Shown one piece after another: positions 1 to 64,000 of a stretch of 64,000 nt of DNA. Every line of letters starts with the position of its first letter. The stretch's first letter is position 1. The translations under genes and the position numbers were made by a program. A model generated the notes under the pieces. The model was given only the letters and a program-made list of their open reading frames with translations. It ran no database searches and had not been told where the DNA came from. Source of the DNA: a virus; IMG/VR virus record IMGVR_UViG_3300032246_002821, positions 32,001 to 96,000 of that record. The stretch is one strand, 5' to 3'.

Positions 1-58
1 TTATGTTTGGTCTTGGTAGCAGTGTCTGTGCTCATCTTATCCATCACTATTATTTAAC

Positions 59-82
59 ACAGCGGGCAAAATTACCCGCTGT
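59..82 (-). terminator. Hairpin downstream of hsp20, possible intrinsic terminator
   Basis: Inverted repeat acagcggg-caaaatta-cccgctgt just after the hsp20 stop; the U-tract is weak. Confidence 0.45.
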
Positions 83-99
83 GATATTACTATAACACA

Positions 100-528
100 T
101 TAATTGATATATGCAATAGATATTTTTTGTGGTTTGTCTTCTTCAGGAATATGCTGTTCCAATTCGATAGTAAGCATACCATTCTTTACTGTGGCACTCT
201 TTACTTCCACGTTGTCGGCCAGTTGCCAGCTGCGTTCGAACTTGCGGGTGGCGATGCCACGGTACAGGAAATTGCTTTCACTGGGTGTCTTGATCTCACC
301 TGTGACAGTCAGCAATCCCTTGTGCAAGGTCACATCCAGATCTTCCTGTGTGAAGCCGGCCACTGCCACTTCTATACTGAAGATGTTTTCTTCGTTCTGG
401 ATGATGTTGTAGGGAGGATAACCTGTGCTGTTTGTTACACTGGTAGTGGTGTGTAGGCGATTAAAGATGTCATCGAAACCTACGCTAACTCTGTGGAAGT
501 CGTGAAGTTGCTGTAATAGATTAGTCAT
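100..528 (-). CDS. Small heat-shock protein, Hsp20/IbpA family
   Basis: GFDDIF, YPPYNI, EVAVAGF, FLYRGIATRKFERSWQL, NGMLTI motifs of alpha-crystallin-domain proteins. Confidence 0.95.
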   Translation of the reverse strand: MTNLLQQLHDFHRVSVGFDDIFNRLHTTTSVTNSTGYPPYNIIQNEENIFSIEVAVAGFTQEDLDVTLHKGLLTVTGEIKTPSESNFLYRGIATRKFERSWQLADNVEVKSATVKNGMLTIELEQHIPEEDKPQKISIAYIN

Positions 529-607
529 TGCTTGTTTCTCCTTTGTTAAGCAAGAATATCAGACGGCCCATAAAGGCACCGTCCAACATTATATATGCAT
601 TCAGGTA

Positions 608-850
608 TTAAAGTGCAATACCTGCCGTACGCATTTCTTTTAATTTTTTCTGCCAACGCTTCTGGGCACGTGCTTTGGCCTTCTTGCGCTTCTGGCTGGG
701 TGTCTCGAAACGCTCGCGTTCGCGCAACGTCTGGAAGATACCATCGGATTGGATCTGTTTCTTCAATTTACGCAGGGCTTTGTTGACGTCGTTGTTGTGG
801 ACTTCCACGAACAGGCCCTTCTGTTTTAGATCGGTTACTTCAAAGCTCAT
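608..850 (-). CDS. rpsU: Ribosomal protein bS21
   Basis: VEVHNNDVNKALRKLKKQ..GIFQTLRERERFETPSQKRKK is the bS21 signature; start moved to MSFEV (ATG 850) behind GAGGG. Confidence 0.9.
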   Translation of the reverse strand: MSFEVTDLKQKGLFVEVHNNDVNKALRKLKKQIQSDGIFQTLRERERFETPSQKRKKAKARAQKRWQKKLKEMRTAGIAL

Positions 851-1238
851 TTTTTCCCTCTTGGTGCTTCTGGTAATTAGCATATCTTTCGGCCAGCCAA
901 GAATAAAGATCGAATGTCTGTCTGTGCGTGGCTTTGCCTATGGCATTGTCTCCCCAGGCCCACACATTATCTTGTGCCAGCAGATAGCCTTTCAGTATTT
1001 CTTTATTGCCCTGAAAGCGGCAATTTATCAAGCAGGCAGTGGCGTGTTTGGCTGCATTGATGCACCAGACATCGTCGGTCTCTTTGCTGCCATACAAGAA
1101 AACGGTCACGGGTTCAGGCATGGTTTTCACTATCTGACTGAAACGTTCCACATCCGACCATTCGCAATCCACTAGTAATATCTTGAAACGATTGCTCAGG
1201 TCCATATCAGGTACGGTTACTATCCTGCTTTCATCCAT
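840..1238 (-). CDS. Hypothetical protein
   Basis: 132-aa ORF overlapping both neighbours in an operon-like arrangement. Confidence 0.7.
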   Translation of the reverse strand: MDESRIVTVPDMDLSNRFKILLVDCEWSDVERFSQIVKTMPEPVTVFLYGSKETDDVWCINAAKHATACLINCRFQGNKEILKGYLLAQDNVWAWGDNAIGKATHRQTFDLYSWLAERYANYQKHQEGKNEL

Positions 1239-2670
1239 TTGCCAGCTTTTCTTCTATGGCCACTTGTTCCGTGACAGTCAGTTCGTCCAGTTCGATCTCG
1301 CCTCGACCCAGCCTGCCTATCTGCCAGTGCTGCCAGTGTTCATCGTCAGTGTAACTGGTATTGGTGGCTTTGTCAACTTGGATCCAATTGGTGCCATTGA
1401 ATTTGTACAGCAGATCTGGTTTGCCGGTGTTGATGAACAACTGGCCTATCTCACCCGTATCTGGGAATTCGGGGCCCAGTATGCTGCTGTGAGCATTGGC
1501 TGTGAAATCTTCTGCGTCTGCCCCTGCGGCCTGTTCCTTGGCGATGTCTTGCACTGCTTGCAACTGTGATTGCAGATGATTGATAGTGTGTTGTTTGCTT
1601 TCATTCTCTGCCAGCATATGATCCAGTGCTGTGGTCAACTTACTGATGGTGGCATAGTCCGTGTTATCCACCACAGGTGGCTGAGCTTCCAACTTAACGA
1701 TGGCTTCTGCTAATTCTTCTTCCAGTCGCTGTATCTCTGAGTCATCTTTTATCAGCACTTCGCGTATGACTTCCACAGGCACCTGGACTTCTCGGATCAC
1801 CTCCACAGGCACTTCGACTATCTTTTGGATCACTTCAGGATCCTGATGCACTTCTGCTTCTGCCTGCGCTTGCTGTTCAGCTTGATCTTCTTTGCGACGG
1901 TTCATGACCATTGTCACACCCAATACCATCGCCACTGCCAGTGGATCGAATACAGCCACGATGACGATGATCACCCAACGAACCGCTCGTTCCATCATAT
2001 CTTTGTTGGCATTGTCGTCGTATATCAGCTGTGCGATATACTTGATGGGACCAACTTCGGCTTCCATTTTCAGTTGTTCTTGGTTCAGCTTGAGCTTTTG
2101 TCTGCTGAGTTCTGTGATGCGATTGTTACTGGCATCTATGCTGGCATTGAGGCTGTCGCGCTCTTTCTTCTGGCTGTCACGTAATTTGGTAGCTTGTGTT
2201 GCCATAGCCGCAGTGCGGTTGTTGTCACGATCAGCATTAGCCCCTGATCCTTTGAGCAGGCTGCCGACCGCATCGTCCATCTGTGCCATGACTTTTCGGG
2301 CATCGTCGATGCGTCTTTGTTCTATGGCAATGTTCTGGTCCACTTGTTGCACCAGTAGATCCCCGCCCCCAGCCTGGCTGGTCACCTCGATGTGAGCACG
2401 GCTCAGGAACCCGAAAATACCCATACTGGTGATGAACATCAGCACTATCACCGCCAAGCTCATGTAGCTTTTGAGCAGCCATTTCAGATGACCCCAATAG
2501 GTGTGTAGCCACACCGTGGTGACTATCTTGCCCACTTCCAACACACTTCCCATGATAACGATGGGCCAGAACACACCGCTGAATATGGCAGTGAGACCGT
2601 AAATGCTGTAGTATGCTGCCACTCCGCTGATGCTGAGCGCAGTCAATAGCGCGATATAATTTAAAAACAT
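1231..2670 (-). CDS. Multi-pass membrane protein with long coiled coil
   Basis: About three N-terminal hydrophobic helices, a coiled-coil segment, a further TM (WVIIVIVAVFDPLAVAMVLGV) and VEVPVEVIREV repeats. Confidence 0.75.
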   Translation of the reverse strand: MFLNYIALLTALSISGVAAYYSIYGLTAIFSGVFWPIVIMGSVLEVGKIVTTVWLHTYWGHLKWLLKSYMSLAVIVLMFITSMGIFGFLSRAHIEVTSQAGGGDLLVQQVDQNIAIEQRRIDDARKVMAQMDDAVGSLLKGSGANADRDNNRTAAMATQATKLRDSQKKERDSLNASIDASNNRITELSRQKLKLNQEQLKMEAEVGPIKYIAQLIYDDNANKDMMERAVRWVIIVIVAVFDPLAVAMVLGVTMVMNRRKEDQAEQQAQAEAEVHQDPEVIQKIVEVPVEVIREVQVPVEVIREVLIKDDSEIQRLEEELAEAIVKLEAQPPVVDNTDYATISKLTTALDHMLAENESKQHTINHLQSQLQAVQDIAKEQAAGADAEDFTANAHSSILGPEFPDTGEIGQLFINTGKPDLLYKFNGTNWIQVDKATNTSYTDDEHWQHWQIGRLGRGEIELDELTVTEQVAIEEKLANG

Positions 2671-2673
2671 AAA

Positions 2674-3693
2674 TTATTTACCTGTTGTATCAAAGAATTT
2701 ACTGATGCTTTCTGGCATCTGTTGTCCACGACTTCGTTCCAGACTTGTCATATAATCCCAGAATAACACACGGTTCTGCAGATTGCAATCTAATAGTGGC
2801 AGTGACAACCGCTCACGTTCTGCAGGCAGCAACACATTGAGTTGTAAAAATTCCGGATCAGTGAGAGTGAATCTCTCCTGTGTGATGCCCAGATCTGTGA
2901 GATAATCAGCCAGTTGAGCCTGTCCCAGGATGCTGACTGCGTGTAGCACAGTATGCACACTGAGTCTGTTTGTGCATATAGATTGGAATTGTCGTAAATT
3001 ATCAGTTATCCTGTGCCAGCTGGCATTCCATCTGGTCCATTCGTAGCTGTCTGCGAAACCATCTATGCTGGCATTGATCCTCACGGCAGGATGCTCTATG
3101 AATTTTTTGGTTTTCCTGGTATTGTAGGTAAGATTGGTACTCAGGTTCATTGTGTCTATCTGATGATCCAGCAATAGCTGCTGCAACCACTCCACGATAT
3201 CATCATCATACAGTGGCTCGCCCCCCTGGATGTTGATGTTCAGGGGCATATCTATGGTATGGATGAAGCGTTGTATGCGCTCGCGTTGGCTGATGTGTAT
3301 GCTGAAACTTTTTAGTTTCTTTATCTTGTAGTAGCTTTTAAGATGTTCAGGCAGCTGGCTGATATCCTCACTCAACAGGCTGCTATATTCGGGCCTGCAC
3401 ATCAGGCACCTGAGATTGCACTGGTTGCCCACGTTTATGGTCAGGCTGTAATGGTTGGGTGTCTGGCTCAGGCCCAGCCTGGTGCTGATATCCCCTGCTG
3501 CTTCCGTGTGATGGCAGATGTCACAAAAATCGAATCCCGTGTAATTTTGCTGTTGCACATAGTGCATACGCTGCCGGCTGTCGACAAACGTCTGATCTGG
3601 TCTATCTTGTTGTACAGGATCATTGCAGCAAAGACCTATCTTGCCCACAGGATCGAATTTGGCCACCAGCCCTTTAAACGCCAGGCACTTCAT
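2674..3693 (-). CDS. Radical SAM protein with N-terminal extra Cys cluster (Twitch/SPASM-like)
   Basis: CNLRCLMC CxxxCxxC motif, GGEP motif, N-terminal CC and CDIC. Confidence 0.85.
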   Translation of the reverse strand: MKCLAFKGLVAKFDPVGKIGLCCNDPVQQDRPDQTFVDSRQRMHYVQQQNYTGFDFCDICHHTEAAGDISTRLGLSQTPNHYSLTINVGNQCNLRCLMCRPEYSSLLSEDISQLPEHLKSYYKIKKLKSFSIHISQRERIQRFIHTIDMPLNINIQGGEPLYDDDIVEWLQQLLLDHQIDTMNLSTNLTYNTRKTKKFIEHPAVRINASIDGFADSYEWTRWNASWHRITDNLRQFQSICTNRLSVHTVLHAVSILGQAQLADYLTDLGITQERFTLTDPEFLQLNVLLPAERERLSLPLLDCNLQNRVLFWDYMTSLERSRGQQMPESISKFFDTTGK

Positions 3694-4042
3694 TATCTGC
3701 TACCACTATCCATCCTATACTTAATAGATCTGCTTTTATCTCGTCAATAACCGTGCCTTCGCCTGCCCTGGTGTTGTTATATTCATCAATCCCCATACCT
3801 GCACAATAGAATTCCAGATAATCTTCAGAGGCCATATTGTTGAATAACCTGCTTGCTATGCCTCCAGCATAACGCCAGCTGCAACTCCATCGTTCATCAG
3901 CCAACACGGGTTCCACCGCCAGTTTCTGGAATTCATTATTGCATAATGCAGCATAGAGGTTATGACAATACAAGTCATTACCAGCAGCTTTTTCCCTAAT
4001 ATATTTGCTATCGTACAGTTCACGTTCCAGATTATTGTTCAT
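3674..4042 (-). CDS. Hypothetical phage protein
   Basis: ATG overlaps the upstream TGA (ATGA) behind GAGGTGG; NLYAALCNNEF and WSCSWRYAGG segments. Confidence 0.75.
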   Translation of the reverse strand: MNNNLERELYDSKYIREKAAGNDLYCHNLYAALCNNEFQKLAVEPVLADERWSCSWRYAGGIASRLFNNMASEDYLEFYCAGMGIDEYNNTRAGEGTVIDEIKADLLSIGWIVVADNEVPGV

Positions 4043-4290
4043 GACCACCTCAATACAAATAATGTCAGATCTTCCTCGCTGTCAAAAGCTATTATACCCT
4101 GCCCTATCCAGCTGACCCGCATACCCTGCTCTACCGACTGATCAAGGATCAGTCTCATCTCGTCAAGGAGGGCGTTGCGTTCAGGTTCCATAGCCTGCGT
4201 GAAGCTCTTGGGCGCAGGGTTACGACAGCGTATGCCGCGCAACCACAGTGGATTGCCGTCCACAGTCGCCCATCGTATACGACGAGTCAC
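4039..4290 (-). CDS. Small protein, C-terminal F..EED...F.LRW family
   Basis: Ends FDSEEDLTLFVLRWS; GTG start overlaps the upstream stop (GTGA) behind GAGGTGG. Confidence 0.7.
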   Translation of the reverse strand: MTRRIRWATVDGNPLWLRGIRCRNPAPKSFTQAMEPERNALLDEMRLILDQSVEQGMRVSWIGQGIIAFDSEEDLTLFVLRWS

Positions 4291-4526
4291 AACCACCTCA
4301 TTACAAACAGCGTGGCATCTTCCTTGTGCTTGAACATCAGTATAGGCATAGGGCTCATTGTTGCGTGATCTAATATATAGGCCCATTGTATCTGCATTAG
4401 TCGCAGCCATTGGGTCACATCTTCATCGCCGATATATAATAACTCTGAGAAAGTCTCTGGACAACGACGTCTCTGAGGCAACAGATGTCGTATGTCCACC
4501 GGTGTCCAACCGTCCCAATCATTCAT
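4287..4526 (-). CDS. Small protein, C-terminal F..EED...F.LRW family
   Basis: Ends FKHKEDATLFVMRWL; ATGA overlap at the start. Confidence 0.7.
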   Translation of the reverse strand: MNDWDGWTPVDIRHLLPQRRRCPETFSELLYIGDEDVTQWLRLMQIQWAYILDHATMSPMPILMFKHKEDATLFVMRWL

Positions 4527-4744
4527 GACCATCTCAGTATGAATCTCACGGCATCTTCTTCTGTGGCGAATACGATGTCGTTTCTAACGATGCGAGCATT
4601 GTATTCTTTATTCAATATCTCATTGCCATACAGATACTGATCGTCAGACTCCACGAAGTTTTTCCACACTTGTGCATAGTCGCGGGCATACGTTACCCCA
4701 TCTGGATTGATACCCCATTCTATGAAACAGATACGAACAGTCAT
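4523..4744 (-). CDS. Small protein, C-terminal F..EED...F.LRW family
   Basis: Ends FATEEDAVRFILRWS; ATGA overlap at the start. Confidence 0.75.
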   Translation of the reverse strand: MTVRICFIEWGINPDGVTYARDYAQVWKNFVESDDQYLYGNEILNKEYNARIVRNDIVFATEEDAVRFILRWS

Positions 4745-4974
4745 GAATACCTCATTACGAATGACATATACGACATTTCATCGAAGAAGTCAAGATATAT
4801 CCTGTCACGGGGATATTCAGCTGAGTTATCAAATCCAAAGCGTCTGACACAGCCCAATTCTTTTTGCATACGCCAGCTGAGGAATATGCTGATGCCATGT
4901 TCAGCAATCAAGTCCTGCCTTATGGGTTGCCATTCCTGTTCTGTCATCTCTACCATGAGGAATTTGAACTTCAA
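4741..4974 (-). CDS. Small protein, divergent LRW-family member
   Basis: Ends FFDEMSYMSFVMRYS; TTG start overlaps the upstream TGA behind GAGGTGG. Confidence 0.65.
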   Translation of the reverse strand: MKFKFLMVEMTEQEWQPIRQDLIAEHGISIFLSWRMQKELGCVRRFGFDNSAEYPRDRIYLDFFDEMSYMSFVMRYS

Positions 4975-5282
4975 ATTTGCCACCTCAATGAATAAGCAGT
5001 CGCGGCTTCCTTGGACAACATAACAAACATTTTTACAACATATTCTTCGCAATTGATGTCCAGATAATTTTTTAGGAATATCTCATATTCCCAACCCTGA
5101 TCCTCTATCCAGCTGATGCGTTCCAGATTTTCTATCTTGTTCCATTCCTCGCGAAGATCTGTGAGAGGAGTGTCAGACTCACGTTTGATGATGAAACTAT
5201 CCAGCTGCAAAGCAGCATGAGTCTCAGGCACAGGTCCTGTCCTGTCCTGAGCATTCAGCAGATTTTGGAAATTGTTAGCCAT
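4971..5282 (-). CDS. Small protein, divergent LRW-family member
   Basis: Ends LSKEAATAYSLRWQI; ATG overlaps the upstream stop (TGATG) behind AGGTGG. Confidence 0.65.
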   Translation of the reverse strand: MANNFQNLLNAQDRTGPVPETHAALQLDSFIIKRESDTPLTDLREEWNKIENLERISWIEDQGWEYEIFLKNYLDINCEEYVVKMFVMLSKEAATAYSLRWQI

Positions 5283-5581
5283 CACCCACCTGCAAACGCC
5301 ATAGTGATCAGTGCAAGTTCTAGGTCGTCTCTTACATATATACGCATTTTGCCGTATTCGCTCTCCCAGCACCAGACGTTGGGCAAGTTTCTCCTCAGAT
5401 GTAATTCACAAGCTGGCCCCCATTGCTGCCAACACCAGACACGCATATCACTGAATAGCTCTGCTTTGGTGTTATTTGCTTGGGCAGTGAACTTGATGAA
5501 AGGCTCTACCATGAATTTGAAATTTTCGCAGCCGTTGTACCTGCGGTCTAGTTTAGTAACCTTGTAATTACCTATCTGCAT
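5282..5581 (-). CDS. Hypothetical phage protein
   Basis: Start MQIGN behind GAGG; Trp-rich WCWQQWGP..WCWESE. Confidence 0.7.
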   Translation of the reverse strand: MQIGNYKVTKLDRRYNGCENFKFMVEPFIKFTAQANNTKAELFSDMRVWCWQQWGPACELHLRRNLPNVWCWESEYGKMRIYVRDDLELALITMAFAGG

Positions 5582-5915
5582 ACCATACTTCCTCGATGCT
5601 AAATCCACCATAATAGCCGTTGTGCTCGTTGTGGTTTACCAGTGTGATGAAACCTGAGTCAGTCTGGATTTCCAAGAACTGTGTGTCGTGTACATCATAA
5701 CCATTTTCGTCGCTCACATCAGGACCGTCCTTGACTTCGTAGCACATGAATCTGCTACCAATCAGCTGTCGCACATCATCGTCTGTGCTCATGTAACGAT
5801 TTTCGCAGCAGCACTGACCGTTGTCACGCAATGTCAACTTGCCAAAGTCAAACTTCAAGGTGATGCTGTCTTCATCTACCTCTGCATCACGGATGATCAT
5901 ACCTTTAAGCTGCAT
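5568..5915 (-). CDS. Hypothetical phage protein (CCE.RY / NEHNGYYGGF motifs)
   Basis: ORF coupled to the upstream gene; acidic, with QCCCENRY and HNEHNGYYGGF. Confidence 0.7.
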   Translation of the reverse strand: MQLKGMIIRDAEVDEDSITLKFDFGKLTLRDNGQCCCENRYMSTDDDVRQLIGSRFMCYEVKDGPDVSDENGYDVHDTQFLEIQTDSGFITLVNHNEHNGYYGGFSIEEVWYADR

Positions 5916-6270
5916 TTTCCAAAACCTGTCTGATATGTTTGCAGTCCCGGCGGAAGCCATAACCTGGGCAAGTGCAGGAGCGTTGTTTGCCGTCTATGGT
6001 CACACTGTAGGTGCTGCCTTTGCTGCCTGTGACGATGTGTACACGCTGGCTCACGGCAATGGGTGGCACGGTGTAATCTTCACTGCACTCTTCGATCCAT
6101 TCCGCTGGAATGATGTGCAGGCCCTTGTGGTCCACAATGCACACTGCACCAGGCTCAGCCCACTTGGGAGCAGGCACACGCTCTCCGCGGTACTCATGAA
6201 ACTCACGCACCACCCCACGAGCATATAGATGACGCTTGGGCCACTTGGGATCACGAACCTTGACGTACAT
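5905..6270 (-). CDS. SWIM zinc-finger protein
   Basis: C-terminal YSVTIDG..SCTCPGYGFRRDCKHI (CxC...CxH); start MYVKV behind AAGGAG. Confidence 0.8.
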   Translation of the reverse strand: MYVKVRDPKWPKRHLYARGVVREFHEYRGERVPAPKWAEPGAVCIVDHKGLHIIPAEWIEECSEDYTVPPIAVSQRVHIVTGSKGSTYSVTIDGKQRSCTCPGYGFRRDCKHIRQVLENAA

Positions 6271-6391
6271 CTGTATGCTCCTTGTTAACTCGTTTGCGGT
6301 TGTAGCTGCCAGCACCCTTGCGAGCAACGACGATGCGCTGGCGATACTTGCGATCCGCCAATGCTTTTGCCTGTATGCTACGCTGTTTCAT
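6251..6391 (-). CDS. arfA: ArfA-like alternative ribosome-rescue factor (46 aa, absent from the ORF track)
   Basis: Manual translation MKQRSIQAKALADRKYRQRIVVARKGAGSYNRKRVNKEHTDVRQGS* aligns without gaps to the E. coli ArfA core [23 protein letters not shown]; AGGAG RBS and a sigma70-type promoter directly upstream. Confidence 0.8.
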   Translation of the reverse strand: MKQRSIQAKALADRKYRQRIVVARKGAGSYNRKRVNKEHTDVRQGS

Positions 6392-6417
6392 CACTCGCTC
6401 CTGGGCTCTATATATTC

Positions 6418-6445
6418 AATATAGCACACAAAGACCATCTGTCAA
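6418..6445 (-). promoter_or_regulatory. Sigma70-type promoter TTGACA-N16-TATATT for the arfA-like gene
   Basis: Read directly; has TGn extended -10. Confidence 0.75.
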
Positions 6446-6460
6446 CCACAAAAAGAAAGA

Positions 6461-6486
6461 TCTCCCGCAGATCAATCTGCGGGAGA
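6461..6486 (-). terminator. Intrinsic terminator
   Basis: tctcccgcag-atcaat-ctgcgggaga 10-bp stem followed on the minus strand by a T-rich tract. Confidence 0.8.
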
Positions 6487-6505
6487 CCACAATCATCAAG
6501 CTGTA

Positions 6506-6784
6506 TCAAGCAGCCTGTTCGACCTTCTGGGCAACTGCTTCAGCAGTGACCTGGGCCCGGGTATTCTGCGACAAGAACTTCTCGCGCATCGTGGCCTGCT
6601 TGGTTGCATTACCGATGTAAACTGCGGCATCTTGCTTGGTCATTGGCTGCGGCAACACCTGGATGTCGATGTCAGTCTTGCCTTCACGAGCCAAGATCTT
6701 GGCATAATCGGCGCGGTTGGTGGCGCGGAAAACAACAGAACCATCGGTTTCACGAGCAGTACCAGCGTATGTAAAAGTCTTCAT
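6506..6784 (-). CDS. Hypothetical early protein
   Basis: 92-aa ORF with GGAG RBS, bracketed by its own promoter and terminator. Confidence 0.75.
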   Translation of the reverse strand: MKTFTYAGTARETDGSVVFRATNRADYAKILAREGKTDIDIQVLPQPMTKQDAAVYIGNATKQATMREKFLSQNTRAQVTAEAVAQKVEQAA

Positions 6785-6837
6785 TGTAGATCTCCGTAGA
6801 GTTGAGGGTTAAAAGTTCAAGTCCAAATTACATTATC

Positions 6838-6865
6838 ATATTAACACGGTCTAAGACCGTGTCAA
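6838..6865 (-). promoter_or_regulatory. Sigma70-type promoter TTGACA-N16-TAATAT with a palindromic spacer
   Basis: Spacer region holds the perfect inverted repeat acacggtc-taa-gaccgtgt. Confidence 0.7.
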
Positions 6866-6874
6866 CACTTTTTT

Positions 6875-7222
6875 TCAGTCCAAACGGCTGGCGGCATAAG
6901 CCTTGAAGCCGTATTTCTTCAGCACTGCGGCAGCAGCCACAGCACCAGCTTCCTTGCAGTCGATGCTCTGTCCGGGCCACTTGGCTGGGTCCCAGATCTG
7001 ATAAGCAGGACCACCAAAGCCAGGCCTAAAACCCATCTCCTTGAGCTGGGCCCGTTCAGCCTTGCCCAATTTGGTATTGCCCTTGTTTGCTGGGTAAACT
7101 TCCACCCAGGCAAAGCCACATGCACCACCATCACGACCTTCATAACGCTCGTCTGCCCGTTGTTTGGCAGCGTATTGAGCGGCAATGGTCATTTCAGTAA
7201 CAACAGCTTGCGTATTCAACAT
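6875..7222 (-). CDS. Hypothetical phage protein (CGFAWV ... KEAGA ... SRLD)
   Basis: ORF with GGAG RBS downstream of the promoter at 7251-7278. Confidence 0.75.
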   Translation of the reverse strand: MLNTQAVVTEMTIAAQYAAKQRADERYEGRDGGACGFAWVEVYPANKGNTKLGKAERAQLKEMGFRPGFGGPAYQIWDPAKWPGQSIDCKEAGAVAAAAVLKKYGFKAYAASRLD

Positions 7223-7250
7223 GTGCATCTCCATCATCAACTTATAACTC

Positions 7251-7278
7251 AATATAACACGGCTTTATCAGGTGTCAA
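7251..7278 (-). promoter_or_regulatory. Sigma70-type promoter TTGACA-N16-TATATT
   Basis: Read directly. Confidence 0.75.
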
Positions 7279-7409
7279 CCATTAATTTGCTGAACGGTGC
7301 ATTTATTTCCAGTAACTTCTTCGTAGAACATCACTTCTTCCATCAGGTTACCCAGATCAGCGTTGCGGCAAATTTCACGACCATTGTGGTTGTATGCTAC
7401 CCAAATCAT
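7275..7409 (-). CDS. Small hypothetical protein (44 aa, absent from the ORF track)
   Basis: MIWVAYNHNGREICRNADLGNLMEEVMFYEEVTGNKCTVQQING*; AGGAG RBS, promoter 30 nt upstream. Confidence 0.65.
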   Translation of the reverse strand: MIWVAYNHNGREICRNADLGNLMEEVMFYEEVTGNKCTVQQING

Positions 7410-7439
7410 AGTGTGCTCCTTTGCTTCAACTTATACCCC

Positions 7440-7467
7440 AATATAGCACGTGATCTGATGGTGTCAA
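7440..7467 (-). promoter_or_regulatory. Sigma70-type promoter TTGACA-N16-TATATT
   Basis: Read directly. Confidence 0.75.
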
Positions 7468-7547
7468 CCACTATTTTCCAGAAAAATTCTCCAATGATTT
7501 CAAGGCAGAAAAATCCCCTGTATCAGTTAAAATACAGGGGAAATTTA

Positions 7548-10500
7548 TCAGAAGCGCCAGTCTAGACCTATCATACCAGTTGTGTTGGTATAGTGGTTGC
7601 CTCTTGCATAACTGATGCTGGCATTCACGCTGATGTCATCAGTCAGCTTCTCCTTGACAGTGGCTTTGATACTCTTGACATTACCAAAGTCCTTGGTCTG
7701 TGTGCTACGAGCTTCAACAGCAACATTGTCGTTGAACTCATATCTCAAACCTACATAGGGATTGGCTTGGATAGTGGTCTTGGCTGCTGGTGCAGTTGCT
7801 AACAGAGCATTACTGTCCCAGGCATTTGACACACTGCTGCGGACAACTGTTACACCAGCCAGTGGACGGAATCCCCACAGTGTATCAGCTGCATAAACAG
7901 TTAGATCACCATAAGTGTTGGTCTGTGCTGCTTTGCTTACACCACCGAAACCTATGTCTTGTAGACTGGTCTGTGTGGTGTAAACACCCTTGCTCATGCC
8001 CAATGTGCCTTTGATCCAAACATAGTCTTGCTTGGATAGAAGATAGATAGCACCAGCATAGGTGTCGCCGCTTGTGCGAGTGTTGACAAATCCAGCACTC
8101 TCACTGTTGCTAGCACGGAAAGCAAAACCAGTAGTGTTGTTCTCCGCAGTCTGTTGCCAGCCACCTGAAAAATTCTTGCTGTTCATGCGACCAGTTGTAG
8201 TAGTACGATCAAAGCTGGGAGTGATCCAAGCACCGTCTTTTGTGCTGAGAGCATCAACGATGAACGGATTGGTTCTGTTGGCTTTCATCACATCTGACAT
8301 AGCACCCACATTGGCTGTACGTGTAGTAACATATGGATTAGCCACTACCTGTGTACCAGTCACAGTGTTGGTTGATACTTGGTTACTGATAGTAGTCGTG
8401 CTAGCCACACTATTACTTGTACTAGTTGACTGTGTAGTTGAACCATTGCTAGTGACAGTTGACCCATCGCTGTAGGTTGTTACAGTAGTAGGGGTAGTAT
8501 CAGTTACAGTTGTCACTGGAGTAGTATTTGTAACAACGGTAGTTATTGGAGTAGTTGTAGTGATCACTGTGCTGAACGGTGTGCTGGTTGTTATAGTAAC
8601 AGTTCTAGTTACTACTAGATTGCTGCCCTGTCGCTGTCCAGCAAATGCTGATCCTGTAGTGATGGTTGGTGTCCCAGTTGTGATATTAGCAACCTGCACA
8701 GGAGTACCTGGTGTGCTGGTAGTGGTTGTAACTGTTGTACCATTTGTTGATGTTGTTGTTACAACTGGATTACCTGGAGCAGTTCCTGTTATATAAACAC
8801 TTGGTCTCCATTCGACACTTACTAGATTATTGTTCTGTGTAAGTGTCCAGTTCACACCAGCTACTGTACCGCTTGTTGTGACAAACGCACCAGTGATACT
8901 GCCGCTGGCATTGATCACATTCACATAAGGACTGTTCAGTACTACATTAGTCGATGTGTTACCCACTATCTGTGGAGTATATGTGGCATTTGTTCCCAAT
9001 GTCAACATACCATTTACAGTCAATTGACCATAAGCAACACCATTGAACCAAGTAGTGATATTGCCATTGCTGGTCATATCACCGTTTACCACAGTGTTAG
9101 CACCCGCACCAATCGCAAGTGTTCCATTGTTAGTAACAGTTACGGCATTGATACCAACGCCCAGGTTGTCAGTTAATGTGCTGCCTGTGTTGATGTTCAC
9201 TGCCGATAATGGTTGGAAAGTAAACGCTCTTGGGAAGTTGCCATATGTGCCTGAGGGTGCACCTGTGTTAGCAGGATCGCCTAAGTTGCCAGCAAGTGTA
9301 GTTGTTGCTGTGGTAGCATTAGTTCCAATGTTTACCACTGCGGTGCTGTCAGTTGTGCGAACTGCACCAGCAACTGAACCAGTTCCTAGTTGATTAAGCA
9401 CACCATTAGTTGATAACTGGACATCACCAGTGATAGTTCCGGCATTGTTGATAATCGCTCCAGTGTTTGTACCTAGATTGATTATGGCTATACCGCTGTT
9501 GCCAGTGATAGTGCCTGTAGCATTATTGTTGATAGTGCTGCCTGCTGTGGTGTTGATAAAGTCTACACCAACATCGCCAGTGATGCTGCCATTGTTATTA
9601 ATCGTAGCATTATTGCCCATAAGTACTGCTGGCATACTATTAGTGCCAGTTGGTGTGCTAGTGATGCTACCGTCGTTGTTTAGTACTGTATTACCATATC
9701 CCATCATAACAACACCGTCGCCATTAGTAACTGCGATAGTACCAGTTGCTGTGTTATTAACTGTCGCTGTGCCTGTGCTGCCGGTGCCATTGAAACTAGT
9801 TACGATGCCGTGTGCTGAATAGCCATTGCCCAGCAGTGTGTTACCGCTAGTGTTAGCAGTGATATCGCCGCTGTTTGTCACTGTGATGTTGCTAGTAGTA
9901 TTAGTACCCTGCTGAGCATTGATGCCAGTGCCGTTGTCTGTAGTGATAGTTCCAGCATTAGTGATAGTGGTTGTGCCAGCATTTGTACTATTGATACCAT
10001 TGCTGTTAGCACCTGTGACGTTAATCGTACCGTTGTTTGTGATGGTACCATCTGTAGGCTGTCCTAATGTAAAGGTAGTAGTTGTACCTGTGGGATTAGT
10101 GCTGGTTGTAGCAGCAGGAGCACCGTTGGGATTGTTTGTGCTCATTGTGCTGTTATAACCACCAGCAGTTCCGCTAGTTGTACCACCAGTTGCACTTGGT
10201 CCGCCACCGTTCTGGTTGGCTACCAGACCTACTGTGCTCTGTCCTGGTGTACCGCTGCTGTTGACGATACAGGCATTGCTACCGCCCCAAGCACCCTGAC
10301 AAGCACCAAAGCCTGGGCTGCTTGTCCAACCCTGTGCCGTGATGCCATTGTAAGGACCAAACTCTGGATTGTACAGCCTGTTGTTGCCAGCACCGTTCAC
10401 TGTCAGTGTGGGCGCACGATACCAAGGACCGTAATCTCCTGCCCAATATGAACCGTCGATACCATACATGCTGACCTTGGCATAGGCCACCGTCGCTGCC

Positions 10501-10889
10501 TGTGCTTGAGTCAATGTCTTGCTGATGGCCAGTGTGGTCCAGGGCACAGCGGGATCGATCTGCGGATTGCCGCCCAGTGCATTAGGGTTAGGCAAGTTGT
10601 TGCTGAAGCTGGTGTTAGCACTGGTAACCAGTGCATTACCACTGGTGAAGAACTCGATCTTTACGTTAGCAGTGTCTGATTGTCCTGCACGGCCGCCACC
10701 GTTATGTGCCAGGACACTAAAGTCGAAAGTACCACCCTGTTGCATAGTGCTGTCGAACACCACGAACTGGCTGATGGTAGTAGTCACATAAGCTGTGGCT
10801 ATACTGTTGTAAACTTGCTGTGCTGATGCTTCTCCGGCTACAAATAAGCCAGCAATCAAAGCACAGGCTTTGATTAGATTCTTAATCAC
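7548..10889 (-). CDS. Autotransporter-like adhesin: signal peptide, lectin-like N-domain, Asn/Thr/Gly beta-helix repeats, Thr-rich stalk, C-terminal beta-barrel
   Basis: Signal peptide ending AGEASA-QQ, repeated ITNxGTI units, alternating hydrophobic C-terminal strands ending ...MIGLDWRF; GTG start behind GGAGAG. Confidence 0.75.
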   Translation of the reverse strand: MIKNLIKACALIAGLFVAGEASAQQVYNSIATAYVTTTISQFVVFDSTMQQGGTFDFSVLAHNGGGRAGQSDTANVKIEFFTSGNALVTSANTSFSNNLPNPNALGGNPQIDPAVPWTTLAISKTLTQAQAATVAYAKVSMYGIDGSYWAGDYGPWYRAPTLTVNGAGNNRLYNPEFGPYNGITAQGWTSSPGFGACQGAWGGSNACIVNSSGTPGQSTVGLVANQNGGGPSATGGTTSGTAGGYNSTMSTNNPNGAPAATTSTNPTGTTTTFTLGQPTDGTITNNGTINVTGANSNGINSTNAGTTTITNAGTITTDNGTGINAQQGTNTTSNITVTNSGDITANTSGNTLLGNGYSAHGIVTSFNGTGSTGTATVNNTATGTIAVTNGDGVVMMGYGNTVLNNDGSITSTPTGTNSMPAVLMGNNATINNNGSITGDVGVDFINTTAGSTINNNATGTITGNSGIAIINLGTNTGAIINNAGTITGDVQLSTNGVLNQLGTGSVAGAVRTTDSTAVVNIGTNATTATTTLAGNLGDPANTGAPSGTYGNFPRAFTFQPLSAVNINTGSTLTDNLGVGINAVTVTNNGTLAIGAGANTVVNGDMTSNGNITTWFNGVAYGQLTVNGMLTLGTNATYTPQIVGNTSTNVVLNSPYVNVINASGSITGAFVTTSGTVAGVNWTLTQNNNLVSVEWRPSVYITGTAPGNPVVTTTSTNGTTVTTTTSTPGTPVQVANITTGTPTITTGSAFAGQRQGSNLVVTRTVTITTSTPFSTVITTTTPITTVVTNTTPVTTVTDTTPTTVTTYSDGSTVTSNGSTTQSTSTSNSVASTTTISNQVSTNTVTGTQVVANPYVTTRTANVGAMSDVMKANRTNPFIVDALSTKDGAWITPSFDRTTTTGRMNSKNFSGGWQQTAENNTTGFAFRASNSESAGFVNTRTSGDTYAGAIYLLSKQDYVWIKGTLGMSKGVYTTQTSLQDIGFGGVSKAAQTNTYGDLTVYAADTLWGFRPLAGVTVVRSSVSNAWDSNALLATAPAAKTTIQANPYVGLRYEFNDNVAVEARSTQTKDFGNVKSIKATVKEKLTDDISVNASISYARGNHYTNTTGMIGLDWRF

Positions 10890-10970
10890 AATTCTCTCCA
10901 AAATAATTGATTTTGTCGAGTTTTTCTTTTACTTTAGATTGAATCGTTGATTAAAAATGAATGTTGTTGA

Positions 10971-10994
10971 GTGCCTGACATATTTATCAGGCAC
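10971..10994 (-). promoter_or_regulatory. Hairpin with a TAAATA late-type promoter element in its loop
   Basis: gtgcctga-catattta-tcaggcac inverted repeat upstream of the autotransporter. Confidence 0.5.
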
Positions 10995-11005
10995 CGCAAC
11001 ATCTT

Positions 11006-11395
11006 TTATGCTACTTTAAGGTCTGAACCCACTTCAGCGTAGCTTTTACGGGCTTTCTTGCCTGCTACCTCAATCTTGTCTGACTCGATCTTGTGATTGA
11101 GTTCGTCGATTCTGCTAAGACTGTTTTCCACTTTAGCATCAGCTTCTGCAACTGCCAACTTTTGTTCAGCGATCTTTAGATCACGACGACGAAGTTCCAC
11201 GTCATATACAGCACGTTCCAGATTGCGGCTGTGTTCTATATCTTCCATGCTAACTGGCAGATCACTGACCATGTCGTTACGCATTTCCTTTTTAATATAC
11301 CAGGCATAAATCTTTAGTATAAAGTACCAGACAGTGCTGGTGGCAATGACAGCTAGTGTAAAACTTGCGCCGTCTATTTTATTGATGATATCCAT
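11006..11395 (-). CDS. Membrane-anchored coiled-coil hypothetical protein
   Basis: N-terminal TM followed by a charged coiled coil. Confidence 0.65.
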   Translation of the reverse strand: MDIINKIDGASFTLAVIATSTVWYFILKIYAWYIKKEMRNDMVSDLPVSMEDIEHSRNLERAVYDVELRRRDLKIAEQKLAVAEADAKVENSLSRIDELNHKIESDKIEVAGKKARKSYAEVGSDLKVA

Positions 11396-11431
11396 ATTTG
11401 ATCTCCACTTGGATCAATTATATAGCTGTGA

Positions 11432-11896
11432 TTATATGCGCCTATAAAAATAATGGCCGCCTATCTGCGCCGTTTTTACCAGTCTGGGATCGCGAAACGG
11501 ACGATTGTTGAAAAATTCAGCACTGTTGCTGACATCAGTATGAAAGCCCAGCATAACTAGTTCTGCACTGGCCAAACTGCGCTCATATTGCTCTTGGCGT
11601 GTGATTATCAGGGTTTTATCGCAGGCGAATGTGAATTGACAACGGCCCTGCCAGCGTTGGTACACAACATTGCAGATGGTATTGCCATAACGACCGCTGT
11701 TAACCCTGTTCATAATAACTTTGCCCACAGCAATGCGGCCAATATCCGATTCATTACCTGCTTCAAAATATATGGCTGTGGCCATACATTGCAGTTGTTT
11801 TGCATCGGGTTTGGGCGCGGTCCAACTAAACCATTCTGCCTGTGCTGTGTTTAAGCCGATGATTAAGGTTATCACAGCAATGTAAAATCTAATCAT
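11432..11896 (-). CDS. Cell wall hydrolase, SleB/Hydrolase_2 family
   Basis: CMATAIYFEAG.E...G..AV..VIMNRV, VVYQ, CQFT, IGGHYFY; signal peptide; start MIRF behind AAAGGAGG. Confidence 0.9.
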   Translation of the reverse strand: MIRFYIAVITLIIGLNTAQAEWFSWTAPKPDAKQLQCMATAIYFEAGNESDIGRIAVGKVIMNRVNSGRYGNTICNVVYQRWQGRCQFTFACDKTLIITRQEQYERSLASAELVMLGFHTDVSNSAEFFNNRPFRDPRLVKTAQIGGHYFYRRI

Positions 11897-12114
11897 ATTA
11901 CCTCCTTTGGTATTCCGCAGACAGTTGTCCTGGGAATATATAGGGTCAGCGATTAATGGAAAATCTAGCAAGTTAGGCGCACAAGGCCGAGTGTGCTGAC
12001 ACTGTTGTTCAGACTGTTGTGTCACGAGGCTGTCTGATGTAGCCCTACCTGGTAGACCAGGAATTGTTTTAACTGCGTATCAGCCGCTTACGCAAGCTGG
12101 TTGTACTGGTATTT

Positions 12115-12410
12115 AGTGGCCCGTTCTGTTGCCGGGTGGAGCCATACCCCTGGTGGTTACGCTGCTAGAGCGAACTCCTGAGTAGCAAAGTTATCGTTTG
12201 CATTTGTCATTTTGCTTTCTGTCTCAGCTGGTCTTTATCACACCTGTCGATCCTATTTCGCCCCCATCAAAGATACACTGACTCGAAACAGTGCCGGCCA
12301 GTCACCTATCAGTTAGTGGTGTGCTATCCAGTGTATCTATGGTGGAGGCGCCGGAGTACTGCCCTCCGGGTCCAGTGAGTTTATTCCACTTCGCCTCAAC
12401 GACATAAGCA
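12115..12410 (-). ncRNA. ssrA: Two-piece (circularly permuted) alphaproteobacterial-type tmRNA
   Basis: Acceptor piece ends GGACCCGGAG-GGCAGTA-CTCCGG-CGCCTCC-ACCA at 12340. The intervening segment 12339-12266 is closed by the 10-bp stem agatacactg/cagtgtatct. The coding piece starts GGGGGCGAAATAGGATCGAC at 12265 (G3-U70 pair). Tag frame 12201-12157 reads ANDNFATQEFALAA*. Outer ends are approximate. Confidence 0.93.
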
Positions 12411-12413
12411 TAT

Positions 12414-12421
12414 TATTTATA
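12414..12421 (-). promoter_or_regulatory. T4-type late promoter TATAAATA in front of the tmRNA
   Basis: Exact TATAAATA a few nt upstream of the inferred tmRNA precursor 5' end. Confidence 0.65.
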
Positions 12422-12440
12422 GCATTAAATGTGTAGTATG

Positions 12441-15400
12441 TCAACTATTTCTGGGCGATACATCAAATTGACCGTCGGGCCCTGAACCGCCCCAACCAGT
12501 TGTTTCGTTTCTGTCCATTCCAGTTTTCATTGTTTTGAGTATGGCCTGGAATTGGTTACGTATCTTGTCCAGCAAAGGAGCCAACACCTGGCTTCCCAAC
12601 AATGTGGTGCCCAATGCATCCACATTGGATGGTGTCACTTGGCTGAGCATCTCCAACATACCATATACCATCTGATCTGTCAGGAAGGGATTATCATATT
12701 TGGTTGTACCGATGCTGCCGTATAGGATTTTATTACACAGGCTCAGCATCGTGCCCACGAACATCTCATTATTGGTCAGTAATAACCCTTTTTCGTCTAT
12801 GGTGGCAAACAGGTTCTGGCTACGGTTCAGTCCCACCACATAGCACTTGTTACCGATGACCAGTGTATTACGGCCTACAACTTGGCTCAACACATCCATA
12901 CCTATGGTTTTCTTTACCTGCTCGCTGGTGTTGGCCCATTGTATGTCGTAATATGCTTCGTCGGCCTGTGCAGGCAACATATGAGCAGGATCGTTTCCGC
13001 TGTTGATCAATGCTGTATTTCTCAACTGTATATAGATGTCATCTGGATTTTGTGGTGCAGGAGGATCCAACAACACATCAGGCACTATGGGCATTTCGCC
13101 ATTGTAAACAGTCTGGGCGAAACCATAGGGATCATTGTAATATTTGCTCCTGGGCAGATCGAATCGACCTGTGTCTATACCCAGCTCTGTCAATAATTCT
13201 TTGTTTTTACCCTGACGCATAGCTGCTTTTATGCTGTCTCCCCAGATGTCATCGGTGGCAACTCGTTCGAGGAAATGTCCCATTTCTCCATAACCCATAT
13301 TCATTCCGTGATAGGGCAGCTGGCTTGCGAACACGAATGCGTTGGTGGGGTTCTGATCCAGTCCATCTGTGTTGAAATGATCTATACCGAAAGTCTTGCT
13401 CATATGGTTTTCTTTAAGCAACTGAGCACAACTGGCCAAATGCGCTGCTTCGCTGGCAGCAAGCAGTTTTTTCAATGTGGGATCAGTCGTGTTTTTTATC
13501 ACAGTCAGCTGTGCTTCCACATAAGGGATGAAATCTGTAAGACAAGCGTCCAGACTGGTATAAACTATACCATCATAAGGGGTGGTGCCGAAATCGTGGA
13601 TCACTGGCAGACCAGTTGCACCCAGCGGCACTGCATTGCCATCAGCATCTGTGACATTGCTCAGATATTGAGTGCTGGTGCTGGTATCTCCAGTGATGGG
13701 ATTGGTTATAGTTTTGGTTGGCAGTGTACCTGTCAAACCTCCTGTCAAACTGTTGCTGACATCCGCTGCGTTCACCACTTTTGTCAGTTTATTAGTGGGA
13801 GCACCAGCCCAGGGCACACTCACTTTAGGTGTGATAACGATAGTGTCCACATTAGTGCTGCCAGCTGGAGGTGTGCCTCCACCTGATACACTTGTTCCGT
13901 CAGGAGCAGGTACATTATAGAGACCGTTTATTATGTTGTGCATGATATTCAATCTGCGTTGAAGTTCCTGCCCATCAGTGGTGGCCATCACCGCATCATT
14001 GGCCGCGATGATATGTGGCAGAGTGTCGTTATGCACATAACCAGCACAAGTACCCATGAAATCTGCCATAGTTATTTCGCCTATGGTACCGCCACCGAAA
14101 CCATATGTGCTCTGTATCTCGTCTACGGCAGGCTGATAGTATGGCGTGCTCATCTGGCTCACGTGGTTCAGATCCAGGCCAGGATCCACTTTGCTCAACA
14201 CCATACCCACCTGTTGGAAATTTTCAGCTCTGGTGATGCCCAGGCTCATGAAGTGTTCGCCCAGTTCTTTGAAGTTATTGTGCGGACTGCTCTGGCTCAT
14301 ATTGGGCATCATGGTCTTGTAATCTGTCAGCTGTCCCAGATGTGTAACAGGTGTGCTCACATTGAAATGGCTGCTGACACTAGCCACTGCTGTGGGATCG
14401 CTGATCTGTGTCAGCACATTCTGCACACTCTTGTCGTACCTGGGATCATCCACGCCTGCCAGAGGCACACCAGCTGTGACCAATTTGGTAGTGAGACCTG
14501 TCTTGGTTCCCAGACCAGCATTGAGTATCTGATTGGCCACGTTGCCAGGTTGCATAAGCCTGGTGGGATTACTGGTGCTGAATGTGCCCATATTCAGCAT
14601 ATCAGTGCTGGCGCCAGCAAGATTCCTGGTTAGACTGGTCACTCCATAACTTAGCACATCATTCATATTGCGGAAATTGGCCCCCAACGCACCAGGACCT
14701 TGGGTACCGAATTTTGCCGCACTGGCTTCACTAGCTGCGCCCACCATCTGATTGGCTATGCCGCTATAAGCGTTGGATACGCCCAGATTGTTCATCATTG
14801 CATTGAGGCCGCCGCCCACTGCACCCCCCACCATATTATTGGCCACGTTCTTGATCATACCCTGGAGTCCACCATTGGCCGCGAACTGCTGCATCACGTT
14901 GGGCAGATTCATGGGATTTTGCATTATTGCATTGAGGGGCGCCATCAGTTGTCCCAGTGCTCCATTGATAGCACCATTTGCGATGCCAGCCAGCTGTGGT
15001 GGCAACACTCCTGTGAGGCTGGGTAGTATGCTACCGCCCAGTTGGCTTATCTGTTGCATTATGGGGCCAGTGATGCTGCTCATAGCACTGCCCAATGCTC
15101 CCTGAGCGAATCCACCCAGGCCCTGCCCGCTCATTATGCCGCTGATGCCGCCCTGCAAGGCACCCTTCATCATATCGCCAGCCACACCTGTGATCCCAGC
15201 TGCTCCCAGCGCATTGGTCAACTGGCTGGTCAGTCCATTGGTTGCCATTCCCAGTGCGTTCTGTAATCCAGCTGCGCTCATGAGACTGGCGGGATTCATC
15301 CCGCTGCTGGCACAGCCAGCACCTCCCGCGCCTGGTGCGCCGGGCATACCAGGAGGACCTCCTGCTGCACCAGCAGGTGGTTTGGCATTGGGATCTATGT

Positions 15401-15950
15401 TTTGATCAATGAGGCTGTTTGTACCTGTACCAGCCACTTTAGCACTGTCACCGCCATTGCTGTTTAATTGATCTGCCCAGGTGGTTTTGCTGTTGTTGGT
15501 AAACCCTTGCAAACCACTCACATACTGGGCTAATTCTGCATCACTTGCACCATTTTTCACCAGTTCGCCATATTTTTGCACCGCTTGGCAATTACCACAG
15601 GCGTAACTCATTGCCACACCGATAGCCTGGGCATTGGGACTGGCGTTCTCGATGGCACCACCGCTTGCTTTATAAATGTTCTGATAGTACTGATCGCTGG
15701 CTTGGTATTGCAGTGTAGCCAGTGCTGTAGGTTGATCTATCTTGGTGTCTGGCGTGACAGTGGTCAATCGTCCTGTGTTGGGATCTATATACTGGCTGGT
15801 GCCTCCCACACGCCAGGCGCTGAAACTGCCGTCACGTACATTGGTATCAGCGTGAGCACTCAATAATTGACCACTTCTAGGGATAGCACCTTCGGTACTA
15901 TTGATAACTTTCATAGCCTGTACCAGGCCTGGTCCTTGTAGTGTTGCCAT
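12441..15950 (-). CDS. Large virion (baseplate/tail) protein with a putative N-terminal lysozyme-like domain
   Basis: 1169 aa within the PAAR operon; the N-terminus KVINSTEG..AHADT..WRVGG..VTPDTKID..A..L resembles the phage lysozyme layout; Gly/Ala/Met-rich middle. Confidence 0.6.
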   Translation of the reverse strand: MATLQGPGLVQAMKVINSTEGAIPRSGQLLSAHADTNVRDGSFSAWRVGGTSQYIDPNTGRLTTVTPDTKIDQPTALATLQYQASDQYYQNIYKASGGAIENASPNAQAIGVAMSYACGNCQAVQKYGELVKNGASDAELAQYVSGLQGFTNNSKTTWADQLNSNGGDSAKVAGTGTNSLIDQNIDPNAKPPAGAAGGPPGMPGAPGAGGAGCASSGMNPASLMSAAGLQNALGMATNGLTSQLTNALGAAGITGVAGDMMKGALQGGISGIMSGQGLGGFAQGALGSAMSSITGPIMQQISQLGGSILPSLTGVLPPQLAGIANGAINGALGQLMAPLNAIMQNPMNLPNVMQQFAANGGLQGMIKNVANNMVGGAVGGGLNAMMNNLGVSNAYSGIANQMVGAASEASAAKFGTQGPGALGANFRNMNDVLSYGVTSLTRNLAGASTDMLNMGTFSTSNPTRLMQPGNVANQILNAGLGTKTGLTTKLVTAGVPLAGVDDPRYDKSVQNVLTQISDPTAVASVSSHFNVSTPVTHLGQLTDYKTMMPNMSQSSPHNNFKELGEHFMSLGITRAENFQQVGMVLSKVDPGLDLNHVSQMSTPYYQPAVDEIQSTYGFGGGTIGEITMADFMGTCAGYVHNDTLPHIIAANDAVMATTDGQELQRRLNIMHNIINGLYNVPAPDGTSVSGGGTPPAGSTNVDTIVITPKVSVPWAGAPTNKLTKVVNAADVSNSLTGGLTGTLPTKTITNPITGDTSTSTQYLSNVTDADGNAVPLGATGLPVIHDFGTTPYDGIVYTSLDACLTDFIPYVEAQLTVIKNTTDPTLKKLLAASEAAHLASCAQLLKENHMSKTFGIDHFNTDGLDQNPTNAFVFASQLPYHGMNMGYGEMGHFLERVATDDIWGDSIKAAMRQGKNKELLTELGIDTGRFDLPRSKYYNDPYGFAQTVYNGEMPIVPDVLLDPPAPQNPDDIYIQLRNTALINSGNDPAHMLPAQADEAYYDIQWANTSEQVKKTIGMDVLSQVVGRNTLVIGNKCYVVGLNRSQNLFATIDEKGLLLTNNEMFVGTMLSLCNKILYGSIGTTKYDNPFLTDQMVYGMLEMLSQVTPSNVDALGTTLLGSQVLAPLLDKIRNQFQAILKTMKTGMDRNETTGWGGSGPDGQFDVSPRNS

Positions 15951-17254
15951 TATGTACTAGTTCCTGATATGCTGGCGTAGAGATTGGTCAGAGCCGATCC
16001 TTTGACGCCCAAGTTTGCCAATTCCATGATATTGACACTGCTGGGATAAAACACCGGTGGGCTGAATTGGGCGGTGGCTGGCTCGAAAGTATCGCTGACA
16101 ACGTTTAGCACACCAGGTATGGCTATGGGTGCTCCAGTGCTACGCATATGTTTCAAACCAGGAGCCGGTACCCGTAATTTGGGATCTTGTGAGGCACCTA
16201 TGTTTACCACGCTGGTCTGAGCTAATATATCAGCACTGCCGCTCTTGCTGAAATATCCTTTGAGTGTTTGCTGGTCATCTGCCACGCTGGGAATAGATGC
16301 GCCCATCAGTCTTGCTATATGGTCGTGATTGGTGTATGGTTTAAGATTCTTCAAACCTTGCTGGAAATTTTCAGGTGCACTTTGGGCCAACTCTTGTAGT
16401 TGCTGGCTCATATGTAAACTGTCGTGTACGTAAGAAATATCGCTGCCGAATACCCTGGTATCGCTCTCGAAATCTCTTAGATGTGTACCGCCGGCATCGC
16501 TGCCAGCTATTCCTTGGCCGTGATTATATGTGGTTGTGAGGTTGCCACTTATGGCACTGTTATTAGCTATAGTAGCTGGTAGATGAACAAATATACCAGT
16601 GATGGGGTCTTGCATAGGTGGATGATAATTATGTACCATATCAGCACCGCTCAATAATCCACTAGTGGTAAAATCATAAAGGGGTTTATTAAAAGTATGT
16701 ATAGCGCCGCTGACATTCGCATCATTGCTTTGCAAAGATCTTTGTTTGTCGTAATTGTCCACGATCCAATAGCTGACATTACTTACAACACTCACACTGG
16801 GTTTTTCCAGGTATAGTTGTGTGTTGCTTACTATCATTCCCACACGGCCCAGGAAGATATTAGCCACGCTAGTGGTCACACTGATGTTGGGAATATACAA
16901 GTCCTGTCCTGTCTTGATATTTGCTATGAAATAAGTGTTGTATCCTGATACAGTGGCATTGGTGCCGTAGGTGGTGATGTTGCCCACGCTGTTGTAGTTG
17001 TATACCAAGTTGGGATAGAACTGGATAGCACGGTAGCTGCTGCCAGTTATGGCAACATTGGCATTAGCGGTTAAAACCATGCTGTTGTTGTTGCTGACAT
17101 AACTGACATAGCCCACAAACACCCCAGTGCTGTTGGCAATATAGCTGCCTCTGCTGAAGTTGTTGACAAATTTGGTGTTGGATCCAGTGACCACATTGCT
17201 TGTTTTACTACAAGTGACAGTGCCATTGGGACTCAGGTTGGCTGTATAAGGCAT
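15950..17254 (-). CDS. Virion structural protein (beta-rich N-terminus)
   Basis: Start MPYTANL overlaps the PAAR stop; three repeats of a V.G.NT.F....GxxIxxx motif. Confidence 0.65.
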   Translation of the reverse strand: MPYTANLSPNGTVTCSKTSNVVTGSNTKFVNNFSRGSYIANSTGVFVGYVSYVSNNNSMVLTANANVAITGSSYRAIQFYPNLVYNYNSVGNITTYGTNATVSGYNTYFIANIKTGQDLYIPNISVTTSVANIFLGRVGMIVSNTQLYLEKPSVSVVSNVSYWIVDNYDKQRSLQSNDANVSGAIHTFNKPLYDFTTSGLLSGADMVHNYHPPMQDPITGIFVHLPATIANNSAISGNLTTTYNHGQGIAGSDAGGTHLRDFESDTRVFGSDISYVHDSLHMSQQLQELAQSAPENFQQGLKNLKPYTNHDHIARLMGASIPSVADDQQTLKGYFSKSGSADILAQTSVVNIGASQDPKLRVPAPGLKHMRSTGAPIAIPGVLNVVSDTFEPATAQFSPPVFYPSSVNIMELANLGVKGSALTNLYASISGTST

Positions 17255-17541
17255 TAGGGTCCTATGATCACCTGGGCTTTTACTGGTATCATTTTGTGTT
17301 TGCAGATATCGTGATTGCCTAGATAAGCTGCTGGTCTGCCATTGATTATGACCGAATGGCTGCAATTCAAAACGATAGGATTGGGAGGATGTTTTCTTTT
17401 CTTGCCAGATGGATGCGGTGTAACCATATCGCCCTTGCGGCCAGCTGGTTTACCGTTAAAGATAGTATCCAAAGCACCCATAAATTGTTTACCACGTGCG
17501 GTATTAAAACTACCCAATACACTGGGAAAAAATCCTGCCAT
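17254..17541 (-). CDS. PAAR-domain baseplate spike tip protein (gp5.4-like)
   Basis: FNGKPAGRKGD..TPH and INGRPAAYLG..D.C.H motifs. Confidence 0.85.
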   Translation of the reverse strand: MAGFFPSVLGSFNTARGKQFMGALDTIFNGKPAGRKGDMVTPHPSGKKRKHPPNPIVLNCSHSVIINGRPAAYLGNHDICKHKMIPVKAQVIIGP

Positions 17542-17553
17542 TTTTATCTCCTG

Positions 17554-17862
17554 TTATAGAGCTTTGGCAATAGTCAACCCTGTGGTTTTAGCCAGGTATT
17601 GATTAGCCAACTCTGATTCTGTAGGACCGTGAAAGGCCACTGCGTGTTTATTTAACACCACAGAAGCAGCGTTGGGGCCCATGCTAAAAACCGCAGGTGC
17701 TAGACCAAAACCGCCTTGTGGCGTATTGATCAGTACGTGCGGTTTGGTTAGTCTATAGTAAGTATCGGTTTCTTCTGCGATCCTGGCGACTACTTCCTCG
17801 CCAGCAGTGGTTTTGAGAGTGACTACATCGTTGGCTTCATAACTTGTTTTCGTTAATAACAC
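17554..17862 (-). CDS. Sm-like-fold hypothetical phage protein
   Basis: DVVTLKTTAGEEVVARI..E.D.YYRLTKP pattern. Confidence 0.55.
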   Translation of the reverse strand: MLLTKTSYEANDVVTLKTTAGEEVVARIAEETDTYYRLTKPHVLINTPQGGFGLAPAVFSMGPNAASVVLNKHAVAFHGPTESELANQYLAKTTGLTIAKAL

Positions 17863-18103
17863 GTTTATTTTCCTGGATATCTGAGGGATGCAACTGGGTC
17901 AGTCCAGTATAGCCACCCTCTACCAGTAATTTATCGTTATAGTATAGCTGTGGTACCGTTTTGTGACCTTGAGCTGTCAACCATTCCCTGAGATCAGGGT
18001 TCTTGGTGATGTTGACTTCTTCGTACTGTTCGCCTAGCTTTTTGAGATATGCTTTTGCGCCGTCACAATAGGGACAAAAATCTTTGGTATATACTATTAT
18101 CAC
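17837..18103 (-). CDS. Glutaredoxin (NrdC/NrdH-like)
   Basis: CPYC active site, TVPQ, GGY; located in the nrd operon. Confidence 0.92.
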   Translation of the reverse strand: MIIVYTKDFCPYCDGAKAYLKKLGEQYEEVNITKNPDLREWLTAQGHKTVPQLYYNDKLLVEGGYTGLTQLHPSDIQENKRVINENKL

Positions 18104-18789
18104 TTGCGGTCCCCCATAAGCTGTAGCAAGCTAGTAAAGATGTTTACAAAATCCAGATAAAGATTCAATGCACCAAATACACCAGCTTTTTCACGCTCGT
18201 CTCCCCACAGATCATAATATGTCTGCTTGATCTGTTGCATATCCCAGGCAGTCAAACCTGTGAAGATGATAACACCCAGCGCCGAGCAGATCATCTGTAA
18301 TGCACTGCTCTGCAGGAAGATGTTAACCAATCCAGCGATGATGATCCCGAAAAGGCCCATCATCAAAAAACTGCCCATATTACTAAGATCGCGTTTGGTT
18401 GTATAGCCCCACAATGCGGTGGTGCCGAATGTAGCGGCTGTGATGAAGAACACCTGGGCAATGCTGGCCATGGTATAAGCCACAAAAATACTGCTGAGGC
18501 TGAGTCCCATCAGGGCACTGAACACAAACAGGCAGATCTTCGCTGTGTCTAAGCTCATGCTATTGGCTTTGAACCCCATGAAAAACGCCATACCCAGTGG
18601 TGCCAGCATAACCACCCAAGCCACCGGTGTGCCCCATATGGCAGCGATCAATGCTGGTGTGGTTCCCACGATGAAAGCGATGGCACCACTGATGGCCAGT
18701 GCTGCTGTCATATAATTAAAAACACCGATCAAATAACGACGTAATCCTTGATCGTATGATTGTACACTATCTGTGTAATTGTCGTACAT
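18100..18789 (-). CDS. Bax inhibitor-1/YccA family membrane protein
   Basis: YDQGLRRYL..V.NYM, seven hydrophobic segments, YTTKRDLS, GALNLYLDFVNIF. Confidence 0.9.
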   Translation of the reverse strand: MYDNYTDSVQSYDQGLRRYLIGVFNYMTAALAISGAIAFIVGTTPALIAAIWGTPVAWVVMLAPLGMAFFMGFKANSMSLDTAKICLFVFSALMGLSLSSIFVAYTMASIAQVFFITAATFGTTALWGYTTKRDLSNMGSFLMMGLFGIIIAGLVNIFLQSSALQMICSALGVIIFTGLTAWDMQQIKQTYYDLWGDEREKAGVFGALNLYLDFVNIFTSLLQLMGDRK

Positions 18790-18799
18790 TGTCATCTCC

Positions 18800-19903
18800 T
18801 TATAATTTGAATCCTGCGAATGTATTATTGTCCACGTCTTGCACTGTGCCACCCTGGACATAACTGCTTATTTCGGTCTCCTGTGGCGCGACCTGAACAT
18901 CAGATCCAGCGATCCATTTCTGCGTCCAAGGCAGTGGATTACTTTTTGTGGCATATGGCTGACCCAGGCCCACTGCCTGCATACGCTTGTTGGCGATGAA
19001 TTCCACATATTCGGCCAACAACTGATAGTTGAGACCGATCATGCTGCCATCTTTGAACAGATATTGCGCCCAGGCCTTTTCCTGCTGCACAGCATCATCG
19101 AATAATTTAAGAGCTTCATCCCGGCATTCTACTTCGATCTTGGCATAATCAGGATCGTCCTTGGGCAGGATTTTCAGCAATGTCTGAGTGCTGGCCAGAT
19201 GCAGATTTTCATCACGAGCGATGAACTTGATGATCTTGGCGTTGCCTTCCATCTTCTTGAGCTCAGCAAACGCCCAACTACAAGCGAAGCTGACGTAGAA
19301 CCTGACACCCTCCAGGATGTTCACGCTCATCAAGCAAAGCCACAGGGCTTTCTTGTGCTCATATTCATTGCCTTTGTAGGCTTCTGGATCGTGTGCCATC
19401 ATGTTATTGTAGTGGATCAGTTTGTCATACCAACGACTGATGTCACCGGCGCAATCCACGATCTCCTGGATGTCCATGAGTTCGTCGAAAACCTTGCTTG
19501 GGTTTGCATACACGTTGCGGATAATGTGAGTGTAGCTACGACTGTGGATGGTCTCTGAAAATGTCCAGGTGGTGATCCAGCTCTCCAGTTCAGGCAGGCT
19601 GCACACAGGCCCAAACGCCACCATTGGAGCGCGGCCCTGTACACTATCCAGCAGGATCTGGCGTTTCAGGTTACTAGTGAAAATATGCTGTTCGTGTTCT
19701 GTCAGGTCCTTGAAGTCCTTGGCGTCACGTAGTGTGTCCACTTCCTGTGGCAACCAAAAAAATCCCAGTTGCTTCTCTGTCAGCTTATCGAACTGCTTGT
19801 ACTTCATGGTGTCGTAACGCTGGATGGTCACGCCACCATTGGGGTCCAAAAATGCCAGACTCTGAGTGTGATCACTTTTATTTTCGGTATCAAAAACGCT
19901 CAT
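18800..19903 (-). CDS. nrdB: Ribonucleotide reductase class Ia beta subunit
   Basis: FFWLPQEV, DSVQGR, ETIHSRSYTHI, LEGVRFYVSFA, RDENLH, QVAPQETE. Confidence 0.97.
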   Translation of the reverse strand: MSVFDTENKSDHTQSLAFLDPNGGVTIQRYDTMKYKQFDKLTEKQLGFFWLPQEVDTLRDAKDFKDLTEHEQHIFTSNLKRQILLDSVQGRAPMVAFGPVCSLPELESWITTWTFSETIHSRSYTHIIRNVYANPSKVFDELMDIQEIVDCAGDISRWYDKLIHYNNMMAHDPEAYKGNEYEHKKALWLCLMSVNILEGVRFYVSFACSWAFAELKKMEGNAKIIKFIARDENLHLASTQTLLKILPKDDPDYAKIEVECRDEALKLFDDAVQQEKAWAQYLFKDGSMIGLNYQLLAEYVEFIANKRMQAVGLGQPYATKSNPLPWTQKWIAGSDVQVAPQETEISSYVQGGTVQDVDNNTFAGFKL

Positions 19904-19912
19904 AATAACCTC

Positions 19913-22219
19913 TTAAATGGTGCAGCTTTCACAGTCTGCTTCGTTGACATCTGGTAATTCTACTACATCTGGAACAAACTTGTCAATGTTTATTTCGCCC
20001 TGACCGTCATAGGTGTTGAAGTAGTAAAGGGTCTTTGTGCCGTATTTGTAGCACATGAGCAGATGTTTCAGCATCTCGCTCATTGGTATCTTTTCGTCCG
20101 CATAATGCTGCGGATTATAACTGGTGTTGACACTGATGGCCTGGTCGATGTATTTCTGCAACACAGCACACAGCTTCAGATAACCTTCTGGGCTTTTCTG
20201 ATCCCACAGCAGCTCATACTTGTTTTTCAGCTTTTTAAATTCAGGCACAACCTGACGCAGTGCGCCGTGCTTGCTCTGTTTGATACTGATAAGACTGCGT
20301 GGAGGTTCGATACCATTGGTAGCATTGGCCACCTGTGCTGATGTTTCAGCAGGCATCAGTGCCATCAGTGTGCTGTTGCGGATGCCGGTTTCCTTCAGCT
20401 GTTCACGCAGGCTGTTCCAGTCCATGCGTTCAGTATGAGGCACCAGTTCATCCACTTCTTTCTTGTAAGTGTCGATAGGCAGGATGCCTGTGTGATATTT
20501 GGTCTGGCTGCTGAGTGGTGCTGCTCCCTTCTCACGAGCCAGGTCGGCTGATGCTTTGATCAGATAATAACTCCAGGCTTCGGCATATTCGTCTACCACA
20601 GCCAGTGCCGCTGGATCCGAATACTTGAGATCGTTCTTGGCCAGGAAGTAGGCAAAGTTGATGATGCCGATACCCAGTGGACGACGATTCATTGTGCTGA
20701 TCTCTGCGGCGATAACAGGATACTTCTGGTAGTCCAACAGTTCGTCCAGTCCACGCACAGCCAGGTCACACATCTTGGCGAAGTCGTGTGGTTCTTTCAC
20801 ATTGCCCCAGTTGATTGCTGATAATGTACACAGGCTTATCTCACCTTCAGGGTCGGCACTGTGTTGCAGTGGTTTTGTGGGCAGTGTGATTTCACAGCAC
20901 AGGTTGCTCTGGCGCACAGGGCTGGTGCTTTCCAGGAAACTGCTGTGTGTGTTGGCGTGATCCACATTCATCAGATAGATGCGACCGGTGTTCTTGCGTT
21001 CTTCCATGAACATACTGAACAGGTCCACTGCTTTGAATGTCTTCTTGCGGATCTTGGTGTTCTTTTCTGCTCGCTCATAAAGTTCCTTGAACCGGTCCTG
21101 ATCGTTGAAGAAAGCCTCATACATACCAGGTACTTCGTGTGGACTGAAGCAAGTGATGTCGCCACCTGTGAGTAATCTCTCATACATCAGCTTGTTGAAC
21201 TGCACACCATAATCCATATGGCGGATGCGAGTGTCTTCCGTGCCTTTGTTATTTTTGAGCACCAACAGGTCTTCCACTTCCAGATGCCATATGGGATAAT
21301 ACAATGTGGCAGCACCATTACGCACACCGCCCTGGCTGCAACTACGCACAGCACTCTGCAGGTGTTTCCAGAAAGGAATGACACCAGTGTGGCTGGTATC
21401 GCCATTACGCACGGCTGAACCGATGGCACGGATACGTCCAGCATTGATACCGATGCCAGCTTTCTGGCTCACATATTTGACGATACTGGTGGCTGTGGCA
21501 CTGATGCTGTCCAGGCTGTCGTCTGTCTCGATCAGCACACAACTGCTGAACTGGCGTTGTGGTGTACGGACACCTGCCATGATGGGAGTGGGCAAACTGA
21601 TGTCGTGCTTGCTGATGGCATCATAGTAATCCCGCACATATTTCATACGAGTAGCTTGGGGATAACGACTGAACAGGGTGGCAGCGATCAGCGCATAGGC
21701 CACCTGAGGTGTTTCTTTGATTTCACCAGTGACACGGTTCTGTACCAGGTACTTGCCACGCAGTTGCTCCATGGCCACATAAGTCAGGGTCTGGTCACGG
21801 TCGTGGTCCACGAACTTGTCGATCTGTTCCCATTCCGCTTCGGTATAATCTGTCAGCAGGCTGGGATCATAGAATCCTTCTTTGACATTCTTCTTGATCA
21901 GCGTCAGCAGTGGCCAGGGCTGATAATCATTGTACACTTCCTTACGCAGGTGATAATTGACCAGACGACCTGCCACATACTGATAGTGTGGTGCTACTTC
22001 GCTGATCAGATCTGCCGCCGCTTTGATCAGGGTTTCCTGGATTTCAGTGGTCTTGATGTTGTTGTATAGTTGGATCTGGCTTTTGATTTCCACTTCACTT
22101 GCACTTACGCCTGGCAAATTCTCCGTGGCCCAAAACACCACTCTGTGAAACTTCTCTAGATCTAGTAGTTCTTTTCTTCCGTCACGCTTTGTTACATTGA
22201 TACCGCGGCTGGCAATCAT
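19913..22219 (-). CDS. nrdA: Ribonucleotide reductase class Ia alpha subunit with ATP cone
   Basis: VTKRDG ATP cone, QFSSCVLI, SNLCCEITLP, LCTLSAIN, MPAETS, C-terminal CESC; no intein-sized insertion. Confidence 0.97.
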   Translation of the reverse strand: MIASRGINVTKRDGRKELLDLEKFHRVVFWATENLPGVSASEVEIKSQIQLYNNIKTTEIQETLIKAAADLISEVAPHYQYVAGRLVNYHLRKEVYNDYQPWPLLTLIKKNVKEGFYDPSLLTDYTEAEWEQIDKFVDHDRDQTLTYVAMEQLRGKYLVQNRVTGEIKETPQVAYALIAATLFSRYPQATRMKYVRDYYDAISKHDISLPTPIMAGVRTPQRQFSSCVLIETDDSLDSISATATSIVKYVSQKAGIGINAGRIRAIGSAVRNGDTSHTGVIPFWKHLQSAVRSCSQGGVRNGAATLYYPIWHLEVEDLLVLKNNKGTEDTRIRHMDYGVQFNKLMYERLLTGGDITCFSPHEVPGMYEAFFNDQDRFKELYERAEKNTKIRKKTFKAVDLFSMFMEERKNTGRIYLMNVDHANTHSSFLESTSPVRQSNLCCEITLPTKPLQHSADPEGEISLCTLSAINWGNVKEPHDFAKMCDLAVRGLDELLDYQKYPVIAAEISTMNRRPLGIGIINFAYFLAKNDLKYSDPAALAVVDEYAEAWSYYLIKASADLAREKGAAPLSSQTKYHTGILPIDTYKKEVDELVPHTERMDWNSLREQLKETGIRNSTLMALMPAETSAQVANATNGIEPPRSLISIKQSKHGALRQVVPEFKKLKNKYELLWDQKSPEGYLKLCAVLQKYIDQAISVNTSYNPQHYADEKIPMSEMLKHLLMCYKYGTKTLYYFNTYDGQGEINIDKFVPDVVELPDVNEADCESCTI

Positions 22220-22233
22220 TATCTGGTCCTTTT

Positions 22234-22683
22234 TCAAACTGGTAGGTGGTCAATAGTTACTGTGTTTATTAGATCGACTTCAGGGCCGATAGTGGAGATA
22301 TTTACCACGGCACCCAATTGGTAATTAAGCATATATTTCCCACTCTCACAGTTGACTAAATTAAGGTATTGGTGATTTTTTCTATCTTTGTAGCATTGTA
22401 ACACCATCGTGTCACGATGTCTATAATCGCTGTAGTATAAGGTATAGAACATTCCCAGCGCACGAGCGCAATCGCAATAATGACCTGCACCTATCAGTGA
22501 CCAGGCATCTGGCCAGTCCGTGGGATCATCCAAATTGAGATAACGATGTTCCAGTGGGCACTGGGCCCAATCGGCGGCAACCTGACTGACATAATCAGGT
22601 TGCAGATTTTTTCTATAATTTCGCCAATTAAGGATTCGATCTTCAGTACGTCCGTTAAACCATTTCCAAGTATCTGATTGCAT
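22234..22683 (-). CDS. Hypothetical phage protein
   Basis: ORF bridging the fibre gene and nrdA; start uncertain. Confidence 0.6.
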   Translation of the reverse strand: MQSDTWKWFNGRTEDRILNWRNYRKNLQPDYVSQVAADWAQCPLEHRYLNLDDPTDWPDAWSLIGAGHYCDCARALGMFYTLYYSDYRHRDTMVLQCYKDRKNHQYLNLVNCESGKYMLNYQLGAVVNISTIGPEVDLINTVTIDHLPV

Positions 22684-25600
22684 AGTTGAGAGTGCCAGTT
22701 CCGTTGGTATCACTTATATATTGAATGTCGCTGCTGCTGTAGGTAAATGTCACACCCACATCTCCTGTCTGGGTACTGTCATCATCGATAGCAAAGGCAC
22801 CGTTGAGCACTTTGGTGAAAGTGGTCCTGCCTGTTCTCACCTGGCTATTTCTCACGATGGTATAGATGAATTCGAATCCTGTGCTCTGATCCCAATCATC
22901 GAAATTGACACCCAGTGCTGCTGTGGTGCTGGCTGCAAGGGTGACACTCTTGCCCATATTTTGTTGGAAAGCACCCAGGCGTAGGCCCGTGGATAGGTTC
23001 CATTCAACGCTGCTAGCGGTTTCGGATACACGATGCACTGTGAGATTATAGGTGTCGGTCCTGTCGAATTGATCTGCGATACTACCGCAACCAACAGCAG
23101 TGCTGTCGAAATAGATTATCACGCTGGCTGGCAGAGTATATCCTCTGAGATCATTGGCTACATCGCGATAATAGTTACCCATACTGAGGAAATTGGTAGC
23201 ATTGGTGATGTAACATCCGCTGTCATATACCAGATCCATTATACTGTTGGTCAATGTGACATTTTTCGCGCTTGTGCCTGCAAAATACACACCCTGGTAA
23301 AGATTTTCGAAAGTACAACTGTCTATCAGAGTGTTTGTTAAATTTTGTCCAGAAGGCAAATATATGCCCACATTGAATCCATCGAACAGGCAGTCCGTGA
23401 CATTGAAATCACTGCTACTTACCAGGCTCTGGCCATTAATCCTGATGGCACTGGTGGGCACTCCCAGGATCGCATCATTCAAAGTGCTTACCGAAGTCTT
23501 GGGTCCTTTGAATCTCACATTGGTCAGGGTGACTCTGCTGGCGCTGTCCACGATGATACCATCACCTGTGCTGTTCAAGCTCATGTTCTGGATAGTGATG
23601 TCCGTGGGCAGACTGGCCCCGTTCAAACCTATAAGGCTCTGGGTCTGTTGCAGGTTATCTGCGGTATATATTACCCAGGTGATGTAAGGAGCGATATAAG
23701 GGCTGCGGGTCTGTGTTATGACCGTGTTGTATGCACCTTCACCCATCAGTATGGCGTGGCTGGGTACTTTGATGTCACTGCTGATCACATAGTTGCCTGC
23801 AGGGAAATACAGTATTTTCCTCGCTGCCAGGCTGCTGCTTCTGCAATAGATTTCATAAAGAGCGCGGTTGATGGCTTCCGTGTCATCTGTTGCACCATCG
23901 CCTTTGGCGCCGAAGTCTTTGACGCTGACGAAATCATCCAGTTTGTTCTGTAGTGGGCGTACGGTCCTGGCGCTGCCCACACTGAAGCTCTGGCTGGTCC
24001 AGGTCAGTCCATCAGTGCTGTAACTCAGTTGCCCATTGGCTCCGGCAGCTACGAATTGGGTATTATAAACAACCACTTCCAGATCGTAGGTAAGACTATT
24101 TGAGGTCTTTTTGAAGTATTTGTGTTGCTGTGTGCCATAATAGACCAGGCCATATTGGCCCACGATCACATTGACATTATTGTTATACGCTGTATCGAAC
24201 AGATAGGGAGCGATGAGATTGGTTCCGAAATATTGGGTGGAAGTGTTCCAAGTGCTGGCATCTGTGCTGGTGAGGTAAGTCAAGCCTATGTCACCACCCA
24301 CATAAAAATATGTGTTAACATAAGTCAGATCCATCAGATTGCTTTGAGTATATGTGGTCCTGGTGGTCCAACTACCTGGCAGTGCAGTTGCGCTCACTGC
24401 CACCACACCATTGTCACCCACAGCGATATAACGGCTGATGGTGCTATTCCAAATTATTTTGTTAAGATTACCTACAGCTACAGTGTTGCCACTGGGATCT
24501 GTGGCACTGTTGGCCAGAGCACTGATCCAGGTCACACCGCTGTCTGTGCTGTAGACACCTATACCTGATGCGCCCACTGCCACTGCTTTGGTGCTATTGA
24601 TGGTCACACTATTGAGATCTGTGGTAAGTCCGGTGCTCTGTGCAGTCCAGCTGGTGCTGTTGGTACCTGTCAGCACAGTGCCGCTGGCACCCACAATAAA
24701 ATAAGTGCTGCCAGTGATTTGGTTGATGCCATAGAGATTGTTGGATGTGCCGCTGGTTCTGCTGGTCCAGGTCACTGCATCAGGACTGGTGAGGATAACA
24801 CCGCTGTTGCCCACCACGATCCATCTGGTATTGGTGTTGTCATAGTATGCACGGTTCAATCCTGTGGATACGCCGCTTGTCTGAGCAGTCCAGGCGATGC
24901 CATTTGTACTGGTATATATACCGCCGCTACCTGTGAGCGCCACGAACTTGCCTGATCCTATACCATAATACAGTGTGGTAACGTTTTCCAAACCGCTGGC
25001 GATATTGCTGAGATAGCTGATCGTGGTGCCGCTGTTTTTGTAAACATCGCCCCAGCTGGTTATGTAGAAAGCATTGGTGCCATCGTTGGTGACACCTGTG
25101 TAAGCGTCGATCAAACTTCTAGACCAGGTCACAGCATCGGTGCTGTAAAACACCTTGCTATTGCCGCCCACGGCAATGAAAGCACTGTCTTGATAATGCA
25201 CACCATACAGATCATATGATGTGATGCTGCTGCTGGTCCAGGTTATGCCATCGGTACTGACTGCTACCTTGCCTCCGGTACCCACTGCCACGTATTTGCT
25301 GCCGCTGTAGCATAATCCTTGCAAGCTGGTGGTGATAGCAGGTGTGACACCTGACTGCAATGTCCAAGTGATGCCGTCCAGGCTGCTATAGATGCTACCG
25401 GTCAGTGTGACCAGGACGAATTTGCTTGCACCATAGATGATGTCATTGATGGTGGTGTATGCCACCAGGCTCAGGCTATATGTGGTCCAGTAAGTGGCAT
25501 TGGTGGGTAGATAGCCCAGCGTGGTGCTCAGTGCTTTGTATGTGGTGCCCTGGTAATTGACCAGATCATTGGCATTGTAAGTGGTGGTGCTGACGAAGTC

Positions 25601-26089
25601 CTGTTGCACTCCTGCCTGCTTCCACACGGTTCCGTCTGTGCTGTAGATGATGGTACCATTGCCACCCACAGCCACGAATTTACCTGCACCATAAGCAACA
25701 CCCAATAGATTGTTTGTGGTACCGCTCTTGGTATTGCTCCAGTTGATACCATCGCTGCTTATCAAGATATTGCCGTTGGTGCCCACAGCCACATAAATGC
25801 TGGCACCATATGTCACTGCATTGTATTGTGCTTTGGCACCACCTGTGACAGGATTGTATCCGGCATCGGTATTTTTATATGTATATGTGTTAGCCAGGTT
25901 CAGGATATCGCTGTATTCGGTGAGGATTTCCGTGTTTCCGGTTTCTGGAGCACCATCAGCAAGCGTACCGTTACCGATGTACAGTTTTCGTTGATCCACA
26001 CTGTAACCCAGTTCTGCCTTGCTTAACTGTGGAAGATTCGCTCCCAATCCGCTGCGATGTTGTATTCTGGAAATTTGCACAATGGCCAT
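22655..26089 (-). CDS. Tail fibre/baseplate receptor-binding-type protein: N-terminal attachment domain, BNR/Ycf48-like propeller repeats, pectate-lyase-like beta-helix
   Basis: MAIVQISRIQHRSG..LPQL..AELG...DQRKLYIGNG N-terminus; many VAVG..G.I..S.DG..W repeats; VSVKDFGAKGDGATDDTEAINRAL. Confidence 0.8.
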   Translation of the reverse strand: MAIVQISRIQHRSGLGANLPQLSKAELGYSVDQRKLYIGNGTLADGAPETGNTEILTEYSDILNLANTYTYKNTDAGYNPVTGGAKAQYNAVTYGASIYVAVGTNGNILISSDGINWSNTKSGTTNNLLGVAYGAGKFVAVGGNGTIIYSTDGTVWKQAGVQQDFVSTTTYNANDLVNYQGTTYKALSTTLGYLPTNATYWTTYSLSLVAYTTINDIIYGASKFVLVTLTGSIYSSLDGITWTLQSGVTPAITTSLQGLCYSGSKYVAVGTGGKVAVSTDGITWTSSSITSYDLYGVHYQDSAFIAVGGNSKVFYSTDAVTWSRSLIDAYTGVTNDGTNAFYITSWGDVYKNSGTTISYLSNIASGLENVTTLYYGIGSGKFVALTGSGGIYTSTNGIAWTAQTSGVSTGLNRAYYDNTNTRWIVVGNSGVILTSPDAVTWTSRTSGTSNNLYGINQITGSTYFIVGASGTVLTGTNSTSWTAQSTGLTTDLNSVTINSTKAVAVGASGIGVYSTDSGVTWISALANSATDPSGNTVAVGNLNKIIWNSTISRYIAVGDNGVVAVSATALPGSWTTRTTYTQSNLMDLTYVNTYFYVGGDIGLTYLTSTDASTWNTSTQYFGTNLIAPYLFDTAYNNNVNVIVGQYGLVYYGTQQHKYFKKTSNSLTYDLEVVVYNTQFVAAGANGQLSYSTDGLTWTSQSFSVGSARTVRPLQNKLDDFVSVKDFGAKGDGATDDTEAINRALYEIYCRSSSLAARKILYFPAGNYVISSDIKVPSHAILMGEGAYNTVITQTRSPYIAPYITWVIYTADNLQQTQSLIGLNGASLPTDITIQNMSLNSTGDGIIVDSASRVTLTNVRFKGPKTSVSTLNDAILGVPTSAIRINGQSLVSSSDFNVTDCLFDGFNVGIYLPSGQNLTNTLIDSCTFENLYQGVYFAGTSAKNVTLTNSIMDLVYDSGCYITNATNFLSMGNYYRDVANDLRGYTLPASVIIYFDSTAVGCGSIADQFDRTDTYNLTVHRVSETASSVEWNLSTGLRLGAFQQNMGKSVTLAASTTAALGVNFDDWDQSTGFEFIYTIVRNSQVRTGRTTFTKVLNGAFAIDDDSTQTGDVGVTFTYSSSDIQYISDTNGTGTLNYAIRYLEMV

Positions 26090-26113
26090 GGTAATCTCTC
26101 TTTAGAGTATTTA

Positions 26114-26812
26114 TCAGTTAGACAGATAGTATTCAGCTACCCTAGTCCACCATTTTTCTGTCCAGTATTCATACTCGTCCGCTTTGATGATCCAGCGTTG
26201 GGGTTCCAGGTCCTTGCTGCACATCAGCACCACTATCTGAGCAACATCAGTGCCAAAAAGATGATTATGAGCTTGACTATATGCCGCACCTTGCAGGAAG
26301 TAGTCATCGATCCATTCGGTTCTCTTGGGTTTGTTAGTCTGTTTAAAGTCGATGATACTGGGTTTTCCATCGTATACTCCCACTAGGTCAGTAGTACCTG
26401 CATATAGACCAGTGTGATACAGATTGGCTTCGCTTGCCCACCATTCCTGTAAGCTGGGTTTCAGATATTCGTCGATGATTATTTGTGCCATCTTGGCGGC
26501 CTGTTGATGTACCATATTGCCGCCCGTCTTGAGCTCACCGTGTTCCAGCCAGTTTTCCAACTGCTTGTGCATACTGGTACCACGTCCTGCTGCTTCGGTG
26601 GTGATGGCTTGTGCCTGTGTGTGACCCACACGATTGCGCCATTCCTGTAGTGCTTGCCGCTTTTCCTCTGGTTTGGTCTTGTCCAGGATCGTGGTCACAC
26701 TGGGCACAGCATCTGTGCCATTGGTCTCGTATAAACGACCGCGGTCTGTCTGCCTGCGGGTCAATTTGGGATAATTGAATGTGGGATTATATTTTACCAG
26801 GTTATTTGCCAA
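26114..26812 (-). CDS. PD-(D/E)XK exonuclease (Cas4/lambda-exo-like)
   Basis: PSVTTIL, RGTSMH, E..LY, YAGTTDL, IIDFKQ, YFLQ.AAY. Confidence 0.85.
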   Translation of the reverse strand: MANNLVKYNPTFNYPKLTRRQTDRGRLYETNGTDAVPSVTTILDKTKPEEKRQALQEWRNRVGHTQAQAITTEAAGRGTSMHKQLENWLEHGELKTGGNMVHQQAAKMAQIIIDEYLKPSLQEWWASEANLYHTGLYAGTTDLVGVYDGKPSIIDFKQTNKPKRTEWIDDYFLQGAAYSQAHNHLFGTDVAQIVVLMCSKDLEPQRWIIKADEYEYWTEKWWTRVAEYYLSN

Positions 26813-27132
26813 TATATGTACTGTCCATCGCTACTTTTACGACTCACAGTATAACCTAATTTGGTGAAATTGTCAATAACGGCCTTCATCTGGCCGTCCA
26901 GAGCATTGTTGGTAATGGTAGTTTGCCACACATTGAAATAGTTGGCATTCAGTGTCATAGGGCTACCCACCACTGTGTTTCCTGCAAAGCTAGTACGAGT
27001 GTTTGCTCCCAAACTGGCACTGACATTACCAGCTGCTGCTTGTGTCAATATGTTGATATTGAGCAGGGCTATTTCAGTTTCAACAGTTGGGCTACTTAAA
27101 CTTTTTGTTCTGGTATCTGATGCAGTTAACAT
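26794..27132 (-). CDS. Hypothetical protein
   Basis: 112-aa ORF in a run of probable structural genes. Confidence 0.65.
   Translation of the reverse strand: MLTASDTRTKSLSSPTVETEIALLNINILTQAAAGNVSASLGANTRTSFAGNTVVGSPMTLNANYFNVWQTTITNNALDGQMKAVIDNFTKLGYTVSRKSSDGQYIYWQITW
26848..26876 (-). promoter_or_regulatory. Sigma70-type promoter TTGACA-N17-TATACT embedded in the upstream CDS
   Basis: Near-consensus hexamers about 35 nt upstream of the exonuclease start. Confidence 0.7.
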
Positions 27133-27149
27133 TTTGGTCTCCCAATTAC

Positions 27150-27956
27150 TTATTTGGTTTTTTTGTTTTTGGGTCGTTTAACTTTATAAGTCTTGCCATC
27201 TACCGTGAACTCTGATGCTCCTGCGGCCCTGGCTGCTACCAGTGCGCCGCTGAAGGCGTTGCCTTCACGTAAACTCAGTTCCCTGTCGGTGGCATCCACG
27301 GCAGCCTGCCATAATCTGTCCATGGCACCTGTGTTACGCAACAGCTTGAATGTGAGATTCTCCACACCATATTCGCCCGATTGTTCCAATCCAGCCTGGC
27401 GCATTTTCTTTATCTTGTCTTTCAATTTGTTTATAGTGTCGCTGTCACCACTGTGTACCGCCTGCATTATATCGCTGTTGAGTTGTGTGAATTTGTGTTC
27501 TATATTGGTGCTGTCGGGATTGGCTGTGATGTGTTTGGGTTTTTTTAACCAGGCATCGTGGAACACGCTGTACACGCCATTGCTGATGTGCGCTTGGTCG
27601 CTGTCCTGCACATAAACTTCCACAGTGTGACCCAGTATGTCTATGTCGTGCTGATCATTGAATTGTGATTTTTTAGCCAGGAACAGTTCCCTTAGATTGG
27701 CTTCGCAAGGACTGTTCACGTCTGCTGTCAGGTGTAGATCTATATCCGAATTCTGATTGTAATTGTAGCTGGCGTTACTGCCACTGATAGTGATATCAGT
27801 GAGAGCCAGATCCGGAACATTTATGAATTTAATAAATGCCTTGGCTATGCGGAACAGAGCCAGTCTGACTTCTGGACGTAAATGATTGTCTACCCATAGA
27901 TCAGGATTTAAATGTTTGTGAAAATGTACAAGCTGATCCAGATCGTCTATACGCAT
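27150..27956 (-). CDS. Pol-beta-superfamily nucleotidyltransferase
   Basis: hGS motif (ISGSNASY), DxD (SDIDLHL), third acidic strand VEVYVQD. Confidence 0.75.
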   Translation of the reverse strand: MRIDDLDQLVHFHKHLNPDLWVDNHLRPEVRLALFRIAKAFIKFINVPDLALTDITISGSNASYNYNQNSDIDLHLTADVNSPCEANLRELFLAKKSQFNDQHDIDILGHTVEVYVQDSDQAHISNGVYSVFHDAWLKKPKHITANPDSTNIEHKFTQLNSDIMQAVHSGDSDTINKLKDKIKKMRQAGLEQSGEYGVENLTFKLLRNTGAMDRLWQAAVDATDRELSLREGNAFSGALVAARAAGASEFTVDGKTYKVKRPKNKKTK

Positions 27957-27963
27957 CTGGTAT

Positions 27964-28296
27964 TTATAGGCTGGCAGCTTTGCTAGCCATCTGGTCCACA
28001 GTGTTGGCCTGGGCCTCAGGATTGGGTTGGCCCTGTAACATCTGTTCGTCTTGTCCTATAGTGATGCTGTTCTGATTATAATCGGTCACAAGATTCTGGA
28101 TGTGATTGTTGTCGCGATATAATGCTTGGAAGTCGTCGTAATTGAAACTGTAGCCCATATTGCTCATCATCTTTGCAATGCTGCTGATGGGAACAGCAGT
28201 ACCTGGTTTGGTTTTGGCCTTCAGGTACTGCAATATGGTCATTAAGATTCCGGCTTGGCTACTGACAAAATCCGGGGCGACTTCCAAAAGTTTCAT
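27964..28296 (-). CDS. Hypothetical protein
   Basis: Start MKLLEV directly after the upstream stop. Confidence 0.65.
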   Translation of the reverse strand: MKLLEVAPDFVSSQAGILMTILQYLKAKTKPGTAVPISSIAKMMSNMGYSFNYDDFQALYRDNNHIQNLVTDYNQNSITIGQDEQMLQGQPNPEAQANTVDQMASKAASL

Positions 28297-28297
28297 A

Positions 28298-29194
28298 TCA
28301 AACTCGCTTGCCGCGACCCAGTTGTTCACTACCACCAGTTGCACTGTCAGCTGTGGCCAATTCTTCAGGTTGAGCAGCAGGTGCTGCGCCTGTATCTGTC
28401 ACATTACCGCCTTCCAAACCACTAGCAGGGGCAGGAGCAGCGGCAGCAGGTGCTGCTGACATATCCATGGGCTGAGCACTGTAAACACCACGGCTGGCGT
28501 TGTCCAGCGTATCACGTGCGCCGTTGGCTGCATCCATGATAGTGGCCATAGCAGCACTGGCAGTGGAATTGAACTGGTTTGCTTGATCGATACCGATCTC
28601 GTCTTTCATAGCACTAACCAATGCAGGCAGTTGTTCGTTCTGCATCTTGCCGATCTTTCCCACCAGATCCTGGATGGTATCAACCATATCACGAGCTGCC
28701 ATTGTCACACGGGCAGTTTCGATCTCACCTTCTGTTAGTGCCAAACGCAAGATACCCATCGCACGATGAGTTGTGCTTTCCTGGGCCATCTTGGTAGCTG
28801 TGGCATACATCACATCGTCTGCACGATTGCCATAACGCTTCTTGAAATCGCCCTTTACTTTCTTCATACCTTTAACGTATTTTTCACGTTTGGCTTTTGC
28901 TTTGCTGTCCATTTTTCTTTCCACTAGATTCATACGGCTGCTTGTTTCCAATTCGGCTCTCCAGCTTTCCAGCACACGGCTAACCATAACTGCTTCCATG
29001 AATTCTGGATTGCGTTCTGCGTGGTGTGCCTGGCTAGTGCTGCGGATGGCACTGATTTTATTGTGTAGAGTTTGAAGCATATTGCTGGCATCTGATTCGT
29101 TGATACGCTCCAGATCCAGTTGCCATCTGTAAACTTTACTTAATTGCTGATTGAGCTCTTGAGCTGCTGTCTTACCAAATTCGTTAACAAACAT
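28298..29194 (-). CDS. Probable virion/head-associated helical protein
   Basis: TATAAATA late promoter upstream; helical, with an Ala/Pro-rich tail. Confidence 0.65.
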   Translation of the reverse strand: MFVNEFGKTAAQELNQQLSKVYRWQLDLERINESDASNMLQTLHNKISAIRSTSQAHHAERNPEFMEAVMVSRVLESWRAELETSSRMNLVERKMDSKAKAKREKYVKGMKKVKGDFKKRYGNRADDVMYATATKMAQESTTHRAMGILRLALTEGEIETARVTMAARDMVDTIQDLVGKIGKMQNEQLPALVSAMKDEIGIDQANQFNSTASAAMATIMDAANGARDTLDNASRGVYSAQPMDMSAAPAAAAPAPASGLEGGNVTDTGAAPAAQPEELATADSATGGSEQLGRGKRV

Positions 29195-29220
29195 AGGATT
29201 GTCCTTGTATTTGTAAGTAT

Positions 29221-29658
29221 TTATAGTAAGTTGGCGGTTTTTTCCAATTCGTGTATCTGGTTTTTCAGATTATCCAGCTCACCATCTGCCCTGGCCAGAC
29301 GATCTTCGTACACCCTTTTATCAGGATTCATACGGAACAAGTGCTTGTAATGGTGCTGATCTTTGACGAAAATGTCATATTTTTGATCGATACCCTGGAT
29401 CGCTCTGATGATTTTGTGCTTTTTCAGGGTTATGAACGCGGCTGCAAGCACAGCCAACCGTTTTTGTCTTAGTTCAGTTATCACGTTTCCGTTTTTATCT
29501 GTGACTTGCCACAAGTTTTCTGTGGGACTGATATGAAACTTTCCCACTTGCAAATTGCCCATATGATTTTTTACTATCAATTGCTTGGTAGTAATATCTT
29601 CATACTGCTGTTTAATAAAGTTTTGTACTTTGTCATACTGCTGAGATACATTTTTCAT
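29221..29658 (-). CDS. Hypothetical protein
   Basis: 145-aa ORF, co-oriented with neighbours. Confidence 0.65.
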   Translation of the reverse strand: MKNVSQQYDKVQNFIKQQYEDITTKQLIVKNHMGNLQVGKFHISPTENLWQVTDKNGNVITELRQKRLAVLAAAFITLKKHKIIRAIQGIDQKYDIFVKDQHHYKHLFRMNPDKRVYEDRLARADGELDNLKNQIHELEKTANLL

Positions 29659-29694
29659 TCTTAAATCCTAGCAGTTTTGTTATGGGGAGTCTAT

Positions 29695-29964
29695 CTAAAT
29701 GTGTGATTTAGCCACATAGAGTATTAGTCCCAGTAGTGCTGTCAATAGTGAGCCGATTAAGCCAATGCCGATGCCGATAATTTTTTTATAAGCCAGTGTT
29801 TCTTTTTCGATTAACATACTTTTAATTTCGCTCACTATGGACTCGACTTTAGCCAGTCTCTGTTCCATACTTTCCATTCTTTCATCCAATTTGTCATAGC
29901 GATCATCACAGAGTTCCACGTGGGCTTCCAGGCTTTTCTTTTCTATATCTGCTAAAATACCCAT
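29695..29964 (-). CDS. Coiled-coil protein with C-terminal TM helix
   Basis: EKKSLEAHVELC coiled coil, then IIGIGIGLIGSLLTALLGLILYV. Confidence 0.65.
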   Translation of the reverse strand: MGILADIEKKSLEAHVELCDDRYDKLDERMESMEQRLAKVESIVSEIKSMLIEKETLAYKKIIGIGIGLIGSLLTALLGLILYVAKSHI

Positions 29965-29985
29965 TTGAATTTCCAGGATGATAAA

Positions 29986-30417
29986 TTATTTATCAGTATC
30001 GAAAGGGTATAAAAAGCTGATATTTTGTTCTGCACAGTTGTGTCTCATATACTTCTGTGGAAACTGCACAGTCTCTTCCAGACCAGTTATCATAGGAATA
30101 TAATCGGTGTCCTGCTTCAAATGATACAACGGGTCATCCGCCAGCGCCACTGCATCCATATTGGCCAGTTCGAAATCGAAAATCCATACATTATGGTGGC
30201 CAGAAAACACGCTGCCCAATTCCAGGTTTTCCACACTGCGCCAGATCTTTTTGGGTTGGGTGTGCAATATCACGCTGCTACGGATGCTGAGTGTTTGCAG
30301 CAGGGTATTCCAATTACGCCGCTGAAGCTGATAAAATTGTTCATTGCCGCTGGTGGTTATATCGAATAAACAAAAACATCTTATCATAGGTTTACTTATA
30401 ACAGTAAAAATCGCCAA
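29986..30417 (-). CDS. Hypothetical protein
   Basis: 143-aa ORF, co-oriented with neighbours. Confidence 0.6.
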   Translation of the reverse strand: MAIFTVISKPMIRCFCLFDITTSGNEQFYQLQRRNWNTLLQTLSIRSSVILHTQPKKIWRSVENLELGSVFSGHHNVWIFDFELANMDAVALADDPLYHLKQDTDYIPMITGLEETVQFPQKYMRHNCAEQNISFLYPFDTDK

Positions 30418-30420
30418 AGA

Positions 30421-30441
30421 AAAAGGGCCTTGCGGCCCTTT
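30421..30441. terminator. Intrinsic terminator
   Basis: aaaagggcc-ttgc-ggcccttt flanked by A/T tracts. Confidence 0.75.
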
Positions 30442-30463
30442 AGCTTGCGATATGCGATATCTA

Positions 30464-30859
30464 TTATGATAGTGCTAGTTTGAAACCAGCGTCGAATACC
30501 AGGGTACCACGAGCATCGATGTTGTTAGTGTTACCATACCAACCTGAACCGTTACCACCGCCACGAATCTGTGCCTGTAGTGTAGCTGCTGTAGTTGCAC
30601 CGTATACACCTTCTACCATCAAACTGATGTTGCCGCTTGATGAGTTTTCAACCTGATAAACCAATACTGAAGCATTGCTTTCGATGTTGTTCAGGATGTC
30701 TTTCACAGCACCGTTAACACCCATTTCAGCTGAAATGTCTTGTGCTGAACCACCGTTGTTGCAAATGTATAGACCAAAGAACTTTGGTGCTTTACCAACA
30801 AAACTCTGAGCAACACCAACTGTGCCGGCATTACCATTTACGCGATAAAAATCTGCCAT
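30464..30859 (-). CDS. Probable abundant virion structural protein
   Basis: Own TATAAATA promoter (30897-30904), GGAG RBS and terminator; Gly/Ala/Asn-rich. Confidence 0.65.
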   Translation of the reverse strand: MADFYRVNGNAGTVGVAQSFVGKAPKFFGLYICNNGGSAQDISAEMGVNGAVKDILNNIESNASVLVYQVENSSSGNISLMVEGVYGATTAATLQAQIRGGGNGSGWYGNTNNIDARGTLVFDAGFKLALS

Positions 30860-30926
30860 CTTATTTCTCCAAAAAATTGCGCTTGTACGCTACAATTATT
30901 TATACCAGATGTAGAATATCGGCTGA

Positions 30927-31175
30927 TTACTTGCTTTCGTTTATGCGGCGCAGACCACGTGTGAATTTGGCTGGATCTTGCGTCCTGATGCTGTTGATCA
31001 AGCGTCTTTCCAGCTCGTCTGCCTCGGGACCGTCATATTGTTCACGTATGGTATTGATCAAATTAACTGCGCTGTTAATGATATGATTGGCTCTGCTTTC
31101 AATGATCAGCTCAGGATTGCGACCTGTGCCGATATGGCTTAACTCGTCCAATATGCTACGTGTTTGTTTACGCAA
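30927..31175 (-). CDS. Hypothetical phage protein
   Basis: 82-aa helical ORF; TAAATA at 31193-31198 and GGAG RBS. Confidence 0.7.
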   Translation of the reverse strand: MRKQTRSILDELSHIGTGRNPELIIESRANHIINSAVNLINTIREQYDGPEADELERRLINSIRTQDPAKFTRGLRRINESK

Positions 31176-31304
31176 ATGTAGTACTCCGATAATATTTATT
31201 GGTTCCTACAGTTATAACAAATTATATTCCAGATCAATTTCATCCAAAACGCCATTTCCAGCGGATAAATTATTACATAGGCATTATAGGCAAAAGAGGC
31301 AATT

Positions 31305-33008
31305 ATGGCAAACGAATTACCAAAGAACGCATTACAACAACTTGAACGATTATTGGCAGCATTTAAACGAACGGTACCAGATACACCAGATTACCAGGAC
31401 AGGCTCGCAGAAGAATTAGATATAATACTGCGCCTGCGATTCACAGATTACTTCCTACAGATATGCGAAGTACTGGCGCTCACCACAGACATACCACATA
31501 TGACCCGAGGTTCGGCCGGCAGCAGCGTTGTATGCTGGGCACTGGGCATCACAGATGTGGATCCTGTCCTACAGAACATACCAGTGGCTAGATTTTTAAA
31601 TCCACATCGTGATGATCTACCTGATGTGGACATAGACTTTCCGCACTGGGCACAGGGCATAGTGATGCAACGAATATTCGATCGCTGGCCGGGCCGCAGT
31701 GCCAGGATCAGCAACTATGTGATGTATCGTGAGAAGTCAGCCAGGCGTGAAGCAGCACGCCGTATGGGTGCCACTGGCAAGCTAAAACGCGATTTCAAAC
31801 TGTCAGATCTGGACATAGATCACTCCGAGGCTGCTCGCATAGAACGCAAGTTGCTGGGCAAGAAACGAGCCATCAGCAAGCACTGCGGTGGCATATTGAT
31901 ATTCCGCAACAGCGTACCCAAGAGCCTGATCAATGGCGAGAATCAGATCCTGCTGGACAAGAACGAAGTGGAAGATCTGGAACATCTGAAGATAGACATC
32001 CTGGCCAATCGTGGACTGAGCCAGCTGCACGAGATAGAGCCAAACATGAACCTGTGTGACTATCCCGAAACGGACGAGGCTACCAGCGCACTGCTGAGTC
32101 GTGGTGATGTGCTGGGTGTGACGCAGGGCGAAAGCCCAGCGATGCGTAGGTTGTTCCGCGCCATACAACCCAAGAGCCGTGCTGATTGCATCTTTGCCAC
32201 GGCACTGATCAGACCAGTGGCCACTACCGGCAGACAGAAGGCCACGTTCTTCCACGACTTCACACAGGGCAGGCTCACGGACAACATCGTGTATGAAGAC
32301 GATGCCATAGAAAAGATCAGCAGGCTCATAGGCTGTGATGCCAATGAGGCAGATATGTTTCGCCGTGCCTTCGCCAAGAAGAACGAGGAGCGTGTGCTGG
32401 AATTCATGACACGTATGGGCGAGCATCCGGACAAGAAAAGCATCATCGATGAACTGTATCAGCTGGGCAACTTCGGCCTGTGTCGCGCACACGCTGTAAA
32501 CCTGGGTAGGCTGATCTGGGCATTGGCTTATCAGAAGGCACATAACCCCAAAGCATTCTGGGCTGCCTGCCTCAAGCACTGTGAAGGCAGCTATCGCAAA
32601 TGGGTCTACAAGAACGAAGCCAAGCTGTCGGGCTGGGACCTGAGAGAGCTGGGATACCACAACAGCATAATGAACGACCCTGTCTGGGAATTCAACAAAT
32701 ATGGCTGGTGGGGAGCCAAGGAATTCCTGCCGGGCTTCTACTGTAGCGAACAATATATGGATCGTTACGAATTTGCCGGGCTCATAGCCAACGGTCGCGT
32801 GTTCAAAGCAGACAAGGGCAAGTACATCACGTTCCTCACTCTGGGCGTAGGCAACGGCAAATACATAGATATCACGGTGAATAAACCCATATCTTATGCA
32901 GATGCCGATGCTATAACCGGTGTGGGCAAGATGCGTATGCTCAACGGCACACAGTATCTGGAATGCCAGATAGTCAAAGCGGTCAAGCTGAAATCTATTG
33001 CTTCTTGA
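31305..33008 (+). CDS. dnaE: DnaE-like DNA polymerase III alpha (C-family) lacking the PHP domain
   Basis: RGSAGSS.VCWALGITDVDP, RFLNPHR, PDVDIDF, KH.GGIL, KIDIL, GVTQ.ES, ALIRP, F.LCRAHA. Confidence 0.85.
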   Translation: MANELPKNALQQLERLLAAFKRTVPDTPDYQDRLAEELDIILRLRFTDYFLQICEVLALTTDIPHMTRGSAGSSVVCWALGITDVDPVLQNIPVARFLNPHRDDLPDVDIDFPHWAQGIVMQRIFDRWPGRSARISNYVMYREKSARREAARRMGATGKLKRDFKLSDLDIDHSEAARIERKLLGKKRAISKHCGGILIFRNSVPKSLINGENQILLDKNEVEDLEHLKIDILANRGLSQLHEIEPNMNLCDYPETDEATSALLSRGDVLGVTQGESPAMRRLFRAIQPKSRADCIFATALIRPVATTGRQKATFFHDFTQGRLTDNIVYEDDAIEKISRLIGCDANEADMFRRAFAKKNEERVLEFMTRMGEHPDKKSIIDELYQLGNFGLCRAHAVNLGRLIWALAYQKAHNPKAFWAACLKHCEGSYRKWVYKNEAKLSGWDLRELGYHNSIMNDPVWEFNKYGWWGAKEFLPGFYCSEQYMDRYEFAGLIANGRVFKADKGKYITFLTLGVGNGKYIDITVNKPISYADADAITGVGKMRMLNGTQYLECQIVKAVKLKSIAS

Positions 33009-34398
33009 TGTTGCTGAGCATCTGCTTGAGCCTGCTGCTGTCCACCGTTGCTGATATCTTACCCGGCTCATTGGCCACCACTGCATCTGTGTTGGGCTTG
33101 ACAACACTGCCTGTTTTTAGACTGTCATAGATGCTGCTGCTCTGCTTCTTGAACTGCTGATACTCACCGTCCTCGGCTAGATCTCTGATACGCAGGCTGT
33201 CTATGTCGAATTCCAGATCCACTTTCTGTCCCACGCCCGAACTGCTGCGTGTTTTCATTATCTGGATCTGGTACCTGCCGTGCTCGCGCATCGCACGACT
33301 GGTAAAGATGCCGAACAGGTTATCTGCTGTGTTGATCTTACTGATACCACCGGAAATGTGGCTGTGATCGAATTCCACTTCTTCCACACTGGCACGATTC
33401 AACTGGCTGGCTGTCACAAGCAACACATCCATCTCTTTGGCAAAGTTCCTGATCTCTTCGCTTACATATTTGTCCTTGATGAACAGATCGCTGGGACTGA
33501 CTTTGGCACTCACTGGCATCAGCAGATCCAGATAATCGATCATCACGAAGTCCACACGCTTGCCTGTGCGTATCTGTAGTTCTTTGATATATGCACGGAC
33601 ATCATTGATGGTGCTCTGCGCTGGCATATATTTGATCTGGAATTTACCAGCTTTCTTGCCCAGCATAATCACCTTCATTTCCACTGTTTCCAGGTCCTTG
33701 AATATCTCCCTGGCTGGCACACTGGTCAACATACTATCGATACGCATACTAGTGAGCTCTTCGCTCAGTTCCAGCGTGATGTAGACACCGTTCAGTCCAG
33801 CAAGCATCCAGTTACAAGCGATGTTCTGCATAAACAAGCTCTTGCCTGATCCGGATCCACCAGCAAAGATGTTGAGCTCGCCGCGATTGAATCCACCGAA
33901 CAGCTTCTTGTCCAGGCTGTTCCAGCCAGTGCTGATCTGACCGTTGCTGTCTTTCAGCTTCTGCAATCTAGCCACAGGATCCGCAAAATAATCCGTGCCC
34001 AGATCCTTTGTAAGGCTTATCTGCACCGCGTCCTTGATCAGTTTTTCCACTGGATCGAAATCGCCCTTTTCCAGCAGGTCCGCCGCTTTCAGGATTGCTC
34101 GTTCCAGTTCTTTCTGTTTGGTAAACTCTTCGAACTCTTCCATGAACCAGCTCTGATGATCTTCATTCAGTCCTGGTATCAGCTGGAAGTTGTTGCCTGT
34201 GACAGCATTGATCTGTTCTGGCACCGGCATAGTGGTATGTTCAGCACAATGCTTCTTGATGAACTCGGCCGCAGATTTGAGACTGCGATCGAAGTTGTCA
34301 GGATTATAGATGTTTTGTACACGTACATAAGTCTGGCTGTCAGTGAGCATCATCTCAATAAACAACTTCTGTACATCAGTGCTGAATGTTTTTGCCAT
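32995..34398 (-). CDS. Replicative DnaB-like helicase (T4 gp41 type)
   Basis: GGFNRGELNIFAGGSGSGKS Walker A, MIDYLDL, TASQLNR, IMKTRSS. Confidence 0.92.
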   Translation of the reverse strand: MAKTFSTDVQKLFIEMMLTDSQTYVRVQNIYNPDNFDRSLKSAAEFIKKHCAEHTTMPVPEQINAVTGNNFQLIPGLNEDHQSWFMEEFEEFTKQKELERAILKAADLLEKGDFDPVEKLIKDAVQISLTKDLGTDYFADPVARLQKLKDSNGQISTGWNSLDKKLFGGFNRGELNIFAGGSGSGKSLFMQNIACNWMLAGLNGVYITLELSEELTSMRIDSMLTSVPAREIFKDLETVEMKVIMLGKKAGKFQIKYMPAQSTINDVRAYIKELQIRTGKRVDFVMIDYLDLLMPVSAKVSPSDLFIKDKYVSEEIRNFAKEMDVLLVTASQLNRASVEEVEFDHSHISGGISKINTADNLFGIFTSRAMREHGRYQIQIMKTRSSSGVGQKVDLEFDIDSLRIRDLAEDGEYQQFKKQSSSIYDSLKTGSVVKPNTDAVVANEPGKISATVDSSRLKQMLSNIKKQ

Positions 34399-34405
34399 AA
34401 ATTAT

Positions 34406-34434
34406 AATATACGCTTTTTATTGTTGAAAGTCAA
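34406..34434 (-). promoter_or_regulatory. Sigma70-type promoter TTGACT-N17-TATTAT
   Basis: Directly upstream of the helicase. Confidence 0.6.
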
Positions 34435-35435
34435 AACCATTTGCGGCTGTGCAAATTTATTTTCAATTGATTGTGTTGAGCACTGTTAATTATGCTTCGC
34501 ATAGTGAACAATCTGCCATACCTGGCACAGGCATCAGCAACATCCTTGATGCCTGGTTCCCAATCGGGAAATGCCACGCTCCAACCATATTTTATCGCAG
34601 CGTTAACCATAGCCCTGCCAGCAGCATCGCGATCAGGAACAACGATGATATCACGGTCCAGGCTCTCTATGACCTGTGCTTGTGCGGCGTTGATCTCATT
34701 GCTGCAGACGCCGATGGCATCGATACTGACCGCATCCAATAATCCTTCCACAACGATGACAAACTTGCGATCTCTGGTTTGACGATCATATCCCCAGACC
34801 ATATTGGCTGGATAGTTGCTGAGATATTTAACACGTTTGCTTTCCCCCGCAAACAGCCTGCCGCTATAACCCATGGGCTTACCCTGCCAGGTGAAAGGCA
34901 CCAGCACACGGTTACGCAGACCCGGATCATCTGTCCAGCAGATAAGATCCAGTTTGTCACCTAGCCCACGGCTGTCCAGATAATTCACAGCCTGTTCCAG
35001 GCTGTAATAGTTTTCTTCTGTGATGTGACCATCACAAAGCCAACTGTGGATGCTACGCCCAGGACAAGGCTCCCTGGCTTCATACACCGGCAATTCAGTC
35101 TTTTCTGGCGCAACATAAGCGTCATCGGTAAGTTGTGTGAGAGCGAATAGTGCCAGGCGGTTGACAGTGTCTTCCGCCATACCCATCCACTGCATCCAGC
35201 GGCGCATCTTGTAGCTGAGACGCCTGCCTGGTTGCCAGCCTGTGCTGAAATGGCAGTTGAAACAATGGTAAGTCAAACCACCTTCAGGGGTCATCATTAT
35301 GCCGCCACGACCACGATCATCAGGTCGCTGACCATTGTGCTGGCAACATACAGCATTGAAGCTGGTCCAGCCAGACGGCGTCGCCTTTTTCTTCCAGGGA
35401 AGATGCGACAAGATCTCTACGGTTATTTCCATCAT
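34431..35435 (-). CDS. DNA primase (zinc finger plus TOPRIM, gp61-like)
   Basis: NAVCC..YHCFNC zinc site; VVEGLLDA and PDRDAAG TOPRIM motifs; adjacent to the helicase. Confidence 0.88.
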   Translation of the reverse strand: MMEITVEILSHLPWKKKATPSGWTSFNAVCCQHNGQRPDDRGRGGIMMTPEGGLTYHCFNCHFSTGWQPGRRLSYKMRRWMQWMGMAEDTVNRLALFALTQLTDDAYVAPEKTELPVYEAREPCPGRSIHSWLCDGHITEENYYSLEQAVNYLDSRGLGDKLDLICWTDDPGLRNRVLVPFTWQGKPMGYSGRLFAGESKRVKYLSNYPANMVWGYDRQTRDRKFVIVVEGLLDAVSIDAIGVCSNEINAAQAQVIESLDRDIIVVPDRDAAGRAMVNAAIKYGWSVAFPDWEPGIKDVADACARYGRLFTMRSIINSAQHNQLKINLHSRKWF

Positions 35436-35456
35436 AAACAGATTATAACACTAAAA

Positions 35457-36263
35457 TCACGGTCTGTAAAGTATTTTTGTGAGACTACCGCTAGTGGTGG
35501 TGACGTGGAACCTGACCTGGCTGTATTTGCCTGGATTCAAGTTGAAATAATTGGTTCCTGTCAGATTGTTAACACTGACACTGTTGATGGTGAACCAGGC
35601 GTTGGGCAGACTAGTGGGAATGGGATCCAGGCTGCCCTGTGTCTCGATGGTGCCCACGAAAGCATTGCCATAATACTGTACTGTCTCTGTAACTGCACGG
35701 CTCTTGGTGCGATTGTTGACAATGATGACAGGTGTCAGCACCTGATTGGCATCGCTGTATCCATAGATGGCATTGCTGGCATTGTTGTAGAAAGGACCTA
35801 GATTGGGATTGTAACTGGCTGTGAATTGTGGATAGGCTTTGTCGCTGATGTAGCAGGTGCCCTGTGCGTTGTAATTGTCATCCGCATAGGCTATCTGTTG
35901 TTGGCCTTCACCGTTGGTCACGATAACGCTGTAGTTGTATTGGCCTGCCAGGATATCATCCAGCAACCTGCTTTCTAAGACAGTTGTGACAGTGCCTTTG
36001 GCGTTATAAACTATCTGCAGATTACGGCTGAATACCAATTCTTGATTACTGGGATCTATTAGATTAAATACAATCGTACTGTCCAACAGGCTTACAGGTT
36101 TTTGATCTGCATTTTTGATCAGTAACTGAAACTGGTTATCTACGCCCTTGTAGATTTGCAGAGGTTTGGCATACACTAGCTGATTCTCCCTGAAAGGTGT
36201 GAAGTCGGCATTCTTTACTACCGTGATAGATTGCTTATATAAATAACCCAGAATTGGTTGCAC
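35457..36263 (-). CDS. Hypothetical beta-rich protein, probably structural
   Basis: TAAATA at 36282-36287 and AGGAG RBS upstream; LQIYKGVDN motif. Confidence 0.65.
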   Translation of the reverse strand: MQPILGYLYKQSITVVKNADFTPFRENQLVYAKPLQIYKGVDNQFQLLIKNADQKPVSLLDSTIVFNLIDPSNQELVFSRNLQIVYNAKGTVTTVLESRLLDDILAGQYNYSVIVTNGEGQQQIAYADDNYNAQGTCYISDKAYPQFTASYNPNLGPFYNNASNAIYGYSDANQVLTPVIIVNNRTKSRAVTETVQYYGNAFVGTIETQGSLDPIPTSLPNAWFTINSVSVNNLTGTNYFNLNPGKYSQVRFHVTTTSGSLTKILYRP

Positions 36264-36289
36264 TTATTAGGACTCCTGTAATATTTATT

Positions 36290-36658
36290 ATGATTTCCAT
36301 AGAACAAATGCTTGAACAATACCCGTTTCTCAGTTATATCAAATATACTCATTCTGACTACATAGGTGTTATACAAAACCACGATACCGATCTCGTCAGT
36401 ATGTATGCCTTTAATAAATTACGTACGGAAGATCACAAGCGTAGATTCCTGGAACAGGCCGATGTCTGGTGGTGGGAGAGCAACCGTATGATACCCATCA
36501 ACATCTTTTTGAAAGAAGGTTGGAATGAATTCCGTTACAGCACAGTGACACTTACCTGCAAAGATATACAGGAACAACAGGGTCACATCGTAAGCATCGC
36601 AAAACTAGCCGATCGCAGGACCAAACGCAGGGTGGTACAGTTGGTCAGGAAGATGTGA
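36290..36658 (+). CDS. Hypothetical phage protein
   Basis: YPFLSY...YIGVIQN...WWWESNRMIPINIFLK; one of the few plus-strand genes. Confidence 0.75.
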   Translation: MISIEQMLEQYPFLSYIKYTHSDYIGVIQNHDTDLVSMYAFNKLRTEDHKRRFLEQADVWWWESNRMIPINIFLKEGWNEFRYSTVTLTCKDIQEQQGHIVSIAKLADRRTKRRVVQLVRKM

Positions 36659-37205
36659 GCAGGTTCATATGGACCACCACTAGCTGAGCATATCCATATG
36701 CGTGTGCCTTCTTAAAATAGTACCCTTCAGGCGGTTTGATCCATATCTCATCATTGATCTGTCGCCAGGTCTTGCCTGCCAAGTACCGTTTGCTGGGCCT
36801 GATCAATGCCAGCACCATCGCCAGCTTGTCCATTGTATCTGTAAAATGCTGCTGTAACAGGTCATAATGACCATTCAGATGGATCAGTTTGCCAACAAAC
36901 TCTGGATCGCGTAGTCGTGACCAATCTGGATCGCTAGCAAGCAACCGATCAAGATGAGCATTATCGTGTATCTGATTATAAACGTGTACATTTAAAATAT
37001 CCAGTTTTATATATCCCAGCTGTTCTGCTGTATGATAATCCATATTACACAAACCAGTCAAAGGATCAGCTGGCACAGGATTCACATAAATGCCTGTGTT
37101 GTGTTTGCTTATGGTATCATCTCTATACATACTGGCTGGTGTGTGTTCTATCAAACGTAATAGTTTGTCACGGTCACCCACATCTATGTCAATGTCAAAA
37201 CTCAT
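36645..37205 (-). CDS. Miniature DnaE-like (Pol III alpha palm) protein
   Basis: DIDID, KHNTGIY, GYIKLDIL, ALIRP, YYFKKAHA motifs compressed into 186 aa. Confidence 0.75.
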   Translation of the reverse strand: MSFDIDIDVGDRDKLLRLIEHTPASMYRDDTISKHNTGIYVNPVPADPLTGLCNMDYHTAEQLGYIKLDILNVHVYNQIHDNAHLDRLLASDPDWSRLRDPEFVGKLIHLNGHYDLLQQHFTDTMDKLAMVLALIRPSKRYLAGKTWRQINDEIWIKPPEGYYFKKAHAYGYAQLVVVHMNLLTSS

Positions 37206-37392
37206 CTATGGCCTCTTGTTGATCCTTAAGGGTAGGCAAACGATACTCGGTCCAGCCACGTCGCATCATATCACAAAGCCAATGCCATTCACCCTTTACA
37301 AAGACCGGATACCAGAGGAACACCAGCCTCCAGCGCAGTTCTTCTGGTATGCTGTAGTCATATTTGCTGCTGCTGGGATGTGGTCCTCTCAT
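37195..37392 (-). CDS. Small hypothetical protein
   Basis: Overlaps both neighbours; Trp-rich. Confidence 0.5.
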   Translation of the reverse strand: MRGPHPSSSKYDYSIPEELRWRLVFLWYPVFVKGEWHWLCDMMRRGWTEYRLPTLKDQQEAIDEF

Positions 37393-38129
37393 AGTCCTGC
37401 CTGCTCCAATATGTGTTTGGTCATCGCCGTATCTGCCGGATAATCTTGTATCTTACGCTGCCAGAATTCCGGATCTATCCAGCGTATTATAAGACCTATC
37501 TGCTCGTCTGTCAATGTTTCCATCTTCTCGATACCGCTTTCGCTGCAATATATCACCCAGGGACTGATGCGACCATTCTGCACGTGCAACACAAACCTGC
37601 TGTTGCTGATAACACGGAAATAGTCGCTAAACTCCGGTGGTTGTTCTGGTTGTTGCGCTTCTTCCGACCATTCCTGCATGGTCAGTATGCTGCGTTCCAG
37701 TGCATCTGTGGCAGATTCGGTACGCATCAGCTGGAACAGATAGGCATCATACACCTTGTCCTGACACCAGCGATCGATCTTGATCTGTTGTTTCAGTACA
37801 TAATCCATGAACTGATTGGTATTGATGGCATTGATACTGACGCAATGTCTACCGAACTTGACGAAAGCGTTGTAGAACTGGTTCTTGCAGAAATCGTCAT
37901 ACGTTTTCAGCTTGGCTGATCCCTGTGTGATCTCATAGAATCTCAGCCAGGCAGCGAATCCGATCTGCACACCTTTCTCGCCTTTCTGTTGGGCGCGACG
38001 TTTGGGCTCACACTGATGTACAGCCAGCGTGGTTTCCTTGGCGAATCCCTGCCCACAATTACGGCATTTATGTTCGCCCGGCTTGACATCTGCCGCTGCT
38101 TCACGTATCAATTTGTGTAATTCACTCAC
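37389..38129 (-). CDS. Hypothetical protein with N-terminal C2H2-like zinc finger
   Basis: HKCRNCGQGFAKETTLAVHQC. Confidence 0.7.
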   Translation of the reverse strand: MSELHKLIREAAADVKPGEHKCRNCGQGFAKETTLAVHQCEPKRRAQQKGEKGVQIGFAAWLRFYEITQGSAKLKTYDDFCKNQFYNAFVKFGRHCVSINAINTNQFMDYVLKQQIKIDRWCQDKVYDAYLFQLMRTESATDALERSILTMQEWSEEAQQPEQPPEFSDYFRVISNSRFVLHVQNGRISPWVIYCSESGIEKMETLTDEQIGLIIRWIDPEFWQRKIQDYPADTAMTKHILEQAGL

Positions 38130-38349
38130 TATCGATTATTACCACTTCTGATTCGGTCTCGATCCAGACTTTAGCCCCACAGCTCAGCGGTTTGTCTGGA
38201 CTGTAGACGACAAAGCTGGGACCTAGTATTTCTACCCGGTGAGCGTATATATTACTGCGTCCACTCTTGACAGTCAATACAGGATTACGTTCCCCAGTCT
38301 TGCTGTTCTTCTTGATAACGTGTTGATTTACATGGATTTTTGTTTTCAC
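38122..38349 (-). CDS. Hypothetical phage protein
   Basis: IHVNQHVI..N..G...PVLTVK..PLSCGAKVWIET; GTG start overlaps the upstream TGA behind GAGGTGG. Confidence 0.7.
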   Translation of the reverse strand: MKTKIHVNQHVIKKNSKTGERNPVLTVKSGRSNIYAHRVEILGPSFVVYSPDKPLSCGAKVWIETESEVVIIDSE

Positions 38350-38558
38350 ATCCACCTCAGTGCATACATGACAGCATCGTCCTCATGTTCGAAATATATA
38401 TGGCTGTGTGTCCTATAATATCTGCCCTGTGTTTCATTCCTAAGCCAACCGTAGAATTCCATATCGGGCCAGTGCCTGTGTGTGCTAAACGGCAGACAGT
38501 ACCATTCCGCGATGTCATCGGGAGGTAGCATACAATGTTTAGGATCTTGAGACGTCAT
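38346..38558 (-). CDS. Small protein, C-terminal F..EED...LRW family (dispersed copy)
   Basis: Ends YFEHEDDAVMYALRWM. Confidence 0.7.
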   Translation of the reverse strand: MTSQDPKHCMLPPDDIAEWYCLPFSTHRHWPDMEFYGWLRNETQGRYYRTHSHIYFEHEDDAVMYALRWM

Positions 38559-38766
38559 GTAAAACTTTAACCTGTTTCAGGGCATCCGTCACAGTGGGAT
38601 TAGTGTTTGTAAACACTGGTCCCCATTCCTTCCACCATTTTATCATCTCTGATAATTCATGGGCTAGCTGGATGTTGATATCCTGCCCACCGTGTGTATC
38701 CTGTGCATTACCCCAGCCCAGGCTGTTGCCATAGTTGTCCTTGACAAAGACATTCTTGACTGTCAT
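38539..38766 (-). CDS. Hypothetical protein
   Basis: ATGA-coupled to the gp62-like gene. Confidence 0.6.
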   Translation of the reverse strand: MTVKNVFVKDNYGNSLGWGNAQDTHGGQDINIQLAHELSEMIKWWKEWGPVFTNTNPTVTDALKQVKVLHDVSRS

Positions 38767-39230
38767 TTCAGTGCCTCCTTGATCCGCTTATCTTCCCAAC
38801 CTAGATCGGTTAGATACTGTTTGAGTTCTTTTTCACTTATAGTTTCCGCTAATAAGTCAGCATCAGACATTTTTATATCTGGGAATATCTCACCTATCAG
38901 CTTGCCACGTTTGTTTTTGGCCTGCTTGCCTTTGAAAGCGATCCACTCGTGCTTGTGGACACCCATACCTGGACTGATGGTGGTCAACAACAACCATTGC
39001 AGCTTGGGATGGCGGCTCAGGTTCCAGAAGTTGCGATTCACCTGTTGGTTGCAGCTCTGCACATAATAGCTTTGCAATTCTCCAGCCGAACCAGCCAGGC
39101 TGGTGCCCCAGCGCAGTGCGAGATAAGTGCTGAACTTCTTCTTTTCTTCATCATTGAGCTCATCGTAGAAGCCACGATTCTTACGATCCAGCTGCGCCAT
39201 CTCATTGTTGATGTTTAATTTATCTGACAT
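38763..39230 (-). CDS. Clamp-loader small subunit (T4 gp62-like)
   Basis: D...Y..L..EEKK.FS.YL..RW.T, N...N..FW.L..HPKLQWLLL pattern; replication context. Confidence 0.65.
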   Translation of the reverse strand: MSDKLNINNEMAQLDRKNRGFYDELNDEEKKKFSTYLALRWGTSLAGSAGELQSYYVQSCNQQVNRNFWNLSRHPKLQWLLLTTISPGMGVHKHEWIAFKGKQAKNKRGKLIGEIFPDIKMSDADLLAETISEKELKQYLTDLGWEDKRIKEALK

Positions 39231-39235
39231 ATGTT

Positions 39236-39264
39236 ACTCTACTGTATATTTGATGATTTGTCAA
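39236..39264 (-). promoter_or_regulatory. Sigma70-type promoter TTGACA-N17-TAGAGT
   Basis: Immediately upstream of the gp62-like ATG. Confidence 0.55.
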
Positions 39265-39944
39265 TAGTCCAGATAGCCATAATCTCGGGGATAATATTTT
39301 TTGCCATATAATTCTATTTGTTCAGGCAGGATTGTCCTTTCAACCAGTCTTTTGTATCCTTCTATTTCCACATCTGTGAATATATCATAGTCAGGCGTAC
39401 CCAGGTATAATTTTTCGTAATCCAATAAAACTTTACCTTGATTATCGTTCTTATTGAAAAAATTATAAAAATAATAATTGCTATGATTTTTTATATTCTG
39501 CAAAAAATCATCCACAGCCAATGACCGGTTCTCCTGAACATTTGGTAAATTATTCTGGGTTAGATATCTGCCTATAGCTGGGGTCAATTCTATGTTCTTG
39601 AAAAATGCTTCGATCAAGATGGTGACATAATATTTTTTGCCGAAGGTTATTTTACAGATCTGGAAATTCCTATCCTTTATCATCTGCCTACATCCTGCGC
39701 TTAGATAAAACAAACCGTGCGAGGGGGTGAACTGATCTTTGCAATTATACAGATGATTGTCCAAAACACTGATTTCCGGAGATTTTTTTGCATAATAAGA
39801 TTGCATACTTAAATATTTTAAACTACCTCCAATAGTACTACTGGTCCTTGTTTCACTATTTTTTAAAAACATTTGTCCTGTGTTTAAAAAATTGCATAGG
39901 AAATCTCCCCTAGTGCCCCCCAGATATTCGATGATGTATTTCAT
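39261..39944 (-). CDS. AT-rich hypothetical protein, possibly sulfotransferase-like fold
   Basis: N-terminal IIEYLGGTRGDFLCNFL loop, similar to 40449-41120. Confidence 0.55.
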   Translation of the reverse strand: MKYIIEYLGGTRGDFLCNFLNTGQMFLKNSETRTSSTIGGSLKYLSMQSYYAKKSPEISVLDNHLYNCKDQFTPSHGLFYLSAGCRQMIKDRNFQICKITFGKKYYVTILIEAFFKNIELTPAIGRYLTQNNLPNVQENRSLAVDDFLQNIKNHSNYYFYNFFNKNDNQGKVLLDYEKLYLGTPDYDIFTDVEIEGYKRLVERTILPEQIELYGKKYYPRDYGYLDY

Positions 39945-39946
39945 TA

Positions 39947-40447
39947 CTATACTATCCGTTGTATGTCTATCAACTCGCTAGCACGGCTTATCTCTTTAAC
40001 GAAGTAGGCACATATAGGCTTGGGCCCGTCGCTCAGCGGCACACACAGCAGTTGGCCGTTCTTGATCTTGGGAAAATACCATCTGACGTCCTGGTACACA
40101 TCCGTGATCTCTATGGGCATGAACGCTGCACGGAAACTGCTTATGGGATTGAATGTGAACGCTTCGAATCCTCGGTCGTTCAATTTGCTCAGCGGCAGTG
40201 CTTCCAGATCTCCGATCTCCGCTTCTCCTATCAAGATGCGCCAGTTGTAGGGCATCATTATCTTGTAATCACCGATATTCAACATCAGTGCCGGATCGTT
40301 GAAACTTTCCAGGAACACCAGCGGCAGGAAATAGTAGTCTGGGTCAGTGGGATTACTGTTGTCCAGCACACAGAAACGCATATCGTCCACCTGCTCTGGC
40401 AGATTATTCATTTCAAACACTGTGTTTTCGACTGTTAATATTCTCAA
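39947..40447 (-). CDS. Hypothetical beta-rich phage protein
   Basis: 166-aa ORF in the replication block. Confidence 0.7.
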   Translation of the reverse strand: MRILTVENTVFEMNNLPEQVDDMRFCVLDNSNPTDPDYYFLPLVFLESFNDPALMLNIGDYKIMMPYNWRILIGEAEIGDLEALPLSKLNDRGFEAFTFNPISSFRAAFMPIEITDVYQDVRWYFPKIKNGQLLCVPLSDGPKPICAYFVKEISRASELIDIQRIV

Positions 40448-40448
40448 T

Positions 40449-41120
40449 TCATTTTCCTTTGTTTTTATATGTTTGTAAAAAGGGATATAATACCCAATTG
40501 GTTTCTCTGTATGATTTTATAAATTGCTTTGTCTGATCGCTCACTGGTAGATTCGTGATATCAGCAATGATATTTTCCAGATTACTGGTAGTGGAAAATA
40601 TATCCTTGAACGATATATTGTAGTCGGAAGGTATTTCAGTATGTAGATGATAATCTATCAACCGGGAATAACCGAATTGGAAAATCTCTTGGTTCAATAC
40701 TGGGTCTGAGAAATCATATTGGTTCACATCTAACTGTTTCTGATTTTTTATCAACCGGTACAGTTTGTGAGGCCAACTACGCATCAGTATGGGATTATTT
40801 TTGATGGTTTTCAACCAATACAGATCGCTGATGTTCTGCACATCGTCCTGGTCGAACGAGACATTGATTATTCGCCTGAGGAATCTTTCTTGTAAAAATT
40901 CCACATCCACACAGTTAGTGATCATTATATGATTTCTATCAATCAGATCTGCATTGTGTAGATTTATTTTCAGGTTGCTGACTGCTGGATTAGTAAAATC
41001 CATGCTGCCATCCATATTCATTTGCAACTTACAATCATCTATGGTAGCTATGATCAGGTTAGCTATGAAAGTACCAGCCGCACCACCTGGATATATCACC
41101 ATATAGTCACTTATTTTCAT
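40449..41120 (-). CDS. AT-rich hypothetical protein, possibly sulfotransferase-like fold
   Basis: N-terminal MVIYPGGAAGTFIANLI loop. Confidence 0.55.
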   Translation of the reverse strand: MKISDYMVIYPGGAAGTFIANLIIATIDDCKLQMNMDGSMDFTNPAVSNLKINLHNADLIDRNHIMITNCVDVEFLQERFLRRIINVSFDQDDVQNISDLYWLKTIKNNPILMRSWPHKLYRLIKNQKQLDVNQYDFSDPVLNQEIFQFGYSRLIDYHLHTEIPSDYNISFKDIFSTTSNLENIIADITNLPVSDQTKQFIKSYRETNWVLYPFLQTYKNKGK

Positions 41121-42571
41121 TTATACGTGACCTTTTCCTGTGTGAAGGGATAATTGGCTTCGCGGTAGAACTGCTTGCGCTGTGTGAGATGTCGCTTGGC
41201 GAACTTGCAATCGGCAGTTATGTCCCAGATCTGGACGAAGTCCTTGTCCTCAGCTTTGCGGATGCCACGTCCAATAGACTGGATAACTCGGACAAAGCTC
41301 TTTCCCGGCTCCAGCAGTACAAGATTAAAAATACGAGGAATGTTAATACCCACAGCAGCAACTCCATAGGTAGCGACAATAATCTTTCCAGTACTGGTGG
41401 CAATTTCCGCATATTCTTCCTGCCTGTCTTTGTCCTTCATTTCGCCCGATACGAACACGCTGTCCGGCAGCCTAGACACCAGTTCCTCTCCTGCGCTGAT
41501 GCGATCCACCAGCACCAGTGTGTTACCTGTCTTGTTGATCTGTGCGATCAAACCTGACAGATAGTCCAGCCGGTCGCTGTTGGTAGTCAGGTACTTGAGT
41601 TCGTTCTGATAGTTGGTGAATGCGCTGTGCTCTGTGGTCTGCACTATGTTCACGTGGCAGTTGGCCAGCACACCTTTGTCTTGTAGTTCTTTGGCACTGA
41701 GCTGTCCTATGACATCGCCCAGGCTGACTTTCAGTGCCACTTTTTCAAAGTCCTGCTTGGGTATGGTCCCGGTGAGCCCCCAACGGATGGGTATATCTCC
41801 CATGACACCAGTGAGCAGTGTCTTGAGCGCATCAGCTTTGGCCATATGCACTTCGTCCACTATCACACATACCACACCAGCTAAAAATTCCTGTATTGTC
41901 ACATCGGCTTCGTGGTTCTGTGTGTTTTTCAACATTATGTTCAGGCTTTGCCAGGTGCATATGGTATGCGTCTTGCCCAGCTCTTTGCGATCACCGAAGT
42001 AAACACCTGCATCCAGTTCCAGATTTTTGTAGTCTTTCTCGGTCTGTGTCACAAGGCTTTTGTTGGGCACGATCACGATACTGCGCCCATAGGGCTCGAC
42101 CATATTGCTCAGTGCAGCAGTCATTATTGTCTTGCCAGCACCAGTTGCCACCTCTTGCACACACTGCGGATTTTCCAGGAAGCGATTGATGATATCGATC
42201 TGATAGTCGCGCAACACTATGGGTTTACCAGCTTCAGGATGGCCTACTGGCCACACCTTATGGCTGAATGTGTCTTCGTCCACCTGGTTAAATTCAAAGG
42301 GATCACGTGCAGGACGCTGATCCTCCAGTTCGAAGTCCCAGTTACGTTCGCTCAGATACTCTATGATCTCTGGCAAGTGATTTACAAAACCGCTGCCGCC
42401 CAGCTGGAAATAGGCCTGCTTGCCATCCCATCGGCCCAGTCTTACAGCTGGCAAGTGCCTGGCATTGGGCACTTCATACTTGAACTTTGTGACAAGGCGA
42501 CGCCTAGTGTCCAGATCCAGGCCTTCGATCTTGCAGTTGACTTCGTCTTTGATAATGATTTTACACAGCAT
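41117..42571 (-). CDS. uvsW: UvsW-type SF2 DNA helicase
   Basis: LRDYQ, ATGAGKT, DEVH, GLTGT, ATYG...GINIP, QSIGRG.R. Confidence 0.92.
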   Translation of the reverse strand: MLCKIIIKDEVNCKIEGLDLDTRRRLVTKFKYEVPNARHLPAVRLGRWDGKQAYFQLGGSGFVNHLPEIIEYLSERNWDFELEDQRPARDPFEFNQVDEDTFSHKVWPVGHPEAGKPIVLRDYQIDIINRFLENPQCVQEVATGAGKTIMTAALSNMVEPYGRSIVIVPNKSLVTQTEKDYKNLELDAGVYFGDRKELGKTHTICTWQSLNIMLKNTQNHEADVTIQEFLAGVVCVIVDEVHMAKADALKTLLTGVMGDIPIRWGLTGTIPKQDFEKVALKVSLGDVIGQLSAKELQDKGVLANCHVNIVQTTEHSAFTNYQNELKYLTTNSDRLDYLSGLIAQINKTGNTLVLVDRISAGEELVSRLPDSVFVSGEMKDKDRQEEYAEIATSTGKIIVATYGVAAVGINIPRIFNLVLLEPGKSFVRVIQSIGRGIRKAEDKDFVQIWDITADCKFAKRHLTQRKQFYREANYPFTQEKVTYK

Positions 42572-42614
42572 TACTATCCAATATAATGGTTTTAGATTAC
42601 AAATACGATAAAAA

Positions 42615-42634
42615 AACACCGCTGTTGCGGTGTT
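42615..42634 (-). terminator. Intrinsic terminator
   Basis: aacaccgc-tgtt-gcggtgtt followed on the minus strand by a T-run. Confidence 0.7.
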
Positions 42635-42896
42635 AGTTTGCTATCTCTTCTTTGATATTAGGTCGTCTCTGTTCCAGCTCTTGTAGCACTTTGCTGGTCA
42701 GTTCTTTCACAGATATATCCATTCCAGTGTCTTCATTTGTTCCTGCCAGATAACCTTTGGCCACCAACCAACTCACAGTCTCATAAACACCGTATTGATG
42801 GCCGCCACAGATACCTTCGTGGTAACCGCGACGATAATTGAGGTAGATTCCCACCATAAACACTGCAAACAACAGGGCTGCTGTAATAATGTCCAT
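42633..42896 (-). CDS. Small membrane-anchored hypothetical protein
   Basis: N-terminal TM helix. Confidence 0.6.
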   Translation of the reverse strand: MDIITAALLFAVFMVGIYLNYRRGYHEGICGGHQYGVYETVSWLVAKGYLAGTNEDTGMDISVKELTSKVLQELEQRRPNIKEEIAN

Positions 42897-42905
42897 ATAA
42901 CACCT

Positions 42906-43082
42906 TTATTTTTTTGGTTTTACTTCCAGGATTTTCTGGATTGTCACCGAACCACCCACACCGTATTGCATCATGACCAGACGCTTGGCGCTCGTCTGGT
43001 CATTTGCGTTCACAGTAACAGTGAACTGTGTCTGTGGCTCGCCTTTCTTGTAGACGTAGCCTTTGATATCATATTGTTTCAT
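42906..43082 (-). CDS. Small hypothetical protein
   Basis: MKQYD start overlaps the ATPase stop (ATGA). Confidence 0.6.
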   Translation of the reverse strand: MKQYDIKGYVYKKGEPQTQFTVTVNANDQTSAKRLVMMQYGVGGSVTIQKILEVKPKK

Positions 43083-43879
43083 TTGTTTCTCATCACTGTG
43101 ACTTCCGCTACACGCTGCCAACGAGCTGGTTGGCTCTTACGCAAGTCTGCCAATTTAAGGGCAGTACGCAAGCTCATTTCGCGGAAACGTTTGGCATTAT
43201 CCCGCATAAAATCCAGGATCTCGTTCTGTTGGTCTGGATCCAGGTCATAACCTGTGAACAACTTACCAGTCTGGGCTATCTGCACGATACGCAGATATTT
43301 ATCATGCTCTGTGTCCAGGGTCAGATCAATGTAGTGACAACGACTCTGCAGAGCATTCAGGTGGTCCTGCAATTTCTTGCTCTTGATGTTCTCGAACTTG
43401 AGGTTAGTGATGAAGATAACACCGCCCTTGAAGTCGAATTTGTTGGGGATACCTTCGCGGAACAACAGACGGCTGTCTGCGTTCCAGTGGATGGTACGTT
43501 TGCGGCCAGTGTCCAGTGCAGCTTTGAGGATGTTCAAGCTGAGGTCATCCATGAGCACACTGTCACAATCGTCGAAAACCAGCACACAGCCGCTTTCGCT
43601 GAACTCATACAGTTTGGCATACAAGCCCAGGGCAGTCATAGCACCTTTGACCACCTGGTATTTGGTCTGCCCTGCCACCGCATCCACAAGGCTGGCTTCT
43701 TCCAGCTTGCGCTGTACACCATAGCTCTTGCCCACACCAGGAGGACCCACCACTATCATGCTGCGAACGTCGCCTTCTTTGACAGCTTGGGCCATATCTT
43801 CCAGGATATCGAAACGTTCAGCGATCCGTTCCATGGACTGCACATCTGCGGGTTTCAATTGCATAGTTTGCTCCATCAT
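43079..43879 (-). CDS. P-loop AAA-like ATPase of unknown function
   Basis: VVGPPGVGKS Walker A, VLVFDDCD Walker B, VIFITN, LQSRC. Confidence 0.85.
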   Translation of the reverse strand: MMEQTMQLKPADVQSMERIAERFDILEDMAQAVKEGDVRSMIVVGPPGVGKSYGVQRKLEEASLVDAVAGQTKYQVVKGAMTALGLYAKLYEFSESGCVLVFDDCDSVLMDDLSLNILKAALDTGRKRTIHWNADSRLLFREGIPNKFDFKGGVIFITNLKFENIKSKKLQDHLNALQSRCHYIDLTLDTEHDKYLRIVQIAQTGKLFTGYDLDPDQQNEILDFMRDNAKRFREMSLRTALKLADLRKSQPARWQRVAEVTVMRNK

Positions 43880-43895
43880 CTGTTGTTATAATACC

Positions 43896-43923
43896 AATAT
43901 ACAGCCTTTTTACAAAGTGTCAA
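43896..43923 (-). promoter_or_regulatory. Sigma70-type promoter TTGACA-N16-TATATT
   Basis: Upstream of the ATPase, back-to-back with a plus-strand TAAATA at 43927-43932. Confidence 0.7.
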
Positions 43924-43951
43924 GCATAAATATTCCAAACAGGAGATAAAA

Positions 43952-44278
43952 ATGGCAATTATTGTTTTAAGATGGACGGTGACCAGAACAAATTTGGATC
44001 AGCCTTTCGATGATGCTACCAATCCGTTCGAAGGATACTGGTTAAATTTACACGCACAGCAATTACGTTCTGGAGAAATTTTGGAAAAAAGTTTCCAATT
44101 CTCTCCCGATAATTTAACCAGAACAACTGTTTATCGATTCCCTGATTGGCAAACATTTGCCAGATTGACAATGGATCGCGCTCTCGACCCTCAGATCAAG
44201 AGCAAGACCTTGTTAGATGTACCGTTTATTCTAAATAACTTTGGTGGTCTTAATATCGATATACGTTACGAAGCATAA
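43952..44278 (+). CDS. Hypothetical protein
   Basis: AGGAG RBS, TAAATA upstream. Confidence 0.65.
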   Translation: MAIIVLRWTVTRTNLDQPFDDATNPFEGYWLNLHAQQLRSGEILEKSFQFSPDNLTRTTVYRFPDWQTFARLTMDRALDPQIKSKTLLDVPFILNNFGGLNIDIRYEA

Positions 44279-44976
44279 TTGCTTCTAGGATATCTTTCAC
44301 GATAATGTCTCTCGCCCGGAATTAAACTCTGGGCGATTTCATATTGACGGGGATTTTTACTACCGATCCAGGCCTCGTTATCGAACCTCCAGTGTGGTTC
44401 GGTAGGATGAGGTTTGAATTGCGTGATCTGCCTGTTTACTTTGTCTTCTGGATGAACTAAAGTGTCCAGTTTTTTCACGTAGTCGCTGCGAGCCCACCAA
44501 AAATTCCCTGAAAAATGTGGCCAAGGATCAGTATTCCAATTGGTTCCGGAACAATCATGATCTGCTAATGCAGCAACATTATCCTGCCATTTCTCGATGG
44601 CTCCCCAATTCATGAATTCACGCCAGTCCCCCACATTGGGATCTCCCCAGCGCAACAGCCCTTTCAAGTGGATGTAACAGATATAAAAATTTTCTTCGCT
44701 GGCTTTGGCCTGCTGGTGCATGAAGTTTAACGTGGGATATTCATGAAATGCAGCATGATTGCACACGGATACCAGGCGTGTCTTGGGTTTAGGTTTGCTG
44801 GCATTCTTCGCGGTTAACCAAGGTTCGAAAGTCCAGGGCTGCCCATTGGCACACACATTGATTTCTGTTACAGCTTTTTCCAAACCTGATTTTTCTATCA
44901 GGGCCCATTGTTGGTCCGCGACATCGCGCCAACCACCCAGTTCGTTCACGTGCCAAAAAACTCGAATATCAGTCAT
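44266..44976 (-). CDS. Hypothetical protein, possibly glycan-related
   Basis: YIHLKG, WREFM, HFSGNFWWARS motifs; function not established. Confidence 0.6.
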   Translation of the reverse strand: MTDIRVFWHVNELGGWRDVADQQWALIEKSGLEKAVTEINVCANGQPWTFEPWLTAKNASKPKPKTRLVSVCNHAAFHEYPTLNFMHQQAKASEENFYICYIHLKGLLRWGDPNVGDWREFMNWGAIEKWQDNVAALADHDCSGTNWNTDPWPHFSGNFWWARSDYVKKLDTLVHPEDKVNRQITQFKPHPTEPHWRFDNEAWIGSKNPRQYEIAQSLIPGERHYRERYPRSNYAS

Positions 44977-44993
44977 ATTTTACCTTGTTGATT

Positions 44994-45067
44994 TGGTGGA
45001 GAATAAGAGAGTCGAACTCTTGATTGAAGCTTGCAAAGCTACCGTTATCCCGTTTAACTAATTCCCC
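44994..45067 (-). tRNA. tRNA-Ala(UGC) with encoded CCA
   Basis: GGGGAAT/ATTCTCC acceptor with G3-U70 and A73, D arm GTTA/TAAC, anticodon loop TTTGCAA, T arm AAGAG-TTCGACT-CTCTT. Confidence 0.92.
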
Positions 45068-45076
45068 AGTATTAAA

Positions 45077-45105
45077 AGTATACTATTTACGGTTGATTCT
45101 GTCAA
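45077..45105 (-). promoter_or_regulatory. Dual promoter for the tRNA: TTGACA-N17-TATACT with TAAATA in the spacer
   Basis: Read directly, 10 nt upstream of tRNA G1; TAAATA at 45084-45089. Confidence 0.7.
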
Positions 45106-45361
45106 GCAAATCTTTCAGCACATCGATAGTCATCTGTACGTCGCGATCTGAACCCATACTCAACATCTGCTGTTGTGTTTCCAGTTCCGATTGGATCAGT
45201 TTGGTAATACGGATCCGTTCTGGTGTATCAGCACGATGCTCAGACACATTGGCGATACGATTCAAACTCTTTAGCACAACCCTGCCGAAATAGATCACAC
45301 AGCCCAACAGACCAATGTTCATCAACAGCAGCCACATATCCATCACAGTTACGAATTTCAT
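45083..45361 (-). CDS. Membrane-anchored hypothetical protein
   Basis: N-terminal TM, helical C-terminus. Confidence 0.6.
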   Translation of the reverse strand: MKFVTVMDMWLLLMNIGLLGCVIYFGRVVLKSLNRIANVSEHRADTPERIRITKLIQSELETQQQMLSMGSDRDVQMTIDVLKDLLDRINRK

Positions 45362-45370
45362 CTTGCCCTC

Positions 45371-45616
45371 TTATAAGTCATATATGTCGTTAGCCCCAAA
45401 GTTATCATAGTCTTTGAACTCTTTGGGTTGGGGTAACATCTTGGCTATGCGTTGGTCGATGTAATCGTCCAATGCCTGGCGGAATTGTTCTTTAGCAGGC
45501 TCATACCTGCTTTCCTTGATACTATCACGTTTGTTGATACTGCCACGTTGCTCGGCTTCCCAAGCATCATCAGCTGCATCCATCATCTCTTCCAGTGCTT
45601 GACAGATTTTATCCAT
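45371..45616 (-). CDS. Hypothetical protein
   Basis: Behind TTGACT-N16-TATACT (45647-45674); start uncertain. Confidence 0.6.
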   Translation of the reverse strand: MDKICQALEEMMDAADDAWEAEQRGSINKRDSIKESRYEPAKEQFRQALDDYIDQRIAKMLPQPKEFKDYDNFGANDIYDL

Positions 45617-45677
45617 AATATTATCGCCCATTACAAATTTCCTTACAGTATATAACATTTAAAAATATAGTCAATAA

Positions 45678-45701
45678 AAAAGGTGGCCTAAGCCACCTTT
45701 T
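45678..45701. terminator. Intrinsic terminator
   Basis: aaaaggtggc-ctaa-gccacctttt. Confidence 0.75.
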
Positions 45702-45722
45702 CCATACCAAGTGTGGCGATTA

Positions 45723-46280
45723 TCAGAACTTGTAGTTGAGGCCTAGAGTAACGATGTTGTTATCCTTGATCTTGGTGCCGTCGCTCCAAGTATTCACATA
45801 ACGGTAACGTGCATCTGCTTCCCAGTTCTTGGCGATAGCATACTTCACGCCACCACCCACATTATAGATTGCCTTGTTGTTGTCGCGAACGCCATCACGG
45901 AAATCGTGATTCTGGACGCCAACACCAGCTAGAGCATAAGGTGTGAAACCAAATACTGAACCAAATGGGCTTACCACACCATTGGCTGCGACGCGAGTCT
46001 CGGCCTTCTGTGCGCCCTTCTTGAACTGTTCATCGACTGTGATTTCAGTTGCGAACATTGGACTCCACTTGTATCCAACCACGCCGCCGACGGTGGCAGG
46101 GTTGTCAGTTACTGTACGATCCAACTTTACTGCACCACCAGCATTAACACCAACGTACCAGCTATCTGGTGCTTCCACTTTAGGTGGAGGGGTTGGAGTA
46201 GTCTTCTTGCTGGGCAGATCACCAGCATATGCTGAGGTGACTGACAATGCAAGGATTGCTGCTGCGATATACTTTTTCAT
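45723..46280 (-). CDS. Outer-membrane beta-barrel protein (Omp25/RopB/OmpA-TM-like)
   Basis: Signal peptide MKKYIAAAILALSVTSAYA-GDLPSKK, WYVGVNAGG, TPYALAGVG, NVGGGVKY, EARYRY, C-terminal TLGLNYKF; promoter TTGACA-N17-TATATT at 46315-46343. Confidence 0.88.
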   Translation of the reverse strand: MKKYIAAAILALSVTSAYAGDLPSKKTTPTPPPKVEAPDSWYVGVNAGGAVKLDRTVTDNPATVGGVVGYKWSPMFATEITVDEQFKKGAQKAETRVAANGVVSPFGSVFGFTPYALAGVGVQNHDFRDGVRDNNKAIYNVGGGVKYAIAKNWEADARYRYVNTWSDGTKIKDNNIVTLGLNYKF

Positions 46281-46428
46281 TTTCTTTTCCTTTTGGTTTT
46301 TATAACACCCTGTTAATATACTAAGTTTGTACAGGGTTGTCAACAATTACTTGAATTTAATTCATTGTTGATCTAGTAGCAATTTATTTATGCTTTTCAA
46401 ATCCGTTGTGCGTGTTTGCGACGCAACA

Positions 46429-47163
46429 TCACACTGCTAAAATCTGCACACTTCTGTCCAACCACTGCAAAATCAAGTCGGTTTCTTCGAAAAAACCCTT
46501 GGATTCGATGATTTCGTCCAGACAGGCGGGCAATCTCATACTATTTTTCAGATCATACAAATTATTGGTGTAATTGGGCGCATTAGTAGTCTTGTATACC
46601 ACCAGATTGATCCAACCATTTTGCTTGTCCAATTGGAAATGTGCGTCCCTGCAATCGAATCCCGTAGCAGCCAGCTGTAATATGAGATTGCTGAGTGTAT
46701 GGACGAAATACACGCCTGGTTCCACCACCAGATTTACTTTGTTGGTGTCGTTGGCCTGATTGACGCCCAATCTATAGGGCACCTGTATACACAAGCATCC
46801 ATCTGGTTTCAGGATCCTGTGCCAATTTATCAGTGTGCCCAGAGGGTTCAGACTGTATTGGAAACTATTGTGGCACCAGATCAGGTCCTGTTCAGGCAGT
46901 TCAACTTGGCTGAAATCAGTGTAGATCCATTTGATATTGGGATGGCTACGCATGATATTCACGTCAGGATACATCTCCACTGCTGTCACTTTGATGCCAT
47001 AGCTGACATTATCCCTGTTACAGAGTTCAGCCCACCACACTGCGTCCAGTCCTGCACCTGCTCCCATCACAGCTACATTTTTAATACCATCCATCCAGTC
47101 TTGGTACTTTTCCAGGATGGACAGTGTTTTTAGGCTGTATTGGTGACTTGCTAATGTATCCAT
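46429..47163 (-). CDS. Class I SAM-dependent methyltransferase
   Basis: VMGAGAGLD motif I; DLIWCHNSFQY..P...L..WHRILKPDG.L.I.VP. Confidence 0.8.
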   Translation of the reverse strand: MDTLASHQYSLKTLSILEKYQDWMDGIKNVAVMGAGAGLDAVWWAELCNRDNVSYGIKVTAVEMYPDVNIMRSHPNIKWIYTDFSQVELPEQDLIWCHNSFQYSLNPLGTLINWHRILKPDGCLCIQVPYRLGVNQANDTNKVNLVVEPGVYFVHTLSNLILQLAATGFDCRDAHFQLDKQNGWINLVVYKTTNAPNYTNNLYDLKNSMRLPACLDEIIESKGFFEETDLILQWLDRSVQILAV

Positions 47164-47255
47164 TTTTTCTTCCTCTTTGTGTTTATGCTTGCACATTGTT
47201 ATTGCATTAAAGTCTGGAATTTGTTACCATAGTTTTAAAGGAAATAAGTATTCAT

Positions 47256-48059
47256 ATGAAAATCACCATTTATCAACCACATCACGAACAAAATCAAAAA
47301 CTTACCCCCGAGTTCCAGGCGGTGCTTAATCCCAATATCAGCGACAGCGACTGGCATATCCAGAACTATCTGGGTATCTGTAAGATAGCAGAAACCCAGG
47401 AAATGGATTACTGGGGCACATTCAACAGCGATTGGCAAAGCCTGATTCCGGGATACACTGCACAGGACATCATAGATCACGTCAACGACAATCCAGATAA
47501 TGATGTGTACGTGTTCACTGCGTTCAGTTTCCTGGATGCCACTATTTACAATGTGTGGGAACAGGGACAGTGGTGCCACCCCGAGATCATTAAGCTGGCC
47601 AGCAGCATCTTGAACAAGATGGGTTATGATCCCGATCTGGTCAAACAGCCCATGACCTTCGCAGAAATGAGTTATGGACAGTGCATCATAGGCAACAAAA
47701 AGTTCTGGTCCGGCTGGTGCGAATTTCTCAACAAGATGAGCGAAGCTATGTATGAGCTCAGCGATTACGAAAAAGAAATCCTCAACAGCAACGCAGACAA
47801 AGCCAATACCAAAGACACCTACGTGCCTTATCTGGTGGAGCGTATGCTGGCCACCTATCTGCTGATCAATCGGGACGAGCTGACAGTGATGCCGCATCTG
47901 GACAATTACGAAAAAACACTGGGTGCAGAAATGCTGGGGCGGGTGCAAGACAAATACAATGCAGTGGCCGATGATGACCAGCAAGCACTGGGCAAATGGG
48001 TAGCTACACGCAGATTGGAAGCTGGCTGCTTCGACTGGGCCACATACTGGCGCACATGA
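47256..48059 (+). CDS. Hypothetical glycan-pathway protein
   Basis: KITIYQP, DYWG, NVWEQGQWCHP, ERML pattern; ATGA-coupled to the epimerase. Confidence 0.6.
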   Translation: MKITIYQPHHEQNQKLTPEFQAVLNPNISDSDWHIQNYLGICKIAETQEMDYWGTFNSDWQSLIPGYTAQDIIDHVNDNPDNDVYVFTAFSFLDATIYNVWEQGQWCHPEIIKLASSILNKMGYDPDLVKQPMTFAEMSYGQCIIGNKKFWSGWCEFLNKMSEAMYELSDYEKEILNSNADKANTKDTYVPYLVERMLATYLLINRDELTVMPHLDNYEKTLGAEMLGRVQDKYNAVADDDQQALGKWVATRRLEAGCFDWATYWRT

Positions 48060-48853
48060 AAATATTGATCACTGGTGCCGGCGGGTTCGTCGGCACCCAT
48101 TTAACCAAACACTACTCGCAGACAGAATGGCTGATACACAGCCCGGGCAGATCCCAATTGGATCTCACAGATGCACCGGCAGTTGCACGTTTTTTCGACA
48201 CCACCAGATATGATTGTGTCATACACACAGCACTGCACGGCCGAGATCGCGTGTACAACACAGATGCAGATCTGTATGATGTAAACCTGCAGATATGGCA
48301 GAATCTATCAGCTAACAGGCATAAGTTCGCTAAACTGATAAACATCAGCACAGGTATGGAGTATGATCCCAGCCGCAATATAGATCACGCCAGCGAAGAC
48401 GATATCAATTATGTGGAACCAGTGCTGCCCTATGCTGCTGTGAAAAATCTCATAGCCAAGCAGGTGTTGGCTCATCCCGACAGTTACAATCTCAGACTGT
48501 TCGGAGCATTACATTATTCTGAGAAAAACAGGTTTTTCGATAACCTGTTGAAACAGCAGCAATTCCATATAAAAACAGATAGGCGTTATGATTATTTCAA
48601 TCTGGATGATTTACCCACTGTGATAGACGCTGTTATGTTCGATAACTGTGTGCATCGTGACATAAACTGCGTGTATGAAAACAAATACACACTGGGCCAA
48701 TTGGCAGAGATGTTCTGCCAGATTCAAAATCTAAATTATAATAAAGTCATCATTGACGATGTACACCCGCACAGCTACACAGGTGATAGTTCTAGGCTCA
48801 GCAGTCTGAATATTCCTTTGCTGGGCCTGGAATTGGGTATGTTACGGTATTAA
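48056..48853 (+). CDS. NAD-dependent sugar epimerase/reductase (Fcl/WcaG-like SDR)
   Basis: MKILITGAGGFVG, LDLTD...V..FF, VIHTA, YAAVK (YxxxK), LRLFG. Confidence 0.82.
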   Translation: MKILITGAGGFVGTHLTKHYSQTEWLIHSPGRSQLDLTDAPAVARFFDTTRYDCVIHTALHGRDRVYNTDADLYDVNLQIWQNLSANRHKFAKLINISTGMEYDPSRNIDHASEDDINYVEPVLPYAAVKNLIAKQVLAHPDSYNLRLFGALHYSEKNRFFDNLLKQQQFHIKTDRRYDYFNLDDLPTVIDAVMFDNCVHRDINCVYENKYTLGQLAEMFCQIQNLNYNKVIIDDVHPHSYTGDSSRLSSLNIPLLGLELGMLRY

Positions 48854-49810
48854 CCGTTCGAGCATGGCTGTGTAATCTGCCCACACACTCTGTTTGCTAT
48901 AGGCTTCATACAACGGCTCCAAGGGTTTGGTGCCATTAGTGATGATTTCTCGTAGACTGCTGTTTTCAATCAAAATGCCAGGTTCCAGATTCCACATATT
49001 ACGCATCTGATGGCTGCGTGTTATGGCGATGGGACGACGGGCGGCCAGAGCATAATCAGGGCTGCTGGCGATGCCACAACCATCCAGATAATCATAAAAG
49101 TAGCAGTTGATGGTGTTGTGTGCTAGCAGATCCACTATCTGTGCGGTATCCAATAATTCGTGTGTGGCTATGATTTCGATACCAGGCTTTGTGATGATAT
49201 CACGCACTTCCTGCACACGACGATGTGCATCCACGCCGTGTGGATCTCCGTAGAATCCATAGGGAATATGCAATCTGATGATAGCCTCATCGAATTCTTC
49301 TTGCACCTGATGTGCGATCCGTGGAATGCCTTTGTGTACTGGTCCGAAACCCTGGAAACCGATGATGGGTTTGGCACCGTCCTGATACACGTGGGTGGTG
49401 GGATCTGGTAATAGCCTGTTGGTGATAAAAACGTGGTCATTGCCCACTACGCTGGGATCATCTGCCAGCAGGTATTTCCAACCCCAGTGATCTTCTGGAC
49501 GGAAATTATCTGCCAGGGCCTGATGCATATCGTGATGTATTTTCACGTGCGGAATATTGGTAAAAGGCGCACGGAGAGCTGGATCATTCATCCAGGGCGT
49601 GGTGCCGACCGCATAGTTATAGATCACCACTTTGGGTTCGAAGCTTCGGATCTTGTCGTGTACTTCGGCAATGCTGTCGGTATACAACAGATCGAATTCA
49701 TATTCCGGATGCTGTAGCAGCGTTTCTCCGATAAGCTTACCGATAATGCCGATGCCGCAGGCTGCTTTTGCGCCCAGTGTCTGTGTTACGAATAATACTT
49801 TATGTTTCAT
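48842..49810 (-). CDS. Glycosyltransferase-like (GT-B) protein
   Basis: IGFQGF...KGI..I...V.EEFD.A.IRLHIP, GIASSPDYALAARRPIAIT; paralogue of 50776-51738. Confidence 0.65.
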   Translation of the reverse strand: MKHKVLFVTQTLGAKAACGIGIIGKLIGETLLQHPEYEFDLLYTDSIAEVHDKIRSFEPKVVIYNYAVGTTPWMNDPALRAPFTNIPHVKIHHDMHQALADNFRPEDHWGWKYLLADDPSVVGNDHVFITNRLLPDPTTHVYQDGAKPIIGFQGFGPVHKGIPRIAHQVQEEFDEAIIRLHIPYGFYGDPHGVDAHRRVQEVRDIITKPGIEIIATHELLDTAQIVDLLAHNTINCYFYDYLDGCGIASSPDYALAARRPIAITRSHQMRNMWNLEPGILIENSSLREIITNGTKPLEPLYEAYSKQSVWADYTAMLERLIP

Positions 49811-50766
49811 TTGTTTACCTGTTGATTGATCCAATTATAAGTCTTAGTGAGGTCAGCCAACAAATCCTGTTTGGGTGCCCATTGTAATTTATCTTTGATC
49901 AGATCGTTGTTGCTGTTTCTGCCACGCACACCTTCCGGTCCAGGAATGTGCTTTTTGACCAGTGTTTTACCAGCTATGCCCGATACCATATCCACCAGTT
50001 GATTGATGCTGATCATCTGATCCGATCCGATGTTGACTGGTCCTGGGAAATCACTGGTTACCAGACGCATCACGCCTTCCACACAATCATCTATGTGCAG
50101 GAAGCTACGCAACTGTTCACCATCGCCCCAGATCTCGATCTCTGATCCATCGGCTGCCTCAGCTACTTTGCGGCAGATAGCAGCTGGTGCTTTTTCCTTG
50201 CCGCCCTGCCAGGTGCCATATTCACCGAAGATGTTGTGGAACCTGGCGATGCGATTTTTCATACCATATTGTTTGTTGTAGGCCAGATACATACGTTCGC
50301 TGAACAGTTTCTCCCAGCCGTATTCGCTGTCAGGATATGCAGGATATGCCGACTCTTCACGGCAATCTGGATTGGCATCCATCTGCAGATGCTCGTTGTA
50401 TACGCAGGCACTGCTGCTGAAGAACACCTGTTTACATCCCACACGATTGGCTGCTGCCAACACATTCAGGTTGATACCAGCACTGTTGTTCATGACATCT
50501 GCATCGTGTTCGCCTGTGTTGATATATCCGGCACCGCCCATATCTGCTGCCAATTGGAAGATGATGTCGGCGGGAAAATCCACTATGTTATCCACTTGTT
50601 CCTGATAATACAGATTGGCGATGTGAAAATCATCCGCTTCCGTTTCCGCGAATTCAGGAAACTTCAAGTCAGCACCACGTACCCAATAACCTTCTGCTTT
50701 CAATCTTTTAACGATATGGCTGCCGATGAATCCACCTGCGCCACAAACTATTGCTGTCTTTTGCAT
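49807..50766 (-). CDS. NAD-dependent epimerase, GDP-mannose 3,5-epimerase-like
   Basis: GAGGFIGSH, FQLAADMGG.GYI, FFSSSACVY, YGWEKL, RFHNIFG, EKAPAAICRK, GPEGVRGRNS. Confidence 0.88.
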   Translation of the reverse strand: MQKTAIVCGAGGFIGSHIVKRLKAEGYWVRGADLKFPEFAETEADDFHIANLYYQEQVDNIVDFPADIIFQLAADMGGAGYINTGEHDADVMNNSAGINLNVLAAANRVGCKQVFFSSSACVYNEHLQMDANPDCREESAYPAYPDSEYGWEKLFSERMYLAYNKQYGMKNRIARFHNIFGEYGTWQGGKEKAPAAICRKVAEAADGSEIEIWGDGEQLRSFLHIDDCVEGVMRLVTSDFPGPVNIGSDQMISINQLVDMVSGIAGKTLVKKHIPGPEGVRGRNSNNDLIKDKLQWAPKQDLLADLTKTYNWINQQVNK

Positions 50767-50775
50767 TTTACCACC

Positions 50776-51738
50776 TTATTCGAATAATATTTCTATGAGT
50801 CTTTTCTGACAGCCAGCTGGACTCCAGTTTGCGGCCATCTGCTTAACATATGTATCTCCTGCGTCTATCAGTTGTCGTAAATCGCATTGTGGATACACAG
50901 GTTGATACGCCATTATATGACGGAATGTGTCGTTGGCCAATATGGCCAGGGGACGTTGGCTAGCGATGGCCTGGTCCGTGGCTGCTGCCAATCCCGGCAT
51001 CTGCCTGGTATAGAAGAAGGCATTGATGGTATTCTGGCTACACCAGTGTATCAGGTCCTCATCGCTCATGAAATCGTGTGTTATTTTCACCTCTATTCCA
51101 GGCTTGGCTGCTGCTCTGCACTGCGCCTCTATCTGGTTTGCCAGGGCCTGGTTGCCATCTGCGTAACTGGCCTGTGGTATGTTGATGTGTACCACAGCCT
51201 GGTCGAATTCTTTGCTGGCTGCTTCCACTATCAGATGGAACCCTTTGTCTATGGTGGCATAACCGAAACTGCCTATCACAGGCACTGCCTTTTCCTGATA
51301 AGGTTGTAGTTGCACCTGTGGCAGGGGCCTGGGGAATGCCTGGAATTTCTTGTTATGATATTCCATAGTGGGGTCCATAACCAGATAGTAATCGAAATCA
51401 TCACCTGTCAGGTTCACCACTGGATTGTTGGGGCTCATTTCCAGGATGATGTTTACTTTGATACCTGGTAATTTTTTAAATCTGGTGCTGTCTACGCTTT
51501 CAAAAGCTCGCATAGTCGCGTGGTGATAATTAAAAATATAAACATCGTAATCCCCGCGAGGCAGGCCATCAACAACAATGGTACCATTATGAAGCTGGCC
51601 AATATCTAGTTGATTGATTTCCACATAGTCTATGTTCCAATTTTCATTATCTCTGATGGCATTGTAGATCATCTGTCCTGATTTATAGATGCTGCAACTC
51701 GCTGCACGGGTGTTTATATATAAAAATCTGTAGGTCAT
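50776..51738 (-). CDS. Glycosyltransferase-like (GT-B) protein
   Basis: IGSFGYA...KGF..IV, AATDQAIASQRPLAI. Confidence 0.65.
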   Translation of the reverse strand: MTYRFLYINTRAASCSIYKSGQMIYNAIRDNENWNIDYVEINQLDIGQLHNGTIVVDGLPRGDYDVYIFNYHHATMRAFESVDSTRFKKLPGIKVNIILEMSPNNPVVNLTGDDFDYYLVMDPTMEYHNKKFQAFPRPLPQVQLQPYQEKAVPVIGSFGYATIDKGFHLIVEAASKEFDQAVVHINIPQASYADGNQALANQIEAQCRAAAKPGIEVKITHDFMSDEDLIHWCSQNTINAFFYTRQMPGLAAATDQAIASQRPLAILANDTFRHIMAYQPVYPQCDLRQLIDAGDTYVKQMAANWSPAGCQKRLIEILFE

Positions 51739-52778
51739 CTTGTAATCATTTCCGCTAATACAGGTGCCAGGTTACGGTAGTCGTGTGCCTTCCTCCAATC
51801 AGCCAATCTTTGCAATTTGCTGATGGTGGCTGCATCTGGATTCTGTAATTTGTTCCAGGTGTCCACTATACCTGCTGCTATATCGAACATCTTGTCTCCC
51901 GGCAGATAAAATAGTATGTCTTCCAATTCTTCGAATATCATTTGCGGTGTAACTGCCACAGGCCTACCGCTGGCTATACCATAACGCACACTACCACTCA
52001 CTGGCTCCGTGGTGTGCTGGTAGCTGTTGACTATCAGATCACATTCGCTCAACAGGCGCAGGCTTTCCGTATCTGGCAAGAATTTGGTGTGTAATTCCAC
52101 ATATTCAGATATACCCAGGTTATCTATCAGTATACGTGCTTCTGCTATCATATCCCTGCTGATGCTGGCAGGATGTTCGGCATTGACCAGTCGCAGGCGG
52201 AAATCCATATCCTGACCACGTAACAGTGCCACCGCCGATATCAATTCCAACAGTCCTTTGTTGGGTAGGAAGAAACCGAAGTTGCCTATCAGTACGCTGC
52301 CCTGGGTCTGATCTTTGTCAGGCACTGGCAAGCATTGTATACCGTGGGGGAATACCTGTGCTGTGGTCACACCCTGTGCTTTGATTGTTTTGAGATCAGG
52401 CGTGCTTTGCACAGTGACAAATTTACACATATTCAGTTCGGTGCTTATATTAGCTACACCTGAACCCAGGCTGTGGATCATAACAATGACCTGGGTGTTT
52501 TTAGCTGTCATGCTGCGTATCAGATTGGCCAGATGACCGTTGTTGAACAGGCCATAATGATATTGCACCACTAGCACATCAAAGTCCATCTGGCTGATGA
52601 CATCAAAACCGCCAGCCACATTCCAACATCTGATGACATTGGCAGGATCAGGCGCAAGCAAATCTGAAGTGTGAGCAGCTAAAACTGTCACAGGCATACC
52701 CAGATGTTCCAACAAATGATCTGTATATGTGGCAATACCGCACCTGGTATTGTAGGTGCTTATCCAACCTATCCTCAT
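51735..52778 (-). CDS. Glycosyltransferase, GT4-like
   Basis: MRIGWISTYNTRCGIATY, FGFFLPNKG, SGSVRYGIASGRPV. Confidence 0.8.
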   Translation of the reverse strand: MRIGWISTYNTRCGIATYTDHLLEHLGMPVTVLAAHTSDLLAPDPANVIRCWNVAGGFDVISQMDFDVLVVQYHYGLFNNGHLANLIRSMTAKNTQVIVMIHSLGSGVANISTELNMCKFVTVQSTPDLKTIKAQGVTTAQVFPHGIQCLPVPDKDQTQGSVLIGNFGFFLPNKGLLELISAVALLRGQDMDFRLRLVNAEHPASISRDMIAEARILIDNLGISEYVELHTKFLPDTESLRLLSECDLIVNSYQHTTEPVSGSVRYGIASGRPVAVTPQMIFEELEDILFYLPGDKMFDIAAGIVDTWNKLQNPDAATISKLQRLADWRKAHDYRNLAPVLAEMITR

Positions 52779-53683
52779 AGAATCCTGAATCCCGGCTTTG
52801 TATGTGTAGTGTCTGCACAGTCTGAGAAAATCACCACCGCTTTGTTATCGTCCGTGGTGTTACTGAAATTGAATTCACTAACAAAGTTGAGCCCATAGGG
52901 CAAAACATCTTCGGGCTTATGACTGAAACAAATGAATTTTTTATTACTGTTTAGATTTTTATGTGTGGTACTATAGGTAAAAGGTCCTGAGTTTTTACCC
53001 ACGATGATGTCGCAACTGTGGCTCAACACACCTATCTCACATATATCACAACCCATGTTGAAAATGTCATCTGTGAAGTATATGTTTGCAAAGTCCGTCA
53101 CAAAACGTTCGGTTACCACAAAGTTATCCTGTGGATATTTTTGTGCCAACGTGATGATGATGTCTGCCATATTACCCATACTACTCTGTGTGCTCTGTAC
53201 TTGACCGTTGCAGAACAAAAATGTCCTGCCTGTCTTGTCTGCAAAAAACTTGCTGACGCTCGTGCTATCTATTTTGCTGAGATCATAATCAGGCACATAA
53301 TGCCACACATCAGACAGACGCAGATCCAGATTATAGTGTGCTGACAAATGATTGTACAACTCACTGTAGATTTTACGATGGTCTATATAACTGGGATGAG
53401 TATTGGGCCACAGTCCCTGGTAAGCACCTACCCAGGTATTGATGAACAAAGTGTTGCCCGTGTGTGCTAACCTCTGGTGCATGGGTATCTGAGCCAGCAT
53501 ACGCTGGCAAGTTTCTGCATCAGGGGAAGGTGCCAGATCCTGTGTGGACCTGGCATTTTTGCTGTGTATATATTGATAATTTAACCCAGGCAACTGGCTC
53601 TGGATGTCAGTGACTAAACCTCTAGTGCTGAACAGATCACCGTAGTGCCAATGGTTAAAAAATACAATATCAGTGATTTGCAT
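52775..53683 (-). CDS. Hypothetical glycan-pathway protein
   Basis: VFFNHWHYGDLF and IVGKNSGPF motifs, embedded in the sugar operon. Confidence 0.6.
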   Translation of the reverse strand: MQITDIVFFNHWHYGDLFSTRGLVTDIQSQLPGLNYQYIHSKNARSTQDLAPSPDAETCQRMLAQIPMHQRLAHTGNTLFINTWVGAYQGLWPNTHPSYIDHRKIYSELYNHLSAHYNLDLRLSDVWHYVPDYDLSKIDSTSVSKFFADKTGRTFLFCNGQVQSTQSSMGNMADIIITLAQKYPQDNFVVTERFVTDFANIYFTDDIFNMGCDICEIGVLSHSCDIIVGKNSGPFTYSTTHKNLNSNKKFICFSHKPEDVLPYGLNFVSEFNFSNTTDDNKAVVIFSDCADTTHTKPGFRIL

Positions 53684-53684
53684 A

Positions 53685-54908
53685 TCAGCCGATTACTTGG
53701 AATTTAGGGCAAGGCACCACCAGTTTACCGCCGCCAGCAATGAAGTCCTGCTCGCGCTTGACAAACTCGTCGATGAAGTGCCAAGGCAATACCAGCAGAT
53801 AGTCTGGCTTTGCTGCTCGCATTTCTTCTTCACTGACGATAGGGATCTGCGTACCCACTGTTTGCAATCCGAACTTATATGGGCTGCGTTCTGCAATGGC
53901 AGTGAGCAGGTCTGGAGTGATTCCAAATAACTGCAACAGCGTGTTGCCTTTGGTACTAGCACCGTAGCCGTATACCTTCTTGCCTTCCAGTTTAGCCTGG
54001 TGCAGGAAGTCCATGACCTGATGCTTTAATTCATCGATGTTGGCACCGAACGCCTGCCACAATTCAGGATTAGCGATGTCCCAGTTGTCTTTTTCATATT
54101 CCAGTGTGCTGGCGATACGGAAGTTACACACATCGCGGATCTGTTGCGTACCGAACGTCTTTTCATCACTGTCAGCTTTCTGGAAGTACACACGGAAACT
54201 GCCGCCATTGGTGTCGTTGAGGCTGCAATCACGCAGCACAAAACCTTCCTGCTCGAATAACTTCTTGATGCTATTGAGGTCATAGTAGTACACGTGCTCG
54301 TGGCAGATGTTGTCGAATGCCAGCTGCTTGAGCATCAGTGGAGTATAGCTCATCTGCAACACGAACACACCATCGTCTGCCAGGATGCGATGTGCATCAC
54401 GGATGAATGGGCGAGGATCGTTCAGGTCATAGAACATAGCGATACAAGTGATGACCTTGGTTTTCTTATCGCCGTGGCCTGTGCGCTGATAAGCGTCCCA
54501 GCTGAAGAAGTCTTGCACGATGGTGCCGTGCTTGCTGCTCTCTGCTACATAACTGTCATCCGCAGGATCGATACCGATCTTGGTCATATAGTCAGGCGCC
54601 TGGCGCAACAGTGTGCCGTCGTTACAGGCGATATCCAGCCATACATCACCGCTGCTGGTTGTTACCCGAGTGCTGATTTCAGCGACGATATCGCCCAGTT
54701 GTTTGGTCATGCTGGTGTTGATACCGGAACGGTACCAGTATTGTCCGTACATGGTGTCCAGCGGAGCAACCCCATCCAGACGCACAGCGCCGATGGTTTC
54801 GTCCAGATACAAGTCCAGGCTCCAGGGTTTGGCTTCACGTCCTGTTAGATTGCCAGGTTTTACGAAGTCACTGACATAGTGTTCGCCCAGCTCTAGTAAT
54901 TTTTTCAT
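53685..54908 (-). CDS. NDP-sugar C-methyltransferase
   Basis: YWYRSG.N..M, LDIACNDGTLL, DNICHEHVYYY, NGGSFR, YGASTKGN, PDYLLVLPWHF. Confidence 0.88.
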   Translation of the reverse strand: MKKLLELGEHYVSDFVKPGNLTGREAKPWSLDLYLDETIGAVRLDGVAPLDTMYGQYWYRSGINTSMTKQLGDIVAEISTRVTTSSGDVWLDIACNDGTLLRQAPDYMTKIGIDPADDSYVAESSKHGTIVQDFFSWDAYQRTGHGDKKTKVITCIAMFYDLNDPRPFIRDAHRILADDGVFVLQMSYTPLMLKQLAFDNICHEHVYYYDLNSIKKLFEQEGFVLRDCSLNDTNGGSFRVYFQKADSDEKTFGTQQIRDVCNFRIASTLEYEKDNWDIANPELWQAFGANIDELKHQVMDFLHQAKLEGKKVYGYGASTKGNTLLQLFGITPDLLTAIAERSPYKFGLQTVGTQIPIVSEEEMRAAKPDYLLVLPWHFIDEFVKREQDFIAGGGKLVVPCPKFQVIG

Positions 54909-54911
54909 CGA

Positions 54912-55289
54912 TTAGTCTCCTGACATATATGATTTTGTTTCAACGATTTCACTGTTGCATTTCTGATTGATTGTCTTCTTGATCTCAGCCCTGCGAGTGT
55001 TGGCTTTGTAGGTGCTGTTGGCCAGGTCTATGAAACCCTGATCAAAGGTGCCAGTTTTCTGATATTGCCTGGCCAGATCTTCGTTATCCCAGATGATCTT
55101 GTTGACTATCAGCAGCTCTGAAATTTCAGCTGCCAAGTTTATTTCTATATCATAGAATAACTTTTCCAGTTCTGCTTTTTCCTTGGACACGTGTGCAAGT
55201 TTGACCTGATCCGTATATTCGGACTCTTTGATGTCCAGGATGGTTATCTTGTCCACCAGTTCGCCAACACTGATAGGTGCTAGGATCAT
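54912..55289 (-). CDS. Small conserved protein of sugar operons (PISVGELVDKITIL)
   Basis: Characteristic N-terminus and C-terminal N..RA.IK..IN. Confidence 0.7.
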   Translation of the reverse strand: MILAPISVGELVDKITILDIKESEYTDQVKLAHVSKEKAELEKLFYDIEINLAAEISELLIVNKIIWDNEDLARQYQKTGTFDQGFIDLANSTYKANTRRAEIKKTINQKCNSEIVETKSYMSGD

Positions 55290-56305
55290 CTGGCACTCGC
55301 AATGTCGTAATCTGACTTACACATATCGTTCACCAGGTCCTGAAGTGTGTGTTCCGGTGCCCAACCAAGCACAGTGCGAGCTTTTGTTGCATCGCCCTGG
55401 ATATTGACCACATCCACTGGACGATAAAACTCTGGATTGATACGGATGATCACCTTGCCAGTTTTAGTATCTGTGGCGATCTCATCCACGCCAGTTCCTG
55501 ACCATACCAGGTTCATACCAAAGTATTCACCAGCATACTGGCAAAATTCTCTGATGCTGGTCTGCACACCAGTAGCGATAACATAATCGTCTGCCACAGG
55601 CTGCTGTAACATCTGCCACATGGCTTTCACATAGTCTTTGGCGTGGCCCCAGTCTCTGAGACTGTCCAGGTTGCCCAGTTCCAGATGGCTCTGTTTGCCC
55701 AGTATGATATTGGCCATTGCTTTGGTGATCTTGCGTGTGACAAAAAGTTCGCCGCGGCGTGGGCTTTCGTGATTGAACAGGATGCCGTTGCAACCGAAGA
55801 TCTTGTAGCTTTCACGATAGTTGATGGTGATCCAGTAGGCATACAACTTGGCAGCACTGTAAGGGCTACCAGGATAGAAAGGAGTATCTTCTTTCTGTGG
55901 GTTGTATTTCTGGATACCGAACATTTCGCTGGTGCTGGCCTGATAGAACTTGGTATGGTCTTCCATATGCAATGCACGGATGGCATCTAGGATACGCAAT
56001 GGTCCCAGTGCATTGGTATTACCTGTGAGTTCAGGCATATCGAAGCTGACCTTGACGTGACTCTGTGCTGCCAGGTTATAGATTTCATCGGGCTTGACCT
56101 TGTCGATCAAGTTGCGGATGCTGTTGCTGTCGCCCAGGTCTCCATTATGAAACTCCACATCATTCTTGATGTCGGCGATGTTAACGTGGTCGAAGTTGGC
56201 GCTGCGACGGATCAGGCCGTGTACTTCATAACCTTTGCTCAGCAAAAGTTCTGCAAGGTAACTGCCATCTTGTCCAGCGATGCCTGTGATAAGAGCTTTT
56301 TTCAT
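55286..56305 (-). CDS. gmd: GDP-mannose 4,6-dehydratase
   Basis: ALITGIAGQDGSYL, YNLAAQSHV, QASTSEMFG, SPYSAAK, LFNHESPRRG, RDWGHAKDY. Confidence 0.97.
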   Translation of the reverse strand: MKKALITGIAGQDGSYLAELLLSKGYEVHGLIRRSANFDHVNIADIKNDVEFHNGDLGDSNSIRNLIDKVKPDEIYNLAAQSHVKVSFDMPELTGNTNALGPLRILDAIRALHMEDHTKFYQASTSEMFGIQKYNPQKEDTPFYPGSPYSAAKLYAYWITINYRESYKIFGCNGILFNHESPRRGELFVTRKITKAMANIILGKQSHLELGNLDSLRDWGHAKDYVKAMWQMLQQPVADDYVIATGVQTSIREFCQYAGEYFGMNLVWSGTGVDEIATDTKTGKVIIRINPEFYRPVDVVNIQGDATKARTVLGWAPEHTLQDLVNDMCKSDYDIASAR

Positions 56306-56354
56306 GTGTGTCCTTTGTTATTTCTATATAGTTGAAATTATATTAGCATATAAA

Positions 56355-56816
56355 TTAATTGATTTGTATATCTTCCATACCAGCCACACGCAATTTCACT
56401 ATACTGCTCATTTGCCACTGTTTGCTGTCCAGACCCTTCATAATACCCAGCCAGCGATTACGCAGTAATGCCACTTCGTTTATGATGGTTTCGAAATCAA
56501 TAACTTCCGGTTCACCGTCCACATATTTCTCTGCATCACGGCTGGTCAATGCCCGGGCATAATGCTCCAGATACTTCTGGAAATGTTTACGGCGTATCTG
56601 TCTCAGTTGGATATTGAGATAATTCAATACTGCTTCGATCTCTTGTAGCTGATTGAATCTGTGTTCGGTTATACCAGGCAATGCGCTGATGCTTTTTTCC
56701 ACGTTTCCGCTCACTCTCACATCAGCTTTGGCACGATCCAGTTCAGCCTCATAGTGTGCTATGAAGTCCGGAATATTGGCCAAATTTTGTGTAACCCTGG
56801 TGTACCAATTGCTCAT
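56355..56816 (-). CDS. uvsY: Recombination mediator UvsY-like protein
   Basis: YLEHY.RALTSRDAEKYVDGE, RN.WLGIMKGLD.KQW; in the uvsX/gp32 block. Confidence 0.8.
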   Translation of the reverse strand: MSNWYTRVTQNLANIPDFIAHYEAELDRAKADVRVSGNVEKSISALPGITEHRFNQLQEIEAVLNYLNIQLRQIRRKHFQKYLEHYARALTSRDAEKYVDGEPEVIDFETIINEVALLRNRWLGIMKGLDSKQWQMSSIVKLRVAGMEDIQIN

Positions 56817-57034
56817 TCATCAAAATCTTCTTCAGATTCCTCTAGATCCATATGTTCGCTGATGGCATTTTCCATTATCTTGTCCACTGCCATCTCTTGT
56901 AGATCGCGATCATCGATTCCCAATTCCACTAGTTCATTTATAACATGATCTGCTGCAATTTGTCTATCTTTAGCAGGAATGTATTCTTTCACAGTCTGCC
57001 AAAATTGTGTTAGCAATTCGCCACTATCACTCAT
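56813..57034 (-). CDS. Small acidic hypothetical protein
   Basis: Between uvsX and uvsY. Confidence 0.65.
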   Translation of the reverse strand: MSDSGELLTQFWQTVKEYIPAKDRQIAADHVINELVELGIDDRDLQEMAVDKIMENAISEHMDLEESEEDFDE

Positions 57035-58097
57035 CAATATTATCCTCTGGTTCAATTAAAACTCGCTGTTTGCCAAGTTCGGCATACTTAGCACCAAACT
57101 CTTGCATAACCACATCTAATTTGTCGTCTGTCCAGCCTTTGCGGAACTCCTTGATAATTTCACCAGTTACTGGGCTAGTATAGCTGAGCTTGTTGCCATC
57201 CTTTACCAACATGCCCTGTGACTCGAACATCTCCAACAGTCCCGAATATGGGCTCATTCCAGTGCTATAGGGAATCTTTACCTGCACACTCTCGAAAGGT
57301 TTGGCATATCGGGTTTTCATGACCTTGCAAGCAGCGCGAATGCCATTTACCTCTGATGTCTTGTTGCCATCCTCATCTTCTTTCAGCTTGAGCTTACGCA
57401 TAGCAACCACGATGCTACTGGCATAGATAAAGCCCTGACCACCTGAGATCTTGTCATCAGGATCGAACATATCCTGTGATGCATAGGTGTGATTGGTAGC
57501 CACGATACCGATGTTCAAGCTGCCGATCATATTCACCGTGTTACGCACCAGGCTTGTCAGTGCTTTAGGCTTACGACCCATATCACCCTTCATATCACCA
57601 GCTTCAAACTGGTTAACGTCAGTGGGTGTGAGCAACATACCCAGGCTGTCTATAACGAACAGCACCTTGGGACGATCTTCTATGGATAGTGCCTTGTAAC
57701 CTTTGATAAATTCACTAATGGTCTTGGCCACATCATCGATCATAGCCATGTTAAGTTTCAGCAGTTTATCTTCGCTGGTGTCCACGCCCAGTGCTTTGAG
57801 CCAATCTTCATCCAGAGCATTTTCGCTGTCGATCAGGATCACATAGATGCCCTGCTCTTGTGCGTTCTTGACGATGTTGCCTGAGCAAATGTAGCTCTTG
57901 CCTGCACCAGATTCACCAGCGAACACTGTGACCTTGCCCAGTGGGATGCCACGATTAAAGCTGCCTGAGATCAGGTAATTAAGTGTGTAATTGCCAGTGC
58001 TGACCCAATCTGTGGGATCATTGTATCCGATGCTGAGTCCATCGATACTCTTGGTTAAGTCTTTTCTGAATTTACTGATGTCGAAAGGTTTTGCCAT
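57027..58097 (-). CDS. uvsX: RecA/UvsX recombinase
   Basis: STGNYTLN..ISG, AGESGAGKS, DSENA, VIDSLGML, KTRYAKPF. Confidence 0.93.
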   Translation of the reverse strand: MAKPFDISKFRKDLTKSIDGLSIGYNDPTDWVSTGNYTLNYLISGSFNRGIPLGKVTVFAGESGAGKSYICSGNIVKNAQEQGIYVILIDSENALDEDWLKALGVDTSEDKLLKLNMAMIDDVAKTISEFIKGYKALSIEDRPKVLFVIDSLGMLLTPTDVNQFEAGDMKGDMGRKPKALTSLVRNTVNMIGSLNIGIVATNHTYASQDMFDPDDKISGGQGFIYASSIVVAMRKLKLKEDEDGNKTSEVNGIRAACKVMKTRYAKPFESVQVKIPYSTGMSPYSGLLEMFESQGMLVKDGNKLSYTSPVTGEIIKEFRKGWTDDKLDVVMQEFGAKYAELGKQRVLIEPEDNIDE

Positions 58098-58138
58098 TGT
58101 TTTTTCCTATGTGTGTATTATACTGTATATTGTCGCGT

Positions 58139-58912
58139 TCATAAAGAAAGAAATAGATTATTTTCAATATTTTTTGCGAATAAAGATCTGACTTTGCTCA
58201 TATCATCTGAGAAATTACCCAGTGGTATTTCCGTACCTGTGGGTTTGACATTTTTTGCTGTACAAAAATCCAGATACTCTTGAGGCAGAGCAAGCGTGTA
58301 GGGCCGAGACAGATTGAATTCCAGTTTACCGCCCAGTTTTTCATAACAGTTGGTATCTATGTCGAGAACATTGTCATCATAGTTCTGCCATTTATTGAAT
58401 GTGCATCTGCCCAGGTTATCATAATTGATTATGATGTTGAATTTACCCAGAGCCATCAGCTCGCTGTCATAAGGGTTGTCTATCTGCCACAGTTCCTGAT
58501 CATAATTTTTGTAAACAAAATAAAACATTTTTTCGATATGATGGCACAAGTGATTGACCTGATCAAATTCATAAGCTACGCCAGCTCGTGCAGCCAGGAT
58601 ACCAATGTTGGGATATTTGATGTACAATTTCACCCATTTTTCGTGTAATCTGTTGATGCTGTTTATATCTGTACAATCACTGCCCAAATCAAAAGGTTCC
58701 AATTTGCATTTCTGTAAAAATGAATTGGCCTTGGCCAGCACCTGATGCATTAGTGCAAACTTGTCTGTTTGAAAAAGTGTTTCATCTGGATGCAGGGTAA
58801 ATGTATTGAAAGCCTGTAGGCTAGTGATATAATATTCCACTATACCATAATACGCAGGAGATATAGGAATGAAGTCAACATAATCACCTGAATTTTGCCA
58901 CACCACTTTCAT
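58139..58912 (-). CDS. AT-rich hypothetical protein
   Basis: 257-aa ORF inserted between gp32 and uvsX. Confidence 0.6.
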   Translation of the reverse strand: MKVVWQNSGDYVDFIPISPAYYGIVEYYITSLQAFNTFTLHPDETLFQTDKFALMHQVLAKANSFLQKCKLEPFDLGSDCTDINSINRLHEKWVKLYIKYPNIGILAARAGVAYEFDQVNHLCHHIEKMFYFVYKNYDQELWQIDNPYDSELMALGKFNIIINYDNLGRCTFNKWQNYDDNVLDIDTNCYEKLGGKLEFNLSRPYTLALPQEYLDFCTAKNVKPTGTEIPLGNFSDDMSKVRSLFAKNIENNLFLSL

Positions 58913-58932
58913 AGAGATTTCCTAATAAAGAT

Positions 58933-58954
58933 GCGGGGTAGTTTCCTACCCCGC
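58933..58954 (-). terminator. Hairpin after gp32, probable terminator
   Basis: gcggggtag-tttc-ctaccccgc. Confidence 0.65.
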
Positions 58955-58962
58955 TTTATAAT

Positions 58963-59985
58963 TTAGGCAGTTTTACGGTTCCGGATCATAGCCAGGATTT
59001 CTGCTGCCCTGTCATTACCACCGGCCTTAGGAACGGCTGTGGTAACGGGTGCGGTTGCAGCCGCAACTTCGTCATCGGTCTCGAATGGGACCGAGTCGTC
59101 TACATCAGCAACCGGTGCAGGTGCTGATGCTGGACGAGCAATGGTCGCTGGGCGGGCAGCTGGTACATCATCTGTATCAGCATTGGAGTTGCCCCCCAGT
59201 CCGGCTGGTTTAAAATATTGTCCCCAGCGGCTTTCATCATATGTGGCACCATCCACTGATGCCTCAAACATTTCCTTCATGATCTTGAGCTCTGCACCTC
59301 CGGGCTTCTTGGGAAGGAATTCGCTCAGGTTATGTAAACCATACGCTTCAATAGCAGCACGTTCTGCCTGTGTCAGAGCCGACTCTTTGCGAGCCCACTT
59401 GCTGGTGGCATAATCTGCATACTGACCTTTGCTGGTCTTTGTGATGCTGAAGTCCAGTCCACGATCGAAATCTGTGGGCAGTTCTTCGATATCAGGATCT
59501 TTCAGTGCAGCGATGATCAGCGGATAGATGCTGGGGCTCACAACGAAACGACGGATGGGATTTTCAGGAGTGGTATCGTCAGCCAGTGGGTTATCACGCA
59601 CAAAACCCTGGAACACATAACTGCGCTTCTTCCAATACTTTTTGCCCATATCTTCCAGGCTCTTGTCCTTGAACCAGGTACGTACCTCGGTCAAGATCGG
59701 ACAAGTTTCGTTCCACATCTCAACGCAAGGGATCTGGACTGTCACAGGCTTGCTGTTCATCTGTCCTTTGATGCCTGCAAATGGCAAGCGGATCATCGCA
59801 CGTTCCACCCAGAAGAAGTCGTTCTTAGTGTCACCATCAGGCAAGAACCTGATACGTGCTGTGCTACCTTCTGGGATATTCCAATGTGGGTAAATTGCGT
59901 TGTCGCGACCGCCGCCGTTGTTGTTTCCGCCTGCGCGGTTCTCTTGTTGTGCAAGTTTTGCACGGATTTCTGCCAATGAAGCCAT
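58963..59985 (-). CDS. Single-stranded DNA-binding protein (T4 gp32-like)
   Basis: IRFLPDGD, PC.E......CPI, KYWKK.SY, G.DFSI.KT.KG.YADY..S.W, acidic C-terminal region. Confidence 0.9.
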   Translation of the reverse strand: MASLAEIRAKLAQQENRAGGNNNGGGRDNAIYPHWNIPEGSTARIRFLPDGDTKNDFFWVERAMIRLPFAGIKGQMNSKPVTVQIPCVEMWNETCPILTEVRTWFKDKSLEDMGKKYWKKRSYVFQGFVRDNPLADDTTPENPIRRFVVSPSIYPLIIAALKDPDIEELPTDFDRGLDFSITKTSKGQYADYATSKWARKESALTQAERAAIEAYGLHNLSEFLPKKPGGAELKIMKEMFEASVDGATYDESRWGQYFKPAGLGGNSNADTDDVPAARPATIARPASAPAPVADVDDSVPFETDDEVAAATAPVTTAVPKAGGNDRAAEILAMIRNRKTA

Positions 59986-60081
59986 AATTTGTTTTCCTTT
60001 TTCTATGTGCCTATAATGTGCCTAGACAATACAATTCTTTGTATTGTCTAGTATATAGCCTTCGATGTCAGTGATAATATA

Positions 60082-61143
60082 TTAATATAATCGGCTGGTG
60101 TCGATACCATATTCAGTCACTATACGCTGAATAAAGCCACATGTCAAATTATTATAATAGGCCAGAGGCACACCAGAATGTTTTTCCATATCGATAAGGA
60201 ATTTTACCAAGCTGATCTGTTGGAATTTTTTGTTAGAGTAATCCCGTACAGGTATGTTTAATTGGTCACAGGCCACCTGGTCTAGCACTGCTAGATTCAA
60301 GTATTTGGGGAATTCCAGATAATTGTCATCCACAGTCACCAATTTATCTGGTGGTTGACGGTAGACATAATCGTCAAACCCTGCCTTGTCGAAGATGGTG
60401 AGGCAATTTATCGTGTTGATAAATTCCACGTGTGTCACTTGTGGTATCTGATATAATTTTTGTTGATTTTTTTCAAACTTCTCTGCATCAAATCCCAGTC
60501 GTATTTTTTCAGCCACAGGCAGACTGCTATCCAGACTGACACTGATTTTTATTTCGCAGCCAGATGTCTTGCTGAAAAATTTATCCCAGATAGTCATTGT
60601 TTCTGGGCACAGATTACTGGTGATCTTATACAGTATGCCAGGTTTAAAAACATATTCATCTATGAATCTACTGAAATGTTTGCTCATAAACGGTTCGCCA
60701 CCCATTACCTGGATTTCAGTAAATTGGTCCTGTTCCAAAGCCGCTATTAGATCCGGTATATCCACCTGTTTGGTTAAGCTGTTTACTGGGGTATTCTTTA
60801 TGCTCTGCCAACGGCTGCTGAATTTGGGACCGCAATACAGACAAGTGAAATTACAGGTGTTATCAAAAGTTATCTCCACACTCTTGTGGTTTAAAGATCG
60901 ATTTTTATGATAACGTCTGCTGATCAGATTGTTTTTTTCAGCTTGCCAGCAATAGTCGCAACTGGGATCAGGTATACCGGCATCCAATGCAGCTTTCTGC
61001 TGTTGTATCGCTGGATGGTTTAACAGTGAACTCACGCTAGTGTCTGTGATATGTACCGGTGTGCTTTTACAGCAACTGGCTATCAACCCTGTGTGTAACC
61101 ATAGATTGATCTCTGAACCTTTGGCTCGGCAACTGTAATCCAT
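60082..61143 (-). CDS. Radical SAM protein with N-terminal extra Cys cluster
   Basis: CNFTCLYC, GGEP, N-terminal SCC and CDYCW. Confidence 0.85.
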   Translation of the reverse strand: MDYSCRAKGSEINLWLHTGLIASCCKSTPVHITDTSVSSLLNHPAIQQQKAALDAGIPDPSCDYCWQAEKNNLISRRYHKNRSLNHKSVEITFDNTCNFTCLYCGPKFSSRWQSIKNTPVNSLTKQVDIPDLIAALEQDQFTEIQVMGGEPFMSKHFSRFIDEYVFKPGILYKITSNLCPETMTIWDKFFSKTSGCEIKISVSLDSSLPVAEKIRLGFDAEKFEKNQQKLYQIPQVTHVEFINTINCLTIFDKAGFDDYVYRQPPDKLVTVDDNYLEFPKYLNLAVLDQVACDQLNIPVRDYSNKKFQQISLVKFLIDMEKHSGVPLAYYNNLTCGFIQRIVTEYGIDTSRLY

Positions 61144-61159
61144 ACTTTATATATGAAAA

Positions 61160-61178
61160 AGCCCGGCATTGCCGGGCT
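61160..61178 (-). terminator. Intrinsic terminator
   Basis: agcccggc-att-gccgggct followed on the minus strand by TTTTT. Confidence 0.75.
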
Positions 61179-61187
61179 AATCTGTTC

Positions 61188-63317
61188 TTAACGTAGGCCT
61201 GCCAACCAGGCTATCTTTTCTATGCTTGACTCTGCCACAGCATCGGCACTTTCAATAGTTGTCATACCAATACCAGGAGGCATTTTTTTGATCACATTGT
61301 CTCGTTCTTTCTTGTCTGCATTGTATGCAGGAGCATTGGGCACGTAGTGTTGATTGCCTTTTCTGTCTGTGTAGCTGTCTTTGACCGCTGGGCTAGTGTC
61401 AGCACCTAGATCTGCCGGACGGCGTGGTGGCAGTGGCACATTGCCAGTCTTGTCTGTGAAAGCTGTGTTGCTGAACATCTTGTTCAAACCTTCACGATCA
61501 GCTTGACTGGGTTGGCTAACAAAGGGATCTGCAATTCTTCTACTCTGATTATCAAAGCTAGCAGGACGATCAGCTTGACTGGGTTGGCTAACAAAGGGAT
61601 CTGCAATTCTTCTACTCTGATTATCAAAGCTAGCAGGACGATCAGATGGACTGGGTTGATCGCTTTCATTCTTCTGGAAGAACTGGCGAGCATCTGGCAT
61701 AGGAGCAGGACCGCTGTCTGGTGACATTTGTGGAATACCACTGTTTGGTGGCATTGGTGGAAGATAGTTTTCCTGATCCGGTGGGCCTTGGATACCGCTC
61801 AATGCTTTGAGTTTGTCTAGCACCTTTGAGTAGTAAGTATCATCAGTACTTTTTGCATATTTTGCGTGAACAGGTCTAATTGGATTATATGTGATGCCGT
61901 ACTGAGTACCCAAGTTAGCGATATCGCTACTTAAACCAGCATTATCTCTGTCCACTTTCGATCCAGGTGCGGCCATCGCCGCGCGATCATATGGAGTGGG
62001 TTCTGCTTCATCCTTGGTGCTGGTGCCACCACTGTCTGGTGCCATATCACCCGGACCTTCTTGAATACCGCTCAGTGTTTTGAGTCTGGCGATATCGTCA
62101 GATACCATTTCTTCACCTGGATGATCATTACTGTCCCACATGGTTTTAGTGCCTGTGCCTTGCAGTGTATAGGGATCAGGATTAATTCGGCCAGGGATAA
62201 CAGGCATATTCAATTCAGGTGCAGATTTTGGAGCAGCAGGTGGGGTAGACATTTTTGGTGCAGGGCCATCAGGTGTCTGCATGAATTTAGGAACATCTGC
62301 TTTGGGCGCATCTCTTCCACCACCCATAGAATATGGGTCCCGTCTGCCTGCCTGTGGTACGGTTGTAGGAGGCGGAGGAGGAGGGGCATCTAGACCACCA
62401 CCCATAGAATATGGGTCCTGTCTGCCTGCCTGTGGTACAGAAACTGGATTACTGGGCGGATTTTTCATCTTGGGAGCAGGTCCATCTGAACTTCCGCCAC
62501 CCCAGTCATAGGGATTAGGCTTGATAGGCGCAATAGGAGCAGTACCAGTTGGTGGTGGAACAGGTTTAGCGCCAGGACCGAAACCAGGAATTGGTTCATT
62601 TATTGTTAATAATGGTTTTTCACGAGGAGGAGTGCCTGGCTCTGGTGCGCCAGGTTGTTTCAATTGGGCAGGGTCTGGTCTGCTCATTTGGTTAGGAGGA
62701 ATATTTGCAGCAGGAGGAGTCATACCTGTTGTGCTGCCAGGACCGAATTGACCGCCAGGTGCGGTTGGACTGGGTGTAGCAGGTGCTGGTGCTGGTTTAG
62801 CAGGTGCGGGTGTTGCTGGTTGTGTTGGCGCAGCAGGACGATAGGCCTGTTGATCAGGATTCAGATTCTTCTGGATCACGTCAGGATCGTTTGCTCCGCC
62901 CTTACGTGCAGTCAAACCTTTTTGTTGGTTCATATACTGGCCCAGTGTGGCATTGGGATTGCCGACTTCTTTTCTAAACTGATCCAATTGATCTTTGGTA
63001 ACAACAGGTGCTTTAGCAGCTGGTGCCGGGGCAGCGGGTGCTGGTTTAGCAGTTTCAGGCCCAGGAGTGCTGAAGAATCTGGTGTTGTCACCAGGCATCT
63101 TGTCGAAACGGCCTTTTTCATCGCCATACAAGCCAGGACCGGCCTGTGATTTAGTGCCCAGTGGAACCACAGGACCGCCATCGCCGGGATCACGATAATA
63201 TTGTCTGCCATCGTCAGCAGGCGCAGCAGACTTTTTAGGTGCTTCTGCGATATTGAATTCGTTCAGCTGTAGACCAGCTAATTTTTTCATTTCGTTCAAA
63301 GGGTCTTTGTTGGCCAT
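61188..63317 (-). CDS. Pro-rich low-complexity protein, probably an internal head protein
   Basis: TAAATA at 63343-63348; four L.LAG(L/I)-type motifs; internal tandem repeats. Confidence 0.7.
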   Translation of the reverse strand: MANKDPLNEMKKLAGLQLNEFNIAEAPKKSAAPADDGRQYYRDPGDGGPVVPLGTKSQAGPGLYGDEKGRFDKMPGDNTRFFSTPGPETAKPAPAAPAPAAKAPVVTKDQLDQFRKEVGNPNATLGQYMNQQKGLTARKGGANDPDVIQKNLNPDQQAYRPAAPTQPATPAPAKPAPAPATPSPTAPGGQFGPGSTTGMTPPAANIPPNQMSRPDPAQLKQPGAPEPGTPPREKPLLTINEPIPGFGPGAKPVPPPTGTAPIAPIKPNPYDWGGGSSDGPAPKMKNPPSNPVSVPQAGRQDPYSMGGGLDAPPPPPPTTVPQAGRRDPYSMGGGRDAPKADVPKFMQTPDGPAPKMSTPPAAPKSAPELNMPVIPGRINPDPYTLQGTGTKTMWDSNDHPGEEMVSDDIARLKTLSGIQEGPGDMAPDSGGTSTKDEAEPTPYDRAAMAAPGSKVDRDNAGLSSDIANLGTQYGITYNPIRPVHAKYAKSTDDTYYSKVLDKLKALSGIQGPPDQENYLPPMPPNSGIPQMSPDSGPAPMPDARQFFQKNESDQPSPSDRPASFDNQSRRIADPFVSQPSQADRPASFDNQSRRIADPFVSQPSQADREGLNKMFSNTAFTDKTGNVPLPPRRPADLGADTSPAVKDSYTDRKGNQHYVPNAPAYNADKKERDNVIKKMPPGIGMTTIESADAVAESSIEKIAWLAGLR
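61494..61657. repeat. 72-bp coding tandem repeat, 2 full copies plus a partial copy
   Basis: Units start at 61494, 61566 and 61638 and encode SQPSQADRPASFDNQSRRIADPFV. Confidence 0.9.
62317..62438. repeat. Coding direct repeat (about 44 bp, period 78)
   Basis: ccaccacccatagaatatgggtcc(c/t)gtctgcctgcctgtggtac at 62317 and 62395, encoding VPQAGR(Q/R)DPYSMGGG. Confidence 0.85.
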
Positions 63318-63341
63318 CTCTTTTCCAGTATGTTGTTGTAA

Positions 63342-64000
63342 TTATTTATTCAATCCGGCTAATCTACGCAGCGTATTGATGCTTTCTGTTGTCTCGCCTG
63401 AGTTTTCCACCGGCTCGCTATTATTGGCAGGTTTGGGCATATTGGTGCTGTTGTTGGCAGAACTGGTACCACTTGCTGGATTGGCTGAACTGGTATCCAC
63501 AGGTTTAGGCGCAGTTATACCAGCTGGTCCAGCAGGTTGGGTAGGAGGTACTGGTGTACCCGCCGCAGTAGTTTTACTGGCATTGGGATCAGTGCTCATA
63601 GGAGCAGGTGTAGCTGGTTTAGGTTGTCCTGCAGGTACGCTCACTGCCACTTGGGCTTTGTCTGATTGCGGAGGTGTAGCTTCCGCCACTCCAGTTTCCT
63701 TGTAGTAAGCACGTTCACGCAATGTTTTGGCCATCTTGCTCAGAGCCTGAAGATCTAAGTTGCGGCTGTCTTCTATGCGACTTTTGGCCCAATCCCTTGT
63801 GCCATAACCTTGTTCTGTATTTTGTGGTTCTGCTAAATCCAGATATTTGTAATCAGGATGGCCTTTGTGTAACCTGCTGCGATAAATGCCAGGTCCCATT
63901 CTCTCCCAGTCTTTGCCCAGTTCACGGACTTTATGGGGAATATCCGCTAATCTATCACCAGAATACATCTCCAGCCATCTGTGATCCACGTCACGACCGC
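63342..64000 (-). CDS. Partial low-complexity protein (start probably beyond the window)
   Basis: Frame stays open to the window edge; ends ESINTLRRLAGLNK. Confidence 0.65.
   Translation of the reverse strand, partial: GRDVDHRWLEMYSGDRLADIPHKVRELGKDWERMGPGIYRSRLHKGHPDYKYLDLAEPQNTEQGYGTRDWAKSRIEDSRNLDLQALSKMAKTLRERAYYKETGVAEATPPQSDKAQVAVSVPAGQPKPATPAPMSTDPNASKTTAAGTPVPPTQPAGPAGITAPKPVDTSSANPASGTSSANNSTNMPKPANNSEPVENSGETTESINTLRRLAGLNK

Follow-up and report, generated by a model that had tools for sequence, protein, structure and literature searches.

Two predicted ribosome-rescue routes among the apparently separately inherited translation and proteostasis genes of a freshwater jumbo phage

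Introduction

The best described relative of the small rescue gene treated here is E. coli ArfA (YhdL, PF03889), a 72-aa protein made from RNase III-cleaved non-stop mRNA and repressed by tmRNA, whose core (A-x-L-x-D-x-x-[YF]-R-Q-R-[IV]…K-G-x-G-S-Y-x-R-K) touches RF2 and occupies the empty mRNA channel in solved ribosome complexes. Its residue A18, an equivalent of which exists in the phage ArfA family, is needed for RF2 activation. ArfA is not listed for Alphaproteobacteria, the host class considered here, in a survey of rescue factors (PMC11633108). In the sole published phage-ArfA time course, gp30 of pelagiphage HTVC027P, which is annotated as ArfA, was transcribed both early and late (PMC12753301).

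Among the other genes considered here, tmRNAs have already been reported from huge phages (PMC7162821) and from Sinorhizobium phage AP-J-162 (PMC11242549). Hsp20 and Clp genes are among the commonest neighbours of bS21 across 900 phages (Chen et al. 2022, PMC9723584), in which bS21 lies among head genes and is inferred to be late; in Bacteroidetes phages, phage bS21 has been tied to late expression (PMC9723584).

Results and discussion

The phage and its presumed host

The window, that is, the whole 64,000-nt stretch of DNA that was analysed, sits inside a 183-kb contig that is about 54% complete; coordinates are those of the window unless given as genome positions, and every feature placed below by a coordinate range lies on the minus strand. 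With UvsX identities of 70% to Phosso and 65% to Atu_ph07, the contig can be assigned to an Atu_ph07/Phosso-type jumbo myovirus from freshwater (lake). Its host would be a freshwater alphaproteobacterium, an assignment made because the UvsX identities are joined by alphaproteobacterial relatives of the BI-1 protein and by alpha-type (ANDN...) tmRNA tags throughout. Every gene named in an earlier, sequence-only reading of the window (tmRNA, ArfA-like, bS21, Hsp20, BI-1/YccA and tRNA-Ala) is indeed present by Pfam, Rfam and ARAGORN. Besides bS21, Hsp20 and BI-1, this one phage has a tmRNA and an ArfA-type factor, which represent two non-stop rescue routes independent of each other. These host-like translation and proteostasis genes appear to be accessory genes, each inherited separately.

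A two-piece tmRNA behind a hybrid promoter

The tmRNA gene (12115..12404, up to 12448 at its widest), recognized by Rfam and sequence, is of the two-piece (permuted) alpha type, and matches RF01849 (alpha_tmRNA) over the full length of the model (positions 1-355) with 135.5 bits (cut-off 50) and RF04321 (tmRNA_permuted) with 95.2 bits (cut-off 47). As in the two-piece tmRNA of Alphaproteobacteria, the order of acceptor and coding pieces is permuted: an acceptor piece (…CUCCACCA) with an encoded CCA lies upstream, followed by the coding piece, and the tag has the ANDN…LAA form. This tag, ANDNFATQEFALAA, is followed by a UAA stop, and the tags of the relatives' tmRNAs (ANDNFATQDFALAA, ANDNVATYEMALAA, ANDNAPVEMRLAA and ANDNNASRLALAA) are likewise all of the alpha type, ANDN.... 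The gene drew no call from ARAGORN, the program used in the surveys that reported the huge-phage and AP-J-162 tmRNAs. It adjoins Hydrolase_2, a position that is syntenic in two close relatives (L018, L137) and in a complete relative (G408). Unlike the alphaproteobacterial two-piece tmRNA, it is phage-borne, has a hybrid sigma70/late promoter and comes without SmpB: no SmpB gene was found in the 183-kb contig (~54% of the genome), Phosso, Atu_ph07 or Vibrio phage 2.275.O, and no RF-1-domain gene in the same contig. The phage tmRNA presumably uses host SmpB.

The promoter (12414..12444) consists of TTGACA (12444-12439), a 17-nt spacer and TATAAATA (12421-12414), and is thus a sigma70 consensus, TTGACA-N17-TATAAA(TA), with the late motif embedded in it. 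This motif, ATAAATA, is a real upstream motif in this phage: of its 39 copies, 31 fall no more than 60 nt before a gene start, whereas 7-mers of the same composition have a median of about 4 such copies. For the related phages CBB and GAP32 it has been published as the late motif (PMC5259590) and, as in those phages and in T4 TATAAATA, the same heptamer stands 15-25 nt before starts without a -35 element. The exceptions, which set this phage apart from CBB, GAP32 and T4, are the tmRNA and the leader of a tRNA array (genome 141444), the only two places where ATAAATA is fused to a consensus -35 (TTGACA at N16-17) into a hybrid promoter. A tblastn search with CBB_244 for a gp55-like late sigma gave no match in the 183-kb contig (~54% of the genome).

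The hybrid architecture also stands before the tmRNAs of L018, L137, G405 and G408, and TTGACA-N17-TATAAA(TA) is kept in three close relatives and two other lineages; in two further lineages the tmRNA promoter is TTGACT-N17-TATACT, without the late motif. The tmRNA promoters of five lineages all retain a -35 element, TTGAC(A/T)-N17. The earlier assignment of the tmRNA to a late promoter class therefore holds in part: TATAAATA is there, but the promoter is not purely late because a perfect TTGACA precedes it at 17-nt spacing. Since this sigma70-type promoter is conserved, the tmRNA would be expected from the start of infection and is probably made from its onset, perhaps throughout, with timing here read from promoter motifs alone.

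A short ArfA-like gene with its own stop codon

The ArfA-like gene (6251..6391) has an AGGAG ribosome-binding site and encodes 46 aa before its own TGA stop. Its match to Pfam ArfA (PF03889) is marginal (26.4-27.2 bits as a protein and 24.9 bits in a six-frame search, cut-off 25.5) and spans profile positions 18-41 alone; it also aligns to solved E. coli ArfA chains (PDB), and 31 of the 32 family members match Pfam ArfA, the best with E 3.4e-11. Residues A8, G26, S29, Y30 and R32 are invariant across the 32 ArfA-like relatives. Over codons 1-34, arfA differs from that of L018 by 11 synonymous and 0 non-synonymous changes, and the gene evolves under purifying selection. The core is shared with E. 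coli ArfA, with RKGAGSYNRK as the channel motif (against K-G-K-G-S-Y-x-R-K), and we infer as most likely that the phage protein brings host RF2 to ribosomes whose mRNA channel is empty.

The phage version departs from E. coli ArfA in its length (46 against 72 aa), in an N-terminus that is some 10 residues shorter, in the absence of the hydrophobic C-terminal tail and in its control. Because it carries its own TGA stop after 46 codons, feedback through non-stop mRNA and tmRNA cannot apply to it, and production from an RNase III-cleaved non-stop mRNA repressed by tmRNA is not a property of the phage gene; its mRNA shows no significant 3′ hairpin and a fold that is not unusual (z -1.47). HTVC027P gp30 and HTVC034P gp63 (41 aa, with the motif as in this phage's ArfA) are likewise short ArfA-domain proteins from phages of an alphaproteobacterium. 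Those are small podophages for which tmRNA is not reported, whereas the present gene belongs to a jumbo phage with its own tmRNA and is coupled to a SWIM protein: the end of arfA is overlapped by the start of a SWIM zinc-finger ORF (5905..6270; Pfam SWIM 23.7 bits), which is judged to be translationally coupled to it, and the overlap is repeated in L018-L021, L136 and L137.

The sigma70-type promoter that the sequence-only reading had given to arfA is confirmed as TTGACA-N16-(TG)cTATATT at 6418..6445, and is retained in L018, L019 and L021 despite diverged DNA further upstream. An intrinsic-terminator-like hairpin (6459..6488; a 13-pair stem, then a T run) closes the preceding small-gene unit.

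The bS21-Hsp20-ClpS block

Downstream in the same direction lie bS21 (608..850; 80 aa; Pfam Ribosomal_S21, PF01165, 62.5 bits, cut-off 27; phrog_21469), with a GAGGGA ribosome-binding site, and Hsp20 (100..528; 142 aa; Pfam HSP20, PF00011, 70.8 bits, cut-off 20.8; phrog_432, 146 bits), followed just beyond the window by ClpS (genome 31742-31975; 88 bits). The order bS21..Hsp20..ClpS is identical in Atu_ph07. In E. coli, ClpS blocks ClpAP degradation of ssrA-tagged proteins. Both here and in L136, where ArfA…bS21-Hsp70-Hsp20-ClpS all lie on one strand, bS21 and arfA share one gap-free co-directional gene string, and between the arfA promoter and Hsp20 neither ATAAATA nor a terminator was found. 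The block resembles the phage bS21 loci of Chen et al. (PMC9723584) in that bS21 adjoins Hsp20 and a Clp-system gene, but here it belongs to a small-gene string headed by sigma70-type promoters, far from the capsid genes.

The earlier reading placed bS21 downstream of a late element, TAAATA at 2675-2680; bS21 itself has no ATAAATA upstream. The element is GTAAATA (2675..2681), which lacks the first A of ATAAATA and is placed 4 nt before the ATG of a gene for a 479-aa membrane protein, 1.8 kb upstream of bS21. Upstream of genes GTAAATA shows only weak enrichment (5/18 copies, compared with 31/39 for ATAAATA). It is conserved ahead of the homologous gene in L136, and before the 479-aa gene it may act as a weak late promoter from which bS21 is transcribed.

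BI-1/YccA and tRNA-Ala

The BI-1/YccA-family membrane protein (18100..18789; 229 aa) is a full-length match to the family of E. coli YccA (Pfam Bax1-I, PF01027, 199.3 bits, cut-off 34.1); it differs from YccA in being phage-borne, which is rare, and in its place directly after nrdA-nrdB, and a link to FtsH or to the quality control of translation is only putative. All of its best relatives among bacteria belong to the Alphaproteobacteria (44-57% identity), it has no match in PHROG and matches in just 15 of 50,697 phage records, and it is absent at the syntenic site of the complete relative G408.

The tRNA-Ala(UGC) gene (44994..45067; ARAGORN, Rfam) had been counted as a member related to tmRNA. 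Since the contig carries 24 tRNAs (ARAGORN, Rfam), of which this is simply one, it is not a specific tmRNA partner; tmRNA is aminoacylated by AlaRS rather than by tRNA-Ala. Of the two promoter types ascribed to it, the sigma70 type is clear (TTGACA-N17-TATACT, 45077..45105), but the 'late' element is merely a GTAAATA in the spacer.

Distribution and co-occurrence

At least 105 viral contigs carry short ArfA genes that end in their own stop codon, and a sigma70-type promoter precedes arfA at 31 of 65 distinct viral ArfA loci; in other phages tRNA arrays are headed by ArfA. The close relatives L018 and L137 have ArfA together with a two-piece tmRNA, and a permuted tmRNA is also present on four of 16 large viral contigs with ArfA; the only complete genome of the 16 is one of these four and has bS21 as well. 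Neither gene was found on any of 14 lineage-matched (UvsX) control contigs, and tmRNA lay within 10 kb of arfA at none of 80 ArfA loci. The resulting association (4/16 contigs, against 0/14 UvsX-matched contigs and 1/5 cultured relatives; one-sided p ~0.07) is not significant, and contig size and relatedness act as confounders. Its recurrence nonetheless hints at a functional link that the term 'independent accessory genes' understates.

Co-occurrence in relatives, which the earlier reading had expected, is found for ArfA, tmRNA and bS21 in close relatives and in G408, but Phosso has tmRNA and bS21 without ArfA or BI-1, and in Atu_ph07 and Vibrio phage 2.275.O bS21 is the sole member. With membership differing in this way among Phosso, Atu_ph07, Vibrio phage 2.275.O and G408, the idea of the 'toolkit' as one unit finds no support. 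The histories of its members appear to differ: bS21-Hsp20-ClpS is conserved in the lineage, tmRNA is patchy, ArfA shifts position and BI-1 is found in this phage only.

Probably concurrent rather than staged rescue

We think it probable that the host-like translation and proteostasis genes piled up as separate units with separate histories, and that the two rescue routes are concurrent. These units would be the lineage-conserved bS21-Hsp20-ClpS block; a two-piece tmRNA dependent on host SmpB and AlaRS and driven by a strong sigma70-type promoter whose -10 falls within the late motif; a 46-aa ArfA homologue which, with its own stop and no C-terminal tail, would not be shut off by active tmRNA; a BI-1/YccA gene appended to the nrdAB unit; and a near-complete tRNA set, tRNA-Ala included. 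Both routes would probably be on hand together early in infection, not in succession, and as a pair would raise the cell's capacity for clearing non-stop ribosomes. Identities, synteny, promoter sequences and distribution are read directly from the sequences, while biochemical activities and timing are deduced from them. The sequence-only reading proposed instead a staged quality control, with ArfA acting early without tagging and tmRNA tagging plus degradation following at virion synthesis together with bS21. Such staging would fit the sigma70-type arfA promoter, here and at 31/65 viral ArfA loci, the TATAAATA within the tmRNA promoter and the conserved GTAAATA ahead of the 479-aa gene that precedes bS21, but the tmRNA promoter has a conserved perfect -35 at 17 nt, the late motif is entirely missing from two lineages, bS21 lacks ATAAATA and lies inside the arfA gene string, and the phage encodes ClpS, in E. 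coli an inhibitor of ClpAP degradation of ssrA-tagged proteins. The literature points both ways, as phage bS21 is late-linked in Bacteroidetes phages (PMC9723584) and the phage ArfA followed in a published time course shows early as well as late expression (PMC12753301). The proposed early-then-late programme is not apparent from the sequence, and we regard the switch as improbable.

The two routes might also be functionally coupled and unstaged, mini-ArfA, tmRNA and tRNAs together sustaining translation while mRNA and tRNA are cut by defence or phage nucleases. We hold this to be rather unlikely: ArfA and permuted tmRNA recur together here, in L018 and L137 and on four of the 16 large contigs (the sole complete ArfA genome having tmRNA and bS21), none of the 14 control contigs has either gene, ArfA heads tRNA arrays in other phages, and its own stop codon frees it from the repression by tmRNA that E. 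coli ArfA undergoes, but the association falls short of significance with its confounders, the genes are not adjacent (0/80 loci within 10 kb) and Phosso has tmRNA without ArfA. Highly improbable, in our view, is that the ArfA-like peptide is no rescue factor but a modulator or inhibitor which binds the ribosome and blocks empty mRNA channels, for instance in host shut-off. The missing ~10 N-terminal residues of E. coli ArfA and the Pfam match limited to profile positions 18-41 would suit such a role; the invariance of the E. coli A18-equivalent residue and of the KG-GSY-R channel motif, as well as the housekeeping contexts of alphaproteobacterial chromosomal homologues, argue against it.

Beyond the favoured reading of separate units and concurrent routes, we offer more tentatively the possibility that, in large phages of Alphaproteobacteria, a constitutive mini-ArfA insensitive to tmRNA is time and again combined with a two-piece tmRNA of the phage's own. 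Host polymerase would transcribe both from the first minutes of infection, and the two would form a dual rescue that sustains phage translation against mRNA and tRNA cutting, for example by host defences. If this were so, the chromosomal mini-ArfA genes of alphaproteobacterial genomes, SAR11-sized ones included, would amount to a third rescue route that has been overlooked in a class so far thought dependent on tmRNA and ArfB only. The spread of short, stop-bearing viral ArfA, its pairing with tmRNA and the chromosomal ArfA-like ORFs of Alphaproteobacteria are new points; the last were found in 8 of 401 sampled Alphaproteobacteria, where the homologues occupy housekeeping contexts.

Phage lineage and probable host

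The window spans bases 32001-96000 of an IMG/VR viral contig (182,953 bp, ~54% complete by CheckV). Nearly all of its genes lie on the minus strand, and its gene content includes helicases (DnaB-type and others), DNA polymerase, nrdA, nrdB, a UvsX-like recombinase, a gp32-like SSB and two radical-SAM-domain proteins (2674-3693 and 60082-61143), one of them within the arfA-to-bS21 gene string. Its UvsX shares 70% identity with the protein of Sinorhizobium phage Phosso (469 kb) and 65% with that of Agrobacterium phage Atu_ph07 (490 kb), with Vibrio phage 2.275.O, CBB and GAP32 next nearest. At the DNA level there is no close cultured relative: the first 13 kb had no megablast match among 50,697 phage records, and near-identical DNA was confined to freshwater or unspecified metagenomes. 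Three findings speak for an alphaproteobacterial host: Sinorhizobium and Agrobacterium are the hosts of the nearest cultured relatives, the tmRNA belongs to the alpha type, and the BI-1 gene has eight bacterial relatives, every one of them from the Alphaproteobacteria.

An ArfA-like gene free of tmRNA control

The genes named in the sequence-only reading are all real, and the presence of two ribosome-rescue routes in a single phage is both real and recurrent. The 46-codon ArfA-like ORF (6251-6391, minus strand) scores marginally above the Pfam ArfA cut-off (26.4-27.2 versus 25.5 bits), and its best solved-structure matches are E. coli ArfA chains (E ~0.1) spanning the RF2-contact and mRNA-channel segments. 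Across codons 1-34, it differs from its homologue on an 80-kb related contig by 11 synonymous and no non-synonymous changes. An exhaustive profile search recovered 87 ArfA-like clusters, mostly of 35-80 aa; 31 of 32 sampled cluster members match Pfam ArfA, and A8 (the counterpart of E. coli A18), G26, S29, Y30 and R32 are invariant among those sampled. Because the structure matches, synonymous-only changes, family-wide Pfam matches and invariant residues agree, we consider the sequence-based identification as ArfA convincing. When the ArfA-like alignment was modelled in complex with Caulobacter RF2, the score was 0.11, which counts neither way.

In the textbook feedback loop, ArfA is produced only when tmRNA fails. 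In contrast to E. coli ArfA, the phage gene has its own stop codon, its product lacks the hydrophobic tail, and its end extends past the start of a SWIM zinc-finger gene, an overlap kept in every close relative; an RNase III-type hairpin was sought in the arfA mRNA, and the fold was not unusual. Given these four features, a gene of this predicted architecture cannot be regulated by the non-stop-mRNA/tmRNA loop. A phage that carries tmRNA together with an ArfA freed from tmRNA control offers a clean genetic way into the question of why tmRNA genes are found in phages. If the mini-ArfA is active, then the feedback that restricts ArfA to tmRNA failure is not universal, and phages devote resources to freeing stalled ribosomes as soon as infection begins.

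A permuted tmRNA and its presumed host partners

The tmRNA (12115-12448, minus strand) matches the entire Rfam alpha_tmRNA model at 135.5 bits (cut-off 50), and tmRNA_permuted at 95.2 bits. Its acceptor piece, ending CUCCACCA, is placed upstream of the coding piece, which encodes the tag ANDNFATQEFALAA followed by a stop. Infernal detects this tmRNA and ARAGORN does not call it; an unannotated tmRNA in Phosso (L022, record 349553-350242) is likewise missed by ARAGORN, and its 690-nt span implies a long intervening segment. Since both were missed, ARAGORN-based counts of phage tmRNAs are underestimates, and surveys of rescue genes warrant further caution because gene callers miss ArfA ORFs of 40-46 aa. 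Among the cultured relatives tmRNA occurs in Phosso and not in Atu_ph07, Vibrio phage 2.275.O, CBB or GAP32; it has also been reported in phage AP-J-162 (PMC11242549).

We found no SmpB or RF-1-domain gene in the 183-kb contig (~54% of a complete genome), and so both rescue routes presumably depend on host partners. Vibrio phage 2.275.O encodes an RF-1-domain protein (L050, record 60694-60885; 37 bits, in a 204-aa frame), which may be an ArfB/peptidyl-tRNA-hydrolase-type factor and hence a different rescue route within this phage group.

Promoter classes and the probable timing of rescue

The phage genome has two real promoter classes. The late-type class is defined by ATAAATA: of its 39 copies on the contig, 31 fall in the 60 nt upstream of a gene start, most often at 15-25 nt and without a -35 element, as compared with ~4 copies near gene starts for heptamers of the same composition. 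CBB and GAP32, two phages with a gp55-like sigma of their own, have the same heptamer as their published late motif (PMC5259590); the CBB gp55-like sigma, used as a tblastn query, had no match in the 183-kb contig (~54% of a complete genome). The early-type class, TTGACA-N16-(TG)nTATATT, is represented by four promoters at 7467, 7278, 6865 and 6445; the one at 6445 is that of arfA and is retained in relatives, in keeping with the sigma70-type promoter proposed for this gene.

The tmRNA had been assigned a late promoter. The late motif is indeed present, as TATAAATA at 12421-12414, but it is combined with TTGACA (12444-12439) at a 17-nt spacing, so that the promoter (12414-12444, minus strand) belongs to both classes. 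ATAAATA occurs with a consensus TTGACA at N16-17 at only two sites on the contig, the one before the tmRNA and another heading the tRNA array (genome 141418-141450, equivalent to window ~109418-109450 and thus beyond the window), and the two share a wider context, AAATAGTTGACAT. The hybrid site looks like a dedicated early-plus-late promoter for stable RNAs. Identical architecture precedes the tmRNA in two close relatives (L018, L137) and in two other ArfA-bearing lineages (G405, G408), while two further lineages place the tmRNA behind TTGACT-N17-TATACT with no late motif. Because a strong sigma70-type tmRNA promoter is found in all five lineages, host RNA polymerase should transcribe tmRNA from the first minutes of infection, and the embedded late motif may extend its expression into the late phase. 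Both rescue routes would then be available from early infection, with the hybrid promoters keeping the tmRNA and tRNA array on throughout; this suggests how stable RNAs stay expressed across the whole phage programme.

A staged switch from early ArfA to late tmRNA and bS21 finds no support in the sequence, as the tmRNA promoter is sigma70-type and bS21 (608-850, minus strand) lacks ATAAATA, which is absent from the whole interval containing it (window positions -10306 to 10981). The motif read as a bS21 late promoter (TAAATA, 2675-2680) belongs to a GTAAATA that sits 4 nt ahead of the ATG start codon of a 479-aa gene; it is kept before the homologue of that gene in a close relative (L136) and could act as a weak late promoter, although GTAAATA is only weakly enriched upstream of genes (5 of 18 copies). 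From the arfA promoter to Hsp20 the genes overlap or abut, and a simple scan of the minus strand over this stretch found no terminator.

One inherited toolkit or separate acquisitions

The sequence-only reading treated these genes as a distributed toolkit, but they are not inherited as a single unit. bS21 and Hsp20 (100-528, minus strand) both have clear Pfam matches, and a ClpS gene lies just left of the window. The same order occurs in Atu_ph07 (bS21…Hsp20-TK-ClpS); ClpS adjoins bS21 in Vibrio phage 2.275.O; the complete 338-kb syntenic relative G408 has ClpS-Hsp20-bS21; and L136 carries ArfA-SWIM-DUF7448-…-bS21-Hsp70-Hsp20-ClpS on a single strand with no ATAAATA. These gene orders show that the lineage has kept the bS21-Hsp20-ClpS block, and Hsp20 and Clp genes are known common neighbours of phage bS21 (PMC9723584). 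The remainder does not follow: tmRNA is patchy, and ArfA and BI-1 are absent from all five cultured relatives.

The BI-1/YccA homologue (18100-18789, minus strand), a clear Pfam match, is appended to nrdA-nrdB, is absent from the syntenic site of G408 and has its closest bacterial relative in Rhizobium tropici (57% identity). Such genes are very rare in phages (15 of 50,697 records match, mostly unannotated fragments) and have no PHROG family. The tRNA-Ala(UGC) gene (44994-45067, minus strand) is genuine, yet the contig has 24 tRNAs in all, mostly in an array at 141.7-151 kb, and since AlaRS aminoacylates tmRNA directly, we reject it as a tmRNA accessory serving tmRNA charging. From this distribution, the window set most likely represents separately acquired translation and proteostasis genes.

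Two further features of the bS21-Hsp20 region may be recorded here. In L136 (5362-7269) an Hsp70/DnaK gene is inserted between bS21 and Hsp20. The 79-nt bS21/hsp20 spacer of the window contains a stable hairpin (553-590, z -2.5), and Rfam gave no ROSE thermometer for hsp20 at E up to 1.

Distribution of ArfA and its co-occurrence with tmRNA

ArfA-like ORFs occur on at least 105 IMG/VR contigs. Nearly all of the 80 viral loci examined encode 36-50 aa with their own stop codon, and a TTGAC[AT]-N16-18-TAnnnT promoter lies upstream of 31 of 65 distinct loci (chance expectation <1%). No tmRNA was found within 10 kb of any of the 80 loci (tRNAs are nearby at 15), and co-occurrence is seen solely at the whole-contig level, where a permuted tmRNA exceeds the Rfam cut-off in 4 of 16 ArfA contigs of at least 42 kb. 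One of the four is G408, the sole complete genome in the set, which also has bS21. UvsX-matched control contigs (n=14, 38-128 kb) contained neither tmRNA (0/14) nor ArfA (0/14); the ArfA-tmRNA association is suggestive only (one-sided Fisher p ~0.07, confounded by fragment size and relatedness).

Phage ArfA is not entirely new, as gp30 of pelagiphage HTVC027P is annotated as ArfA, with expression found in the early as well as the late phase (PMC12753301), and gp63 of HTVC034P is a further ORF of this kind. One survey lists ArfA in 0 of 2,376 Alphaproteobacteria (PMC11633108). With a phage-type profile, 8 of 401 sampled alphaproteobacterial genomes proved to contain ArfA-like ORFs on the chromosome (35-50 aa, some with longer tails), and on these grounds we do not accept that ArfA is foreign to this class. 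These ORFs adjoin a photolyase-related gene, a PfkB kinase or an MscS channel, all ordinary chromosomal contexts; the genomes include three of 1.2-1.3 Mb with a GC content of 25-30% (L037, L038, L041), as well as L040, L042 and L044. If the mini-ArfA is active, ArfA-type rescue is far commoner than surveys report (at least 105 viral contigs, ~2% of sampled Alphaproteobacteria).

Other phage loci show further arrangements of this gene. Roseobacter phage CRP-212 has an unannotated 41-aa ArfA-like ORF inside the annotated gp38 CDS, out of frame (L011:~1498-1623). Six viral contigs (L115, L122, L124, L128, L133, L134) have a fused form in which the ArfA motif is followed by a conserved ~90-aa C-terminal domain (…NKAGNYTKP-MRK-LFE-IKAG-KGG-PGQWSARKAQ…), and on a 353-kb phage contig (L045:10001-10126 and 11396-20126) a 41-aa ArfA heads a ~19-gene tRNA array that includes a GOLLD RNA (Rfam, 205.8 bits).

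Follow-up and report, generated by a model that had tools for sequence, protein, structure and literature searches.

A 46-codon open reading frame (ORF) on the minus strand of a jumbo-phage genome fragment encodes a short relative of the ribosome-rescue factor ArfA, referred to here as mini-ArfA. The gene is real and conserved, it is homologous to ArfA, it ends in an ordinary stop codon, and it is driven by a promoter. We put the chances at slightly better than even that its product carries out RF2-dependent rescue of non-stop ribosomes without tmRNA control; from the sequence features described below we infer ribosome binding, the recruitment and activation of RF2, the timing of expression and a benefit to the phage. 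Throughout, the window is the whole 64,000-nucleotide stretch of DNA that was analysed, taken from an IMG/VR record of 182,953 bp (about 47% G+C, estimated to be 54% complete).

The features of the mini-ArfA locus, in window coordinates, are as follows.

6251..6391, minus strand: coding sequence of mini-ArfA; the ATG is at 6391, and 46 codons are followed by TGA at 6253-6251 (Pfam PF03889, 27.2 bits).
6397..6401, minus strand: ribosome-binding site (RBS) AGGAG; CAGGAG is invariant in relatives.
6418..6445, minus strand: sigma-70-type promoter TTGACA-N16-(TG)-TATATT, with elements invariant in five related contigs.
6459..6488, minus strand: intrinsic terminator with a 13-bp stem, a 4-nt loop and a T run, directly upstream of the promoter, which ends the preceding unit.
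5905..6270, minus strand: SWIM zinc-finger gene, encoding 121 aa counted from its ATG at 6270 (Pfam SWIM, 24 bits against a cut-off of 19.6).
5568..5960, minus strand: gene for a DUF7448 protein, third of a conserved trio, exact start uncertain (Pfam DUF7448, E 3.8e-12).
6219..6280, minus strand: possible hairpin around the SWIM RBS and ATG and the mini-ArfA stop, weakly supported (stem z values below).

The ORF and its expression signals had been proposed by a first-pass annotation, and each was found in place. The 46-codon frame runs from 6391 to 6251, the AGGAG at 6401-6397 lies 6 nt 5' of the ATG, and the promoter consists of TTGACA at 6445-6440 and TATATT at 6423-6418, separated by a 16-nt spacer with an extended TG. 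A longer N-terminus is ruled out by an in-frame TGA in the -10 region, nine codons before the ATG; a GTG one codon upstream was rejected as a start because it is too near the RBS. N-terminally extended homologues of 64-66 aa were set aside as gene-caller artefacts, in which the extension is merely translated promoter region.

Exact copies of the promoter pattern number five in the window, where 0.05 would be expected. At 6418-7467 on the minus strand, four small genes are each preceded by a strong promoter of a shared type (TTGACA, 16 nt, TG, and either TATATT or TAATAT), and two further exact copies are found at 43896-43923 and 46315-46343. The mini-ArfA gene is located behind a sigma-70-type promoter and within this array of small genes. 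At its other end, the RBS and start codon of the SWIM gene fall within the 3' end of the mini-ArfA ORF (overlap of 20 nt), and given this nesting the two genes are probably translationally coupled.

Comparison with related contigs shows that mini-ArfA is a genuine gene under purifying selection. Over codons 1-34, all 11 differences between the window and contig L023 are synonymous (dS about 0.75), as are all 6 between the window and L005. The -35, extended -10 and -10 elements, the RBS and the ATG are unchanged across the five related contigs, and the DNA 5' of the -35 element is unrelated. The gene order ArfA-SWIM-DUF7448, with overlapping ends, is kept in L023-L026, four contigs that differ from one another in their upstream neighbours. 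Public metagenomes hold 12 clusters of close homologues of the protein, at 74-100% identity. The final three codons of the window ORF (Q-G-S) are missing from relatives, and a CAA/TAA difference near the end of mini-ArfA is synonymous in the overlapping SWIM frame.

The relation to ArfA had been recognised from an ungapped alignment with 12 of 23 residues identical, and this figure was reproduced against MG1655 arfA; the identical positions, in E. coli ArfA numbering, are L20, D22, R26-Q27-R28, K34-G35, G37-S38-Y39 and R41-K42. The profile search suggested as a check was also run. Pfam PF03889 matches the window protein at 27.2 bits (E 2.7e-6), 1.7 bits above its cut-off of 25.5, and the match is confined to positions 18-41 of the 44-position profile; on the same profile E. 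coli ArfA reaches 89.5 bits, over positions 2-43. When all six frames of the entire 183-kb record were searched, mini-ArfA was the sole PF03889 match (E 3.3e-6).

The single-sequence search of the PDB with mini-ArfA gave a weak result (E about 0.1). The profile of its clade retrieved ArfA chains with E 4.4e-8 and nothing else significant, and a profile of 96 short relatives matched only E. coli ArfA (E 9e-13), aligning without gaps to residues 12-48. Individually, 95 of these 96 relatives match PF03889. Weak matches to DUF7230, a family of mini-proteins borne by phages, were found in five of the 96, which suggests that the two families adjoin; the window protein has no match to DUF7230 at E <= 1 and falls directly in PF03889. 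No NCBIfam model matches mini-ArfA, and its sole match in PHROGs is phrog_20887, of unknown function. Overall, the profile comparisons identify mini-ArfA as a true homologue of the ArfA family. The description of the gene as unannotated was too broad: the ORF is absent from the ORF track and the word holds for that track alone, as an identical protein is public with PF03889 precomputed and JGI calls two close homologues ArfA.

A very short, lysine/arginine-rich frame whose Pfam score is barely above the cut-off might be thought a chance ORF, or a basic peptide unrelated to ribosome rescue. We regard the probability of this as negligible, since the changes between contigs are synonymous in 11 cases and non-synonymous in none, the promoter, RBS and gene order are all conserved, and the profile searches match ArfA alone (E 9e-13). 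The substitution pattern and the profile match together bring this explanation close to refutation.

In E. coli ArfA, the basic tail occupies the empty mRNA channel, the Q27-E30 strand extends the RF2 beta-sheet, F25 fits the V198/F217 pocket, the L19/L24 hydrophobic patch contacts RF2 W319, and the A18T mutant binds RF2 but fails to activate it. In mini-ArfA, the KGKGSY.RK tail motif reads K25-G26-A27-G28-S29-Y30-N31-R32-K33, and its K, G, G, S and R are invariant across the alignment. Directly before the tail, Y16 and R17-Q18-R19-I20-V21 align with ArfA F25 and R26-Q27-R28-V29-E30.

The conservation of individual positions was evaluated over 137 cluster representatives. Asn occupies the N14 position in 81%, an Ala is found in 95%, L20 is Leu in 91%, F25 is Tyr or Phe in 86%, R28 is Arg or Lys in 91%, V29 is Ile or Val in 87%, and the E30 position is Val in 89%. 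F25, R28, V29 and L20 are ArfA residues that touch RF2 in E. coli (PMC5378476, PMC8012679). The segment before the tail is conserved as strongly as the tail, which points to a constrained protein contact and not merely a basic plug. The putative partner is available, as RF2 from four alphaproteobacterial genomes keeps the ArfA-contact residues V198, F217 and W319; the RF1 paralogues of the same four genomes keep neither F217 nor W319.

Eleven residues precede K12 in E. coli ArfA and only two precede the equivalent position in mini-ArfA, which lacks ArfA residues 1-11, the fold-back part of the N-terminal minidomain; this trimming had been overlooked in the first-pass annotation. All viral relatives match PF03889 only from about position 12-23, whereas E. 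coli ArfA matches from position 2. In E. coli, the minidomain (residues 1-14; I11 on A18; T7/K8 on h44) folds with RF2 opening (PMC5378476), and its ordering is coupled to that opening (PMC5378476, PMC8012679). In the hydrophobic patch, L19 is replaced by A10 and L24 by K15, so that two of three patch residues are non-hydrophobic in mini-ArfA, and P23 is replaced by R14; the short family as a whole has K in 36% and L in 23% at the L24 position. The residue at the A18 position depends on the alignment: it is K9 in the ungapped register, with the 95%-conserved Ala at E17, and A8 in the HMMER pairwise alignment, which has one gap.

These deviations permit a different role, in which the protein would be a non-activating plug of the mRNA channel that may hold RF2 closed like ArfA(A18T), and would block tmRNA-SmpB or ArfB or keep phage nascent chains untagged. 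Such a plug would agree with the loss or alteration of residues 1-11, L19 and L24, all linked in E. coli to the opening of RF2 (PMC5378476, PMC8012679), and with the tail motif being the most conserved part of the protein. We nevertheless consider it distinctly unlikely: the aromatic at the F25 position and the strand are conserved equally with the tail and would not be needed by a simple plug, the tmRNA carried by the phage argues that the phage favours rescue, the phage would lose translation capacity if ribosomes were locked on dead mRNAs, and the chromosomal copies of SAR11-like bacteria described below are unlikely to be inhibitors.

The same missing minidomain would also fit a rescue factor with another partner or mode, acting with RF1 as well as RF2 or activating RF2 without a minidomain. 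The small size and stop-terminated gene recall ArfT (40 aa, RF1 or RF2; PMC6299226), and this explanation, though unlikely, deserves some weight. Against it, mini-ArfA, unlike ArfT, keeps the RQR(I/V) strand and an aromatic where ArfA has F25, and the kept residues suit an RF2-specific pocket that is present in alphaproteobacterial RF2 and absent in RF1.

The reading we prefer, RF2-dependent rescue, has the absence of residues 1-11, the exchanges to A10, K15 and R14, the partial Pfam match just above the cut-off, and helicase relatives that include Pseudomonas phages counting against it. It is favoured by the PF03889 score above the cut-off, by family profiles that match only ArfA in the PDB, by the constraint on the RF2-contact segment and not on the tail alone, and by the RF2 contact residues kept in Alphaproteobacteria. 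Precedents point in the same direction, namely the 40-aa, stop-terminated and RF-dependent ArfT (PMC6299226) and gp30 of phage HTVC027P, which is transcribed during SAR11 infection (PMC12753301), as does the presence of tmRNA and bS21 in the same phage.

Canonical arfA is expressed as a non-stop mRNA, generated by an internal terminator or an RNase III hairpin, and is repressed by tmRNA (PMC8012679, PMC6299226). As the first-pass annotation had stated, mini-ArfA has its own stop codon: the TGA is genuine, it falls inside the overlap with the SWIM gene, and there is neither an internal terminator within the ORF nor a conserved hairpin. The further claim that the protein is already trimmed to the active length with a real stop is correct for the C-terminal end and the stop and incomplete for the N-terminus, which is trimmed as well. 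The 43-46 residues align to ArfA positions 10-52/55, mature ArfA has 52-55 aa (PMC6299226), and mini-ArfA ends where mature truncated E. coli ArfA ends. The real stop is not peculiar to this copy, since it is the rule in short ArfA relatives, including the SAR11-like chromosomal genes.

Folding of the 218-nt mini-ArfA mRNA revealed no significantly unusual structure (z = -1.64). In L005 a stem of 18 bp spans the mini-ArfA stop (z = -3.15); the window copy contains one mismatch (z = -1.5), and in L023-L026 the same stem is degraded (z = -0.7) via synonymous changes in either gene and with no compensatory changes. This stem over the mini-ArfA stop and SWIM start may at most be a translational-coupling element.

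Control of the arfA kind would require, for example, an RNase III-type cut of this hairpin, giving a non-stop message under tmRNA. The 18-bp stem that encloses the stop in L005, and the slightly weaker one in the window, are what could be expected in that case. We think it quite improbable, as the stem decays in L023-L026 without compensation, the window mRNA folds are not significant by either z value, most family members are short and stop-terminated in varied contexts, and coupling to SWIM translation explains the stem equally well. An ordinary stop inside a continuing mRNA implies that the peptide would be released normally, with no tmRNA tag, and it is reasonable to suppose that mini-ArfA escapes tmRNA control.

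The replicative helicase of the phage has its nearest relatives, at 48-51% identity, in the jumbo phages PA5oct (Pseudomonas), Atu_ph07 (Agrobacterium) and Phosso (Sinorhizobium), and the record belongs to a jumbo phage. Two further genes of the window concern translation:

12115..12448, minus strand: alpha-type two-piece (permuted) tmRNA (Rfam RF01849, 135.5 bits against a cut-off of 50; RF04321, 95.2 bits).
608-883, minus strand: phage-encoded ribosomal protein bS21 (PF01165, 62.5 bits).

RF01849 is the Alphaproteobacteria tmRNA model and RF04321 the permuted-tmRNA model; ARAGORN did not report the tmRNA at 12115-12448. A portion of this tmRNA is similar to a stretch of phage Phosso. The two-piece tmRNA of alpha type supports an alphaproteobacterial host, which we infer to be the probable one, although the closest helicase matches also include Pseudomonas phages. 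The tmRNA gene lies on the same strand as mini-ArfA, 5.7 kb apart. Upstream of it, in TTGACA-N17-TATAAATA, a sigma-70-type promoter coincides with a T4-late-like motif, and expression may not be exclusively late. No SmpB or release-factor genes were found in the available part of the record, which is about 54% complete. With both a tmRNA and bS21, this phage appears to invest in translation. Between mini-ArfA and the tmRNA, at 7548-10901 on the minus strand, a Thr/Ser/Asn/Gly-rich ORF of 1117 aa, whose start resembles a signal peptide and which matches no Pfam family at E <= 1e-4, may encode a surface or autotransporter-like phage protein.

In the textbook view, ArfA is confined to beta- and gammaproteobacteria. 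An exhaustive profile search retrieved 695 representative clusters at E <= 1e-3; the best 149 of these have a median length of 49 aa, with 99 at 55 aa or shorter and a minority carrying long hydrophobic C-terminal extensions, as in canonical ArfA. Seventeen IMG/VR loci carry relatives of 37-52 aa, and all 17 end in a stop codon. Three more representatives lie on contigs of 45-170 kb, in arrays of small genes without family matches. On one of these, L057 (1657-5123), a phage-like contig in the 45-114-kb range, a 40-aa ArfA relative is found about 0.8 kb downstream of RNA ligase and RtcB, a neighbourhood that hints that RNA repair and ribosome rescue are connected. Judged from these profile searches and the chromosomal copies below, mini-ArfA is one member of a large family of ArfA relatives of 35-55 residues, both phage-borne and chromosomal in SAR11-like bacteria.

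A scan of bacterial species genomes with clade-specific patterns gave no member of the window's own clade. The wider, hand-made pattern QRIV-x3-KG-x-GSY gave 8 loci in bacterial genomes, with copies in two gammaproteobacteria (long form), one Acetobacteraceae MAG and one Pelagibacteraceae single-cell genome. In the Acetobacteraceae MAG (L032, 6800-8000, minus strand), the ArfA-like ORF is directly downstream of integrase-like and HigA-like genes, and a second ArfA-like copy is present elsewhere in the genome.

Among sampled Alphaproteobacteria, PF03889 matches were found in 10 of 401 genomes, 8 of them above the cut-off; the 401 include the seed G001, chosen for carrying the gene, so that 9 of 400 is the count among those drawn. 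Four small, low-G+C SAR11-like genomes (L036, L038, L043 and L044) carry chromosomal, stop-terminated ArfA relatives of 35-40 aa, and the genes around them are conserved too, encoding a PfkB kinase, a photolyase-related protein and a response regulator. A survey based on nhmmer reported arfA in 0 of 2,376 Alphaproteobacteria (PMC11633108), and the SAR11-like copies, as identified by profile match, are at odds with this absence.

Comparison of the region with isolated phages by megablast gave no match, and tblastn gave four weak matches in one search and the self-match only in another; because tblastn is insensitive for short basic queries, the isolated-phage counts are lower bounds. Roseobacter phage CRP-212 (MZ892988) has an unannotated ArfA-like ORF of 41 aa (L002, 2001-2123, plus strand), nested out of frame in the 3' end of gp38, an annotated gene of 3.6 kb. 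The gp63 of Pelagibacter phage HTVC034P (41 aa, 'hypothetical') also clears the ArfA cut-off. In four contigs, L017 (2737-3105) and identically L018-L020, an ArfA-like frame has no nearby in-frame start, and a short ORF, ATG AAG CGC AAA AAG TAA, lies just upstream, offset by one base. A -1 slip on C_AAA_AAG at the stop would yield MKRKK-VNPFAAEL..., a typical N-terminus of the family. The arrangement could reflect programmed frameshifting, or the frame could be fused to a longer protein.

If RF2-dependent rescue is correct, mini-ArfA would be a translated early gene of the jumbo phage, transcribed by host RNA polymerase from the strong sigma-70-type promoter as the first cistron of its operon. 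Of ArfA (residues about 12-55), the protein would retain the short helix, the strand that contacts RF2 and the basic tail. On ribosomes that have stalled at the 3' end of a broken mRNA, its KG.GSY.RK tail would enter the vacant mRNA channel, and Y16 with the R-Q-R-I-V segment would dock host RF2, leading to peptidyl-tRNA hydrolysis. The outcome would be an always-on rescue route beside the phage tmRNA, in a host class mostly without ArfA.

A wider reading can be put forward tentatively, with less than even confidence. Short stop-terminated ArfAs may form a large undescribed branch, present on SAR11-like chromosomes and in many phages, and in this phage an early mini-ArfA and the phage tmRNA may constitute a two-route rescue kit that keeps ribosomes free during mRNA destruction, whether by phage host shut-off or by RNA-cutting host defences, with mini-ArfA acting without tmRNA control and without the minidomain presumed necessary for RF2 opening. 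If mini-ArfA is active, ArfA-type rescue would not need the N-terminal minidomain, and the non-stop/tmRNA feedback would be an optional regulatory layer and not part of the mechanism. Hosts that depend on tmRNA and ArfB would then receive a constitutive rescue factor from phages, and the stated distribution of ArfA would have to be revised (0 of 2,376 in PMC11633108 versus 10 of 401 here, seed included). The short family would also offer a scaffold of 35-46 residues for the study of RF2 activation.

The closest known system is ArfA (YhdL; Pfam PF03889) of E. coli and other gamma- and betaproteobacteria, with structures 5MDV, 5MGP, 5U4I, 5H5U and 7OJ0. Mini-ArfA shares with it the KG.GSY.RK channel tail, the R-Q-R-(V/I) strand and the aromatic at the F25 position. 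It differs in being stop-terminated within a polycistronic mRNA, whereas ArfA is made from a non-stop mRNA, in lacking the hydrophobic C-terminal extension, and in being borne by a phage with a probable alphaproteobacterial host. BrfA, a small rescue factor of Bacillus subtilis, depends on RF2 and is translated from a non-stop mRNA (PMC6881298); set beside mini-ArfA by description only, it lies outside PF03889, in contrast to mini-ArfA.

The annotation of ArfA in phages is already known from two published cases: gp10 of Citromicrobium phage vB_CbaS-RXM (OL963731) was annotated as ArfA (PMC8953757), and gp30 of pelagiphage HTVC027P is an ArfA-domain gene transcribed early and late in SAR11 infection (PMC12753301). 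Like mini-ArfA, both are short and of the PF03889 type, and both belong to phages of Alphaproteobacteria. RXM gp10 has 39% identity with the window protein and shares its motifs; at 60 aa it has a longer tail. The lineages also differ, RXM being a siphovirus, HTVC027P a podovirus and the phage of the window a jumbo phage. Each of the two papers (PMC8953757, PMC12753301) gives a one-line ArfA annotation and does not discuss the stop codon, truncation, regulation or host distribution, and our literature search found no functional study.

ArfT of Francisella tularensis has 40 aa, an ordinary stop and a basic tail, and works with RF1 or RF2; where ArfA has F25 it carries no hydrophobic residue, and it is regarded as independent of ArfA (PMC6299226). 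Compared by published description only, ArfT and mini-ArfA are alike in size, in their stop-terminated genes and in having no non-stop-mRNA control; unlike ArfT, mini-ArfA is a clear ArfA homologue.

Follow-up and report, generated by a model that had tools for sequence, protein, structure and literature searches.

The two-piece tmRNA of Caulobacter was reportedly described by Keiler, Shapiro and Williams in 2000. The gene analyzed here shares with the Caulobacter tmRNA (RF01849) the permuted order, the G3-U70 pair, an encoded CCA, a GGCRGUA T-loop, a tag that opens with ANDNFA and ends in AA, and a pseudoknot around AACAGAA. It scores 135 bits, compared with 282-308 bits for three canonical bacterial genes and 91-115 bits for a bacterial lineage with a 6-bp T-stem. 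Set against the canonical bacterial RNAs, it has no 5' hairpin in its acceptor piece, shows no evident PK1, and is shorter by about 45 nt downstream of the stop codon. Its -10 box is TATAAATA, where the bacterial promoter has CTATAT.

Two-piece tmRNAs of phages have been described before and are common, and the present gene is a good example. The two-piece ssrA of phage Melnitz comes from a study that counted 53 unique two-piece tmRNAs in a set of 18,146 phage genomes (Buchholz et al. 2022, PMC9004378). Melnitz (a Methylophilales phage), Mosig (a Pelagibacter phage) and T4-like marine myophage contigs resemble the present case in combining a permuted alpha-type tmRNA with a large myophage-like genome and no phage smpB (PMC9004378). 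The present gene differs from this group in its 6-bp T-stem and in showing no evident PK1. A glutamine riboswitch is reported near the tmRNA of Melnitz, whereas an Rfam search found none in the present window. DNA-level BLAST gave no link between this gene and cultured marine phages.

The Sinorhizobium jumbo phage Phosso (PV764938) has a helicase 48% identical to that of the present phage, an alpha-type permuted tmRNA of 108-113 bits, and no smpB. Unlike in the present gene, the spacer of its tmRNA is about 410 nt long, the T-stem has 5 bp, PK1 is present, and TGTAAATA replaces the TATAAATA box described below. The Phosso tmRNA is unannotated (positions 2400-3089 of our locus L001, equivalent to PV764938 349553-350242). 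The tRNA-like domain likewise has unannotated matches in Ruegeria phage vB_RpoS-V10, Rhodobacter phage RcXuper and Roseobacter phage DSS3P8. Other phage-borne ssrA genes that need host SmpB are those of the Bxz1-group mycobacteriophages, Bacillus phage G (one-piece) and DS6A (tRNA-like domain only) (Hudson et al. 2014, PMC4131195). Their RNAs differ from the present one in being unpermuted or truncated and in belonging to other bacterial tmRNA lineages (PMC4131195). The minor variant traits of the present case are the lack of an evident PK1, the 6-bp T-stem, and a nearby ArfA-like gene.

A permuted tmRNA gene in a viral genome

The window, the whole 64,000-nt stretch analyzed here, comprises bases 32001-96000 of a 182,953-bp IMG/VR virus record, for which the CheckV completeness estimate is 54%. 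A circularly permuted ssrA gene occupies 12410-12115 on the minus strand, in a 545-nt gap without genes. An earlier note, made from the letters of the window, had recognized a permuted two-piece tmRNA at this place. All of the elements that it listed were found on the minus strand (Table 1). The acceptor piece lies upstream of the coding piece, with a 74-nt spacer between the CCA end and G1; the intervening segment is closed by a perfect 10-bp stem; and the acceptor stem carries G3-U70 and is followed by an encoded CCA. The GGCAGUA T-loop, the 6-bp T-stem and the tag frame read as the note had given them. The tag resumes at an Ala codon and runs to a UAA stop, with an ANDN start and an end consisting of a hydrophobic residue plus AA.

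Table 1. Features of the tmRNA gene and its promoter, in positions of the window.
Feature	Position	Strand	Remarks
-35 box TTGACA	12439..12444	-	overlaps the TGA stop (12443-12441) of a 1169-aa ORF
TATAAATA, T4-late-type -10 box	12414..12421	-	exact; also reads as the sigma-70 hexamer TATAAA
Acceptor piece	12340..12410	-	about 71 nt; 5' pairing strands, P2 strand, T-arm, acceptor 3' strand, ACCA
5' strands of the acceptor piece	12410-12406; 12404-12401	-	UGCUU; UGUC; pair with the coding piece
P2 strand, acceptor piece	12379-12373	-	CUCACUG
T-arm	12351..12369	-	CCGGAG (12369-12364), 7-nt loop GGCAGUA, CUCCGG (12356-12351)
Acceptor 3' strand	12350-12344	-	CGCCUCC, then ACCA (discriminator A) ending at 12340
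Intervening segment	12266..12339	-	74 nt; predicted to be excised
Closing stem arms	12338-12329; 12280-12271	-	AGAUACACUG; CAGUGUAUCU; perfect 10-bp stem
Leader before G1	12270-12266	-	UUGAU
Coding piece	12115..12265	-	about 151 nt; includes AAAUAGGAUCGAC, tag frame, 3' pseudoknot
Acceptor 5' strand	12265-12259	-	GGGGGCG; 7-bp acceptor stem with CGCCUCC, G3-U70
P2 strand, coding piece	12246-12239	-	CAGGUGUG
Coding-piece partners of the 5' strands	12223-12220; 12217-12213	-	GACA; AAGCA; pair with the 5' end of the acceptor piece
Tag frame	12157..12201	-	resume codon GCA, ANDNFATQEFALAA, stop UAA
3' H-type pseudoknot	12118..12149	-	around conserved AACAGAA; stems GGGU (12149-12146)/ACCC (12137-12134) and GGCUC (12143-12139)/GGGCC (12122-12118)

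The covariance-model search that the note had proposed gave a clear result. The Rfam alpha_tmRNA model (RF01849) matched with 135.5 bits (E 7.9e-37), far above its gathering score of 50, and the full model (1-355) aligned at 12448-12115. The tmRNA_permuted model (RF04321) matched over its full length with 95.2 bits against a gathering score of 47. Judged by its sequence, this is a real, conserved, phage-borne permuted tmRNA gene of alphaproteobacterial type.

The RNA is compact. PK1, a typical though not strictly defining element of this RNA class, has its model positions deleted, and the distance from G1 to the tag is 64 nt compared with 80-88 nt in most relatives; the place of PK1 is occupied by a helix between the two pieces (12410-12401 with 12223-12213). 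The stop-codon hairpin that is normal for tmRNA is absent. A minimum-free-energy co-fold paired the 5' region of the acceptor piece with the end of the tag frame; this fold was rejected, as the relatives back the P2 helices instead.

Conservation among viral relatives

At least 119 IMG/VR contigs contain an 18-base core motif from the tRNA-like domain. The 18 motif-bearing contigs that were scanned with Rfam all carry alpha-type permuted tmRNAs, with 55-142 bits for the alpha model and 80-127 for the permuted model. Anchored parsing yielded 115 viral tmRNA genes (loci L003-L121), and the 18 of these that were scanned with Rfam were all confirmed. Of the 115 genes, 82 have a tag frame that opens with GCNAAYGAY; diverse as they are, nearly all 82 tags have an ANDN start and an AA end (mostly ALAA, RLAA or AQAA).

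Helices were assessed in an alignment of 12 precursors (this gene and 11 viral relatives), scored on our helix model and compared with shuffles. Paired cells amounted to 85.8% compared with 74.3% after shuffling, a level reached by none of 500 shuffles, and the covariation score was 0.380 versus 0.168 for shuffles and about 0.1 for slid partners. Pairing is complete (100%) in the T-arm and the acceptor stem, and all 12 precursors keep G3-U70. The stem that closes the spacer is 92-100% paired with many compensatory changes. Of the helices that join the two pieces, UGUC/GACA is 100% paired with swaps between GC, UA and AU, and UGCUU/AAGCA, just upstream of the tag, can form in every relative inspected by eye. 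Both stems of the 3' pseudoknot vary in a compensatory fashion among relatives; the formal count there is weaker (48-79% paired), in a region where the alignment is poor.

ARAGORN reported nothing at the tmRNA site. Run with -m, it found 70 of the 115 viral alpha-type permuted tmRNAs identified by anchored parsing and missed 45. The 6-bp T-stem was considered as the cause of the miss in the present gene and rejected, because a test copy with the extra pair deleted was still undetected. ARAGORN thus misses about 40% of such genes, and phage two-piece tmRNAs have probably been undercounted in the literature.

A rare T-stem shared with a bacterial lineage

The T-stem has 6 bp in place of the usual 5, and the acceptor/T helix has 13 bp instead of 12. 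The 6-bp form is rare. It is present in 3 of the 115 parsed viral alpha-type tmRNAs, namely this gene, L069 (a 107.7-kb contig) and L018, the last of which has changed its outer pair in a compensatory way. Of the 401 alphaproteobacterial genomes sampled, one, G399, has the 6-bp form, and there the 34-nt sequence of T-arm and acceptor is identical to that of the phage gene. The identical 34 nt also occur in 3 of the 14 searched relatives of G399 (G426, G429 and G430; 4 of 15 with G399 included), and in these four genomes the 6-bp form is the sole alpha_tmRNA match. As their only tmRNA, the variant is expected to work in cells. The gene of G399 (C1:163819-164146) lies among chromosomal oxidoreductase genes and has a CTATAT -10 box.

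The bacterial tmRNA with the 6-bp T-stem is divergent (91-115 bits), with a PK1 insertion, a short 3' domain and the tag ANDNVVMDARLAA. Because this one bacterial lineage is short there too, that trait is not phage-specific. G427 and G428, which are related to the G399 lineage, carry canonical genes of 292-308 bits and one weaker second match each. A search of bacterial genomes by tag, with too strict a pattern, gave a single MAG. The rare T-arm offers a lead to a candidate host lineage among the alphaproteobacteria.

A composite promoter

The earlier note had placed a T4-type late promoter directly before the gene, and this claim stands in part. The exact TATAAATA box is conserved in 64 of 112 viral tmRNA loci; in 62 of these it lies 66-82 nt before the CCA end, mostly 73-82 nt, and its background rate is 0.11 per kb. 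Phosso, Atu_ph07 and PA5oct encode gp55 homologues, and each of the three near-complete viral genomes with a tmRNA encodes a strong one; T4 served as the positive control. What does not stand is the plain late type. A late promoter is expected to have no -35 element, whereas a perfect, conserved TTGACA lies 17 nt upstream of the box, so that the promoter also looks sigma-70-like. A profile search (phrog_234, phrog_12791 and phrog_223 among the profiles) found no gp55, gp45 or gp23 in the contig, which is about 54% complete.

The -35 box is within one mismatch of TTGACA in 52 of the 64 TATAAATA-bearing loci, and the spacer is 17 nt in 48. In the alignment all 12 precursors have ATAAATA, and nearly all have the leading T; the sequence of the spacer is not conserved. 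At the position of the box the Rfam model has UAUAUU, a conserved element of bacterial ssrA promoters. In 925 kb of viral loci, 47 of the 51 composite promoters stand directly before a tmRNA gene. The tmRNA promoter reads as a composite one, not one of the plain late type, and we infer that it may be transcribed by the host sigma-70 polymerase early and again by a gp55-type factor late in infection.

A promoter that works in a single phase has to be weighed against this reading: it could be a plain sigma-70 promoter, used early, with TATAAATA present by chance, or a purely late promoter with a relic TTGACA. We take this possibility seriously, at odds somewhat below even. The contig has many promoters of sigma-70 type: 35 of its 133 TTGACA sites are followed at 16-18 nt by a TAnnnT -10 box. 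PA5oct, which depends on host RNA polymerase, uses TTGAC with TATAATA promoters (PMC7318152), and the tmRNA of Melnitz follows an early promoter (PMC9004378). Seven other TATAAATA sites of the contig have no -35 box. However, both elements and the exact 17-nt spacing are conserved jointly while the spacer sequence is not. Sigma-70 prefers a T at -7, which TATAAA lacks. The A at -7 is nevertheless kept, which argues for a gp55-type factor and against a plain sigma-70 promoter; the -35 box is kept as well, which argues for sigma-70 and against a purely late one. A composite promoter remains our preferred reading.

The contig contains nine copies of TATAAATA, eight of them intergenic and facing a downstream gene. 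Its only other composite promoter lies outside the window (G000:C1:141421-141450, plus strand) and consists of AAATAGTTGACAT, a 16-nt spacer and TATAAATA; it has AAATAG upstream of the -35 box in common with the tmRNA promoter. Three boxes without a -35 element stand upstream of ORFs at 27961-27968, 29218-29225 and 30897-30904 (minus strand) and are candidate plain late promoters. For two of these the ORF starts 20-40 nt downstream, and the box at 27961-27968 lies just before the ATG of a crude ORF. One of the ORFs behind the three boxes resembles a virion structural protein (phrog_14154).

The locus and its phage

PA5oct, Atu_ph07 and Phosso are relatives of this phage, itself a jumbo phage. 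Genes near the tmRNA include those of a ribonucleotide reductase, a DnaB-type helicase, a primase, a UvsX-like recombinase and a tail-spike-like protein, and the helicase shares 51% identity with its PA5oct counterpart and 48-49% with those of Atu_ph07 and Phosso. Upstream of the tmRNA gene lies the 1169-aa ORF whose stop overlaps the -35 box. A search of viral contigs and cultured phages found no relatives of this ORF, and synteny is therefore not traceable through it. Downstream lies a Hydrolase_2 cell-wall hydrolase (11432-11896, minus strand) that opens with a signal peptide; its true start is likely the ATG at 11896, behind AAGGAGG. A Hydrolase_2 homologue lies within 6 kb of the tmRNA in 32 viral loci, either up- or downstream and always on the same strand.

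No intrinsic terminator was found 3' of the tmRNA gene. The 218-nt stretch between tmRNA and hydrolase has no Rfam match and is not conserved in the nearest relative, L069. Several viral relatives have a tRNA gene directly after the tmRNA. Glutamine riboswitch aptamers were seen directly after the viral tmRNA in L051 (1019-1072) and about 2.6 kb upstream of it in L029 (241-289). A freshwater-2 RNA is present in the viral tmRNA locus L019 (1167-1245) and absent from the present window.

This context bears on the origin of the gene. Integration often takes place at tmRNA genes, and prophages can contain ssrA fragments (PMC4383910, PMC9004378), so a host ssrA gene or fragment might be retained at a prophage attachment site or in DNA flanking a prophage. 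The present gene, however, is complete and lies 44 kb inside a 183-kb viral record, flanked on either side by phage genes, in a window of uniform G+C content (44-52%). Its promoter is of phage type, with TATAAATA as the -10 box, whereas the bacterial gene with the same T-arm has CTATAT, and the same tmRNA family recurs in dozens of viral contigs. We regard a host origin of this kind as extremely improbable.

SmpB, ArfA and the role of the RNA

The note had reported no smpB in the window and had suggested reliance on host SmpB. A profile search (PF01668) found no SmpB in the window or in the rest of the 182,953-bp contig, which is 54% complete. SmpB is also absent from eight related records: Phosso, Atu_ph07, PA5oct and five tmRNA-bearing viral records, three of them near-complete. 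Four of these eight smpB-less phage records are complete or near-complete. Because SmpB is missing from these phage records, the RNA is taken to use host SmpB, and the suggested dependence fits this absence.

A 47-codon ArfA-like ORF (6394-6251, minus strand) lies 6 kb from the tmRNA and matches Pfam PF03889 with 26.4 bits against a cut-off of 25.5. A second tmRNA-bearing viral genome with an ArfA-like ORF is the 150-kb G004.

The RNA might instead be a decoy that binds host SmpB or ribosomes and damps host trans-translation, leaving rescue to the phage ArfA-like factor. Neither PK1 nor a stop-codon hairpin is evident, the acceptor/T helix exceeds the usual length by one pair, and the ArfA-like ORF is close by; moreover, the tRNA-like-domain-only tmRNA of mycobacteriophage DS6A reportedly inhibits host tmRNA (PMC4131195, PMC11915505). 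Yet this RNA and its family retain an intact tag frame with an A-rich upstream context, an LAA end and a stop codon, and the 3' pseudoknot covaries. The same 6-bp T-arm, as the sole tmRNA form of four bacterial genomes, must work there. The decoy is therefore improbable, and we favor a functional tagging RNA.

Proposed mechanism

We put the probability that the locus is a functional phage-encoded, circularly permuted ssrA gene making a two-piece tagging RNA at roughly 0.85. The analysis shows the sequence features, model scores, covariation, conservation and phage context, whereas processing, charging, tagging and timing are what we infer.

A single precursor would be transcribed from TTGACA-17 nt-TATAAATA, with the start near 12409 as the probable 5' end of the acceptor piece. 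Folding of the precursor would pair both strands of the acceptor stem. The 74-nt spacer, held by its 10-bp stem, would then be removed through an RNase P cut before G12265 and trimming by host nucleases back to the CCA at 12340. The predicted products, an acceptor piece of 71 nt and a coding piece of 151 nt, would stay together through the acceptor stem and three short P2 helices. Host AlaRS would charge the RNA via G3-U70, and host SmpB and EF-Tu would deliver it to ribosomes stalled on broken mRNAs. Translation would resume at the GCA at 12201, add ANDNFATQEFALAA and stop, and the LAA end would direct the product to ClpXP-type proteases. The composite promoter would allow expression both early, with host sigma-70, and late, with a gp55-type factor. 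The net effect would be that the phage adds ribosome-rescue capacity during infection.

Implications

TTGACA, 17 nt and TATAAATA together form a conserved hallmark of the phage tmRNA family and may serve as an aid to annotation. The shared rare T-arm provides a testable host lead for an uncultured phage. A broader and rather doubtful proposal is that large alphaproteobacterial phages run a rescue programme of their own. It would comprise a minimal tmRNA, a composite promoter almost confined to the tmRNA in related viral loci, RNA present from early to late infection, a mini-ArfA, and a T-arm matched to the host lineage. As read here, the phage would invest in ribosome rescue, with a tmRNA and an ArfA-like gene 6 kb away, and would leave SmpB to the host.
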